Part shown: positions 1 through 64,000 of the stretch, piece by piece
How positions within the stretch are numbered: position 1 is the stretch's first letter
How the letters are laid out: each line of letters opens with the position of its first letter
NCBI RefSeq assembly: GCF_000143415.4
Contig: NW_003314334.1
Location: 741,891-805,890 of the forward strand
DNA from: Selaginella moellendorffii
Taxonomy: Eukaryota; Plantae; Lycopodiophyta
Direction of reading: 5' to 3'
Length of the DNA stretch: 64,000 nt
Notes under the pieces: generated by a model
Told to the model about the DNA's origin: nothing
The model's input: the letters and a program-made list of their open reading frames with translations, nothing else
The model's database searches: none
Translations under genes and position numbers: made by a program

Positions 1-278
1 AATTAGAGATCCAAACTTGGGTGTAGTGAACATTGTGGAGAAGGACATTGATGACTCATTCTGGGCTTTACGATGTGTTGGGAAAGATAAACGTGATACA
101 TGCATAGGATGGCTTAAAGCAAAACACAGACATTGTAAGAAGTCAATTCCAAAAAATACAATGGCACCAAGCATAACATGATATAGCATCTAAACATTTT
201 GGTTCTATATAAATGATATTCAGTCGTGCTCCACTACAATGGCCAGTTGCTAAAGGCACATTAATAACTTTGGCACAC

Positions 279-831
279 AGCTACACGTCCGCCCGGTCCC
301 TGGACGATCTAGACACCTGCAATGATCGTCAAGGACCTGGTGGAGCCAGTGTCGGACACCTTCATCAACCTCGTGAACATGGACTACGTCGAAAAGTAGT
401 GTGGCATCCGGATCAGGAAGGGGGGGAGCACGCAGGCCCAGCCGCTGGAGAGCTTCGCAGTGAAGATCTCCAACTTCGAGTCCAAGTTCTCCAGTGCAGT
501 CTCCGAAGGTGGAAGGGTGGCGGTGGCGGTGGCGGGCAGTATCAAGGACGTGCTTCCACACCTCTCGCAGGTCGGGGAGTTTAGCATGGAAGTGAGCCTG
601 GAGGCATCGGTCATCCTGTCCAAACAGGTGGATCAGCTGGGGATCATCGGGAAAGTTGGCGGGCTGCTGGGCGACGGGAACGTGAACGTGAGCTTCATGA
701 GCGTGGGGAGGACTTCGCCCAGGAAGCAGGCGGTGATGGCGATTGGCGTGGATGAGGAGCCGAGCAAGGAAGTGCTGCACAGGGTCAGGGCCATCCCGGC
801 GGTGGAGGAGTTCGTGTTTCTCAAGCTCTAG
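279..831 (+). pseudogene. PGDH: D-3-phosphoglycerate dehydrogenase C-terminal fragment (ASB + ACT domain), 5'-truncated and frameshifted
   Basis: Translates to SYTSARSLDDLDT / MIVKDLVEPVSDTFINLVN and ...QVDQLGIIGKVGGLLGDGNVNVSFMSVGRTSPRKQAVMAIGVDEEPSKEVL...EEFVFLKL*, the plant PGDH C-terminus. Frameshifts and a stop lie upstream of 460, and no N-terminal part is present. Confidence 0.9.
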
Positions 832-981
832 GAAGCTTTTTCTATCACAGGTTGATAGAAAATCTCTGGAAGATCATCGCTCAAGCGAAGTTCTATACAT
901 TGTCCAGCATTGACAAGGTTTGAAAGTAGTATTTGATCGTTCTTGTGTGAGTGAGAGCCGTGGTCAAACTTTAGGATCATT

Positions 982-1559
982 ATGGCGAACGAGGAGAAGG
1001 TGTGTGTCACCGGCGCTTCTGGCTTCCTGGCATCTTGGCTCGTGAAGCGGCTATTGGAGGAGGGATATCACGTCGTCGGGACTGTGCGCGATCCAGGTAC
1101 ATAGAAACGAGAAGAAACATAGTCTAATTCTCTTGTTTGTGGTACTAGACGATGCGAGCGAGACTTCCCACCTGTGGGAGCTTCCAGTAGAGGCTGGAGC
1201 TCAAGAAGGCCGACCTTGTCACGCAAGGGGCCTTTGACGATATTGTTCAAGGCTGCGATGGAGTATTCCATGTCGCGGCTGCCATGACTATCAGCTACAA
1301 GGAGGATCCACAGGTAACTTTGCTTGACTCCTTCGATTCGGTCTAACCTTGTATCACTTTTACTGGTTGTTTTTGCTTTCGGTTCTTCTTCCAGGCCGAG
1401 ATTGTTGATCCATGCTTGCTTGGAACTCTAAAGGTGCTCAATGCCTGCAAGAGATCCACGACAGTCAAGCGAGTGGTGTGCACGTCAGCCGTGGCTGCTG
1501 TTCGCGTGAGGAACGACTTCAAGCCCGATGACGTCTTGGATGAATCGGTGTGGAGCTCT
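982..1559 (+). pseudogene. TKPR1/DFR/CCR-like NAD(P)-dependent reductase, 5' half (exons 982-1096, 1149-1313, 1395-~1559)
   Basis: [38 protein letters not shown]; KKADLVTQGAFDDIVQGCDGVFHVA; DPCLLGTLKVLNACKRSTTVKRVVCTS...LDESVWS. GT-AG introns; frameshift in exon 2 near 1185. Confidence 0.88.
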
Positions 1560-2112
1560 TTTGTCGAGTCAAAGCTTAATACAATTTACAATTACAGCCA
1601 ATCCTCTAGCAAGAAGGACGTTGTGAACCGGCTTCGTGGCTTGCTGACGATTATGGATTTGGAGATCTAGGAAGACTCAGTTGCCATCCTCACTAGATTC
1701 TCTATTTTTCCAATATCGATTTCTTCGGTCTAACTTGCCCAAATCCCATGATCTCAGGAGACAAACCCCGGACCAAGAAAAATTAAACAATGGAGCGAAG
1801 TCAGCAAGACCAAGATCAAACAGAGGTAATGCAATTATGCAATTATGCAAAGACAAAGTTGATGCATCCAGCAAACTCAATCAAACGCATAAAGAAAGTA
1901 GACCAGACAATCGGGACGAATTTGGCATTGAAGACGTGCGAGTTCTGGTTTGAATGGGTGATTGAGGGTAAATTCCCCAGAATGTCTTGTAAATGCAGAG
2001 AAAGATATTCTACTCTTGCACTTCTATCTTCTTTGTTTTTTATTGGAAGCTTGACTGATTCAAGGTGCTCGTGTTATTTCCATAGCACTTTATTGGAAGT
2101 AAACTATCAAAC

Positions 2113-2523
2113 TCAAGTTAAGAGGCCTTTGCGTTCCAGGCTCTCAACGCAATCGTCGAACATTTGCTCCAGCGACTTGAATTGGATCCCAAGGTCGTCC
2201 TGAAGCTTTCTGGAGCTGAATCCCTTGAAATTTGCCGGCGACCGGACCTTAATCCTGAGGTGAGCTTGAGCAACGTCGTCGAGATGGACGTATCCAGCGT
2301 GATCTATCCACTGCTTGGCTCCTGCAATGAGTTTGGAATCTCAAAAACGTCCCGTTTTTTTTCTTCCGATATAGAAAGGCTTGCCTTGGAGCGCGGTGGC
2401 CCTGGACGAGAGAAGTTCTCCAGCGATTAAGCTGGGAGCGATTGTGATCACATCTATGCCACTTTCTTTCCCAAACTCGAGTGCTGCTTGCTCGGATAGA
2501 GTCTTTCCCAGACCATACCACAT
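2113..2523 (-). pseudogene. 3' half of the TKPR1/DFR-like reductase, on the opposite strand
   Basis: Minus strand gives WYGLGKTLSEQAALEFGKESGIDVITIAPSLIAG (YxxxK catalytic motif), GYVHLDDVAQAH and FSSRKLQDDLGIQFKSLEQMFDDCVESLERKGLLT*. Confidence 0.85.
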
Positions 2524-3282
2524 CTAAACTTCAAAAACTTTTTAAGAGTTGGTCCTTTGGAAATAAGACTGATTCTCATGGCAGCACAAGAAAATAAAGA
2601 ACCAAGATCGCGACCTAGCATGCGCGGATTCCTGATGACGATCGGCTATGATCCTGCGCAAATGGGCAAGAAAAGCCACATGATTGTTATCCGAACATGC
2701 AGTCTGATTATTCTTTTATCACCTATCAGTACTAGTTTATCCATTACCCGCTTCAGCCGCAGAGGAGAGTTGCTTCTCTTTCCATGATGATCCAGTAATG
2801 GCTCGTCAGTCTGAGGGATCATCTGTGGTAAGTGATCTAGTGGTACATTAGATTGTTGTTGTTTTTTTCTTTTTTTCTTTTTCTTCAGCTGGTCTAGCAT
2901 TGTGAATAGAGAGGCTGGCATTGTCAATATAGTGAGTTGAGATTTTTTGTACCATAACGGTTGCTTTTCTTATGTGAGGAGGATGTGCAGCAGGAGTGTT
3001 GGCTACACGCAAGGAAGAGTAGATAGCTTAGCTCATTTCTTTTTTGATCCAGGTAGCACGGCCCTTGTGCTGGCTAGCAAAATAGCAAGCACCATAGTCA
3101 TGATTGAAGCACTATAGGTCTGTCTCCACTGATTCTCCAGCTTTGCCAGCTTCAGCAGGAGAAAATGGAGGTGGAGCGCTAATTAAAAAATTAATTACAA
3201 AACCATATTAATAAAACAAACGCATAAAGCTTAAGCAACCCATATGAAAACACACCCAATTGGCAAGCTTAGGCTCAATGTT

Positions 3283-3728
3283 ACAATATATATGTATAAG
3301 GTGATTGGTGGATATCCTATGATTTCTTTATGCGAGCGAGGTTGCATATTTTGTGTAGACGATGCCACAATGGTAGAAGATCAACTTTGATCTAGTGTTT
3401 TTTGTTAAGTGTTACTAAATTAGACTTAACATTTGTATTTTACTGCACAAGCATAAAGAAGGAATAAGTGTCTATTTAACTCAACATACTTGGCTTAGTT
3501 TGTTAATTTTATGTTACTCTATTTTTCATTAGCTTAACAAAAATCCCCTCCACCTGCAAACCCATGATTTGGAAAAAGCCATCGTTTGCAGCCAAGAAAA
3601 CAAAGTGCTTTTATGAACCACCTCATTATAGATGATTTTCCTTCACAAGCATGTGCTGTTGTAAACAAAATGATAAACCATGAGTGATTTGAGATGTATA
3701 TGCTTGCTAATGAGTAATTTCTATACAA
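3283..3728. pseudogene. Scrambled relic of the OCT-like half-transporter family (3283-3502 +, 3553-3728 -)
   Basis: LASIYISNHSWFIILFTTAHACEGKSSIMRWFIKALCFLGCKRWLFPNHGFA on the minus strand. Its continuation (VIGGYPMISL) is on the plus strand; compare 48690-49015. Confidence 0.75.
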
Positions 3729-4099
3729 ATAATAAAGCAGTCTAAGCTATGAAAATTTGATATTATAGATTTGTAATTTATGCATAGATTTATATTTTTG
3801 AAACTTGATTATTTCTAGTGACAATTCCAGTTAATTGTAATTTTATAGATTAGTAATGTTTACATGTAGATAAGTGTACAGACAAGAGCTTCTAAAGTAA
3901 TTCTAATAGCAAGCATCTTGCTCCCAAGAAAAAAGTCTGATTTAGCTTATAAGCCCAGAAAAGGTTTTGCCCTGTTTGATTATATTAATTATTTATTGTT
4001 GCCCTTCAAACGTGTTTTGGAAAATAACAGTAAAATAGCGGAACTTATTAAGTTATTTGATTTGTGGAAGTGAGATTTTTGCGTTTGAACCGCAGTGGA

Positions 4100-5610
4100 T
4101 CATAAAGTTGGAGGTGGACATTCCGATCCGGCCGCTAACAGCTCTTGTTAGTCTAACCAGACGCGCTCTTACTGGCTTAACTAACCAGACGCTCAAAACC
4201 ATGAGATTTTTACTTGTATGTTTTTCTCGTTCTCTCTTCTTCCTGTGAGAATGCTGGTGAAATGCGTTCCGAGCCAAAGATTCCTAGCTTTCCTGAAGAG
4301 CCCAAGAGTCCCCATTTTCTGCTCCACGAATCAAAGAGGTGTGGTTTTGGTTTTTGGTGCTAAGTTCTCTCTTTTCACCCGTATCTGGTCTCTAGGAACC
4401 AGATACGCTGGAGAAGATTCATTTGAGTGCTTTGCTTCTGGTGTTACCCGGTTTACCAATTTTGTTTCTCAAGCTATACAACTCGACTTACGTTTTTCTT
4501 TGACAGGCTTCACGTCTCTGCCCAAGCCCTTGAGCGAGTTTAGCCGGGATCTTGCGGAGGCAGTCAGGTGAAACGATTTGTTGAGGACGACTGGAAGTTG
4601 AGCGGCTCTTTCTTTACGGAGACGAGGCAGCTGAGAAGCATCGAGTTGTAAAAGACAGGGCTCCGTCAGAAGGCGCAATTGCAAACTTCCGAGTCTTCAT
4701 CATGGGTGCTTCTTTGGCATTTGTATGGAAACGGTAGCATCGCTTCTTACGTTTCAACGGGACTGACTTTATTGCTTTTTGAAAGCGCAGTCCGGCTTTA
4801 CAAGAAACGATGAGACTGCTCAAACTTGTCTTCGTCTTGTCTCGAGAGTCTGGCGTCCAAGGAATTGGATTTAGAAAAGAAGGTAAAACTCTTGCATGGA
4901 GTATATCCGTGTCTACAAATGTTATCACTACAGGAAGGCGGGCCTATGCACTCAGAAGCTCGTTCGATAACACGGGCTATCAAAAACATATCGGAACTCA
5001 CTATGTTCGACATTTGGATTCTGATGCTCCAACTCCAGGTTGCATCCCGAAGATCAGGTACTACGCTCTTACGGGTCCTCTTCTTACGTGTATCGTATTT
5101 ATCGCAGAAACTGGAACATAATCTTTTAGAGATGTGCGGAATCTAGCTGGAAGAAACGCAAAGGCGCAGGACCTGTGTCCAACAGGGATTGCTCTTCGTT
5201 GCTCAGGTACATGAAACAAATGTTTCTAGACATCTTAAGCAAGCAGTGTTCTAAAACTTTCTTCGTTTTTCTTGTGATACTAGAGGAGAGAAGCCAACTT
5301 CAAAACAAGATAAAGCACTCGCGCTGCTCAAATCCAAGCTCCTGGTGATTCTCGAGCAAAAACCAGTTGCTTATTTTCTTGAATTAATGACACAGCTATC
5401 TTTCATTATCAGGCGTGGAGAGCTGGCTGCATGACTGCTCATTCAACGAGCGCGCTTTAGACGCTACAGAGCTTGATGGAGGAAGGAGGATATAGAAGTG
5501 GGCTTGCTTTTGTGCTTCCGAGGTATGGACTTGAACTTGTGTTTGTGTTTCCAAACAAGGTGTTCCAGAAAATAGGGTCAAGTGAAGGGGAGAGATACGA
5601 GAGTCCCGTT
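4100..5610 (+). pseudogene. NUP107: NUP107 nucleoporin N-terminal-half relic
   Basis: Spliced pieces SSWVLLWHLYG, NDETAQTCLRLV/CLESLASKELDLEKK, YVRHLDSDAPT, DVRNL..AGRNAKAQDLC, KWACFCASE|KIGSSEGERYES match plant NUP107 motifs in the expected order. Stops and frameshifts are present. Confidence 0.85.
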
Positions 5611-5666
5611 AAGGTACTTTGTGATAAACTTTTGACTAGCTCGTGATTTCTTTTTCTACAAAACAG

Positions 5667-5998
5667 ATACCTTGCATGATTGTATCCAAGAAAGGGGATG
5701 CCCGAGAAAAGCTGCTAGAGACTGTCAACGAGTTCCCTCCAACAATGTTAATACTGGGAAGCCGAGGCCTCGGAATGGTGAAAAGGATCGCCAAAAAGCT
5801 CTAGTTTCCATTCCTTGTAGTTAGGAAATCCATAGCTAGAGATGTTTTCTTGGAAATTTTTTGTATGGATAATGATAGGATGGGCTCTTTGTTTTCAATC
5901 AAACCGTGGATTTAGACAGGACGTTCCTGGGAAGCGTGAGTGGCTATGCTGCACAGCACGCTGAATGCCCTGTGCTTATTGTCAAGCTTCCACCCGTA
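5667..5998 (+). pseudogene. Universal stress protein (USP) C-terminal exons
   Basis: IPCMIVSKKGDAREKLLETVNEFPPTMLILGSRGLGMVKR and TFLGSVSGYAAQHAECPVLIVK (GSRG...LGSVS motif). Confidence 0.88.
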
Positions 5999-6254
5999 AG
6001 ATTTTATGTGTTTCAAATGCCTTTTTTCTCTTTTTCTTTTGAGGGACCTATAAGCGGTGCGTTCTTCAGTCGGCACTTTCTTAAGTTTACCCTCAGAAAG
6101 AAAATCGATTCGCTTGTTCAGGACCAAAATTCTCAACAAACTATTGTTTGAAAAAAGCTCTAGAAACTGTTCAAGTGTCGCTTTGAGGATCCGAAAACAC
6201 AGAATTGGTGCTAATCGTTGGCACAAGTTTAGGCTTATTCCTTCTTTTCCTTAA

Positions 6255-6306
6255 GTTGTAGTATAGTGTGACGCGGACAACTGGGGTTCGATCCCCTGCA
6301 ACTGCG
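6255..6306 (+). tRNA. tRNA-Asp-derived pseudogene with internal deletion
   Basis: GTTGTAGTATAGTG..ACGCGG....GGGTTCGATCCCCTGCAACTGCG resembles the 5' end and T-arm/acceptor of plant tRNA-Asp(GUC). The D-loop 3' half and the 5' side of the anticodon arm are missing. Confidence 0.7.
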
Positions 6307-6419
6307 CTTGTCAGGAAAGTGTGAATTAAAGAAGACGATCGGGAACATTGTAGCTCAAAGTGCTTAATTCGTTCAATTGCTCATTGGATTGCAATATATC
6401 TTTTGTTCATTAACACCAC

Positions 6420-6795
6420 AACAGCAATATAGTCCACAACGCAGACCATCCTATTTCCCTAGACGTCTACACAAGGTATGCAACCTGGCTCGCATAAAGA
6501 AACTATAGGATGTCCACCAATCACTTCACATATATTGTTGTGATCATCCCCTGGGCGCCTGCAAACCTATGATTTGGAAAAGAAAACAAGGTGCTTCTAT
6601 GAACTACCTCATTATGGCTGATCTTCCTTCACAAGAATGTGCTGTTGCAGACAAAATGATAAACCATATTTGAGACATATATGCTTGCTAATGTACTCCA
6701 ATAAAAATACTAACCAGCATACAATGTAAGAGAGTAATAATAACTCTAATAATAATTGGAAAAACACATTAGCATAATGAAACAGTCTAAGTTGA
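6420..6795 (-). pseudogene. Degenerate exon-2 relic of the OCT-like half-transporter
   Basis: Nucleotide similarity to 7045-7560 (ctggttagtatttttattggag..., gcacattcttgtg..., tttccaaatcat), with deletions. Confidence 0.75.
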
Positions 6796-6814
6796 TATTC
6801 CAACTCTAAACCCT

Positions 6815-6817
<3 letters not shown>

Positions 6818-6886
<69 letters not shown>
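6818..6886. repeat. (CT)n microsatellite; shorter (GA)n tracts at 30945-30973 and 45796-45828 downstream of paralogous genes
   Basis: Directly visible dinucleotide run. Confidence 0.97.
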
Positions 6887-6891
<5 letters not shown>

Positions 6892-7044
6892 TATGACTGG
6901 CAAAGTCGTAATGTCACCGCAGAAGTCTATGCTGCTATATATTAAAAAATCCACACTCTCTGAATACTCGCATTATCTGTGGTGGCACATGAATTCTAGT
7001 TTCAACCAGCCCAAAGTTCTCTTGATCACTTTAATATTACAAAC

Positions 7045-7901
7045 TTAATTGGAAACATTTGCTACTCTCCCACTGTTTCTTTTGTTCATCAGAACTCGTC
7101 CTAACATTTCCCCCACTAACACCACAACAACAATAGAGTCCATGACACACACCATCCTATTTCCCCACCTCCAGTCTGGATATAAATGTTTACACACAAA
7201 AGTGATAGGTATGCAACTTGGCACACAAAGAGAACCTATAGGATATGTACCAATTACTTCACATATAACATTGTCATCTTCCCTCAGACAGTCGGCAAAT
7301 CCATGATTTGGAAAAAGCCATCTTTTCCAACTAATAAAACAGGGTGTTTCCATGAACCATCTCATTACAGCTGATGTTCCTGCACAAGAATGTGCTATTG
7401 CAGACAAAACTTGCCAAATAATAAACCAGGAGCGATTAGAGACATATGTGCTGGCTAATGCACTAGCTGCTCCAATAAAAATACTAACCAGCATAGAGCA
7501 CCTGTAGTGGAAGAGAGTAACGATTCCAATAATAACTGTAAAATCAGTTTAGCAATAGCATTTTATACAACTGTTCTAATATTACCTCCAATAATATAGC
7601 CTACTGATAGAAATATATATACATGACGAGTGAAGCAAACAAGTTGCCAATATCTTATGGCAGAGTATTTTGGCCCAATTTTTGCATAGGCCACGTAATA
7701 TGATGTAAAACCCCAATGGTAGCTAGGGCTTAGTGCATTGCAGTCTCTTTGACAATAAAGAACACCATTTGGGCAATTCCACTTTGGAGGATAAAATGTG
7801 ATATAGATGGTGAAAACATAAAAACTAATTGCCCAAGTCATAATAATTGAAACAGGTAAGAAGAACCACCACAATGGAACACTCGTACTAGTAATCTCCA
7901 T
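7045..7901 (-). CDS. OCT/SLC22-like half-MFS membrane protein, 268 aa (exons 7901-7586, 7535-7045)
   Basis: Open spliced frame across a 50-nt GT-AG intron. TM1-PPKWNC...C..C...W-SAIRYWQLVC-TM2 loop pattern of plant OCTs, about 6 TM segments, stop after TM6. Confidence 0.72.
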
Positions 7902-7959
7902 ACCCAACCTATCAAGCCCTAATATGTAATCCTATAAATAACAAGAAAAGGATGTGGAT

Positions 7960-8730
7960 GATGAGGCTGAGAGCTATTCGCTTTGATCATGGATTCACCT
8001 CGAGTTTATTGTGTTCCATCAGGCACTTGTCAGTACGAGGTCAATGGTGTTGGAATCAATGTGAGCGAGCCAGGTACTGCTTTGTACTTCCTCAAAGAGT
8101 AAAGGCATAAACGTTTTGGCTTCTTTCTGCAGTCACACATACAACACGGATTTTCCGAAGCGGTTGGTCTCCAAGATGTGATGATACTTGAAAGAGAACT
8201 TTGCTTTCCTGTACGTAGAGATTGTGGAGGCTTTGTTAGAGGTGGTGAGCCATCTTTGCAGGTCACTGGTTGACACTACCAGGAAATGCTAGAGGATGGA
8301 TGCATCCTCCAGTCACCATTTGATGGATGTTAGTGCAGGTAAAAGAATTATTGCTAGAAACTCTTATAACTTTCTTGTGTCTTTGTTGATAATTCAGACA
8401 CTGGACATCTGCATTTGCTGGATACGATTGCTTTGAGAATTACTTGCGAGTGGAGACATGTTAGTTGTTCTCTTATTCTTGTTTGTCTTGCTAGCTCTCA
8501 GCTCAGACTTGCCTAAGAGCATTGGCATACATGGAGCTCAAGCATTTCGTCCTACAGTCTTGGCATCAAAGGCTCGTCCATGGGGCTTGTCAAGTCTTTG
8601 ATGTTTTTCTGCGCGGTTGGACACCTAATAGTGCAGAAAGCTTCATTGTACTTCGGAATTGCTCGCAGCCGTGGCATTGAAGACACCTCGTCTAGCCAGC
8701 TTTCAATCACTTGCATAGACAAAAAAACTA
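7960..8730 (+). pseudogene. Unidentified multi-exon gene relic, convergent with the 481-aa membrane gene family
   Basis: Homologous segments with conserved GT-AG boundaries at 37289-38015 (+), 32500-33200 (-) and 44215-44725 (-). No intact frame; family not recognised. Confidence 0.45.
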
Positions 8731-8780
8731 GAGTGCATTTAGCAAGAAAAAAACATACAAGAAGAGCTGCTTTCTATCTT

Positions 8781-10225
8781 CTATTTCTTGCGAAAGAAGG
8801 CAACGAAGAAAGCTACATTTGCAAACCCAGTTGTAACGGCTCCCGTGAGATGGGCGTAGTCCGTCTCCCAATGGGAGAAAATTCCCCACAGCAAAGCTGA
8901 CACAAGAGAAAACAGTGAGAACCCGAAGTACAGAAATGACCGTGGGAAACCAAGCCGAAGAACTCCACGCAGGCCAAGAGGAAAGGCTGATGCTACGACG
9001 TAGATTCCCGCTGTGACCCAGATGCGTGGCGGCTGGTGCTGAAACGCGAGCGAAAACCCAGGAGACGCAAGACTGAGCACCATCGAAGAACACAGTATCG
9101 CGACTCCTCGTCCCCGTCCAGCAGGCAGCTTGGCAATCACCGTAAGCAGCCCAAACACACAGAAGAAACCTGAGAATGCAGCGACGAAGGCCGACATGAT
9201 AGCCAAGTGGTGGTAGTCTATGCGATCCCTGTTCCACTTCTCCACCATAGCAACCGCGTTGAGGGTGGAAAGTGCCAGGAGAGCCAAGAGAGGGGACAAC
9301 GACCTCAGCATATCGTCACCTGAAGATCCTCGAGCTTGAGCATCACCTGCCTGGGCATTGCCGCCAGTAGCAGCAAGTAGCACAGCACCAGCTCCCGCAA
9401 GTGGCACAGCAGCAGCCACACCAGGGTCTCCCTCATGAGCCATCACACCAGCATCTCCCTCAGCAGGTGTGTCTCCCATGGACACGCTATCTCCTCCCTG
9501 AGCCGTCTCAACAATCTTGTCTCCCGTGGCACATCTCCCTCCGTCACAATGATCCCCGTGAAATCTTCACCTGGATGGACATCTCCTTCACCCTCGCACT
9601 CGTCCTGTGCACCAGTGTCTCGCTCACCTGCAGCAGCGTTTCCCTCAGTTGGACCAGCAGCAGCGTCTTGCTCCGGCATATCCACAACGATGTTGGTAGC
9701 GTCTCCCTCCGGCATGGCAGCGGCGGCTCCCTCCAGCACATTTGCAACACCAGCGTCTTCCTCCGGCATGCCACCGGCGTCTCCCTCCAGCACATTTGCA
9801 ACGCCAGCGTCTCCCACATCCACAAAGATCCTAGTCGCCTCTTGGCCACCAATTTGAGCCGCGCCATCGCCCAGAACACCACCGCGCGCTGGATCCACGC
9901 CCAGAACACCACCGCGCGCTGGATCCACTCCATGGCAAAACGCTGCTAGCGCTATCGAAGCCACTAGAGAAGACAGCATTGACAAAAATCCTAGCCAGAA
10001 GATTCGTGATTTGGTGATCTCCTCGGCAGGAATCGCGTCTGTAGGAACCTTGTGTGCCTGATGCTGGAACGGATCCAAGAATGCTGGCACTGGCGGTGTG
10101 GGGAAGTATATCTTGCTCCAGAGGATCCAGACCACGAGCCCAAATGCAATCACGCCCACAGCTCCAAGCCGACCGCGTCTTGCTCCCCGCAGCTCCAGAC
10201 CGCGTCTTGCTCCTCGCAGCTCCAT
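8781..10225 (-). pseudogene. Frameshifted copy of the 481-aa orphan membrane protein
   Basis: Near-identical to 38077-39522 but lacks one G at ~9528 (cccgtggcac vs cccgtgggcac), which splits it into 260-aa and 234-aa ORFs. Confidence 0.8.
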
Positions 10226-10329
10226 TAGGTCTTGGAGAATGGCACAAGATCTTCGCGTTTAAGAACACACACCCTCATATGTCCTAGAACCGACCAAGAT
10301 CTCAAAAAAGAATAAGAGCGTCCTTCTTT

Positions 10330-11235
10330 GATATCTTGGAGTGGCTTCGTAGAAAAGAATGTAGCTTTTTGCTCAGGCTTTCACAAATCCAGTGGCTTTC
10401 TCCGGCCTCCAGCCTCCATTCTGTGCACATCTATGAAGCTTGTGGAAAATGTGACAATACCTCTAGTTGCGCTGAAACAGTCCCTGCGAGCTCCCGACTG
10501 AACAGATTGTCACGAATCTGTACAAGGAATTGTCATGACACGCCTACCTGAATGATCGCAATCGCACCAGAAGTTCTGGAACGCAGCAAGCTCTCTTCTA
10601 TTGCAGGAAATGATCTAAGAAGAAGAACAAGATGCAAGAACAGTGCTGGGATTAAATAAGCACAAACTTTGAGGCAGCAGACTGACCAGATCTCGAGAAC
10701 CTTAAAAGAAAGCCTGATAGTCCTCAGGCAGAAGTACAGTTTCGTAAGTCTACTACTTCTTTAAGCTCTGAAAGATGTCCAGAAAGTAGTGACGTTAGTG
10801 ACCAAGAACGACAAGGAAATCAACAGCAGTATTTCATTATCAACGATATACCTGTGTTTGTCAAGAGAGCACGCAACTGTATCCGAATCTGGTAGACCTG
10901 CTCGAGAAGTAAAGTCCATTTAGTGCACAGAATGTCCTGTCTGTAAGTTCCACTCTCTCTGTATCTTCAGCTTTCAATTAACGGATGTTTTGAGTTCACG
11001 AGACTTCTCAAAGAAACTAGAAAAGCATCACATTACCAAATAGCCGTAACGGACGTAGCATGGCATTCCTGAGGAAAACCATCTCACTGAGGTTAGATTG
11101 ATTTAGACAAACAAAGATACTATGTACCTGTCGTTCTGCCGTGCTCCATCATATGCACGTAAAGATCCGCACCAGCTAGATTAGAGGCATAAGGACGAGG
11201 AGCTCCATGAGTATTTCCGCGGTACTTTCCTGCAG
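10330..11235 (-). pseudogene. NUP107: Second, diverged partial NUP107 C-terminal relic in tandem
   Basis: LMPLI/YASNLAGADLYVHMME repeats the exon at 12420-12520 (HKEELVG..YVDMMELR). 10500-10600 resembles 11360-11540. Confidence 0.65.
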
Positions 11236-11339
11236 GAATGTGGAAAAAGCGCATTCAGCCTCATTAGCGCCTGGACCAAACTATGTAGATCATGAAACAA
11301 CACTTACACCAAATTGCTTCCCAAACCTGAAATACATCC

Positions 11340-14300
11340 TGAGAAACATACCTCTAGCTGACTGCCGCTAAACAGTCCCTGAAGAGCTCCCGACGCAACC
11401 AGTCAGGATTATCACTTGCTGTCATTTCAAGACCGGAAGCCAGCCACGAATCTGAAACGAAGCTCCAGAGCAAGAAATTGCAATTTAAACCTGACGCACC
11501 TCCATGCATCGTAGCACAAGTTCTGGAAAGCAGCAACGACGGCAAATAAATCACGAATGGAGCATCCCGGCGTACACCATCCGAGTGAATAGAAAACGCA
11601 TCCATTCGAAAAACTTCAGGATGAAAATGTGGAAGTTCTCCTGCAACAAAAGGAAAAAGAGAAGAAATTAATCCTGATGTCCAGGGCGAAAAGTAAACCT
11701 TCAATGACAAAAATCCACCATCACTTGTTACAAGTGATTCAATGCCTTCCCCTTCAAGAGCCGCACATTTGAGCTCTATATCCAGTAACATATTGTTCTG
11801 AGGATTGACAGCCACATTCACCTGTTTCACTCAAGTCGTAAGGTTACAAAAAACGCCAGATAGAAGTTCTCTTTACCGTTAAGTTGCGTTGAATGGAAGC
11901 CAACTCTCCCGAGCAAAAATGCAATGCGCTGTTCGGAGCAGTGCAAACTGTAGGATCTGGAGCAAATCAAGGATCCGATGATCTCCATAAAACGACAGTG
12001 GAAAATAGTTCCACGGATTGGAAGGCCTCATCGTTGGTGAGAAGCCACTTTCATTCGCTACCTGAAAACGAAAATGTGAAAACAAAATAGGAAGAAGCAA
12101 AATAAGATAGCTTACTGTGAAGAAAAGCAGTAGCTGTGTCAAGAGCTTGTTTTGCAGTAGCAAAGGACCTTGCTCTTTCTTCAGGTGAAATGCAGTTCTC
12201 AATTGTTGATAGCCAGCTTCGATAATGTGCGTCACAAGAAACGTATTCTTGCTGAAAAAACGAAGTCCCGGGAAAAAAAAAACAAAAAAAAAAAAACAGG
12301 CAGCAACGTTCTTTTTTTTAATGGCTCTGCTTTTTCCTTCCGAAATCTCAACACTGCACCATAGCGGCGTTAGCGAGATCTCTCGGAAAACCAAACGCTG
12401 TTGGAATTCTGCCATACAACGGGAGGCTGCCGCAGCTCCATCATATCCACGTAAAGATCTGAGAGGGATGAGGGCCAACGAGCTCTTCCTTGTGTTGCGT
12501 GAATACAAACCTCACGTACCTAAAAGAATAACATAAACAATAAGTGGAAGTGAAATCGATCATACGTGCTCAGGATTCAATCTCCAGCCAATTCAAGCCT
12601 GTCCCCGTATTGTCCTTCAATCCTTCCGCAGAACCAGATGTGCGGCGAAACGAATCATTTGAGGATGCCTGTGTGGCCCTGAGAGAAACTCAGCTTAACG
12701 CACAATGATCAAAGCCTACGTACTTGACGTTAGAACTGTCGTCTACATTTCCAGTACCGCTGCCATATCAGAGACCACGAGGTGCATCTGTCCAACACAA
12801 CAGCTGCGTCTCACAACCAGATTCCCAAGTCATGATGAGACAAAATGTGTACCCAGAGTAGAGCTTTTGAAACAAGTTGATAAAATCACAAGGCAACAGG
12901 CTCGGCACAAGTGGAAGATAAATCGATCGCGCTTAAAAGATGGCGGTGAGAAAGCTCTCCATGACCTTACAAGAGCGAACACGTTGGCTTTTTTTCAGAT
13001 TAGAATCACAGCACAATACCTCGCAGTTGGCGTCAACACACGTGGTTTACATTGCAGCAAAAACGGGACTCTCGTATCTCCCCCCCTTCACTTGACGCTA
13101 TTTTCTGGAACACCTTGTTTGGAAACTCAAACACAAGTTCAAGCCCATACCTCGGAAGCACAAAAGCAAGCCCATTTCCGTATCCTCCCTCCATCAAGCC
13201 CTGTAGCGTCTAAAGGAATGAGCAGTCATGCAGCCAGCTCTCCACGCCTGATAGTGCAAGATAGCTGTGTCATTAATTCAAGAAAATAAGAAACTGGTTT
13301 TTGCTCGAGAATCACCAGGAGCTTGGATTTGAGCAGCGCGAGTGCTTTATCTTGTTTTGAAGTTGGCTTCTCTACTCTAGTATCACAAGAAAAACAAAGA
13401 AAGTTTTAGAACACTGCTTGCTGAAGAAATTCTAGAAACATTTGTTTCATGTACCTGAGCAACGAAGAGTAATCCCTGTTGGACACAGGTCCTGCACTTC
13501 TGCGTTTCTTCCAGCTCGGATGAGATTCCGCACATCTCTAAAAGATTATGTTCCAGTTTCTGCGACAAATACGATACACGTAAGAAGACCCGTAAGAGCG
13601 TAGTACCTGATCTTCGGGATGCAACCTGGAGTTGGAGCATCAAGATCCAAATGTCGAACATAGTGAGTTCCGATATTTTTTTTGATAGCCCGTGTTATCG
13701 CACGAGCCTAGCTTCTGAGGGTATAGGCCCGCCTTCCTGTAGCGATAACATTTGTAGACACGAATATACTCCATGCAAGAGTTTTACCTTTTTTTCTAAA
13801 TCCAATTCCTTGGACGCCAAACTCTCGAGACAAGACAAAGACAAGTCTGATCGTTTCCTGTAAACCCGGACTGCGCTTTCAAAAAACAATAAAGTCAGTC
13901 CCACTGAAACGTAATAAGCGATGCTACCTTTTCCATACAAATGCCAATGAAAAACCCATGATGAAGACTCGGAAGTTTGCAATTGAGCCTTCTGACGTAG
14001 CCCTGTCTTTTACAGCTCGATGGCTGCCTCGTCTCTGTAAAGAAAAAGCCGCTAAACTTCCAGTCGTCCTCAACAAATCGTTTCATTTCCGCTAGATCCC
14101 GGCCAAACTCGCTCAAGAGCTCGGGCAGAGACGTGATGCCTGTCAAAGAAAAACATAAGCCGAGTTGTATGGCTTGAGAAACAAAAGTGGTAAACCGGGT
14201 AGCCACGTACCCACGCCAGAAGCAAAGCGCTCAAATGAATCTTATCTGGTTCCTAGAGACCAGATACGGGTGAAAAGAGAGAACTTAGCACCAAAAACCA

Positions 14301-14580
14301 AAACCACACCTCTTTGATTCGTGGAGCAGCAAATGGGGACTCTTGGGCTCTTCAGAAAAGCTAGGAATCTTTGGCTCGGGACGCATTTCACCAGCATTCT
14401 CACAGGAAGAAGAGAGAACGAGAAAAACATACCTGTATCGCCGGCAATGCCACCAAAAACCCTCTTTACAAGTAAAAATCTCATGGTTTTGAGCGTCTGG
14501 TTAGTTAAGCCAGTAAGAGCGCGTCTGGTTAGGCTAACAAGAGCTGTTAGCGGCCGGATCGGAATGTCCACCTCCAACTT
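11340..14580 (-). pseudogene. NUP107: NUP107 near-full-length degenerate copy
   Basis: N-half as at 4100-5610, then ESPVFAA, DFINLFQKLYSG, HPQMIRFAAHLVLR, YVRFVFTQHKEELVG, YVDMMELR and GELPHFHPEVFRMDAF. Many deletions. Confidence 0.85.
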
Positions 14581-14924
14581 TACGATCCACTGCCGTTCAA
14601 ACGCACTTCCACAAATCAAATAATTAATAAGTTCCGCTATTTTACTGTTATTTTCCAAAATACGTTTGAAGGGCAACAATAAATAATTTATATAATCAAA
14701 CAGGGCAAAACATCTTTTCTGGGCTTATAAGCTAAATCAAACTTTTTTCTTGGGATTGGAACTCGGAGCAAGATGCTTGCTATTAAAATTACTTTAGAAG
14801 CTCTTGTCTATACACTTATCTACATGTAAGCAGCTATAAAATTACAATTAACTGGAATTGTCACTAGAAATAATCAAGTTTATAAATCTACGCATAAATT
14901 ATAAATCTATAATATCAAATTTTC

Positions 14925-15125
14925 ATAGCTTAGACTGTTTTATTATTTGTATAGAAATTACTAATGTGTTTTTCCAATTATTATTGGAGTTATTAACTGT
15001 ATGCTGGTTAGTAGAATAGTTAGTACATTAGCAAGCTTATACATCTCAAATCACTCATGGTTTATCGGATATCCTATGATTTCTTTATTCAAGCTAGGTT
15101 GCATATTTTGGATGCCACAATGGCA
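14925..15125 (+). pseudogene. Collapsed relic of OCT-like half-transporter exon 2
   Basis: Deleted version of 48590-49015. Confidence 0.6.
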
Positions 15126-15245
15126 AAAAATCAACTTTGATATTGTTTTTTGTTAAGTGTTACTAAATTAGACTTCACATACTGCACAAGCATAAAAAAG
15201 GAATAAATGTCTATTTAACTCAACATACTTGGCTTAGTTTGCAAG

Positions 15246-15838
15246 AATCCGAAGGAAAGCTCCAGCTACTTGCGAGCATGGGATGGGGAGATGTGAGCGT
15301 GAGAACGGTGAGGAAGGACTGCACAGAGATAAAGACAGTAATATATCCTCCGTACTCTTTCCCTCTGTTCCCACGTCCATAGTGGATGCAGTTTTAAAAG
15401 CATCTTTATACAAAGTTCACATGAATTTCCCCTAAACATCGAAGTTTGCCCTGAAGAACTTAGCTTCCAGGAAATATGGAGTCAAGATTTATTTATTTTT
15501 TCTTCCTTGTTTTTCTTGAGGACCGAGCTAATGATATTTTGAAAAACTCGATCAGTTTTTGTTCCTCATTCGTTTGCTTTTCTTCATGCAGACGTTCCAA
15601 AGTTCTCACAATCGATCTTCAACACTAACCCATGGTAAATGTCGATGTTAAAGGGAAATTCAGCTTTAGGTAGCTGTTTGTGAACTTGAACACGTATGGA
15701 CAGGGGAACAGAGGGAAAGAGTACGGAGGATATATTACTGTCTTTCTCATCTTATCTCCCTGCAGTCCTTCCTCCCCGCTCTCAGGCTCACATCTCCCCA
15801 TCTCATGCTCGGCGAGTAGCTGGAGCTTTCCTTCGGAT
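15246..15838. repeat. LTR-derived inverted repeat (arms ~15246-15381 and ~15695-15838)
   Basis: gaaggaaagctccagctact...atatatcctccgtactctttccctctgttcc is the reverse complement of 15703-15835. Confidence 0.9.
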
Positions 15839-18800
15839 CTCTTTTCCCTATCCCTTGCTCGATAACAGTGGTATCGTAGCCACTTCGTCTGGGACACACG
15901 CTCGAGCGTCGTGAAGGAGACCAGTCGTTGGAGGTCGGCTATCAGGTAAAGCGGCCGGAATGTTTCGTTTCACTTTCACAGTTTTTGTTGACCGATCTTC
16001 TCTGGACTGGTCGTGCATAAAGGGAGGTATTCATATACCCTTGTTCTTCCTTGGTGTGAGGCGGGCAATGGCGGCACCATAGAGGCGGCCGAAGGCGGCG
16101 ATTTCAGGGGATTTACCAAGGTTTAGTCTTGATGTTTTCGCAAGATGATAAGGTGCATATCCGATCGGCAGGAAGATCTGGACGACAGCTTGCGGGTCTT
16201 AGGAGCTGCAGTGACCAGGCCGATGGGGGACTCCGGAAAGAGGAGGGCCGACCTTTCGAGTTCCAAGTACCACCATTCAGCGGGAGCACGGTAGGGGAGT
16301 AAGCCTTCACTTTTGGGACAACAGCTTCAGAGTTTCCCATTCCAATGCGCGGGGGAGCAGTTCTCCAACAGGTCGACGGTCAGCGAGCCGATACAAAGTA
16401 ATCCTCTGTATCGTTTAGCACCCATGCAGACTCGGGGATTCTTCACAGCGGCGCCAGCTTTCAGCGGGATAAGGGCCGGTTCAAGAGCGAGAGTTTCCGT
16501 GTAATGGTCCTTCCCGGAGAGGCAGAGTGGGCAGGACAACAGGTGGGGCGGGTGGGGGGAATCCATTCCAATCCACGAGAACTAGTAGGGAGTCTGGGAG
16601 TCATGGCTGCGCAAGTTGAAGAGGTGGTTTCTTTGCCGTGGTCATCGCGATTCGCACAAGGTAGCCGGCTCTCCACTTGAAAGCCTGGCCTCCGAGTCCC
16701 TTCTTGCTCGAGACTGTAAAACCAGGCTTCCAAGTTGGGAGGAGTTCAAGCAAAGGATTCGGGAGCATTTTATCATCACGTCCGTGGGAGAGCTTCCCTT
16801 CAACAAACTCTGCGGAATGGTGTACAGATTTAAGTCCCAGACGCCCAGGAATTCAACGAGACGTGGAACATCCCGGAGGATGCTTTGATGCAACGTTACC
16901 TAGCATCGCAATGGCAACCGAAATAGCTCAGCTATCTCCTCGCTCGGTCCCGATGGCATTAGCATTAAACACGGATCTCAAGTTCCACGAGTGGGAAGCT
17001 CGTCTTTCCGGCCGATGGAGGCAAGGGCCACCAAAGGAGACAACGAGGGCCGGAGCCACCCAGAGTGGTATGCCAACTCCCGATCAGCGGAAGCAATGCA
17101 AGTAAAGGGAAGCGATGACCTCAAGCTTGGGAAATGTTCATTGGGAAGTTTGCAAGGCGCGTAGAGGACAACCGACGTCGAAAACAAAGTTCGTGGTGAT
17201 GCAATTCCACGTCTCGGACAAGGGGGACCTCATTCCGTGCACTTGGGAGAATGCAAAAGATGACAAGGATTGTTAGTCCTGTAGACGGATGTACCACATT
17301 GGCCTCAGGAGCAGCGAGAAGAGGAGGACGCGGGGCTTGAGGGAGAACTTTCTGTGGCGAAGGCATGCATCTCCTATCCGACCTTTATGGGAAAAGCTGC
17401 GGGTACTTGTTTCGGAGACAAAGGAACGATTTTTGCATTAATTGACTCGGGAGTGACACCGTCAACCAACATTCTCTATCTAAGCTGCAGCTTGCAGCGC
17501 GTCCACAGAAGACTCCTCTAGAGGTGGAGATAGCGGACGAGGGAGTCATCGAGGCGTCTGCCCGGGTCTCATGCTCGATGCTCATTGGTGGTCACCAAGT
17601 GAAAGGAGAGTTCTTCATCCTGGAGACGGGAGCGATGGACGTAGTACTCGGCATCGAAACACTTCGCCTCTTTGGGGACATTCTCGTCAACTTTGATGAG
17701 CATCGTCTCTCCTTCAATCGGCTGCAAGGTCCAACCAGGAGGATCAGTGCATTTGGTTAACTGAATGCTTGTACCAAGTTCCGACATCTCCAGAACCAGT
17801 CACAGGGGAGGGGGAGCCAGAGAGAACCAGGTCGTTGGAGGAAGCAGTACACCACGGAAGCCATTCGTGAGGTTGCAAGGAAGCATTCAAGGGTCTTCCT
17901 CAATCGAGTATGTGCTCATGAAGCAATCACGCACAAGATCCAACTCGAGAAAGGGATCGTCACGACTGTTCATTCAGCTGAGGCATGTGGAGCGAGCGGA
18001 GGTGGATAAGATGATCAAGGAGCTCATGGACAATCTCTTAAAGAGGACAGTTTCAGTCCTTACACGGCACCAATAATCTTGGTGCTAAAACGTGACTGCT
18101 CGTGGAGACTGTGCGCTGATTACAGACAGCTCAACAACGTCACTCCCCATCCCACGGATTGAGGACTTAATTGATGAACTCGGTGAAGCAGCGTATTTCT
18201 CCGAGCTAGATTTGCGATCTGCATATTATCAAATATCCATGGCAGAGAAGGACAGGATCACGACAGCATTTCAGACTCACAGAGGGTTTAACCAGTTTAA
18301 GGTGAGGGCTCACCATCCTGGCCACCTTTCAGTCTCTCATGAACAAGATCGGTCATTGTATTTTTCGACGACATCCTCGTCTACAGTCGATCCTGGGAAG
18401 AACACCTTACACACATCGACGAGGTTTTGCAAGTGCTAGAGGATCATGCGCTGATCGTCAAACTCTCAACATGCTGCTTTGCCAAGCAAGAAGCGAAGTA
18501 CTTAGGCTTCCGGATACGAGCGGGCCAAATGTGAGCCTATCCAACAAAAATGGAGGCGATGAGAGGTCTCTCACCACCATGAAGTAGCTCCATGCTTTTC
18601 TCAGGCTCTGCAACTACCTCTGGAAGTCTGTGGAGCACTATGCTTCCGTTGCGTCGCCTCTGACGGACATCATTCGTGCAGGCAGGTTTTCGTGGGACGA
18701 GAACGCACAGTCAACGTTCGAACTTTTCGGCTCGGATTCTTCAACTTCCAGATGAGAAGCAGTTCATCGTGGAGACGATGCCTCGGATGCAGGAGTGGGA

Positions 18801-20130
18801 GCGATCTTGAAGTTCGAGAGCAAAAGATTCTTGGAAGTGGAGTCTCGCCAGCCGGCGTATGATTGACAAAGTGGAGGCACTGCGAGGTCGCACGGATCAC
18901 TTCAGTATGAAATTTCTACTCGAGCAGCCTCGCCTTAACAAAAAGCAGAGGCAGCTTCAATCACTCGATTTCACGATTGAGTATAAGCCAGGGAAAACAA
19001 ACGTCGTCCCGGATGCGCTCTCAAGGATGTTTGAAAAGCCGGAGGTCAGTTGTCACACCAGATATCATAGAGGGCTAATCCAACGATGACCACTCGAAGG
19101 AGACAACAACTTCAGCGACGCGAAGATTTCCTTCCATGATGGCTTGCTCTAGAAGAAAGGAAGGATTCTACTCGAGTTCCGCAAGATCATCTTCACCAAG
19201 GCATTTTCGCGGGGCATCCGGGGGTCGTGTGGAAAGGAATGGAGTGTGAGATTACGCACTTGGATCAGGGAGTGTCCAGAGATTGGTCTTCTCAAGCATT
19301 TACCTTCTCCATCAGCGCCAGCTCTCGTCCTCAAGCTTCAAAGAAGGTGGCAGAGATCTTCTGGAGGGAGGTGGTGAGGTTCCATGGCGTTTCCAAGCGA
19401 AATCGTCTCCAACCGAGACACCAGGTTTCTCAGCCAGTTTTGGTCAGACGGGACGGACGATTGGAGACATTCTGAGGGATACGTGGCGGACCAGCTGGGC
19501 TCATGGACAAAGTGGATCACATTCGCGGAGTTTGCCTACAACACTGCTCGGCACTCAACCATCGGTATGTCTNNNNNNNNNNNNNNNNNNNNNNNNNNNN
19601 NNNNNNNNNNNNNNNNNNNNNNNNNNNNNNNNNNNNNNNNNNNNNNNNNNNNNNNNNNNNNNNNNNNNNNNNAGTAGCTTCCCCGATCTTGATGACAACT
19701 CCCACTTCATCAAACGACGTCAGTGACCAAGTGGAAGCCATCAGGTAGATGCAGCAGCTGATTGGGCAACGGTTGGAATCTCCTCGTGTAGTCACAGCTC
19801 CATCCCAGATTCTTCGGCCCACTCAGGATACTCGAAAAGATCAACGAACTCGCCTATAAGTTGGCATTACCACCGGGGTCGCACCTACATAACGTTTTCG
19901 ACGTGTCGGATCTCAAGCTTTTGTGGACCAGCTCCCGGAGTTTTTTCCTGAGCCGGAGTTTGTCTCCTCCGACAGGCAGCCTATGCTGCAACCGAAAGCA
20001 CACTGGGAGATACAAGGTCAGGTGGCACGGAACGGATGACGAACAGGAACGGACCAGAGCTCCTCGAAACAGACCTGTTAGGACGTACTATAAGCGCATG
20101 AGAGTACGGAGGATTTGTTACCATCTTCCT
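15695..20130 (+). mobile_element. Degenerate Ty3/gypsy chromovirus-type LTR retrotransposon
   Basis: LTR end ...GATAACA then PBS TGGTATCGTAGCC (15869-15881, tRNA-iMet type). gag (PSWEEFKQRIREHF), protease (MDVVLGIE), RT ([30 protein letters not shown]), RNaseH (DFTIEYKPGKTNVVPDALSR), integrase ([22 protein letters not shown]), chromodomain region (LHNVFDVSDLK, YKVRWHG). 3' LTR start TGTTAG at 20076. Confidence 0.92.
19573..19672. other. Assembly gap (100 N)
   Basis: Run of N. Confidence 1.
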
Positions 20131-20653
20131 CACAACATTGCAGATCAACTTCAAGCAAGTGATGAGGTTGATCACTTACAAGTTTTCCGTCAGTTTACTT
20201 TGGATATTCTCCTACTCTAAATCTCCAGCGCCATGGATGCTTGCATCGCGACTGGGAATCCCGCGGTATTCAGCAAATCCTCACGTCCCGCTCTACTCTC
20301 GGTGAGCTGGCATTCTTCTGATTGAGCAATATTTCTCCACAGAGGCTGTGAATTTCTGGATGGCGAATTCAGCTGTGTGGGACGACGATGCCGTGCCAGC
20401 TGCTCACGATATCGCCAGGTTTTGGTGTGCGGGATCCTCGTCTTTGATTTCACTCAGAAGATTTTCCTTGCTTCCAAGCCGGAGCATTGTTTCTACAAGA
20501 ATCTATTCAATGACAGCAGCTGAAAGACACTGTCCGGTGAGTGTTTCCACGTTCTCTTGACATCGATTTTGCTTCAATCGTTGTGGAAGTAAGTTCCATC
20601 GAATACCCCTGGTAAAGGGATTCTTGTGCTTAAATTCCTTTCTTTTTGCATAG

Positions 20654-20965
20654 GATCTATTAGGGCTTGAAAGGTTGGGTATGGAAATTACTAGTAAGAG
20701 CGTTCCATTGTGGTGGTTCTTCTTATCTGTTTCAATAATTATGACTTGGGCCATTACTTTCTATGTTTTCACCATTTACATCACTTTTTATCCTCCAAAG
20801 TGGCACTGCCCAAGTGTATTGTCAAAGAGACTGCAATGCACTAAACCTTGGCTACCATTGGGGTTTTACGTCAGATTACTTGGCTTATGTAACAATTGGG
20901 CCAAAGTACTCTGCGATTTGATATTGGCAGCTTGTTTGCTTCACTCACCACATATATACTTTTTT
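20654..20965 (+). pseudogene. Truncated OCT-like half-transporter (paralog of 54411-55343)
   Basis: MEITSKSVPLWWFFL... is frameshifted at ~20815. A deletion joins ~20965 to sequence equivalent to ~55379. Confidence 0.85.
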
Positions 20966-21039
20966 GGTTGATGCAAAGATTTGCAGTACTGTCAGAGTGC
21001 GAGGGGGCCATGGGGAAAATCCTTGCCACTTCTTCGAGT

Positions 21040-22390
21040 GAGCCTGATATTATTGTAGTTTAAAACACAAATAAGGTGGCCAAATGCCACTGCGTTGGCG
21101 AGCCCTGTCTGAGTCTTCCAGGAATCCATTCTGGGCGTAGCACAGCAGTAGATTCGTCCATGATACGAGATCCTTGGCCGGCATTCTCCCTGGTGCGCGA
21201 GCTCCGTGATCATCGAGTTCCGTGTCACTCTGAGACGCGATCGAACATAGCCTGGCAGTCGCGGATCCGGGAGGCTGCCACATATACGAGACAAGATCGC
21301 GGAAATCCATCCCATCAAACGTGTTCTTGGCAAGCGCAAGATGCCCGGACTGAGCATACAGTGTAATGAGCGAGTTCCAAGAGACCACGGTGATCCGGCA
21401 TGGAAACGAAGATCTTCTTCGCTTGGCCGAGATTGGAGCTCCGGATGTAGAATTGCACGACCTCGTTGCACGACACGAGATGTCGCGATGGGGCATTCGA
21501 TCGAAGAGCCGGGATGATCTAAGACCTCGGCGGCATTGGAGGGATTTCGGCGATCCATCTCTTGTATTCCACCAATCCGCCGATGAGAGAGGGCAGGCAG
21601 GCACGAAGACATCGTCTCGAGCAAACTCTCGGCCTTCCGATCTCGCGAGAGTAGTGATCCCATTGGAACGATGCCATAGTCAGCGATCATAGGCGACCAT
21701 AGACACGAACTGATCGCGGGCGATTAGGATCTTGCAAGCCGAGAGGACGGTGATGAACGAGACGAGGTCGATCCTCACTCCGCCATCGAGCGTGGTCGTG
21801 GATGGCTTCCCTGTAATGCCCTTTTTGGGCATATGTTTCCATCATCAAGTTCCAGGCAGCAAGATCTCTCGTGCGCATTGAGGCAAGAACAACTCGAGCC
21901 TCGATCACACGGCCATTGCGAGCGTAAGCGTGCATCAAACTCGTCCTGCACTGGCAATTCACTATCTCGCCCGGGATGCTGTCAAACGACATTCCGAGAG
22001 GATCGCGTTCCAGGTGAAAACATTCCATCTCGGCATTTTGTGCTGGATCATGAGCGCGTCCTCCATTCTCCCAGCCTGGCCGAGCATCGAGACGAGCATA
22101 TCAAGTCCCTTGCGGGCATTTGCTGGTGGATCCCCCTGGACATAGGCGGCGGCAACGATGTTTCTGTGGCACGCTCTGTCAGCCCATTCCAGGACACGAG
22201 AGTCCGGAATCCGGAAAAACATCCTCTTGACCTCTTCTACAAGGCATAGCCAAGTTCCTCGTCGCCATCGTCTCAAACCTCCACCAAATTCCCGATTTGC
22301 ACGAAAGCTCCGACAGCACGAGATCTTTCTCGGGCTCAGTGTCGTAAAAAGCCTTAGTTATACCCATTTGCCTCATCTTGGCAAATGCTG
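21040..22390 (-). pseudogene. PLS-class PPR pseudogene
   Basis: VVSWNSLITLYAQSGHLALAKNTFDGM, MPAKDLVSWTNLLLCYAQNG and SLMHAYARNGRVIEARVVLASM fragments in shifting frames. Confidence 0.9.
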
Positions 22391-22439
22391 GGATTACAGC
22401 TAGGCATTAGAAATTTACAAAGGCTTCAATGAAAAGAAT

Positions 22440-23025
22440 ACAATAAATTCCTTTTAGCATATGCCCTGCTTGGCATATCCTCTGGTCCAATACTCATCCT
22501 CAGTGCATCAATGAGCGAGATTATGGATACAACATATGTTACTAACACTTGGTTTTTAACCAAAGCTGCTGAATTAAAAAATTACTAGAGCATCAGAACA
22601 TTTTTGTATATCAAATATGGAATTATATACTCTTCCATTATTAACTATAACCATTCCCACCGGATCAAGGGTAAAAAGTAAATATACCTGATATGAAACA
22701 TATGGTATAGATTCGTCTCCAGTGCATTCCTGTATCCCTATCCACCACCTCATAATTTGATGATGTCTCTGCATATGCATGTGCTACTTGTAAAGCAATG
22801 AATGTAAAACATATGTGAGCTCCTCCAATAGCAAAGCTAACTAGCATAGACAACTGAAACAAACTGTTAAGCAATTATCCATAAATAAATCTAGCTTACC
22901 TCCAGCCACATAGCCCAGTGATAGCAAAGTATATAGATACGGAGTGAAGCAAGGAAGTTGTGCAGAATAATTTAGCCCAAACTTCCCAGTTCGAATGTAG
23001 CATGCATAGAAACCCCAGTGGTATT
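22440..23025 (-). pseudogene. Diverged OCT-like half-transporter paralog relic
   Basis: HWGFYACYIRTGKFGLNYSA-QLPCFTPYLYTLLSLGYVAG|gtaag (same intron position), MLVSFAIGGA...AHAYAETS..MRWW. Confidence 0.7.
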
Positions 23026-23477
23026 TAGGTGCCTCTTTAAAGGGCTATAATTTAAATACACTAGTGTTTGGTTTTCTTTCATCTTAGAACAAATAGCTTT
23101 TCAGAAAAGATCTCGGAGACAGTGAAGGCTGTTTTCGTTCTCGAATCCATATAGCTAGAAACGCAATAGCGACCACAAATCTTTTAGTGATATTTAAGCA
23201 CGAACTTTTTGTAATGGTCGGCAAGCAGCTCGCGCGCAGACTGCACACATCGCCTCTCAAATTATGTATATATCCTTTTTCCAATCTAGCTTTATTTGTG
23301 GAGATCTTGGCCGTTTTCGATCTAGTAGCTACGTCTTGGAGCAGCTCAAGAGCCGGGAGCTTGAGCTGCACAGGAAGTGTTCCTGCCATTTTTCCTTCCA
23401 TTCCTTTGAGTTTTGTTATACCATAAGGAAGGGAGCTGAAGCTCTAAAGGTGAGGCTTTCGCTTCTCCTTTTTTCTG

Positions 23478-25880
23478 ATCATTGTTTCTGCATGTGATGG
23501 AATCGGTTAGCATCTCTCACGGTTATAGATACCACCATCTTGGATACAGACTTGATAGCCGAGTGGCAATCCCCACACACATGAAAGATCTCCTTCGTGT
23601 CGGGAACGTAGCCAGCGTGCCACATTTCTCTCGCCAGCCTCTGGAGATCCGCGACGATATCTTCGCTGTGACGATGCGAAAGATCCCCCACCACGAAACT
23701 GTGAACTTCGCTGCCAAACTTGATCCCCGGAACTTTTCTCACTCGCCTCGACTTCATCAGGTTCCGGATCATCGACACCTTGTCCCTCCTCCAGATCGAC
23801 GAGTACATGTTCCAGAGAACCACGTATGCAGTCGTGTAGCGTCGAAGATCTTCGCCGTGACTTGCTCAGCTCAATCGGCTTCGCGGTGGATCAGGCGACA
23901 AGCTCCCAGCAGCGACATCCAGATCACGATGTCTGGAAGGAATGGCATCGAGTTGATGACGGTGCTCAGAGTTCTTCATGCAGAAATAGCGCTCTCTCCT
24001 CGGCACCATCCCCAAGCAGACGAAGTGGTCCCAGCCCTCGGCCACGAGACCGAGATTCATAAGATGGAAGACTTCCCCGTTTCGAGCATAAGCCCACACC
24101 AAGGTCATCTAGGAAACGAAGCTGCGCATCTTCATGCTCTCAATCATGCTCCTGGCGGCGCCGAGATCGCTCAAAAACTTGCAGCAGACGATGGTCTTGC
24201 CTGGAAGAACCTCACGGCCCCGCCAAAGTGCCCACTCTCGGCATACGCGAGGAGCATCACGCTCCACCAGACTGGATTCTTTTCCGGGATTTGAACGAAG
24301 ATTTTCTTCGCGAGGGCGACAAAGCCTTGGTAAGCTAAGCTTGCACAATTGCCGTCCACGCCACCACGTCCTTATCCGGCATGGAATCAAAGACCTCTCT
24401 CGCGTTGGCAAAATCCCTTCTTTGGGCATTCTCGTAGTTCTCCGGAGCCGATGGAACACCCTGTCCAATTCTTCCAGGAATCATTCTGCGGATAGCACAG
24501 CAGTAGATTCGTCCACGACATGGCCGGCATTCTATCAAAACTCGATTTTGCTGCCTCGATTTTCCCCTGCGCGAGTGCTGTGATCATAGCTCTGGAACAC
24601 GATCGATCACCGCCGGGCAGTCCCGGATCTGGATGCCGGCACATATCCAGCGATCATCGGGTTCCACGAGACAAGATCACGAAACTCCATCCCGTCAAAA
24701 GTGTCTTGGCAAGCTCAAGTTGCCCGAACTGGGGATACAGTGTAATGAGCAAGTTCTAAGATGCCACGTCATGATCCGCCATGGAATCGAAGATATTCTT
24801 CTCCTGGTCGAGATTGGAGCTCCGGATATAGGACCTCACGATCACTTTGCAGAACAAGAGATTCCAGTGGGGCATTCGATCAAAGAGGCTCTTGGATCGC
24901 GCAATATTCCCCTCCCTGGCACATTCGATCGAAGAGCCGGGATGCGATCGAAGAGCTCGGCGGCATTGAAGGTGTTCCCAGGAGTATTTCGGTGATCAAG
25001 AGAGATCGCGCATCCGCAGCGCTGCCGCAGCGCCCATACAACTGGATGAGGAGATTGGCGAAGAAAATATCCTTGCCACGGCCAGCAGCCCTCACGAGAT
25101 CGGCCAGGAAATGCCGCTCCTCTAGCCCTGCGATCGCAGCAGTCATTCGCCCCGACATTGCTCTCGTTTTGGTTCTCGTGATCATAGGCGACCATTGATC
25201 GCGGGCGATTTGGATCTTCCCCAAATGGCTGCAAGCCGAGAGGATGGTGATGAACGACACAAGATCGATCCTCACTCCACCGTCGGGCGTGGCCTCGTGG
25301 AAGAGTTGGATGGCTTGCTCAGTTTGGGCATATGCTTCCATCATCAAGTTCCAGGCCGCAAGATGCGATCGTTTGACAGCATCCCGGAAGAGATCGTGAA
25401 TTGCTGCTGGACGAGTTTGATTCACGCTTACGCTCACGATGGCCGCGTGATCGAGGCTAGAACTGTGCTCGCCGCAATGCCCACGAGAGTAGAGGATCGC
25501 GTAACGTTCCATCTCGGCATTTGGTGCTGGATCTTGAGGGCGTCCTCCATTCTCCCGGCCTGGCCGAGCATTGCGACAAGCATATCAAGTCCCTTGTGGG
25601 CATTTGGTGGTGGATCGCCATCGACATGCCCGTGCTGGGCATAGGCGGCAGCGATTGCTGTAGGCAACTGTGGCATTCGATCAAACAGCAGCTTCGGTCT
25701 GTCCAGGATGCCGTTTTCCATCAGCCCATTCCAAGACACGAGATTCTGCTGGGCCATCCGGGAAAACATCCTCTCGGCCTCTTCTACAAGGCATAGCCCG
25801 ACACTATTGTTGTCCACGAAACCAAGTCCCTCGTCACCATTGTCTCAAACACACCTCGAGCCTAATTCCCGATGTGCATG
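23478..25880 (-). pseudogene. PLS-E-E+-DYW PPR pseudogene (possibly two fused relics)
   Basis: FFANLLIQLYGRCGSAADAR, AREVFDSMPDKDVVAWTAIV, KVPG...[17 protein letters not shown] and [25 protein letters not shown] (DYW). Confidence 0.9.
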
Positions 25881-25884
25881 AAAG

Positions 25885-26580
25885 CTCTCACCAATGAAGT
25901 TGATAGTATTGAGGTTAGTGAGATCCAGGTGGCCTTGCCAGGTTACTGGAGGATTTTTGAGTCATGATTCTTGGTTTATCAAATATAAATCCATTGTTTC
26001 TTTTCATGGTATCATATCTTGGGACGATGGCTCTCATTAGTGAGGCGGAGGATGAGCCACCTTAATCAGAAGTGGATGGCACTTGTTGGCTGACAAGAAG
26101 GTGAGCCACAAGATCATGGTTGCTGCACTAGAGCCCAGATCAGGGCAGAGGCACTGGGTGCTGACTGAGACAGACAAGTGTTGCTAGAGGAGGTGATGCC
26201 AGGGAGCAAGCTGTGTGCTGTGTGTGGTGTGGAGTACAAGTTGTGCTCTAGATGCTGCCAGTAGAGGTGTTGGACAGTGCTGGACGTGCTGTCTAGAGGC
26301 GCTGGGAAGAGCCGCTGCTGAGGCGACACATGATGGGTGCTTTGAAAGGCACTGGATGGAGGATCCAGAGGAGGAGCAGTTTCAGTAAAAATTCAACGTA
26401 AACCATCAATATGTTCACCTGAGAGCAATAGTGTTGTTGGTCAATCCCATACATGTATTGAAGTAGGGATGATGAGAGAAGAGCAGGCTCATTTTAGGGC
26501 AAACGTGGCCTAGATGAAATGCAATTTGTATGGATCATAGTGGCACGATCCAGGGCCTCAATACAACGCAGGTCACCTTG
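25885..26580 (+). pseudogene. Degenerate gene relic, possibly F-box-associated type
   Basis: ADKKVSHKIMVA-like segment; paralog at 60590-60908. Identity is weak. Confidence 0.3.
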
Positions 26581-26647
26581 AGAGAGCAGTTGAGGATGAG
26601 AGGGAGACCTAGATACTCAAAAGGAATATAAGAGGGAGACTTCCAAT

Positions 26648-29460
26648 GGACACCTGGTGTCTCGGTTGGAGACGATTTCGCTTGGAACGCCATGGAACCT
26701 CACCACCTCCCTCCAGAAGATCTCTACCACCTTCTTTGAAGCTGAGGACGAGAGCTGGCGCTGATGGAGAAGGTAAATGCTTGAGAAGACCAGGTGTTGC
26801 GACTATCTCTGGACACTCCCTGATCCAAGTGCGTATCTCACACTCCATTCCTTTCCACACGACCCCCGGATGCCCCGCGAGAATGCCTTGGTGAAGATGA
26901 TCTTGCAGAATCCTTCCTTTCTTCTAGAGCAAGCCGTCATGGAAGGAAATCTTCGCGTCGTTGAAGTTGTTGTCTCCTTCGAGTGGTCATCGTTGGATTA
27001 GCCCTCTATGATTTCTGGTGTGACAACTGACCTCCGGCTTTTCAAACATCCTTGAGAGCGCATCAGGGACGACGTTTGTTTTCCCTGGCTTATACTCAAT
27101 CGTGAAATCGATTGATTGAAGCTGCCTCTGCTTTTTGTTAAGGCGAGGCTGCTCGAGAAGAAATTTCATACTGAAGTGATCCGTGCGACCTCGCAGTGCC
27201 TCCACTTTGTCAATCATACGCCGGCTGGCGAGACTCCACTTCCAAGAATCTTTTGCTCTCGAACTTCAAGATCGCTCCCACTCCTGCATCCGAGGCATCG
27301 TCTCCACGATGAACTGCTTCTCAAAGTCTGGAAGTTGAAGAATCGGAGCCGAAAAGTTCGAACGTTGACTGTGCGTTCTCGTCCCACGAAAACCTGCCTA
27401 CACGAATGATGTCCGTCAGAGGCGACGCAACGGAAGCATAGTGCTCCACAGACTTCCAGAGGTAGTTACAGAGCCTGAGAAAAGCATGGAGCTACTTCAT
27501 GCTGGTGAGAGACCTCTCGTCGCCTCCATTTTTGTTGGATCGGCTCACATTTGGCCCGCTCGTATCTGGAAGCCTAAGTACTTTGCTTCTTGCTTGGCAA
27601 AGCAGCATGTTGAGAGTTTGACGATCAGCGCATGATCCTCTAGCACTTGCAAAACCTCGTCGATGTGTATAAGGTGTTCTTCCCAGGATCGACTGTAGAC
27701 GAGGATGTCGTCGAAAAATACAATGACCGATCTTGTTCATGAGAGACTGAAAGGTGGCCAGGATGGTGAGCCCTCACCTTAAACTGGTAAAACCCCTCTC
27801 TGAGTCTGAAATGCTGTCTTCATCCTGTCCTTCTCTGCCATGGATATTTGATAATATGCAGATCGCAAATCTAGCTCGGAGAAATAGCTGCTTCACCGAG
27901 TCCATCAATTAAGTTGGGATGGAGAGTGACGTTGTTGAGCTGTCTGTAATCAACGCCCAGTCTCCACGAGCCGTCACGTTTTAGCACCAAGATTATTGGT
28001 GCCGTGTAAGGACTGAAACTGTCCTCTTTAAGAGGTTGTCCATGAGCTCCTTGATCATCTTATCCACCTCGCTCTACATGGCTCAGCTGAATGAAAGTCG
28101 TGACGATCCCTTTCTCGAGTTGGATCTTGTGCGTGATTGCTTCATGAGCACAAACTCGGTTGAGGAAGACCCACTTCCTTGCCACCTCACGAATGGCTTC
28201 CGTGGTGTACTGCTTCTTCCAACGACCTGGTTCTCTCTGGTTCCCGTGACTGGAGAAGTCGGAACTTGGTACATGGTTGGACCTTGCAGCTAGGCCTGAG
28301 AAAGCTGAAGATGTCGTTTCGAAAGGATCTCTTCTGGTTCCCATCCATTGGAAGAAGAATCCCTGTTTCTGAATCATACGCCATGGGACATCCTCCTCTC
28401 GCGATCAACCCCCGGCATTGTCCAGCGGTTGCCCGTGTCTTCTTTCCAATGTCCACTCCCCCCTCCAGACGATCTTGCTCCCCTGGTGATTGAAGGAGAG
28501 ACGATGGTCATCAAAGTTGACGAGAATGTCCCCAAAGAGGCGAAGTGTTTCGATGCCCAGGATGAAGAACTCTCCTTTCACTTGGTGACCACCAATGAGC
28601 ATCGAGAATGAGACCCGGGCAGACGCCTCGATGACTCCCTTGTCCGCTATCGACACCTCTAGAGGAGTCTTCTGTGGACGCGCTGCGAGCTGCAGCTTAG
28701 ATAGAGAATGTTGGTTGACGGTGTCACTCCCGAGTCAATTAATGCGAATGCTTCCTGCTAATCGTTCCTTTGACTCGGAAACAAGTACCCGCAGCTTTTC
28801 CCATAAAGGCCGGATAGGAGATGCATGGCTTCGCCACAGAAAGTTCTCCCTCAAGCCCCGCGTCTACCTCTTCTCGCTGCTCCGGAGGCCAATGTGGTAC
28901 ATCGGTCTCTTGTCCGAGACCTGGAATTGCATCACCACGAACTTTGTTTTCGACGTCAGTTGTCCTCTATGCGCCTTGCAAACTTCCCAATGAACATTTC
29001 CCAAGCTTGAGGTCATCGCTTCCCTTTACTTGCATTGTTTCCGCTGATCGGGGGTTGGCATACCACTCTGGGGTGGCTCCGGCCCTCGTTGTCTCCTTTG
29101 GTGGCCCTTGCCTCCATCGGCCGGAAAGACGAGCTTCCCACTCGTGGAACTTGAGATCCGTGTTTAATGCTAATGCCATCGCTTGCTGGACCGAGCGAGG
29201 AGATAGCTGAGCTATTTCGGTTGCCATTGCGATGCTAGGTAACGTTGCATCAAAGCATCCTCCGGGATGTTGGTCACCTCGTATCTCGCCTTAAGCCACG
29301 TCTCGTTGAATTCCTGAGCGTCTGGGACTTAAATCTGTACACCATTCCGCAGAGTTTGTTGAAGGGAAGCTCTCCCACGGACTTGATGATAATGCTCCCG
29401 AATCCTTTGCTTGAACTCCTCCCAACTGGAAGCCTGGTTTTACAGTCTCGATCGAGATGG
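26648..29460 (-). mobile_element. Inverted internal fragment (gag to integrase) of the same chromovirus
   Basis: Reverse complement of ~16710-19425 and ~50520-53260, with the same lesions. Confidence 0.92.
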
Positions 29461-29922
29461 GACTCGGTCTTGTCATCATAGCTCAGCTACATAGAAAATA
29501 TTTAGTTTACCAGCATAACAAAGAAAAGAAAAGAGAACTTGATATACCACTACTGTATTCTCTTTAAGTGCAGCATCCATCTCAAAAACGTGTAGCTTGA
29601 CAATTGGGATTGTTATCATGCTTTGTGTGCCACCTCCAGACTTGCAATCGTGGAGGGTGCTCCCATTCATGTGCAGTCCAGTTAACACTTTGCATGTGAC
29701 ACATGTCACAGCACTTTTTTCTTTCGCCTCAGGCAAATGGCCACCTCCAGAGCAAACATCAACACGATTATTGCTAAGATGTGGTTAAAAAAATAACCTT
29801 TTTACAATTAACCCCCATCAGACGGCTGCAATTGACTGGATCTGGTGGCACTCCTACAGTTCCTTTTCATGTTATTTAAATAACCTATATAGGATTACTT
29901 ATTAGGGCTTGACAGCTTGGGT

Positions 29923-30779
29923 ATGGAGATTACTAGTAGGAGCATTCCATTGTGGTGGTTCTTCTTACCTGTTTCAATTATCATGACCTGGGCAATTAGT
30001 TTCTATGTCTTCACCATCTATATCACATTTTATCCTCCAAAGTGGAATTGCCCAAGTGGTGTTCTTTATTGTCAAAGAGACTGCAATGCACTAAACCCTG
30101 GCTACCATTGGGGTGTTACATCACATTACATGGCCTATGTGAAAATTGGGCCAAAATACTCTGCCATCCGATATTGGCAGCTTGTTTGCTTCACTCATCA
30201 TGTATATACGTTTTTATCAGTGGGCTATATTACTGGAGGTAATATTAGAACAGCTGTATAAAATATTATTGCTAAACTGATTTTACAGTTATTGTTGGAA
30301 TCGTTACTCTCTTCCACTACAGGTTCTTTATGCTAGTTAGTATTTTTATTGGAGCAGCTAGTGCATTAGCTAGCACATATGTCTCAAATCGCTCCTGGTT
30401 TATCATTTGGCAAGTTTTATCTGCAACAGCACATTCTTGTGCAGGAACATCAGCCGTAATGAGATGGTTCATGGAATCACCTTATTTTATTGGTTGGAAA
30501 AGATGGCTTTTTCCAAATCATGGGTTTGCCGACTGCCAGGGGGGAGATTACAACCTTATAGGTGAAGTAATTAGTGAATATCCTATATGGTCTATTTGTG
30601 TGCCAGGTTGCATACCTATCACTTTTGTATGTAAACATCTATATCCAGACTGGAGGTGGGGAAACAGGATGGTGTGTGTCATGGACTCTATTGTTGTTGT
30701 GGTGTTAATGGGAGAAATGTTAGGACGAGTTTTGATGAACAAAAGAAACAGTGGGAGAGTAGCAAATGTTTCCAATTAA
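29923..30779 (+). CDS. OCT/SLC22-like half-MFS membrane protein, 268 aa (exons 29923-30238, 30289-30779)
   Basis: Intact spliced frame, same 50-nt intron and same stop as its paralogs. Confidence 0.72.
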
Positions 30780-30940
30780 GCATGTAATATTAAAGAGTTT
30801 GAACTTTGGGCTGGTTAAAATGAGAATTCACGTGCCACCACAGATAATGCAAGTGTTCACAGGTTTTTTTTAACATATAGCAGCATAGACAAGAAATCAC
30901 CTCTAAACATTAAACATTGCACACCTTCTAAATGAAAATG

Positions 30941-30977
<37 letters not shown>

Positions 30978-31099
30978 CCCAGTCTACCAGTGCCTTTATG
31001 CCTTAAGAAGTTCTTCAAAAGATATCTTCCAAAGACAACCTCACTGCTAAGGACTTCTATGTACTGGTGTGGTTTTGGTTTTTGGTGCTAGGGTAATTC

Positions 31100-31670
31100 T
31101 CTCTTTTCACATGCTGGAGAAGATTCATTTCAGCGCTTTTCTTCTGGCGTAGATACATGGCTACTTGGTTTACCACTTTTGTTTGTTTGGCTCTTTCTTT
31201 TTTCTGAGCTCTTTGAAAGAGTTTAAACACATTTGAGAGGTGGTAATGATTTGTTGAGCACAACTAGAAGTTTAGCAGTTTTTTTCTTTTCAGAGACGAC
31301 CATCGAGCTGTTGAAGACAGGGTTCTATGCCAAAGAGCTCAATTGCTACATTCAGAGGCTTCATTTGTATGGAAAAGCTGGCGTCGTCTCTCCAAAGGGA
31401 CTAACTTTATCGTTTCTTAGAGGATAGCATGGAAGACACTCAGGTAGTCTGAGTTTGTAAGAAATGATGAGACTGCTCAAACATGTCATCATCTAGGGTC
31501 CAAGGAATTGGATTTACAAAAGAAGGTAATGCTCTTCCATAATGTTATCCTTACAGAGGAAAGGATGACTCATACACTCACAAGATAGGCTTGTGGGATC
31601 AAACAAAACGGGTTATCAAAAATTTATTGGACCTTGTTCGAGATGTGGATCCTGATGCTCCAACTTGAGA
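31100..31670 (+). pseudogene. NUP107: Highly diverged NUP107 N-half relic
   Basis: gctggagaagattcattt, catttgtatggaaa, agaaatgatgagactgctcaaac, tccaaggaattggattta and gatcctgatgctccaact are shared with 4400-5035. Confidence 0.75.
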
Positions 31671-31690
31671 AGGCTTACAGTTGTATCATG

Positions 31691-31935
31691 CTGGAGTTTA
31701 TCTCCTCCGACAGGCAGCCCAAGACAGTGGTGGACACTGAAGAGCGACAGTTACGCAACTGATCACTTCGGAGATACTAGGTCATGTGGCACGGAATGGA
31801 TGAAGAACAGGACACTTGCGTAACAGACCAGGAGCCGAGGCAGCTATTTTGATGCTCTTCAGTGGACCACTCTGACTCAGGATATATTACAATCTTTCTC
31901 ATCTTGTCTCTCTTCCGTCCTTCCTCACCAGTCTA
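31691..31935 (+). mobile_element. Chromodomain/3' LTR fragment of the chromovirus family
   Basis: EFISSDRQPKTVVDTEERQLRN*SLRRY*VMWHGMDEEQDT, homologous to 19955-20050. Confidence 0.75.
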
Positions 31936-31939
31936 ATGC

Positions 31940-32490
31940 TCCACTGGTGCTGTGCTACTTGCTGCTACTGGTGGCAATGCCCAGGCAGGTGATGCTCAAG
32001 CTCGAAGGTCGTTGTCCCCTCTCTTGGCTCTCCTGGGGCTTTCCACCCTCACCGTTGCTATGGTGGAGAAGTAGAACAGCGATCAGACAGATTACCACCA
32101 CTTGGCCATCATGTTGGCCTTCATCGCTGCATTCTTGGGTTTCTTCTGTGTCTTTAGGCTCTTCACGATGATTGCCAAGTTGCCTGCTGGATGGGGACGA
32201 GGACTTGCGATCCTTTGTTCTTTGCTGGTGCTCAGTCTTGTATCTCCTGGGTTTTCGCTCGCGTTTCAGCACTAGCCGCCACATGTCTGAGGAATCTACG
32301 TCGTAGCATCAGCCTTTCCTCTTGGCTTGCACGGAGTTCTTCGTCTTACTTTCCCACGGTCAACCTTTGTACGTCGTGTTCTCGGTGTGTTTTCTCGTTT
32401 TGGGAGAAGGACTATGCCCATGCAGGAGGAGCTGCTCGTGCTATGCTCGTGCATACGGTCTTCTTTTTCTTCTGTTACAAAAATAGAAAG
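31940..32490 (+). pseudogene. Degenerate C-terminal domain of the 481-aa membrane protein family
   Basis: Homologous to the reverse complement of 38080-38700 (AQAGDAQAR, DYHHLAI, LPAG..RG), with stops. Confidence 0.8.
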
Positions 32491-32499
32491 TAGAAAGTC

Positions 32500-33200
32500 T
32501 TCTTGTATCTTTTTCTAATGCAAATGACTTGGATTTGAGAGAATTGGCTACTTCCTTCCGATTCTGAAGTAGAATGGAACTTCTGCGCTATCAGATTGTC
32601 CACGAACCACATCACTAGGACAATCTGCTCTCTGCAAGCTACAGTGTTTTGCATCAAGCGCTCGTGTCACAATGTACGCCATGCTCTTAGGCAGGCCAGA
32701 TGGCAAGACGAACAGAAAAAGCAACAAGCCATGTAGACTAACAGCAAACTAACGTGCCTAGACTCGCAAGTAAGTGTCAGAGAAATCGTATCCAGCATAT
32801 CCGAATTAATCCAGTGTCTGGATTATCAACAAAGACACAAGAAAGTTATAAGAGTTTCTAGCAATAGCTCTCTTACCTGCGGTACGATAGAGGACACCCA
32901 TCCTGCCAATCCCAATTTCCTGGGAGCGTTAACCAGCGACAACACCTGAAAAAGATTGCTCACGAACAAAGCCTCTACAATAAGTTCTCTACCATCGTGA
33001 ACAAACCGGTCTTGGAGACCAGTCGCTTCAGGGAAATCCGTGACTGCAGAAAGCAGCAAGAAAATTTTGTTTTGCTCTTTCAGTACAAGCATGACCAGAG
33101 GCTTGCATACCGTTGACTTCTTTATCCCGTACATACAAAGTCTCTCAAAGAATACATTAAACTCAAGGAGAGTGTAACTGTGATAGCTGTCAGCCTATCA
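32500..33200 (-). pseudogene. Diverged copy of the unidentified relic at 7960-8730
   Basis: Shared blocks aaagacacaagaaagttataagagtttctagcaata, ctcgcaagtaa and gctcttaggca. Confidence 0.5.
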
Positions 33201-33224
33201 GAAAAAAAAAAGAAGAAAAAGAAT

Positions 33225-34640
33225 CAGAATCCGAAGGAAAGCTCCAGCTACTCGCCGAGCATGAGATGGGGATATGTGAGCGTGAGAGCGGTGAGGAAAG
33301 GACTGCAGAGAGATAAGATGAGAAAGATAGTAATATATCCTCCGTACTCTTTCCCTCTGTTCCCCTGTCCATACGTGTTCAAGTTCACAAACAGCTACCT
33401 AAAGCTGAATTTCCCCTTTAACCATGGGTTAGTGTTGAAGATCGATTATGAGAACTTTGGAACGTCTGCATGAAGAAAAGCAAACGAATGAGGAACAAAA
33501 ACTGATCGAGTTTTTCAAAATACCATTAACTCGGTCCTCAAGAAAAACAAGGAAGAAAAAAAAAAATCATGACTCCATATTTCCTGGAAGCTAAGTTCTT
33601 CAGGGCAAACTTGACACCATAGGCACTGGATAAGCTTTCGATGTTTAGGGGAAATTCATGTATAAAGATGCTTTTAAAACTACTGGACGTGGGAACAGAG
33701 GGAAAGAGTACGAAGGATATATTACTGTCTTTCTCATCTTATCTCCCTGCAGTCCTTCCTCACCGCTCTCACGCTCCCCATGCTCGGCGAGTAGCTGGAG
33801 CTTTCCTTTGGATCTCTTTTCCCTCTCCCTTGCTCGATAACAGTGGTATCGTAGCCACTTCGTCTGGGACACACGCTCGAGCGTCGTGAAGGAGACCAGT
33901 CGTTGGAAGTCGGCTATCAGGTAAAGCGGCCGGAATGTTTCGTTTCGCTTTCACAGTTTTTGGTGACCGATCTTCTCTGGACTGGTCATGGATAAAGGGA
34001 GGGAGGGGATTCATAAACCCTTGTTCTTCCTTGGTGTGAGGCGGGCAATGGCGGCACCATAGAGGCGGCCGAAGGCGGCGATTTCCCAAGGTTTAGTCTT
34101 GATGTTTTCGCAGCACAAGAGAAGATGATAAGGTGCATATCCGATCGGCAGGAAGATCTGGACGACAGGTTGCGGGTCTTAGGAGCTGCAGTGACCAGGC
34201 CGATGGGGGACTCCGGAAAGAGGAGGGAGTTAGGCGCCGACCTTTCGAGTTCCAAGTACCACCATTCAGCGGGAGCACGGTAGGGGAGTAAGCCTTCACT
34301 TTTGGGACAACAGCTTCAGAGTTTCCCATTCCAATGCGCGGGGGAGCCAGCGAGCCGATACAAAGTAGCACCCATGCAGACTCAGGGATTCTTCACGTTC
34401 TCAGCGGGAGTTTCCGTGTAATGGTCCTTCCCGGAGAGGCAGAGTGGGCAGGACAACAGGTGGGGCGGGTGGGGGGAATCCATTCCAATCCACGAGAACT
34501 AGTTTAGGGAGTCTGGACCCTCTCGGGCTGGGTGGAGTGCGTGGGACTCATGGCTGCGCAAGTTGAAGAGGTGGTTTCTATACTGTGGTCATCGCGATTC
34601 GCACAAGGTAGCCGGCTCTCCACTTAAAAGCCTGGCCTCT
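33225..34640 (+). mobile_element. LTR inverted-repeat cassette + PBS + 5' gag fragment of the chromovirus
   Basis: Inverted LTR arm at 33225-33372, LTR arm at 33684-33842, PBS TGGTATCGTAGCC at 33844-33856, gag start truncated at ~34640. Confidence 0.88.
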
Positions 34641-35429
34641 ACCTCAGTATAGAGAATTTCCTTGATCTCAACTATGGGGCATTTTTCACTCCCGTAGCTA
34701 GAAACAATGGAAAAAGTCACCAATGAACATTGGCTATCAAGAACAAAGAACACATACCAGACGTGGAATGAAGTTTTGCATGAAGTGCCATAAATGTTGT
34801 AGAACTTAAAATCTTTTGGAAGTTTTGTAAAGAACCATAAACAGTAAGACTCATTTGCCCACTCAAAAATGCATCTATTGAAAGGTATACGTTGGTAAGT
34901 CTCTCCTGTTTTATATCCCTTGTATATATACTCAAGTTTATCTTAACTCAAAAAAACCTTGTGATTAGTTTTAGCACTAAATTTGTTCTTGCTGGGAGAG
35001 GCCACCAAATCCAGCCAATGGCAGCAAGGTAATTGTAAAAGGGTTATCTCTTTAACCACATTTTAGTGAATAATAGTGTTAATGGTTACTCTCAGTCAAT
35101 GGGAGGTGGCCAATTGTGTGGGGTGAAAGAAAAAGGCATTACAACATGTATCACATGCAAAGTGTTGACTAATATTGGCACTCAACTTTTTGCAATAGAG
35201 AACCTTTAAAGGTTTCGTGTAGAGCACCTAGGATGACAGCAGGCTTAACTATTGGCAGCTTCAAGTTGTGATTCAAGTTTATATTTCAATCTCTTTCCCT
35301 CGATTTAGGGTTTAGTGAGCTATGGTGTGTGCTCTTGCCAATCCCTGGCAATGGCACCTCACATTCATCCCAAATGCACAAATTCTTGCATAGTGCCCTT
35401 CTTTTATCGCTATGACTGCTGGTTTGTTA

Positions 35430-36020
35430 CCTCTTTTGGGAATTGAGACAAGCTACAATGCCACTAGAGTTACTGTTGTAAGTGGATTTTCTTGTAGTGA
35501 GATTGCATTTTCTCAAAACTTTTTATCAAGTCACTAGTGATGGAAAAATTTTGGGAGAGTCACTGAGATCATAGGTACTTTTTTTTTCTCTCTTCTTCAT
35601 TTTTATTCTATTTTGTTTTCAAGGTAGAGTTGATTTGAGAATATGGTGGTATGACACCTCTAGCAACATGTCTAAACCACAAGCAATTGATGAAGTAAGC
35701 TATTCTCCTTTCAATGGAAGTTTTGAGAGTTCTTTTTTGTTCTTTAGGTGGTGGCACAAGCTCTAGAGAATGCAAAAGTGAAAGAGTCAAAACTTGCAAT
35801 AGTAGTTGTGACAATTGGTCTTGGCTTGAGTTTATGCTTGGATAGTAATGTTCTTTGTGATGTTTCTTGAGCTTATTGTCGTGCCCAATGCTTAGAGGAT
35901 TATGTTGAGCATCACATTGAAGAATTACTTGGCATGTAATTTCTCAGGCACTGGCATTAGAGGAATTCACAACTTACATGCTTCTCATTGTGGCAAATCC
36001 ACATGGTCATCAAGATGGTA
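35430..36020 (+). pseudogene. tRNA threonylcarbamoyltransferase TsaD/GCP1 (Kae1 family) relic
   Basis: Exons LGIETSYNATRVTV|gt, TSDGKILGESLRS, YGGMTP..QAIDE|gt, VVAQALENAKVKESKLAIVVVTIGLGLSLCL and IRGIHNLHA correspond to LGIETSCDDT, YGGV.P, VAVTIGPGL and GVHHMEAH. Confidence 0.82.
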
Positions 36021-36289
36021 AGTTTTTTACTTTTTTTACCAAGTGAATTCATGGGTGTAGAGGTTATGATATTAGGTGCTAAGTGCTGGCCAGACTTTGA
36101 TAATGAGTTTTATCTTTTGCTAATTGTGTTGCCATAGTGATAGGAGTGTGGTATCAAAAGATTTTGGGTTATCCAGGTGGCAATATATAGTGCTCTTGTT
36201 AATCTAACCAATGACAAATTGTACTATTGAGGTGATAGATTATGTATATCTTTGGTGCCATCACCAAATCAAAATCCATTAGTGGCAGA

Positions 36290-37275
36290 GATTTGAATTC
36301 TATTTAATGGGTTATCCCAAGAGAGTGAATATTTTTTATATGAATAATTTTATTTTTAATTTATGAATAAAATAATCAACTTTACCTACTTATTCTATAT
36401 TTTAGGGCAAAATTAACTTTCATAATTTAATTTAAAAATATTTACAAATATAATAAGAAAATTATATTCTATACAAATGGCCTATCTAAATATCTAAAAC
36501 ATATAAAACCCAACACCATATTAAATGTGGTTGACTTAATTTTATGAATGTGTAAGGCTATGATCAAAACTTCAAGTGTTAATACAAAAACATTAAACAA
36601 CTTTAACAATAAGAGTACAAACTTTATTTTTATATGTAGCCTTAGCTATTTACAATCTAATTCATTAGCAAAAAAAAAACAGATAATATATGCAATATTT
36701 GATTAAACAGTATTTTAAAATCTTTTTCCTAACTGCAAATATAAGTTATTAGTATATGATTCTATGGAATATAATAGTTGAATTATAGTTTCTATAACAT
36801 ATATGTACAAATAATTATTTTCTTGACTGAATTTGGGTAATAATATATCAATGTTCCTAAAAACTTATTGTTTTATATTCTAAGTAAAATGCATAATTAA
36901 GTAATGTCTTGCAGTAATTATTCTCTTTTTTTTGATAAAGTATTAATTTAAGTTTATCAATAGAAAATTCATTTATACTCTTTTCTGGGTCAGGTATTTT
37001 TTAAAATATATTTATATTTCTAAATAATAATTTGTATCTTATATTTTATTAATGAATATTTATTCTTACTTATGCCTAGGAATATGTTTGTTCTAGATAT
37101 TTATATTATCAAATTTACAAGAATTGATTTTTGTATTAATCTAGCATTTTTTATGCATAATTCCCTCAATTCTTCTTTCAAAATGGAATACAATATTTAT
37201 TATTTTGATACTATTCTGATTTATTTTTTAATATATTAAAAGATCAAACAATATTTTACTAATAGCACAGCATTT
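36290..37275. other. Very AT-rich non-coding spacer
   Basis: Visibly AT-rich with no ORF. Confidence 0.8.
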
Positions 37276-37288
37276 TGTTTTCTAACAG

Positions 37289-38015
37289 GCTGAGAGCTAT
37301 TTGCTTTGAACCGAAAGTTACACTCAGACAGTCTCATGGATTCACCTCGGGTTTATTGTGTTCCATGAGGCACTTGTCGGTACGAGTAAAAGAAGTCATG
37401 GTGCTACTGCTTTGTACTTCCTCAAAGAGTAACGGCATAAACGCTTTGGCTTCTTTGTGCAGTCACACATACAACACGTATTTCCTGAAGCGGCTGGTCT
37501 CCAAGACGTGATGGTCGTAGAGATTGTGGAGGCTTTGTTAGAGGTCCTTATTTAAGTGCGAGCCATCTTTTGCAGGTCACTGGTTGACGCTACCAGGAAA
37601 TGCTAGAGGATGGGTGCATCCTCCAGTCACCATTTGATGGATGTTAGTGCAGGTAAAAGAATTATTGCTAGAAACTCTTATAACTTTCTTGTGTCTTTTT
37701 TGAATTTCCAGACACTGGACATCCGCATTTGCTGGATATGATTGCTTTGAGAATTACTTGCGAGTGCAGACATGTTAGTTGTTCTCTTATTCTTGTTTGT
37801 CTTGCTAGCTCTCAGCTCAGACTTGCCTAAGAGCATTGGCATACATGGAGCCAGAAAAACATCAAAGCCTTGACAAGCCCAATGGACGAGCCTTTGATGC
37901 GAAGACTGTAGGACAAAATGCTTGACACGGTTGGATACCTAATAGTGCAGAAAGCTTCATTGTACTTCGGAATTGCTTGCAGCCTATATAGCCAGCTTTC
38001 AATCACTTGCATAGA
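37289..38015 (+). pseudogene. Copy of the unidentified multi-exon relic
   Basis: Direct paralog of 7965-8720. Confidence 0.45.
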
Positions 38016-38076
38016 CAAAAAAACTAGAGTGCATTTAGCAAGAAAAAAACATACAAGAAGAGCTGCTTTCTATCTT

Positions 38077-39522
38077 CTATTTCTTGCGAAAGAATGCAAT
38101 GAAGAAAGCTACATTTGCACACGCAGTAGTAATGGCTCCCGTGAGATGGGCGTAGTCCGTCTCCCAATGGGAGAAAATTCCCCACAGCAAAGCTGACACA
38201 AGAGAAAACAGTGAGAACCCGAAGTACAGAAATGACCGTGGGAAACCAAGCCGAAGAACTCCGCGCAGGCCAAGAGGAAAGGCCGATGCTACGACGTAGA
38301 TTCCCGCTGTGACCCAGACGCGTGGCGGCTGGTGCTGAAACGCGAGCGAAAACCCAGGAGACGCAAGGCTGAGCACCAGCGAAGAACACAGTATCGCGAC
38401 TCCTCGTCCCCGTCCAGCAGGCAGCTTGGCAATCACCGTAAGCAGCCCAAACACACAGAAGAAACCTGAGAATGCAGCGACGAAGGCCGACACGATAGCC
38501 AAGTGGTGGTAGTCTATGAGATCCCTGTTCCACTTCTCCACCATAGCAACCGCATTGAGGCTGGAAAGTGCCAGGAGAGCCAAGAGAGGGGACAACGACC
38601 TCAGCATATCGTCACCTGAAGATCCTCGAGCTTGAGCATCACCTGCCTGGGCATTGCCGCCAGTAGCAGCAAGTAGCACAGCACCAGCTCCCGCAAGTGG
38701 CACAGCAGCAGCCACACCAGGGTCTCCCTCATGAGCCATCACACCAGCATCTCCCTCAGCAGGTGTGTCTCCCATGGACACGCTATCTCCTCCCTGAGCC
38801 GTCTCAACAATCTTGTCTCCCGTGGGCACATCTCCCTCCGTCACAATGATCCCCGTGAGATCTTCACCTGGATGGACATCTCCTTCACCCACGCACTCGT
38901 CCTGTGCACCAGTGTCTCGCTCACCTGCAGCAGCGTTTCCCTCAGTTGGACCAGCAGCAGCGTCTTGCTCCGGCATATCCACAACGATGTTGGTAGCGTC
39001 TCCCTCCGGCATGGCAGCGGCGGCTCCCTCCAGCACATTTGCAACACCAGCGTCTTCCTCCGGCATGCCACCGGTGTCTCCCTCCAGCACATTTGCAACG
39101 CCAGCGTCTCCCACATCCACAAAGATCCTAGTCGCCTCTTGGCCACCAATTTGAGCCGCGCCATCGCCCAGAACACCACCGCGCGCTGGATCCACGCCCA
39201 GAACACCACCGCGCGCTGGATCCACTCCATGGCAAAACGCTGCTAGCGCTATCGAAGCCACTAGAGAAGACAGCATTGACAAAAATCCTAGCCAGAAGAT
39301 TCGTGATTTGGTGATCTCCTCGGCAGGAATCGCGTCTGTAGGAACCTTGTGTGCCTGATGCTGGAACGGATCCAAGAATGCTGGCACTGGCGTTGTGGGG
39401 AAGTATATCTTGCTCCAGAGGATCCAGACCACGAGCCCAAATGCAATCACGCCCACAGCTCCAAGCCGACCGCGTCTTGCTCCCCGCAGCTCCAGACCGC
39501 GTCTTGCTCCTCGCAGCTCCAT
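38077..39522 (-). CDS. Orphan polytopic membrane protein, 481 aa, intronless (2 N-terminal TM, acidic Gly/Ala repeat linker, ~6 C-terminal TM)
   Basis: Single ATG-to-stop ORF with hydrophobic stretches and internal repeats ELRGARRG x2, GVDPARGGVL x2 and DAGVANVLEG x2. Confidence 0.7.
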   Translation of the reverse strand: MELRGARRGLELRGARRGRLGAVGVIAFGLVVWILWSKIYFPTTPVPAFLDPFQHQAHKVPTDAIPAEEITKSRIFWLGFLSMLSSLVASIALAAFCHGVDPARGGVLGVDPARGGVLGDGAAQIGGQEATRIFVDVGDAGVANVLEGDTGGMPEEDAGVANVLEGAAAAMPEGDATNIVVDMPEQDAAAGPTEGNAAAGERDTGAQDECVGEGDVHPGEDLTGIIVTEGDVPTGDKIVETAQGGDSVSMGDTPAEGDAGVMAHEGDPGVAAAVPLAGAGAVLLAATGGNAQAGDAQARGSSGDDMLRSLSPLLALLALSSLNAVAMVEKWNRDLIDYHHLAIVSAFVAAFSGFFCVFGLLTVIAKLPAGRGRGVAILCSSLVLSLASPGFSLAFQHQPPRVWVTAGIYVVASAFPLGLRGVLRLGFPRSFLYFGFSLFSLVSALLWGIFSHWETDYAHLTGAITTACANVAFFIAFFRKK

Positions 39523-39629
39523 TAGGTCTTGGAGAATGGCACAAGATCTTCGCGTTTAAGAACACACACCCTCATATGTCCTAGAACCGACCAAGATCTC
39601 AAAAAAGAATAAGAGCGTCCTTCTTTGAT

Positions 39630-40530
39630 ATCTTGGAGTGGCTTCGTAGAAAAGAATGTAGCTTTTTGCTCAGGCTTTCACAAATCCAGTGGCTTTCTCC
39701 GGCCTCCGGCCTTCATTCTGTGCACATCTATGAAGCTTGTGGAAAATGTGACAATACCTCTAGTTGCGCTGAAACAGTCCCTGCGAGCTCCCGACTGAAC
39801 AGATTGACACGAATCTGTACAAGGAATTGTCATGACACGCCTACCTGAATGGATCGCAATCGCAGCAGAAGTTCTGGAACGCAGCAAGCTCTCTTCTATT
39901 GCAGGAAATGATCTAAGAAGAAGAACAAGATGCAAGAACAGTGCTGGGATTAAATAAGCACAAACTTTGAGGCAGCAGACTGACCAGATCTCGAGAACCT
40001 TAAAAGAAAACCTGATAGTCCTCAGGCAGAAGTACAGGTTCGTAAGTCTACTACTTCTTTAAGCTCTGAAAGATGTCCAGAAAGTAGTGACGTTAGTGAC
40101 CAAGAACGACAAGGAAATCAACAGCAGTATTTCATTATCAACGATATACCTGTGTTTGTCAAGAGAGTACGCAACTGTGTCCGAATCTGGTAGACCTGCT
40201 CGAGAAGTAAAGTCCATTTATTGCACAGAATGTCCTGTCTGTAAGTTCGACTCTCTTTGTATCTTCAGCTTTCAATTAACGGATGTTTTGAGTTCACGAG
40301 ACTTCTCAAAGAAACTAGAGAAGCATCGCATTACCAAATAGCCGTCACGGACGTAGAATGGCATTGCTGAGGAAAGCCATCTCACTGAGGTCAGATTGAT
40401 TTAGACAAACAAAGATACTATGTACCTGTCATTCTGCCGTGCTCCATCATATGCACGTAAAGATCCGCACCAGCTAGATTAGAGGCATAAGGACGAGGAG
40501 CTCCATGAGTATTTCCGCGGTACTTTCCTG
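39630..40530 (-). pseudogene. NUP107: Partial NUP107 C-terminal relic (duplicate of 10330-11235)
   Basis: Near-identical to 10330-11235. Confidence 0.65.
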
Positions 40531-40669
40531 CAGGAATGTGGAAAAAGCGCATTCAGCCTCATTAGCGCCTGGACCAAACTATGTAGATCATGAAACAACA
40601 CTTACACCAAATTGCCCCCCAAACCTGAAATACATCCTGAGATACATCCTGTGTGCAAAATGCGATAAA

Positions 40670-43600
40670 TACCTCTAGCTGACTGCCGCTAAACAGTCCC
40701 TGAAGAGCTCCCGACGCAACCAGTCAGGATTATCACTTGCTGTCATTTCAAGACCGGAAGCCAGCCACGAATCTGAAACGAAGCTCCAGAGCAAGAAATT
40801 GCAATTTAAACCTGACGCACCTCCATGCATCGTAGCACAAGTTCTGGAAAGCAGCAACGACGGCAAATAAATCACGAATGGAGCATCCCGGCGTACACCA
40901 TCCGAGTGAATAGAAAACGCATCCATTCGAAAAACTTCAGGATGAAAATGTGGAAGTTCTCCTGCAACAAAAGGAAAAAGAGAAGAAATTAATCCTGATG
41001 TCCAGGGCGAAAAGTAAACCTTCAATGACAAAAATCCACCATCACTTGTTACAAGTGATTCAATGCCTTCCCCTTCAAGAGCCGCACATTTGAGCTCTAT
41101 ATCCAGTAACATATTGCTCTGAGGATTGACAGCCACATTCACCTGTTTCACTCAAGTCGTAAGGTTACAAAAAACGCCAGATAGAAGTTCTCTTTACCGT
41201 TAAGTTGCGTTGAATGGAAGCCAGCTCTCCCGAGCAAAAATGCAATGCGCTGTTCGGAGCAGTGCAAACTGTAGGATCTGGAGCAAATCAAGGATCCGAT
41301 GATCTCCAAAAAACGACAGTGGAAAATAGTTCCACGGATTGGAAGGCTTCATCGTTGGTGAGAAGCCACTTTCATTCGCTACCTGAAAACGAAAATGTGA
41401 AAACAAAATAGGAAGAAGCAAAATAAGATAGCTTACTGTGAAGAAAAGCAGTAGCTGTGTCAAGAGCTTGTTTTGCAGTAGCAAAGGACCTTGCTCTTTC
41501 TTCAGGTGAAATGCAGTTCTCAATTGTTGATAGCCAGCTTCGATAATGTGCGTCACAAGAAAAGTATTCTTGCTGAAAAAACGAAGTCCCGGGAAAAAAA
41601 AATACAAAAAACAAAAACAGGCAGCAACGTTCTTTTTTTTAATGGCTCTGCTTTCTCCTTCCGAAATCTCAACACTGCACCATAGCGGCGTTAGCGAGAT
41701 CTCTCGGAAAACCAAACGCTGTTGGAATTCTGCCATACAACGGGAGGCTGCCGCAGCTCCATCATATCCACGTAAAGATCTGAGAGGGATGAGGGCCAAC
41801 GAGCTCTTCCTTGTGTTGCGTGAATACAAACCTCACGTACCTAAAAGAATAACATAAACAATAAGTGGAAGTGAAATCGATCATACGTGCTCAGGATTCA
41901 ATCTCCAGCCAATTCAAGCCTGTCCCCGTATTGTCCTTCAATCCTTCCGCAGAACCAGATGTGCGGCGAAACGAATCATTTGAGGATGCCTGTGTGGCCT
42001 GAGAGAAACTCAGCTTAACGCACAATGATCAAAGCCTACGTACTTGACGTTAGAATTGTCGTCTACATTTCCAATACCGGTGCTATATCAGAGACCACGA
42101 GGTGCATCTGTCCAACACAACAGCTGCGTCTCACAACCAGATTCCCAAGTCACGATGAAACAAAATGTGTACCCAGAGTAGAGCTTTTGAAACAAGTTGA
42201 TAAAATCACAAGGCAACAGGCTCGGCACAAGTGGAAGATAAATCGATCGCGCTTAAAAGATGGCGGTGAGAAAGCTCTCCATGACCTTACAAGAGCGAAC
42301 ACGTTGGCTTTTTTTCAGATTAGAATCACAGCACAATACCTCGCAGTTGGCGTCAACACATGTGTTTTACATTGCAGCAAAAACGGGACTCTCGTATCTC
42401 CCCCCCTTCACTTGACGCTATTTTCTGGAACACCTTGTTTGGAAACACAAACACAAGTTCAAGCCCATACCTCGGAAGCACAAAAGCAAGCCCACTTCCA
42501 TATCCTCCTTCCTCCATCAAGCCCTGTAGCGTCTAAAGGAATGAGCAGTCATGCAGCCAGCTCTCCACGCCTGATAGTGCAAGATAGCTGTGTCATTAAT
42601 TCAAGAAAATAAGAAACTGGTTTTTGCTCGAGAATCACCAGGAGCTTGGATTTGAGCAGCGCGAGTGCTTTATCTTGTTTTGAAGTTGGCTTCTCTACTC
42701 TAGTATCACAAGAAAAACAAAGAAAGTTTTAGAACACTGCTTGCTGAAGAAATTCTAGAAACATTTGTTTCATGTACCTGAGCAACGAAGAGTAATCCCT
42801 GTTGGACACAGGTCCTGCGCTTCTGCGTTTCTTCCAGCTCGGATGAGATTCCGCACATCTCTAAAAGATTATGTTCCAGTTTCTGCGACAAATACGATAC
42901 ACGTAAGAAGACCCGTAAGAGCGTAGTACCTGATCTTCGGGATGCAACCTGGAGTTGGAGCATCAAGATCCAAATGTCGAACATAGTGAGTTCCGATATT
43001 TTTTTTGATAGCCCGTGTTATCGCACGAGCCTAGCTTCTGAGGGTATAGGCCCGCCTTCCTGTAGCGATAACATTTGTAGACACGAATATACTCCATGCA
43101 AGAGTTTTACCTTTTTTTCTAAATCCAATTCCTTGGACGCCAAACTCTCGAGACAAGACAAAGACAAGTCTGATCGTTTCCTGTAAACCCGGACTGCGCT
43201 TTCAAAAAACAATAAAGTCAGTCCCACTGAAACGTAATAAGCGATGCTACCTTTTCCATACAAATGCCAATGAAAAACCCATGATGAAGACTCGGAAGTT
43301 TGCAATTGAGCCTTCTGACGTAGCCCTGTCTTTTACAGCTCGATGGCTGCCTCGTCTCTGTAAAGAAAAAGCCGCTAAACTTCCAGTCGTCCTCAACAAA
43401 TCGTTTCATTTCCGCTAGATCCCGGCCAAACTCGCTCAAGAGCTCGGGCAGAGACGTGATGCCTGTCAAAGAAAAACATAAGCCGAGTTGTATGGCTTGA
43501 GAAACAAAAGTGGTAAACCGGGTTACACCAGAAGCAAAGCGCTCAAATGAATCTTATCTGGTTCCTAGAGACCAGATACGGGTGAAAAGAGAGAACTTAG

Positions 43601-43880
43601 CACCAAAAACCGAAACCACACCTCTTTGATTCGTGGAGCAGCAAATGGGGACTCTTGGGCTCTTCAGGAAAGCTAGGAATCTTTGGCTCGGGACGCATTT
43701 CACCAGCATTCTCACAGGAAGAAGAGAGAACGAGAAAAACATACCTGTATCGCCGGCAATGCCACCAAAAACCCTCTTTACAAGTAAAAATCTCATGGTT
43801 TTGAGCGTCTGGTTAGTTAAGCCAGTAAGAGCGCGTCTGGTTAGGCTAACAAGAGCTGTTAGCGGCCGGATCGGAATGTC
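40670..43880 (-). pseudogene. NUP107: NUP107 near-full-length degenerate copy (duplicate of 11340-14580)
   Basis: Same ORF set as 11354-14679; retains RRIWKWACFCASE. Confidence 0.85.
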
Positions 43881-44056
43881 CACGATCCACCGGCTGGTGC
43901 CGGTTCAAACGCAAAATCTCACTTACAGAAGGCTCTTCAAATAACTTAATACTTATTCAATGTTTCACTATTTTACTGTTATTTTCCAAAAACCCAGAAA
44001 ATATACTTGACCTGTTTGATAATATTATTGTTTTAGATTGCCCTTCAAACGTATTC

Positions 44057-44212
44057 AAACGTTTTTGCTGCTCAGTGTGGCAATGTAAACCACATGTGTT
44101 GACGCCAACTGCGAGGTATTGTGCTGTGATTCTAATCTGAAAAAAACCAACGTGTTCGCTCTTGTAAGGTCATCTTTTAAGCGCGATCGATTCATCTTCC
44201 ACTTCTGCCGAG
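44057..44212 (+). pseudogene. NUP107: Small NUP107 fragment in the opposite orientation
   Basis: VFAAQCGNVNH (cf. the NUP107 A.QCSN motif) followed by the intron seen at 12970-13020. Confidence 0.7.
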
Positions 44213-44214
44213 GA

Positions 44215-44725
44215 CGCTTGTCAAGTCTTTGATGTTTTTCTGGCTCCATGTATGCCAATGCTCTTAGGCAAGTCCGAGCTGAGAGCTAGCAAGACAAACA
44301 AGAATAAGAGAACAATTAACTTGTCTCCACTCGCAAGTAAATTTCAAAGCAATTGATCCAGCAAATATGGATGTCCGGTGTCTGGATTATCAACAAAGAC
44401 ACAAGAAAGTTATAAGAGTTTCTAGCAATAATTCTTTTACCTGCACTAACATCTATCAAATGGTGACTGGAGGATGCATCCATCCTCTAGCATTTCCTGG
44501 TAGCGTCAACCAGTGACCTGCAAAGATGGCTCACCACCTCTAACGTTTATGCCTTTACTCTTTGAGGAAGTACAAAGCAGTACCTGGCTCGCTCACATTG
44601 ATTCCAACACCATTGACTTCTTTTACCTCGTACTGACAAGTGCCTCATGGAACACAATAAGCTCGAGGTGAATCCATGAGACTGTCCGAGTGTAACTTTC
44701 GGTTCAAAGCGAATAGCTCTCAGCC
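44215..44725 (-). pseudogene. Inverted copy of the unidentified relic
   Basis: Reverse complement of 7965-8540 with an internal deletion. Confidence 0.5.
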
Positions 44726-44782
44726 TCATCATCCACATCCTTTTCTTGTTATTTATAGGATTACATATTAGGGCTTGATAGT

Positions 44783-45639
44783 ATGGAGATTACTAGTACG
44801 AGTGTTCCATTGTGGTGGTTCTTCTTACCTGTTTCAATTATTATGACTTGGGCAATTAGTTTTTATGTTTTCACCATCTATATCACATTTTATCCTCCAA
44901 AGTGGAATTGCCCAAATGGTGTTCTTTATTGTCAAAGAGACTGCAATGCACTAAGCCCTAGCTACCATTGGGGCTTTACATCATATTACGTGGCCTATGC
45001 AAAAATTGGGCCAAAATACTCTGCCATAAGATATTGGCAACTTGTTTGCTTCACTCGTCATGTATATATATTTCTATCAGTAGGCTATATTATTGGAGGT
45101 AATATTAGAACAGTTGTATAAAATACTATTGCTAAACTGATTTTACAGTTATTATTGGAATCGTTACTCTCTTCCACTACAGGTGCTCTATGCTGGTTAG
45201 TATTTTTATTGGAGCAGCTAGTGCATTAGCCAGCACATATGTCTCAAATCGCTCCTGGTTTATTATTTGGCAAGTTTTGTCTGCAATAGCACATTCTTGT
45301 GCAGGAACATCAGCTGTAATGAGATGGTTCATGGAAACACCCTGTTTTATTAGTTGGAAAAGATGGCTTTTTCCAAATCATGGATTTGCCGACTGTCAGA
45401 GGGAAGATGACAACGTTATATGTGAAGTAATTGGTACATATCCTATAGGTTCTCTTTGTGTGCCAAGTTGCATACCTATCACTTTTGTGTGTAGACATTT
45501 ATATCCAGACTGGAGGTGGGGAAATAGGATGGTGTGTGTCATGGACTCTATTGTTGTTGTGGTGTTAGTGGGGGAAATGTTAGGACGAGTTTTGATGAAC
45601 AAAAGAAACAGTGGGAGAGTAGCAAATGTTTCCAATTAA
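44783..45639 (+). CDS. OCT/SLC22-like half-MFS membrane protein, 268 aa (exons 44783-45098, 45149-45639)
   Basis: Intact spliced frame; inverted near-identical duplicate of 7045-7901. Confidence 0.72.
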
Positions 45640-45791
45640 GTGTGTAATATTAAAGTGATCAAGAGAACTTTGGGATGGTTGAAACTAGAATTCATGTGCT
45701 GCCACAGATAATGCGAGTATTCAGAGAGTGTGGGTTTTTTAATATATAGCAGCATAGACTTCTGTGGTGACATTACGACTTTGCCAGTCAT

Positions 45792-45833
<42 letters not shown>

Positions 45834-45839
45834 TACCTC

Positions 45840-46200
45840 GGAATATCAACTTAGACTGTTTCATTATGCTAATGCGTTTTTCCAATTATTATTAGAGTTA
45901 TTATTACTCTCTTACACTGTTTGCTGGTTAGTATTTTTATTGGAGTACATTAGCAAGCATATATGTCTCAAATATGGTTTATCATTTTGTCTGCAACAGC
46001 ACATTCTTGTGAAGGAAGATCAGCCATAATGAGGTTGTTCATAGAAGCACCTTGTTTTCTTTTCCAAATCATAGGTTTGCAGGTGCCCAGGGGATGATCA
46101 CAACAATATATGTGAAGTGATTGGTGGATATGCTATGGTTTCTTTATGCGAGCCAGGTTGCATACCTTGTGTAGACGTCTAGGATGGTCTGCGTTGTGTG
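45840..46200 (+). pseudogene. Degenerate exon-2 relic of the OCT-like family
   Basis: Inverted duplicate of 6420-6795. Confidence 0.7.
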
Positions 46201-46439
46201 GTGTTAATGAACAAAAGATATATTGCAATCCACAATGTTCCCGATCCTCTTCTTTAATTCACACTTACTGTTGAAGTGTCGCTTTGAGGATCCAAAAACA
46301 CAGAATTTTGGTCCTGAACAAGCGAATCGATTTGCTTTCTGAAGGTAAACTTAAGAAAGTGCCGACTGAAGAACGCACCGCTTATAGGTCCCTCAAAAGA
46401 AAAAGAGAAAAAAGGCATTTGAAACACATAAAATCTTAC

Positions 46440-46672
46440 GGCTGTGGAAGCTTGACAGGGCACAGGGCATTCAGCATGCTGTGCAGCATAGTCACTCACG
46501 CTTCCCAGGAACGTCCTGTCCAAATCCACGGTTTGAGGAATGCAAACTAGAGCTTTTTGGCGAACCTTTTCACCATTCCAATGCCTCGGCTTCCCAGTAT
46601 TAACATTGTTGGAGGCCACTCGTTGACAGCTTCTAGCAGCTTTTCTTGGGCATCCCCTTTCTTGGATACAAT
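46440..46672 (-). pseudogene. USP C-terminal exons (duplicate)
   Basis: TFLGSVSDYAAQHAECPV; inverted paralog of 5667-5998. Confidence 0.85.
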
Positions 46673-46724
46673 CAGTTTTGTAGAAAAAGAAATCATGAGC
46701 TAGTCAAAAGTTTATCACAAAGTA

Positions 46725-48235
46725 CCTTAACGGGACTCACTCGACGCTATTTTCTGGAACACCTTGTTTGGAAACACAAACACAAGTTCAAGTCCATACC
46801 TCGGAAGCACAAAAGCAAGCCCACTTCCATATCCTCCTTCCTCCATCAAGCTCTGTAGCGTCTAAAGCGCGCTCGTTGAATGAGCAGTCATGCAGCCAGC
46901 TCTCCACGCCTGATAATGAAAGATAGCTGTGTCATTAATTCAAGAAAATAAGCAACTGGGTTTTGCTCGGGAATCACCAGGAGCTTGGATTTGAGCAGTG
47001 CGAGTGCTTTATCTTGTTTTGAAGTTGGCTTCTCTCCTCTAGTATCACAAGAAAAACGAAAAAAGTTTTAGAACACTGCTTGCTTAAGATGTCTAGAAAC
47101 ATTTGTTTCATGTAGCTGAGCAACGAAGAGCAATCCCTGTTGGACACAGGTCCTGCGCCTCTGCGTTTCTTCCAGCTCGGATGAGATTCCGCACATCTCT
47201 CAAAGATTATGTTCCAGTTTCTGCGATAAATACGATACACGTAAGAAGAGGACCCCGTAAGAGCGTAGTACCTGATCTTCGGGATGCAACCTGGAGTTGG
47301 AGCATCAGGATCCAAATGTCGAACATAGTGAGTTCCGATATTTTTTTGATAGCCCGTGTTATCCCACGAGCCTAGCTTCTGAGTGTATAGGCCCGCCTTC
47401 CTGTAGCGATAACATTTGTAAACACGAATATACTCCATGCAAGAGTTTTACCTTCTTTTCTAAATTCAATTCCTTTAGACGCCAGACTCTCGAGACAAGA
47501 CAAAGACAAGTGTAAACCCGGACTGCGCTTTCAAAAAACAATAAAGTCAGTCCCGTTGAAACGTAATAAGCGATGCTACCTTTTCCATACAAATGCCAAT
47601 GAAGAACCCATGGTGAAGACTCGGAAGTTTGCAATTGAGCCTTCTGATGGAGCCCTGTCTTTTACAGCTCGATGCTTCTCAGCTGCCTCGTCTCCGTAAA
47701 GAAAAAGCCGCTCAACTTCCAGTCGTCCTCAACAAATCGTTTCACCTGACTGCCTCCGCTAGATCCCGGCCAAACTCGCTCAAGGGCTTGGGCAGAGACG
47801 TGAAGCCTGTCAAAGAAAAACGTAAGTTGAGTTGTATAGCTTGAGAAACAAAAGTGGTAAACCGGGTTACACCAGAAGCAAAGCGCTCAAATGAATCTTA
47901 TCTGGTTCCTAGAGACCAGATACGGGTGAAAAGAGAGAACTTAGCACCAAAAACCAAAACCACACCTCTTTGATTCGTGGAGCAGCAAATGGGGACTCTT
48001 GGGCTCTTCAGGAAAGCTAGGAATCTTTGGCTCGGGACGCATTTCACCAGCATTCTCACAGGAAGAAGAGAGAACGAGAAAAACATACCTGTATCGCCGG
48101 CAATGCCACCAAAAACCCTCTTTACAAGTAAAAATCTCATGGTTTTGAGCGTCTGGTTAGTTAAGCCAGTAAGAGCGCGTCTGGTTAGGCTAACAAGAGC
48201 TGTTAGCGGCCGGATCGGAATGTCCACCTCCAACT
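46725..48235 (-). pseudogene. NUP107: NUP107 N-half relic fused to USP exons
   Basis: Inverted paralog of 4100-5610; WDNTGYQKNIGTHYVRHLDPDAPT. Confidence 0.85.
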
Positions 48236-48589
48236 TTACGATCCACTGCCGTTCAAACGCACTTCCACAAATCAAATAATTAATAAGTTCCGCTATTTTA
48301 CTGTTATTTTCCAAAATACGTTTGAAGGGCAACAATAAATAATTTATATAATCAAACAGGGCAAAACCACTTTTCTGGGCTTATAAGCTAAATCAAACTT
48401 TTTTCTTGGGATTGGAACTCGGAGCAAGATGCTTGCTATTAGAATTACTTTAGAAGCTCTTGTCTATACACTTATCTACATGTAAGCAGCTATAAAATTA
48501 CAATTAACTGGAATTGTCACTAGAAATAATCAAGTTTATAAATCTACGCATAAATTATAAATCTATAATATCAATTTTTCATAACTTAG

Positions 48590-49015
48590 ACTGTTTTATT
48601 ATTTGTATAGAAATTACTAATGTGTTTTCCAATTATTATTGGAGTTATTAACTCTAGGTGCTGTATGCTGGTTAGTAGAATAGTTAGTACATTAGCAAGC
48701 ATATACATCTCAAATCACTCATGGTTTATCATTTTGTTTACAACAGCACATTCTTGTGAAGGAAGATCATCTATAATGAGGTGGTTCATAAAAGCACTTT
48801 GTTTTCTTGGCTACCAACGATGGCTTTTTCCAAATCATGGGTTTTCAGGCGACAATATATATGTATAAGGTGATTGGTGGGCGTTCTCGCGCAGCACAGC
48901 CTGATCGGAGAGGCGCAAGAGATTTACGAGAGCATGCCCGAGTGTGATCTCATGGATATCCTATGATTTCTTTATGCAAGCTAGGTTGCATATTTTTTGT
49001 AGACGATGCCACAAT
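48590..49015 (+). pseudogene. OCT-like exon-2 relic containing a short PPR-derived insertion
   Basis: MLVSRIVSTLASIYISNHSWFIILFTTAHSCEGRSSIMRWFIKALCFLGYQRWLFPNHGF. Confidence 0.75.
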
Positions 49016-49499
49016 AGCCATATGGACGTGGGAACAGAGGGGGAGAGTACGGAGGATATATTACTGTCTTTATCTCTCTGCAGTCCTTCCTCACCGTTCT
49101 CACGCTCACATCTCCCCATCCCATGCTCGCGAGTAGCTCGGATTCTTGCAAACTAAGCCAAGTATGTTGAGTTAAATAGACATTTATTCCTTCTTTATGC
49201 TTGTGCAGTAAAATACAGATGTGAAGTCTAATTTAGTAACACTTAACAAAAAACAATATCAAAGTTGATCTTTTGCGATGCAGTTTTAAAAGCATCTTTT
49301 TTTTTTCTTCCTTGTTTTTCTTGAGGACCGAGCTAATAGTGTTTTGAAAACCTCGATCAGTTTTTGTTCCTCATTCGTTTGCTTTCCTTCATGCAGACGT
49401 TCCAAAGTTCTCACAATCGATCTTCAACACAAACCCATGGTAAATGTCGATGTTAAAGGGAAATCCATCTTTAGGTAGCTGTTTGTGAACTTGAACACG

Positions 49500-52400
49500 T
49501 ATGGACAGGGGAACAGAGGGAAAGAGTACGGAGGATATATTACTATCTTTCTCATCTTATCTCTCTGCAGTCCTTTCCTCACCGCTCTCACGCTCACATA
49601 TCCCCATCTCATGCTCGGCGAGTAGCTGGAGCTTTCCCTCGGATCTCTTTTCCCTATCCCTTGCTCGATAACAGTGGTATCGTAGCCACTTCGTCTGGGA
49701 CACACGCTCGAGCGTCGTGAAGGAGACCAGTCGTTGGAGGTCGGCTATCAGGTAAAGCGGCCGGAATGTTTCGTTTCGCTTTCACAGTTTTTGGTGACCG
49801 ATCTTCTCTGGACTGGTCGTGGATAAAGGGAGGGAGGGGATTTGTTCTTCCTGGGCAATGGCGGCACCATAGAGGCGGCCGAAGGCGGCGATTTCAGGGG
49901 ATTTACCAAGGTTTAGTCTTGATGTTTTCGCAGCACAAGAGAAGATGATAAGGTGCCTATCCGATCGGCAGGAAGATCTAGACGACAGCTTGCGGGTCTT
50001 AGGAGCTGCAGTGACCAGGCCGATGGGGGACTCCGGAAAGAGGAGGGAGTTAGGCGCCGACCTTTCGAGTTCCAAGTACCACCATTCAGCGGGAGCACGG
50101 TAGGGGAGTAAGCCTTCGCTTTTGGGACAACAGCTTCAGAGTTTCCTATGGGAGCAGTTCTCCAACAGGTCGACGGTCAGCGAGCCGATACAAAGTATCG
50201 TTTAGCACCCATGCAGACTCAGGGATTCTTCACAGCGGCGCCAGCTTTCAGCGGGATAAGGGCCGGTTCAAGAGCGGGAGTTTCCGTGTAATGGTCCTTT
50301 CCGGAGAGGCAGAGTGGGCAGGACAACGTGGGGCGGGTGGGGGAATCCATTCCAATCCACGAGAACTAGTAGGGAGTCTGGACCCTCTCGGGCTGGGTGG
50401 AGTGCGTGGGACTCATGGCTGCGCAAGTTGAAGAGGTGGTTTCTATACCGTGGTCATCGCGATTCGCACAAGGTAGCCGGCTCTCCACTTGAAAGCCTGG
50501 CCTCCGAGTCCCTTCTCTCTCGAGACTGTAAAACCAGGCTTCCAAGTTGGGAGGAGTTCAAGCAAAGGATTCGGGAGCATTTTATCATCACGTCCGTGGG
50601 AGAGCTTCCCTTCAACAAACTCTGCGGAATGGTGTACAGATTTAAGTCCCAGACGCCCAGGAATTCAACGAGACGTGGCTTAAGGCGAGATACGAGGTGA
50701 CCAACATCCCGGAGGATGCTTTGATGCAACGTTATGGCAACCGAAATAGCTCAGCTATCTCCTCGCTCGGTCCAGCAAGCGATGGGATTAGCATTAAACA
50801 CGGATCTCAAGTTCCACGAGTGGGAAGCTCGTCTTTCCGGCCGATGGAGGCAAGGGCCACCAAAGGAGACAACGAGGGCCGGAGCCACCCAGAGTGGTAT
50901 GCCAACTCCCGATCAGCGGAAGCAATGCAAGTAAAGGGAAGCGATGACCTCAAGCTTGGGAAATGTTCATTGGGAAGTTTGCAAGGCTCCGTGCACTTGG
51001 GAGAATGCAAAAGACAAGGATATCTTAGTCCTGTAGACGGATGTACCACATTGGCCTCAGAAGCAGCGAGAAGAGGCGGACGCGGGGCTTGAGGGAGAAC
51101 TTTCTGTGGCGAAGGCATGCATCTCCTATCCGGCCTTTATGGGAAAAGCTGCGGGTACTTGTTTCGGAGTCAAAGGAACGATTAGCAGGAAGCATTCGCA
51201 TTAATTGACTCGTGAGTGCCACCGTCAACCAACATTCTCTATCTAAGCTGCAGCTCGCAGCGCGTCCACAGAAGACTCCTCTAGAGGTGGAGATAGCGGA
51301 CGAGGGAGTCATCGAGGCGTCTGCCCGGGTCTCATGCTCGATGCTCATTGGTGGTCACCAAGTGAAAGGAGAGTTCTTCATCCTGGGCATCAAAACACTT
51401 CGCCTCTTTTGGGGACATTCTCGTCAACTTTGATGAGCATCGTCTCTCCTTCAATCACCAGGGGAGGAAGATCGTCTGGAGGGGGGAGTGGACATTGGAA
51501 AGAAGACACGGGCAACCGCTGGACAATGCCGGGGGTTGATCGCGAGAGGAGGATGTCCCATGGCGTATGATTCAGAAACAGGGATTCTTCTTCCAATGGA
51601 TGGGAACCCGAAGAGATCCTTTCGAAACGACATCTTCAGCTTTCTCAGGCCTAGCTGCAAGGTCCAACCATGTACCAAGTTCCGACTTCTCCAGTCACAG
51701 GGGAGGGGAACCAGAGAGAACCAGGTCGTTGGAGGAAGCAGTACACCACGGAAGCCATTCGTGAGGTGGCAAGGAAGTATTCAAGGGTCTTCCTCAACCG
51801 AGTTTGTGCTCATGAAGCAATCACGCACAAGATCCAACTCGAGAAAGGGATCGTCACGACTGTTCATTCAGCTGAGCCATGTAGAGCGAGGTGGATAAGA
51901 TGATCAAGGAGCTCATGGACAATCTCTTAAAGAGGACAGTTTCAGTCCTTACACGGCACCAATAATCTTGGTGCTAAAACGTGACGGCTCGTGGAGACTG
52001 TGCGTTGATTACAGACAGCTCAACAACGTCACTCCCCATCCCAACTTAATTGATGGACTCGGTGAAGCAGCTATTTCTCCGAGCTAGATTTGCGATCTGC
52101 ATATTATAAAATATCCATGGCAGAGAAGGACAGGATGAAGACAGCATTTCAGACTCACAGAGGGGTTTTACCAGTTTAAGGTGAGGGCTCACCATCCTTT
52201 TCAGTCTCTCATGAACAAGATCGGTCATTGTATTTTTCGACGACATCCTCGTCTACAGTCGATCCTGGGAAGAACACCTTACACACATCGACGAGGTTTT
52301 GCAAGTGCTAGAGGATCATGCGCTGATCGTCAAACTCTCAAAATGCTGCTTTGCCAAGCAAGAAGAGAAGTACTTAGGCTTCCGGATAACAAAAATGGAG

Positions 52401-53960
52401 GCGATGAGTGGTCTCTCACCACCATGAAGTAGCTCCATGTATTTCTCAGGCTCTGCAACTACCTCTGGAAGTCTGTGGAGCACTATGCTTCCGTTGCGTC
52501 GCCTCTGACGGACATCATTCGTGCAGGCAGGTTTTCGTGGGACGAGAATGCACGGTACGTTCGAACTTTTCGGCTCCGATTCTTCAACTTTCAGACTTTG
52601 AGAAGCAGTTCATCGTGGAGACGATGCCTCGGATGCAGGAGTGGGAGCGATCTTGAAGTTCGAGAGCAAAAGGTTCTTGGAAGCGGAGTCTCGCCAGCCG
52701 GCGTATGATTGACAAAGTGGAGGCACTGCGAGGTCGCACGGATCACTTCAGTATGAAATTTCTTCTCGAGCAGCCTCGCCTTAACAAAAAGCAGAGGCAG
52801 CTTCAATCACTCGATTTCACGATTGAGTATAAGCCAGGGAAAACAAACGTCGTCCCTGATGCGCTCTCAAGGATGTTTGAAAAGCCGGAGGTCAGTTGTC
52901 ACACCAGAAATCATAAAGGGCTAATCCAACGATGACCAGACAACAACTTCAACGACGCGAAGATTTCCTTCCATGACGGCTTGCTCTAGAAGAAAGGAAG
53001 GATTCTGCAAGATCATCTTCACCAAGGCATTCTCGCGGGGCATCCGGGGGTCGTGTGGAAAGGAATGGAGTGTGAGATACGCACTTGGATCAGGGAGTGT
53101 CCAGAGATAGTCGCAACACCTTGTCTTCTCAAGCATTTACCTTCTCCATCAGCGCAGCTCTCGTCCTCAGCTTCAAAGAAGGTGGTAGAGATCTTCTGGA
53201 GGGAGGTGGTGAGGTTCCATGGCGTTCCAAGCGAAATCGTCTCCAACCGAGACACCAGGTTTCTCAGCCAGTTTTGAAAAGACCTTTTCACAACGTTACT
53301 GAGCTTCAGCACCGCCTACCATCCCCAGACAGATGGTCAGACGGGACGGACGATTGGAGACATTGGGGATACGTGCGGACCAGCTGGGCACACTCGCGGA
53401 GTTTGCCTACAACACTGCTCGGCACTCAACCATCGGTATGTCTCCATACCAGTAGCTTCCCCGATCTTGATGACAACTCCCACTTCATCAAACGACGTCA
53501 GTGACCAAGTGGAAGCCATCAGGAAGATGCAGCAGCTGATTGGGCAACGGTTGGAATCTCCTCGTGTAGTCACAGCTCCATCCCAGATTCTTCGGCACAC
53601 TCAGGATACTCGAAAAGATCAACGAGCTCGCCTATAAGTTGGCATTACCACCGGGGTCGCACCTACATAACGTTTTCGACGTGTCGGATCTCAAGCTTTT
53701 GCGGACCAGCTCCCGGAGTTTTTTCCTGCGCCGGAGTTTGTCTCCTCCGACAGGCAGCCTATGCTGCAACCGAAAGCACACTGGGAGATACAAGGTCAGG
53801 TGGCACGGAACGGATGACGAACAGGAACGGACCAGAGCTCCTCGAAACAGACCTGTTAGGACGTACTATAACGCATGAGAGTACGGAGGATTTATTACCA
53901 TCTTCCTCGTCTCATCTCTTCTTTCACATCTTACCTTCTCTCCCCACATCCATCAGTTTA
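49500..53960 (+). mobile_element. Degenerate Ty3/gypsy chromovirus (duplicate of 15695-20130)
   Basis: PBS at 49675-49687; gag-PR-RT-RH-INT (STAYHPQTDGQT at ~53307)-chromodomain; 3' LTR start TGTTAG at 53854. Confidence 0.92.
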
Positions 53961-54410
53961 AGGAATTTAAGCACTGTCGGGATGATGGATGTCGAGTTTT
54001 GGCCTGGCACCTGGGTTAAAAATTTACTCGCTCTCGCGATCATCTTGATGATAGACTATGGAGTTATCAGAAGAACTTTATCAACACTCGAGATACACTA
54101 AAAAGCCTTGCCATATACAACATTGCAGATCAACTTCAAGCAAGTGATGAGGTTGATCACTTACAAGTTTTCCGTCAGTTTACTTTGGATATTCCCCTAC
54201 TCTAAATCTCCAGCGCCCAGCTGCTCACGATATCGCCAGGTTTTGGTGTGCGGGATCCTCGTCTTTGATTTCACTCAGCCGGAGCATTGTTTCTACAAGA
54301 ATCTATTCAATGACAGCAGCTGAAAGACACTGTCCGGTGAGTGTTTCCACGTTCTCTTGACATCGATTTTGCTTCAATTGTTGTGGAAGTAAGTTCCATC
54401 GAATTAGCAG

Positions 54411-55343
54411 ATGCATGGTTTACCCCTGGTAAAGGGATTCTTGTGCTTAAATTCCTTTCTTTTCCATAGGATCTATTAGGGCTTCAAAGGTTGGGTATGG
54501 AAATTACTAGTAAGAGCGTTCCATTGTGGTGGTTCTTCTTACCTGTTTCAATAATTATGACTTGGGCCATTACTTTCTATGTTTTCACCATTTACATCAC
54601 TTTTTATCCTCCAAAGTGGCACTGCCCAAGTGGTGTTCTCTATTGTCGAAGAGACTGCAATCCACTAAACCTTGGCTACCATTGGGGTTTTACGTCAGAT
54701 TACTTGGCTTATGTAACAATTGGGCCAAAGTACTCTGCGATTCGATATTGGCAGCTTGTTTGCTTCACTCATCACATATATACATTTTTATCAGTGGGCT
54801 ATATTATTGGAGGTAAGACAGTCTCATAAATATTATTTCTAAGATGTTTTTACAGCTATTATTGGAATCGTTACTCTCTTTCACTCCAGGTGCTGTATGC
54901 TGGTTAGTATTTTTATTGGAGCAGCGAGTGCATTAGCAAGCACATATGTCTCAAATCGCTCCTGGTTTATCATTTGGCAAGTTTTGTCTGCAATAGCACA
55001 TTCCTGTGCAGGAACATCAGCCATAATGAGATGGTTCATAGAAACACCCCGTTTTCTTGGCTCGAAAAGATGGCTTTTTCCAAATCATGGATTTGGTGAC
55101 CGCCAAGGGCAAGATCATTACCACATATATGAGGTGATTGGTGGATATCCTATACTTTCTTTATGTGAGCCATGTTGCATACCTATAATTTATGTCTGTA
55201 AACGTCTATATCCAGACTGGAGGTGGGGAAACAGGATGGTGTGCGTCATGGACTCTATTGTTGTTGTGGTGTTAATGGGGGAAATGGTAGCACGGGCTAT
55301 GAAAAAAAGACACAGTGGAAGAGTAGCAAATGTTTCCGATTAA
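54411..55343 (+). CDS. OCT/SLC22-like half-MFS membrane protein (exons 54411-54428?, 54470-54812, 54856-55343; 267 aa from ATG 54497, 282 aa with the micro-exon)
   Basis: Intact spliced frame with 41- and 43-nt GT-AG introns. Most divergent intact paralog. Confidence 0.7.
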
Positions 55344-55469
55344 GAAAGAAATATGGCTTCTTTTGTGTAATATTATGTGGTTGATGCGAAAGTTTGTAAA
55401 GGATTTGCAGTACTGGGGGCATGGGGAAAATCCTTGCCACTTCTTCCAGTGGCCTGATATTATTGTAGT

Positions 55470-56830
55470 TTAAAACACAAATAAGGTGGCCAAATGCCAC
55501 TGCGTTGGCGAGCCCTGTCTGATTCTTCCAGGAATCCATTCTGGGCGTAGCACAGCAGTAGATTCGTCCATGACACGAGATCCTTGGCCGGCATTCTCCC
55601 TGGTGCGCGAGCTCCGTGATCATCGAGTTCCGTGTCACTCTGAGACGCGATCGAACATAGCCTGGCAGTCGCCGATCCGGGAGGCTGTAACATATACGAG
55701 ACAAGATCGCGGAACGCCATCCCATCAAACATGTTCTTGGTGAGCGCAAGATGCCCGGACTGAGCATACAGTGTAATGAGCGAGTTCCAAGAGACCACGG
55801 TGATCCGGCATGGATCTTCTTCGCTTGGCCGAGATTGGAGCTCCGGATGTAGGATTGCACGACCTCGTTGCAGGACACGAGATTCCACAGTGGCATAGGA
55901 GGCTCTTGGATTGCTCCCTGGCAAAGCGTCGCGATGGGGCATTCGATCGAAGAGCCGGGATGATCGAAGAGCTCGGCGGCATTGGAGGGATTTCGGCGAT
56001 CCATCTCTTGTATTCCACCAATCCGCCGATGGGAGAGCGCAGGCAGGCACGAAAGACATCGTCTCGAGCAAACTCTCGGCGTCGCAAAGCCTTCCGATCT
56101 CGCGAGAGTAGTGATTCCATTGGAACGATGCCATAGTCAGCGATCACAGGCGACCATAGACACGAACTGATCGCGGGCGATTAGGATCTTGCAAGCAGAG
56201 GACGGTGATGAGCGAGACGAGATCGATCCTCACTCCGCCATCGAGCGTGGCCGTGGATGGCTTCCCTGTAATGCCCCTTTTAGGCATATGTTTCCATCAT
56301 CAGGTTCCAGGCCGCCAGATCTCTCGTGCGCATTGCGGCAAGAAAAGCTCGAGCCTCGATCGCACGGCCATTGCGAGCGTAAGCGTGCATCAAACTCGTC
56401 CAGCACTGGCAATTCACTATCTCGTCCGGGATGCTGTCAAACGACATTGGATGGCGTAGCCCGAGAGGATCGCGTTCCAGGTGAAAACGTTCCATCTCGG
56501 CATTTTGTGCTGGATCATAAGCGCGTCCTCCATTCTCCCAGCCTGGCCGAGCATCGCGACGAGCATATCAAGTCCCTTGCGGGCATTTGCTGGTGGATCC
56601 CGCTGGGCATAGGCGGCGGCGATTGATGTAGGCACGAGAGTCCGGCATCCGGAAAAACATCCTGTTGACCTCTTCTACAAGGCATAGCCAAGTTTCTCGT
56701 TGCCATCGTCTCACACCTCCACCAAATTCCTGATTTGCACGAAAGCTCCGACAGCACGAGATCTTTCTCGGGCTCAGTGTCGTAAAAAGCCTTAATTATA
56801 CCCATTGCCTCATCTTGGCAAATGCTGGAA
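55470..56830 (-). pseudogene. PLS-class PPR pseudogene (duplicate of 21040-22390)
   Basis: Same PPR motifs, frameshifted. Confidence 0.9.
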
Positions 56831-56879
56831 TTAGAGCTAGGCATTTGATCGAATAGAAATTTACAAAGGCTTCAATGAA

Positions 56880-57495
56880 AAGAATACAATAAATTCCTTT
56901 TAGCATATGCCCTGCTTGGCATATCCTCTGGTCCAATACTCATCCTCAGTGCAATGTGTATAGAATCAATGAGCGAGATTATGGATACAACATATGTTTC
57001 TAACACTTGGTTTTTAACCAAAGCTGCTGAATTAAAAAATTACTAGAGCATCACAACATTTTTATATATCCAATATGGAATTATATACTCTTCCATTATT
57101 AACTATAACCATTCCCTACCAGATCAAGGGTAAAAAGTAAATATACATGATATGAAACATATGGTATAGATTCGTCCTCAGTGCATTCCTGTATCTCTAT
57201 CTACACCTCATAATTTGATGATGTCCCTGCATAAGCATGTGCTACTTGTAAAGCAATGAATGTAAAACATATGTGAGCTCCTCCAATAGCAAAGCTAACT
57301 AGCATGGATAACTTGTATTTGAAGTGAGTAGCAGTGCTTAACAATTATTCATAAATACCTCCAGCCACATAGCCCAGTGATAGCAAAGTATATAGATATG
57401 GAGTGAAGCAAGGAAGTTGCCAATATCAAATTGCAGAATAATTTAGCCCAAACTTCCCAGTTCCAATGTAGCATGAATAGAAACCCCAGTGGTAT
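56880..57495 (-). pseudogene. Diverged OCT-like paralog relic (duplicate of 22440-23025)
   Basis: NYSAI*YWQLPCFTPYLYTLLSLGYVAG. Confidence 0.7.
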
Positions 57496-57999
57496 TTAGG
57501 TGAAGAAACATCCTCTTTAAAGGGCTATAATTTAAATACACTAGTGTTTGGATTTCTTTCATCTTAGAACAAATAGCTTTTCAGAAAAGATCTCGGAGAC
57601 AGTAAAGGCTTTTTTCGTTCTTGAATCCATATAGCTAGAAACGCAATAGCGACCACAAATCTTTTAGTGATATTTAAAGATAAAACCAAGCGCGAACTTT
57701 TTGTAATGGTCGGCAAGCAGCTCGCGCGCAGATTGAGCTGACTGGACACATCGCCTCTCAAATGATGTATATATCCTTTTTACAATCTAGCTTTATTTGT
57801 GGAGATCTTGGCCGTTTTCGATCTAGTAGCTACGTCTTGGAGCAGCTCAAGAGCCGGGAGCTTGAGCTGCACAGGAAGTGTTCCTGCCATTTTTCCTTCC
57901 ATTCCTTTGAGTTTTGTTATACCAGAAGGAAGGGAGCTGAAGCTCTAAAGGTAGGCTTTCGCTTCTCCTTTTTTCTGATCATTCTTTTTGTTGTTTCTG

Positions 58000-60590
58000 C
58001 ATGTGATGGAACCGGTTAGCATCTCTCACGGTTATAGATACCACCACCTTGGATACAGACTTGATAGCCGAGTGGCAATCCCCACACACCCGCAAGTTCC
58101 TCAGCGACGAGATCAATCCAAAAGCCACAGCCATCTTTTTGCAACAGCTCCTCCTTTTGCTCCTCGCCAACGTCATGAAAGATCTCCTTCGTGTTGGGAA
58201 CGTAGCCAGCGTGCCGCATTTCTCTCGCCAGCCTCTGGAGATCCGCGACAATATCTTCGCTGTGAGGATGCGAAAGATCCCCCACCACGAAACTGTGAAC
58301 TTCGCTGCCAACTTCGATGTTGCTGATCCCCGGAACTTTTCTCACTCGCCTCGACTTCATCAGGTTCCGGATCATCGACACCTTGTCCCTCCTCCGGATC
58401 GACAAGTACATGTTCCAGAGAACCACGTATGAAGTCGTGTAGCCTCGAAGATCTTCGCCGCGACTCGCTCAGCTCAATCGGCTTCGCGGTGGATCAGGTG
58501 ACAAGCTCCCAGCAGCGACATCCAGATCACGATGTCTGGAAGGAATGGCATCGAGTTGACGACGGTGCTCAGAGTTCTTCATGCAGCAATAGCGCTCTCT
58601 CCTCGGCACCATCCCCAAGCAGACGAAGTGGTCCCAGCCCTCGGCCACGAGACCGACATGGCTGCACGAAGTTCGAACGTTCCGGAACGTTCGAGATTCA
58701 TAAGATGGAAGACTTCCCCATTTCGAGCATAAGCCCACACCAAGGTCATCTAGGAAACGAAGTTGCGCATCTTCATGCTCTCAATCATGCTCCTGGCGGC
58801 ACCGAGATCGCTCAAAAACTTGCGGGAGAACTGTCCAGCAGACGATGGTCTTGCGTCACGGCACCGCCAAAGTGCCCACTCTCGGCATACGTGAGGAGCA
58901 TAGACTGGATTCTTTTCCGGGATTTGAACGAAGATTTTCTTCGCGAGGGCGACAAAGCCTTGGTAAGCTAAGCTTGCACAATCGCCGTCCACGCCACCAC
59001 GTCCTTATCCGGCATGGAATCAAAGATCTCTCTCGCGTTGGCAAAATCCCTTCTTTGGCCATTCTTGTAGTTCTCCGGAGCCGATGGAACGCCCTGTCCA
59101 ATTCTTCCAGGAATCATTCTGCAGGTAGCACAGCAGTAGATTCGTCCACGACATGGCCGGCATTCTATCAAAACTCGATTTTGCTGCCTCGATTTGCCCC
59201 TGCGCGAGCGCTGTGATCATTGAGTTCCATATCACGGCCTGGAGCTCTGGGACACGATCGATCACCGCCGGGCAGTCCCGGATCTGGATGCCGCCACATA
59301 TCCAGCGATCATCGGGTTTCACGAGACAAGATCACGAAACTCCATCCCGTCAAAAGTGTCTTGGCAAGCTCAAGTTGCCCAAACTGGGCATACAGTGTAA
59401 TGAGCAAGTTCCAAGATGCCACGTCATGATCCGCCATGGAATCGAAGATATTCTTTTCCTGGTCGAGATTGGAACTCCGGATATAGGACCTCACGACCAC
59501 TTTGCAGAACAAGAGATTCCAGTGGGGCATTCGATCAAAGAGGCTCTTGGATCGCGCAATATTCCCCTCCCTGGCACTTTGCGATGGCACATTCGATCGA
59601 AGAGCCGGGATGCGATCGAAGAGCTCGGCGGCATTGAAGGTGTTCCCAGGAGTATTTCGGTGATCAAGAGAGATCACGCATCTGCAGCGCTGCCGCAGCG
59701 CCCATACAACTGGATGAGGAGATTGGCGAAGAAATATCCTTGCCAATGAGGAAAAACCTAAAGCAATCGTCGGCCAGCAGCCCTCACGAGATCCAATGCC
59801 GCTCCTCTAGCCCTCACGAGATCCAATGCCGCTCCTCTAGCCCTAGCAGCCCGACATTGCTCTCTAACCCAAAGTTTTGGTTAAGCAGATCATGGGCGAC
59901 CATTGATCGCGGGCGATTCCAAATGGCTGCAAGCCGAGAGGATGGTGATGAACGACACAAGATCGATCCTCACTCCACCGTCGGGCGTGGCCTCGTGGAA
60001 GAGTTGGATGGCATTGCTCAGTTTGGGCATATGCTTCCATCATCAAGTTCGTTTCACAGCATCCCGGAAGAGATCGTGAATTGCTGCTGGACGAGTTTGA
60101 TTCATGCTTACGCTCGCAATGGCCGCGTGATCGAGGCTCGAGCTGTGCTCGCCGCAATGCCCACGAGAGTGGATATCTCCCGCATAGCCGGAGAGGATCG
60201 CGTAACGTTCCATCTCGGCATTTGCTGCTGGATCTTGAGGGCGTCCTCCATTCTCCCGGCCTGGCCGAGCATTGCGACAGGCATATCAAGTCCCTTGTGG
60301 CCATTTGGTGGTGGATCGCCATCGACATGCCCGTGCTGGGCATATGCGGCAGCGATTGATGTAGGCAACTGTGGCATTCGATCAAACAGCAGCTTCGCTC
60401 TGTCCAGGATGCCGTTTTCCATCAGCCCATTCCAAGACACGAGATTCTACTGGGCCATCCGGGAAAACATCCTCTCTGCCTCTTCTACAAGGCATAGCCC
60501 GACACTATTGCTGTCCGCGAAACCAAGTCCCTCGTCACCATTGTCTCAAACACACCTCGAGCCTAATTCCCGATGTGCTTGAAAGCTCTC
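58000..60590 (-). pseudogene. PLS-E-E+-DYW PPR pseudogene (duplicate of 23478-25880)
   Basis: [45 protein letters not shown]; 30-bp tandem duplication at ~59780-59845. Confidence 0.9.
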
Positions 60591-60908
60591 ACCAATGAAG
60601 TTGATAGTATTGAGGTTAGTGAGATCCAGGTGGCACATGTCCTGCCAGGTTACCGGAGGGTTCATGGTTTATCAAATATAACCTTTTGTCCATCCATTGT
60701 TTCTTTTCATGGTATCATATCCTGGGACGATGGCTCTCACTGGTGAGGAGGAGGATGAGCCACCTTAATCAGAAGTGGATGGCGCTTGTTGGCTGACAAC
60801 AAGGTGAGCTACAAGATCATGGTTGCAAGGAGAGTTCTTGGTGTTGCACTAGAGCCCAGATCAGGGCAGAGGCACTGGGTGCTGAGACAGAGAAGTGTTG
60901 CTAGAGGA

Positions 60909-61348
60909 NNNNNNNNNNNNNNNNNNNNNNNNNNNNNNNNNNNNNNNNNNNNNNNNNNNNNNNNNNNNNNNNNNNNNNNNNNNNNNNNNNNNNNNNNNNN
61001 NNNNNNNNNNNNNNNNNNNNNNNNNNNNNNNNNNNNNNNNNNNNNNNNNNNNNNNNNNNNNNNNNNNNNNNNNNNNNNNNNNNNNNNNNNNNNNNNNNNN
61101 NNNNNNNNNNNNNNNNNNNNNNNNNNNNNNNNNNNNNNNNNNNNNNNNNNNNNNNNNNNNNNNNNNNNNNNNNNNNNNNNNNNNNNNNNNNNNNNNNNNN
61201 NNNNNNNNNNNNNNNNNNNNNNNNNNNNNNNNNNNNNNNNNNNNNNNNNNNNNNNNNNNNNNNNNNNNNNNNNNNNNNNNNNNNNNNNNNNNNNNNNNNN
61301 NNNNNNNNNNNNNNNNNNNNNNNNNNNNNNNNNNNNNNNNNNNNNNNN
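60909..61348. other. Assembly gap, probably containing the 3' LTR of the adjacent element
   Basis: N run directly abutting the polypurine tract. Confidence 0.9.
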
Positions 61349-61404
61349 CCCCCCCCCCCCCCCCTCAAGGGACGATACTTTGGGCTTTCACTTACCAGTC
61401 TGTA

Positions 61405-61565
61405 TTAGTATTCGGACTCAATCTCAGTCTTGGTTTCAGACTCGGACTCAATTTCAGTCTCGGTCTCGATTCCATCTTGGACTCCATCTCGGGTCCATCT
61501 CAAACTCTATTTAGGACTCAATCTTGGATCCATCTTGGACTCCATCTTGGACTCCATCTCAGACA
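61405..61565. repeat. Degenerate 6/12-bp tandem repeat (GGACTCCATCTT-like)
   Basis: ctcggactcaat / ttggactccatc reiterations. Confidence 0.7.
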
Positions 61566-63748
61566 CTTCCACATGTCATGTGTTGGTCCTCTTGTGTCCC
61601 TTTTCTAGAGACTCACTTATTGCTTGCTTCATGCTCGTTCCTCGAACACTTCGTTGGGAGTTTCACTCCTGCTCTTGACTTTTCAAGTTGGAGCTTTTAG
61701 TCCAAATATATTACACTTATTTGGCTTCTACATCAACCACTACCATATGGCACCCTTTTGGCTCCCCTTTGGGGCTTAAGGATTTTGTGTCTCACACTAG
61801 TTTGGTGAACTAACAACTTCTCCCCAGACGATTCAAGAAATTAGCAGTGTGAGGAAGAGGGTACACATTAGGGATTGTCACTTAGTTTAAGAAATAATAG
61901 TCAATGCAAAAACAAATACTCCTATCAGGCTTCGTCACAAGATGAGGTTCACATGCCCAAAAACTCCAAGACTTTCGAATAACACCTTTTTCTAACATCT
62001 CCTTAACGTTCACATGTAAAATCTTGAGCTCTTTAAGTGATTGATCAAGCTTTTAACCTCATCCTTGGTATAGATTGGGTGCAACGCAATTATGCCAAGT
62101 GTGACTTAAGGCTTCTCCCCCTTGTCTCAACAAATATGAAACTTAATTGAATGAGCATCCCTGATGAGAATCAGATGACGTATGGTAATCTTGGCCCCAA
62201 ATGATAGATCAAATTCAAAGAGATTGGCATACTCCTTCATAAGTTGGTCAACTGTTGTAACACAAAGAGAAAAGGGAAGAGCAGAATAAGATGGAAACGT
62301 AGGAGGAAGTAATGGGGAGACAAAAGTAATTAAAACAGAGATAAAAGTAGAGGGATAAAGAGGTATAGGAATGAGAGGAATGGATGAAATATAAAGAACT
62401 ATGCTTGGCACCACTCGCAATAACTACAACCCAAGCTAAAGATTGCCCACATACACAACTAGGTTTGAATCATCCCGTGCACATGCATATGTACAACCGT
62501 TGCCATAAAGAATGAAAACTAGCTCCACCACATAATGCAAATGTAGATGGCAACATGTGGTAATAGGTCGAGCAATAAAAGATAAACTTGAATATATATC
62601 AACCAACAGAAAGAGAATAATAGGAGACCTCTTTTTATAAAAATAAGTTTGGAAAGTAAACACTGAATAAATTGGTGCCAAGTGAACCCCTTGATGATAC
62701 TCTCGAAAGAAAAATGGAGGGGTTATTAACTTATTTGCGTAGGGTCCTTCCGTTACTTGTGTGACTCTTTATTTCCCAGATGCATCTTGGTGTTCAGACC
62801 TTCCACTGTAGCAACACCAACAGAACATTGTTGACGCTAAGGTGTCCACCTAGGAAATGGAAGCTACCAATTTGGAAAACACTAATAGTGCTGATAAGTG
62901 TGACTAACTTCATCACACACCCAGCAGTAAACATCACAACCACAACCACATCCTCACCTTTGTCCTTAAACTCAAGCAGCAACAACACTAACCTCCATTA
63001 GAATAAGACTATCTCCCACAGGAAGTGGACTTGAAGGACGTGCAGTGAGAAGTGGAAGAGGTCATATCTCATAACATTGTGCCAAGTGAGGGGCATCATC
63101 AAGGGTGGCTGGAGCAAGTGCATGCACAAATCCTCCAAGACCTTAATGAAGGGCTGGCCACAACATTCTTAGCTTGATATGCTTCGATATATTTGGCTCT
63201 GCACGAAGTAAGAAACTTCGGAAACGAACGCCAAATTGCATCATTGACTCAGATGGCCTTTGACAAAGATGATGCAATTGTTGGAAGGCATCATCACAAT
63301 CGTCAGCATGTCTGATTATGCATTTGAATACGTCCGGGAGAACACTTCAATCCCCATGAGTGGCTGCACTCAAACCATTGTACCACTATAGCGCCATCCC
63401 TTGGAGACACGTGGGAAACTCATGCAAACATTGAGCATCATCCCAAAAACGATATGTGGCTATCATTGTGAAATGATTAAACCAATAGTACACATCATTC
63501 CCAAGATTCCCATAAAAGAACTTTAGCCAAACACGAGGATTAGCACCAAGAGGAAGAAGAGTTATACAATGTGCCGTGAATGATGCCATCAACTAAGTTT
63601 GGTTGTTCAATTGCAATCACATAGCATCAAACAATTGCACCAATTGTTGCTCCAAAGTTAGAGGAGGAGACTATTGCTCTGCCATAAAGATGAATGAAAA
63701 GGAAAGAGCAAAAGAAGAAAAATGAGAAAAAAAACTAGAAGGAAAGAG

Positions 63749-63946
63749 AGATCTAGACAATGGACAAGCTAGATTTAAACCAAAATCTTGAAAGGAAAGA
63801 ATAAAAAGAAAGGAAATAGAAAAAGTTAGATCTAGACAATGTAAAAGCTAGATCTAAACCAAAATCTTGAAAAGAAAGAATAAAAAAAATGAAATGAAAA
63901 AAGTTAGATCTAAATAATGCAAAAGCAAGATCTAAACCAAAATCCT
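63749..63946. repeat. ~79-bp tandem repeat x2.5 in the 5' leader of the LTR element
   Basis: agatcta(g/a)a units start at 63749, 63828 and 63906. Confidence 0.85.
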
Positions 63947-64000
63947 AAATCCAAGCACTCCTCAAGGATAATGAAAGGTGCCCCTCAACTCCACCAATGT

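Follow-up and report, generated by a model that had tools for sequence, protein, structure and literature searches.

The window analysed here, a stretch of 64,000 nucleotides from Selaginella moellendorffii, contains four intact and seven decayed copies of a gene for a six-helix membrane protein known so far from this species only. The four intact loci, copies A to D in Table 1, are very probably real protein-coding paralogues under purifying selection. As judged from the alignments described below, the family most probably represents, in extremely diverged form, the N-terminal six-helix bundle of an SLC22/OCT-like MFS carrier.

Intact copies, relics and their surroundings

A sequence-only reading of this DNA had described four open two-exon copies with a common intron position and a common stop, and this was borne out for A, B, C and D. 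The start it gave for copy D (54411) was wrong, the ATG there lying in another frame that is closed by a stop; the true start is at 54497. In all four copies the intron is GT..AG, is in phase 1, falls at the identical codon and has intact splice sites. The 50-nt intron of A, B and C is conserved to the same degree as their exons, so that part of the likeness of these three copies could stem from gene conversion. The four loci carry no existing annotation.

The predicted product of 267-268 residues has six hydrophobic segments followed by a basic tail, with the stop 18 residues past the sixth segment. TM1 and TM2 are separated by a loop of 52 residues with four invariant Cys, which probably faces outward, and the motif YSAIRYWxLxC, located before TM2, is invariant across subfamilies. 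Across the family, at about 35% identity, the helices retain internal polar residues: TM4 has Gln, His and Cys, and TM6 has Asp and Glu. When the copies are aligned, variation is highest in the segment that follows TM4, as had been noticed before.

Similarity between the copies begins 35-60 bp upstream of the ATG and extends to the stop codon itself in D, or to about 200 bp past it in B, and beyond the stop no sequence is common to all four, which argues against a hidden C-domain. The in-frame stop is conserved in every copy and in distant relatives, and the earlier claim that the C-domain is lacking therefore stands: a conserved stop follows the six helices and nothing is shared downstream. 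A downstream C-domain was also rejected for A and C individually, whose 3' sides hold only a decayed copy of exon 2.

A tblastn search at E<1e-3 gave seven relic loci in the window, fewer than the 'at least eight' previously proposed. The related statement that almost every neighbour is frameshifted needs correction, exceptions being an intact 481-aa ORF and a spliced minus-strand gene with RNA reads. A homologue of the 481-aa ORF lies at 10225-8781, directly 5' of copy A (7901-7045) and on the same strand, and another locus shows this order again, such a homologue lying 135 bp upstream of a half-MFS gene and on its strand; for both genes, identity between the two pairs is just 35-40%. An upstream partner resembling the 481-aa ORF is absent at copies B, C and D.

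The window also holds many retrotransposon and PPR relics. Its assembly gap (19573-19672) sits within a decayed gypsy-type retrotransposon, with flanks colinear with the paralogous block 51671-53908; no copy or relic spans the gap, the closest relic beginning at 20681. The copies have spread by segmental duplication in this region, a mosaic in which transposons and pseudogenes abound and in which copies both arise and decay.

Table 1. Gene copies, relics and neighbouring genes in the window
Feature	Positions	Strand	Remarks
Copy A, whole gene	7045-7901	minus	268-aa product
Copy A, exon 1	7586-7901	minus	316 nt; Met, TM1, 52-residue four-Cys loop, start of TM2
Copy A, intron	7536-7585	minus	50 nt, GT..AG, phase 1
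Copy A, exon 2	7045-7535	minus	491 nt with stop; remainder of TM2 to TM6, 18-residue basic tail
Copy B, whole gene	29923-30779	plus	268-aa product
Copy B, exon 1	29923-30238	plus	316 nt
Copy B, exon 2	30289-30779	plus	491 nt; intron 30239-30288, 50 nt
Copy C, whole gene	44783-45639	plus	268-aa product
Copy C, exon 1	44783-45098	plus	316 nt; encoded protein identical to that of copy A exon 1
Copy C, exon 2	45149-45639	plus	491 nt; intron 45099-45148, 50 nt
Copy D, whole gene	54497-55343	plus	267-aa product
Copy D, exon 1	54497-54812	plus	316 nt
Copy D, exon 2	54856-55343	plus	488 nt, one codon shorter; intron 54813-54855, 43 nt
Exon-2 fragment relic	3555-3707	minus	divergent subfamily; 61% identity to copy A exon 2 (tblastn)
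Exon-2 relic	6399-6741	minus	stops and deletions; tandem, 3' of copy A
Exon-1 relic, frameshifted	20681-20966	plus	paralogous counterpart of copy D; remaining gene deleted
Exon-1 relic	22895-23032	minus	48% identical
Exon-2 relic	45900-46179	plus	tandem, 3' of copy C; counterpart of 6399-6741
Exon-2 fragment relic	48635-48850	plus	divergent subfamily, same as 3555-3707
Relic of exon-1 end and exon-2 start	57165-57512	minus	contains stop
Intact 481-aa ORF	38077-39522
Spliced gene with RNA reads	46.2-48.2 kb	minus

Selection, transcripts and relatives

Codon analysis, performed on the whole codons of each exon with the split codon left out, gave dN/dS values of 0.27-0.33 in five of the six copy pairs; the bootstrap CIs stay below 0.6, and Fisher p values run from 8e-5 to 6e-9. 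The 804-nt frames differ by 60-95 mismatches per pair, with zero frameshifts and a single in-frame 3-nt deletion. As a neutral comparison we used duplicated non-coding blocks of the window, which show 0.27 gap openings per mismatch; the neutral expectation is 16-25 indels per copy pair, whereas no frameshift was observed. Over 187 bp, the 3' flank shared by A and B differs by 16% mismatches and contains 10 gap openings, and the A-B dS of 0.18 is in line with that mismatch level. Given the low dN/dS and frames free of shifts against this neutral gap rate, the intact frames exceed chance, and purifying selection has maintained them. Diversifying selection on the insert after TM4, an idea raised from the sequence, was rejected: dN/dS there is 0.24-0.96, from small counts, and never above 1.

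In three RNA-seq runs (1.38 Gb read each) no read at least 90% alike was found across 44655-46193, the region of copy C, and neighbouring sequence was covered 15-90x. Copies A and B likewise had no reads in three runs. This result covers A, B and C; copy D is 88% like C. Expression may be confined to conditions other than those sampled in these runs.

The genuine relatives recovered by an HMMER profile search of 1.84 billion proteins all came from S. moellendorffii, consistent with the family having been called lineage-specific: the 253-aa LOC112342084, named 'uncharacterized protein LOC112342084' in RefSeq, and two mis-fused models, which share start, intron and end with the window copies. 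Of the five profile hits, three were repetitive proteins (P0001, P0004 and P0005) and were discarded as spurious. A word search with exon 2 in 5.8 billion proteins gave no match, and literature searches for half-size MFS proteins turned up no account of this Selaginella family.

The 253-aa relatives LOC112342084 and LOC112344448 (XP_024519092.1, XP_024525003.1) are colinear with the window copies from Met to stop, and their two exons are separated by an intron that agrees with that of the copies in codon and phase (phase 1, after the G-x-x-x-G of TM2); tblastn of the 253-aa relative against the copies gave E values of 2e-35 to 7e-36. With the same intron and the same C-terminal end over the full length, the window copies belong to the orphan family of LOC112342084. 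Both groups have the four loop Cys, YSAIRYWxLxC, Q/H/C in TM4, D/E in TM6 and the basic tail, but identity is only 39-44% in exon 1 and 30-33% in exon 2. The 253-aa relative carries an acidic stretch where the window copies have the KRWLFPNHGF...Cys/His insert, and it occurs singly, surrounded by ordinary genes, whereas the window copies form a cluster with relics. Its RefSeq model ends at the same place as the copies, with a PPR gene 215 bp further on. The old JGI models EFJ09277 and SELMODRAFT_425052 are multi-gene fusions, a sign of unreliable annotation here.

Probable relation to MFS carriers

Searches and fold predictions took the exons separately, and full-length tests used the 253-aa database relative. 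In NCBIfam, the two 253-aa members both matched the OCT family model TIGR00898 best (E 7e-4 and 6e-3), at scores of 18.5 and 15.4 bits that do not reach its curated cut-off of 550.75; a sugar-porter model came second (E 1.6e-3). When the family profile was searched against the PDB, OCT2 (8et9_A) was again the best match, with an E value of 0.0048 and family residues 87-143 aligned to OCT2 151-209. In this alignment motif A of OCT2, ADRFGRK, stands opposite A-LFHYR, which lacks the Asp and retains a single basic residue, and FRLI of TM4 stands opposite LQVL (LQVL or WQVL in the family), Gln replacing Arg. The loss of motif A and of the TM4 Arg, claimed previously, is thus seen as degeneration of both. 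The MFS alignments also place the family E-x-P on the E-x-x-P after TM4, and the language-model features of exon 2 pointed to Sugar_tr/MFS_1 (0.94, 172 shared features).

Other searches were negative. Pfam, in which Sugar_tr or MFS_1 had been anticipated, returned no MFS family even at E<=1-5, either with the translated exons of copies A and B or with P0002 and P0003 (the 253-aa relative included). The language-model search with exon 1 gave no usable match, PDB profile searches with single-exon alignments gave noise only, and in 1.84 billion proteins nothing from the MFS was matched by the exon-2 profile at E<=1e-3. Alignment with hhalign was not significant against E. coli XylE (E 0.39), GalP (E 0.11) or a six-member sugar-porter/MHS profile (E 0.069); the best path to the E. 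coli sugar-porter profile ran over TM2-TM4, the same stretch as in the other MFS alignments. AlphaFold2 models reached a pLDDT of just 37.2 for exon 2 and, when the family alignment was supplied, 41.6 for the 253-aa relative; at such low confidence, matches from a fold search would be meaningless. The homodimer prediction for the 253-aa relative scored 0.09 against a mark of 0.32, which counts neither for nor against a dimer. The OCT/SLC22 identity suggested earlier is therefore upheld in part: OCT tops the NCBIfam and PDB matches, weakly, but Pfam gives no MFS match.

SLC22 proteins are marked by a long Cys loop between TM1 and TM2, followed just before TM2 by S-x-I-x-x-W-x-L-x-C. The Selaginella family has both, in its 52-residue four-Cys loop and in YSAIRYWxLxC. 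It is colinear with SLC22/OCT proteins (TC 2.A.1.19; TIGR00898; 8et9) over the loop end and TM2-TM4, and the two share a long Cys-containing TM1-TM2 loop with W-x-L-x-C before TM2. They differ in that the Selaginella proteins are half the length, without TM7-12 and the C-domain of the substrate site, and in the degenerate motif A and TM4 Arg. MFS proteins are defined by 12 TM in one chain; here six hydrophobic segments precede a conserved stop. The MFS link, drawn from these comparisons, appears weak yet consistent, and we consider descent from MFS/OCT carriers likely.

Possible roles and alternative explanations

As an overall explanation we lean towards selected orphan paralogues that are diverged halves of an OCT-like MFS protein and may act as an oligomeric carrier. 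A single MFS bundle alone would not form a central cavity, yet the polar residues of TM4 and TM6 are conserved, which suggests, tentatively, an oligomeric carrier, homomeric or heteromeric, whose six-helix bundles would bind or pass a small cation. The more specific form of this proposal, in which the lone bundle, kept by selection in a land plant, pairs 6+6 as a homo- or hetero-dimer to give a small-cation carrier or channel, possibly with the adjacent orphan membrane protein, is rather unlikely; it would make the family a natural 'semi-MFS' akin to semiSWEETs. A receptor-like role, entertained earlier, is unsupported, since by MFS topology and the positive-inside rule the insert after TM4 faces the cytosol.

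The same selected six-helix protein might instead be an accessory or regulatory membrane subunit, a reading that we regard as possible but doubtful; its partner would be a full-length MFS protein, subject to dominant-negative or chaperone action, or the neighbouring orphan membrane protein. The degeneration of motif A and the TM4 Arg, drivers of the MFS conformational switch, speaks for such a subunit, as does the recurrence of the 481-aa ORF homologue 5' of the half-MFS gene at two loci despite their divergence. This adjacency, however, may merely reflect duplication of both genes as one block, the partner is missing at B, C and D, and the TM6 Asp/Glu and TM4 Gln/His/Cys are no less compatible with a binding site. 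That the family is an unrelated orphan, its OCT/MFS matches being chance among hydrophobic helices, would agree with the empty Pfam and exon-1 language-model searches, the non-significant hhalign values, the exon-2 profile and the models at pLDDT 37 and 42. We hold it to be unlikely: two independent libraries rank OCT first (E 7e-4 and 5e-3), all alignments are colinear over TM2-TM4 with FHYR on motif A and Gln on the TM4 Arg, and the Cys loop with S-x-I-x-x-W-x-L-x-C is the SLC22 hallmark.

Functionless fragments, pseudogenes or transposon cargo, open by chance, would suit the silence in three RNA-seq runs, the surrounding retrotransposon and PPR relics and the seven family relics, but are very improbable given dN/dS of about 0.3 (p down to 6e-9), frames without the 16-25 indels expected per pair, splice sites intact in 4/4 copies and an architecture kept in relatives of 30-44% identity, one of them single-copy. 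It is still harder to see the copies as the 5' exon pair of a longer 12-TM gene with C-domain exons farther off, and we give this almost no weight; it could draw on the fused JGI models and on none of these copies having transcript evidence, but nothing past the stop is common to the four copies, similarity of D is lost at the stop, and the stop is conserved to distant relatives, where the RefSeq 253-aa model ends just ahead of the PPR gene.

MFS carriers are thought to have originated from a six-helix unit that was duplicated and fused, and to our knowledge free-standing eukaryotic six-helix MFS members under selection are hardly known. Bibi and Kaback reportedly found in 1990 that the halves of a split LacY reassemble. 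There, as in SemiSWEETs, half a two-bundle carrier can work once joined by a second half. The LacY split was artificial and both different halves were present, whereas the Selaginella family provides the N-half only; SemiSWEETs, which are parallel homodimers of 3-TM units (PMC8154325), have another fold (SWEET). TCDB assigns two six-TMS families to the MFS superfamily, 9.B.143 DUF1275 and 9.B.111, the LysS membrane domain (PMC8154325). Like the Selaginella proteins they are single six-helix units related to a normally 12-helix superfamily, but no sequence similarity to the Selaginella family was seen, and neither is OCT-like or from plants.

For now, the value of the family is limited by the weak homology signal, the low-confidence folds and the lack of transcripts for these copies. 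If the proposed descent is true, a constrained half-MFS (dN/dS about 0.3) would be a test bed for whether one bundle can dimerise into a working carrier, and would also let one ask whether a non-transport role was acquired. The analysis also corrects annotation, at the unannotated loci of the window and for two mis-fused public models of relatives.

Gene structure and limits of the half-size copies

Four intact two-exon genes that resemble half of an OCT/MFS transporter, copies A to D, have the same architecture. Exon 1 measures 316 nt in each, exon 2 491 nt in A, B and C and 488 nt in D, and the GT..AG intron (50 nt in A, B and C; 43 nt in D) interrupts a codon between its first and second bases, with the stop at the same point in all four. 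The positions proposed in the sequence-only reading were right except for the start of D, since the ATG at 54411 is out of frame and closed by a stop. That reading also counted at least eight further relics; tblastn recovers seven decayed pieces.

Copies and decayed pieces of the half-size family in the window
Feature	Position	Strand	Product	Source
Copy A	7045-7901	minus	268 aa	
Copy B	29923-30779	plus	268 aa	
Copy C	44783-45639	plus	268 aa	
Copy D	54497 (coding start)	plus	267 aa	
Decayed piece	3555-3707			tblastn
Decayed piece	6399-6741			tblastn
Decayed piece	20681-20966			tblastn
Decayed piece	22895-23032			tblastn
Decayed piece	45900-46179			tblastn
Decayed piece	48635-48850			tblastn
Decayed piece	57165-57512			tblastn

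Neither assembly gap (19573-19672 and 60909-61348) touches any copy or relic; the first lies within the integrase region of a gypsy-type retrotransposon that has decayed, and the sequence on either side of this gap aligns colinearly with the paralogous block at 51671-53908. Similarity between the copies starts 35-60 bp before the ATG; in B it runs on for about 200 bp past the stop, and in D it ceases at the stop codon itself. All that lies 3' of A and C is a decayed exon-2 copy in tandem, with stops and 68% identity. Comparison of the copies' 3' sequence thus revealed no hidden C-domain near them, in agreement with the earlier claim that this domain is absent. A (GA)n microsatellite is found about 150-200 bp after the stop of A, B and C (6787-6880, 30960-31010 and 45785-45839), within their common 3' flank.

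Selection and expression

Nei-Gojobori dN/dS is 0.27-0.33 in all copy pairs but the very recent A-C (0.13), with bootstrap intervals below 0.6 and Fisher p from 8e-5 to 6e-9. The A-B dS, 0.18, is the mismatch level of their common 3' non-coding flank (16% mismatches and 10 gap openings over 187 bp). Duplicated non-genic blocks of the window (31.8 kb) carry 0.27 gap openings per mismatch, so that the frames, with 60-95 mismatches, should show 16-25 indels per pair; a single in-frame codon deletion, in D, is present. The open frames are beyond chance. The diversifying selection proposed for the variable insert after TM4 is not supported, dN/dS there never exceeding 1. Among A, B and C the short intron is conserved as strongly as the exons, which makes some gene conversion possible.

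In three paired RNA-seq runs with the same species label (1.38 Gb read from each), no reads at ≥90% likeness fell on 44655-46193, which contains copy C, a result from one study that cannot show silence across all tissues. At this threshold the search also covers copy A, which is 99% like C, and the larger part of the reads from B (92-93%). Flanking sequence reaches 15-90x depth. On one side, a spliced gene at 46194-48245 (-), with introns of 50-105 nt (CT..AC on the plus strand) and paralogous blocks at 3710-5815, 13062-14965 and 42382-43991, is covered 15-90x; fixed differences in many of these reads show that the majority derive from paralogues at other loci. Pfam has no match for the ORFs of this gene. 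On the other, a 33-nt island (44591-44623) lies under 160-200 reads per run that continue into unrelated sequence on both sides, and is a piece of an exon expressed from another locus.

Relatives, descent and possible function

Word search with exon 2 gave no match. Among 1.84 billion representatives, profile search with HMMER gave two real matches and three false ones, the latter to repetitive proteins. With further word search, every relative belongs to Selaginella moellendorffii: two RefSeq proteins of 253 aa labelled "uncharacterized" and two older models of 416 and 430 aa, which are mis-fusions. Over its whole length, Met to stop, the 253-aa protein aligns colinearly with the half-size model of the window; the intron of its gene agrees in position and phase, and the gene is surrounded by ordinary genes. 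At another locus, L002, a half-size gene with both exons complete begins 135 bp past a separate gene, a homologue of the window's 481-aa ORF.

The expected Pfam match to Sugar_tr or MFS_1 was not obtained, Pfam giving nothing, and the family does not qualify for the curated MFS/OCT families; both AlphaFold models were unusable. The top NCBIfam match of both 253-aa proteins was the OCT family TIGR00898 (E 7e-4 and 6e-3; residues 57/59-166 against model positions 92/94-210), followed by a sugar-porter model. OCT2 was the top PDB match of the family profile (E 0.0048, across TM2-TM4), language-model features of exon 2 pointed to Sugar_tr/MFS_1, and the best hhalign paths to E. coli sugar porters, non-significant, used the same helices. 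All MFS alignments agree in placing the family's FHYR against motif A, Gln against the TM4 Arg and E-x-P against the post-TM4 motif. Judged from these alignments, the half-size family probably descends from an OCT-like N-domain.

Hydropathy gives six segments and a basic tail. An MFS topology would place the four-Cys loop outward and the variable Cys/His insert in the cytosol, which argues against the receptor-like role suggested earlier. Conservation across subfamilies extends to polar residues within the helices (TM4: Gln, His and Cys; TM6: Asp and Glu), and these buried positions suggest a putative binding site or helix-helix contact. We tentatively prefer a reading in which six-helix bundles would assemble into an oligomer that handles a small cation; that the protein is instead an accessory subunit is only slightly less likely.

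Neighbouring genes and duplications

The 481-aa ORF (38077-39522, -) is an intact frame for an orphan membrane protein whose middle is rich in Gly, Ala and Asp and whose C-terminus has several helices, and Pfam and word search gave no relatives outside Selaginella. A frameshifted copy (8781-10225, -) lies directly 5' of copy A and a relic (31946-32362, +) 3' of copy B. The L002 homologue (5001-5783) is 35% identical. The ORF and the half-size gene may thus be a pair conserved between the loci, and two public models, EFJ09277 and SELMODRAFT_425052, join the two genes in error.

Large segmental duplications make the window a mosaic (7987-14660 vs 37334-43991; 15492-26191 vs 49297-60908); they are 87-95% identical, in part inverted, and explain the multiplication of the half-size family and its neighbours. 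Duplicated arrays at 21000-26200 and 55300-60600 hold frameshifted PPR genes with E, E+ and DYW remnants (Pfam PPR, E_motif, Eplus_motif and DYW_deaminase). Three paralogous, stop-broken relics of a gypsy-type LTR retrotransposon pol (17524-19700, which holds the N gap 19573-19672; 26649-28273, -; 51671-53276) show protease, reverse transcriptase and integrase motifs, and a related piece occurs at L002 10748-11542.
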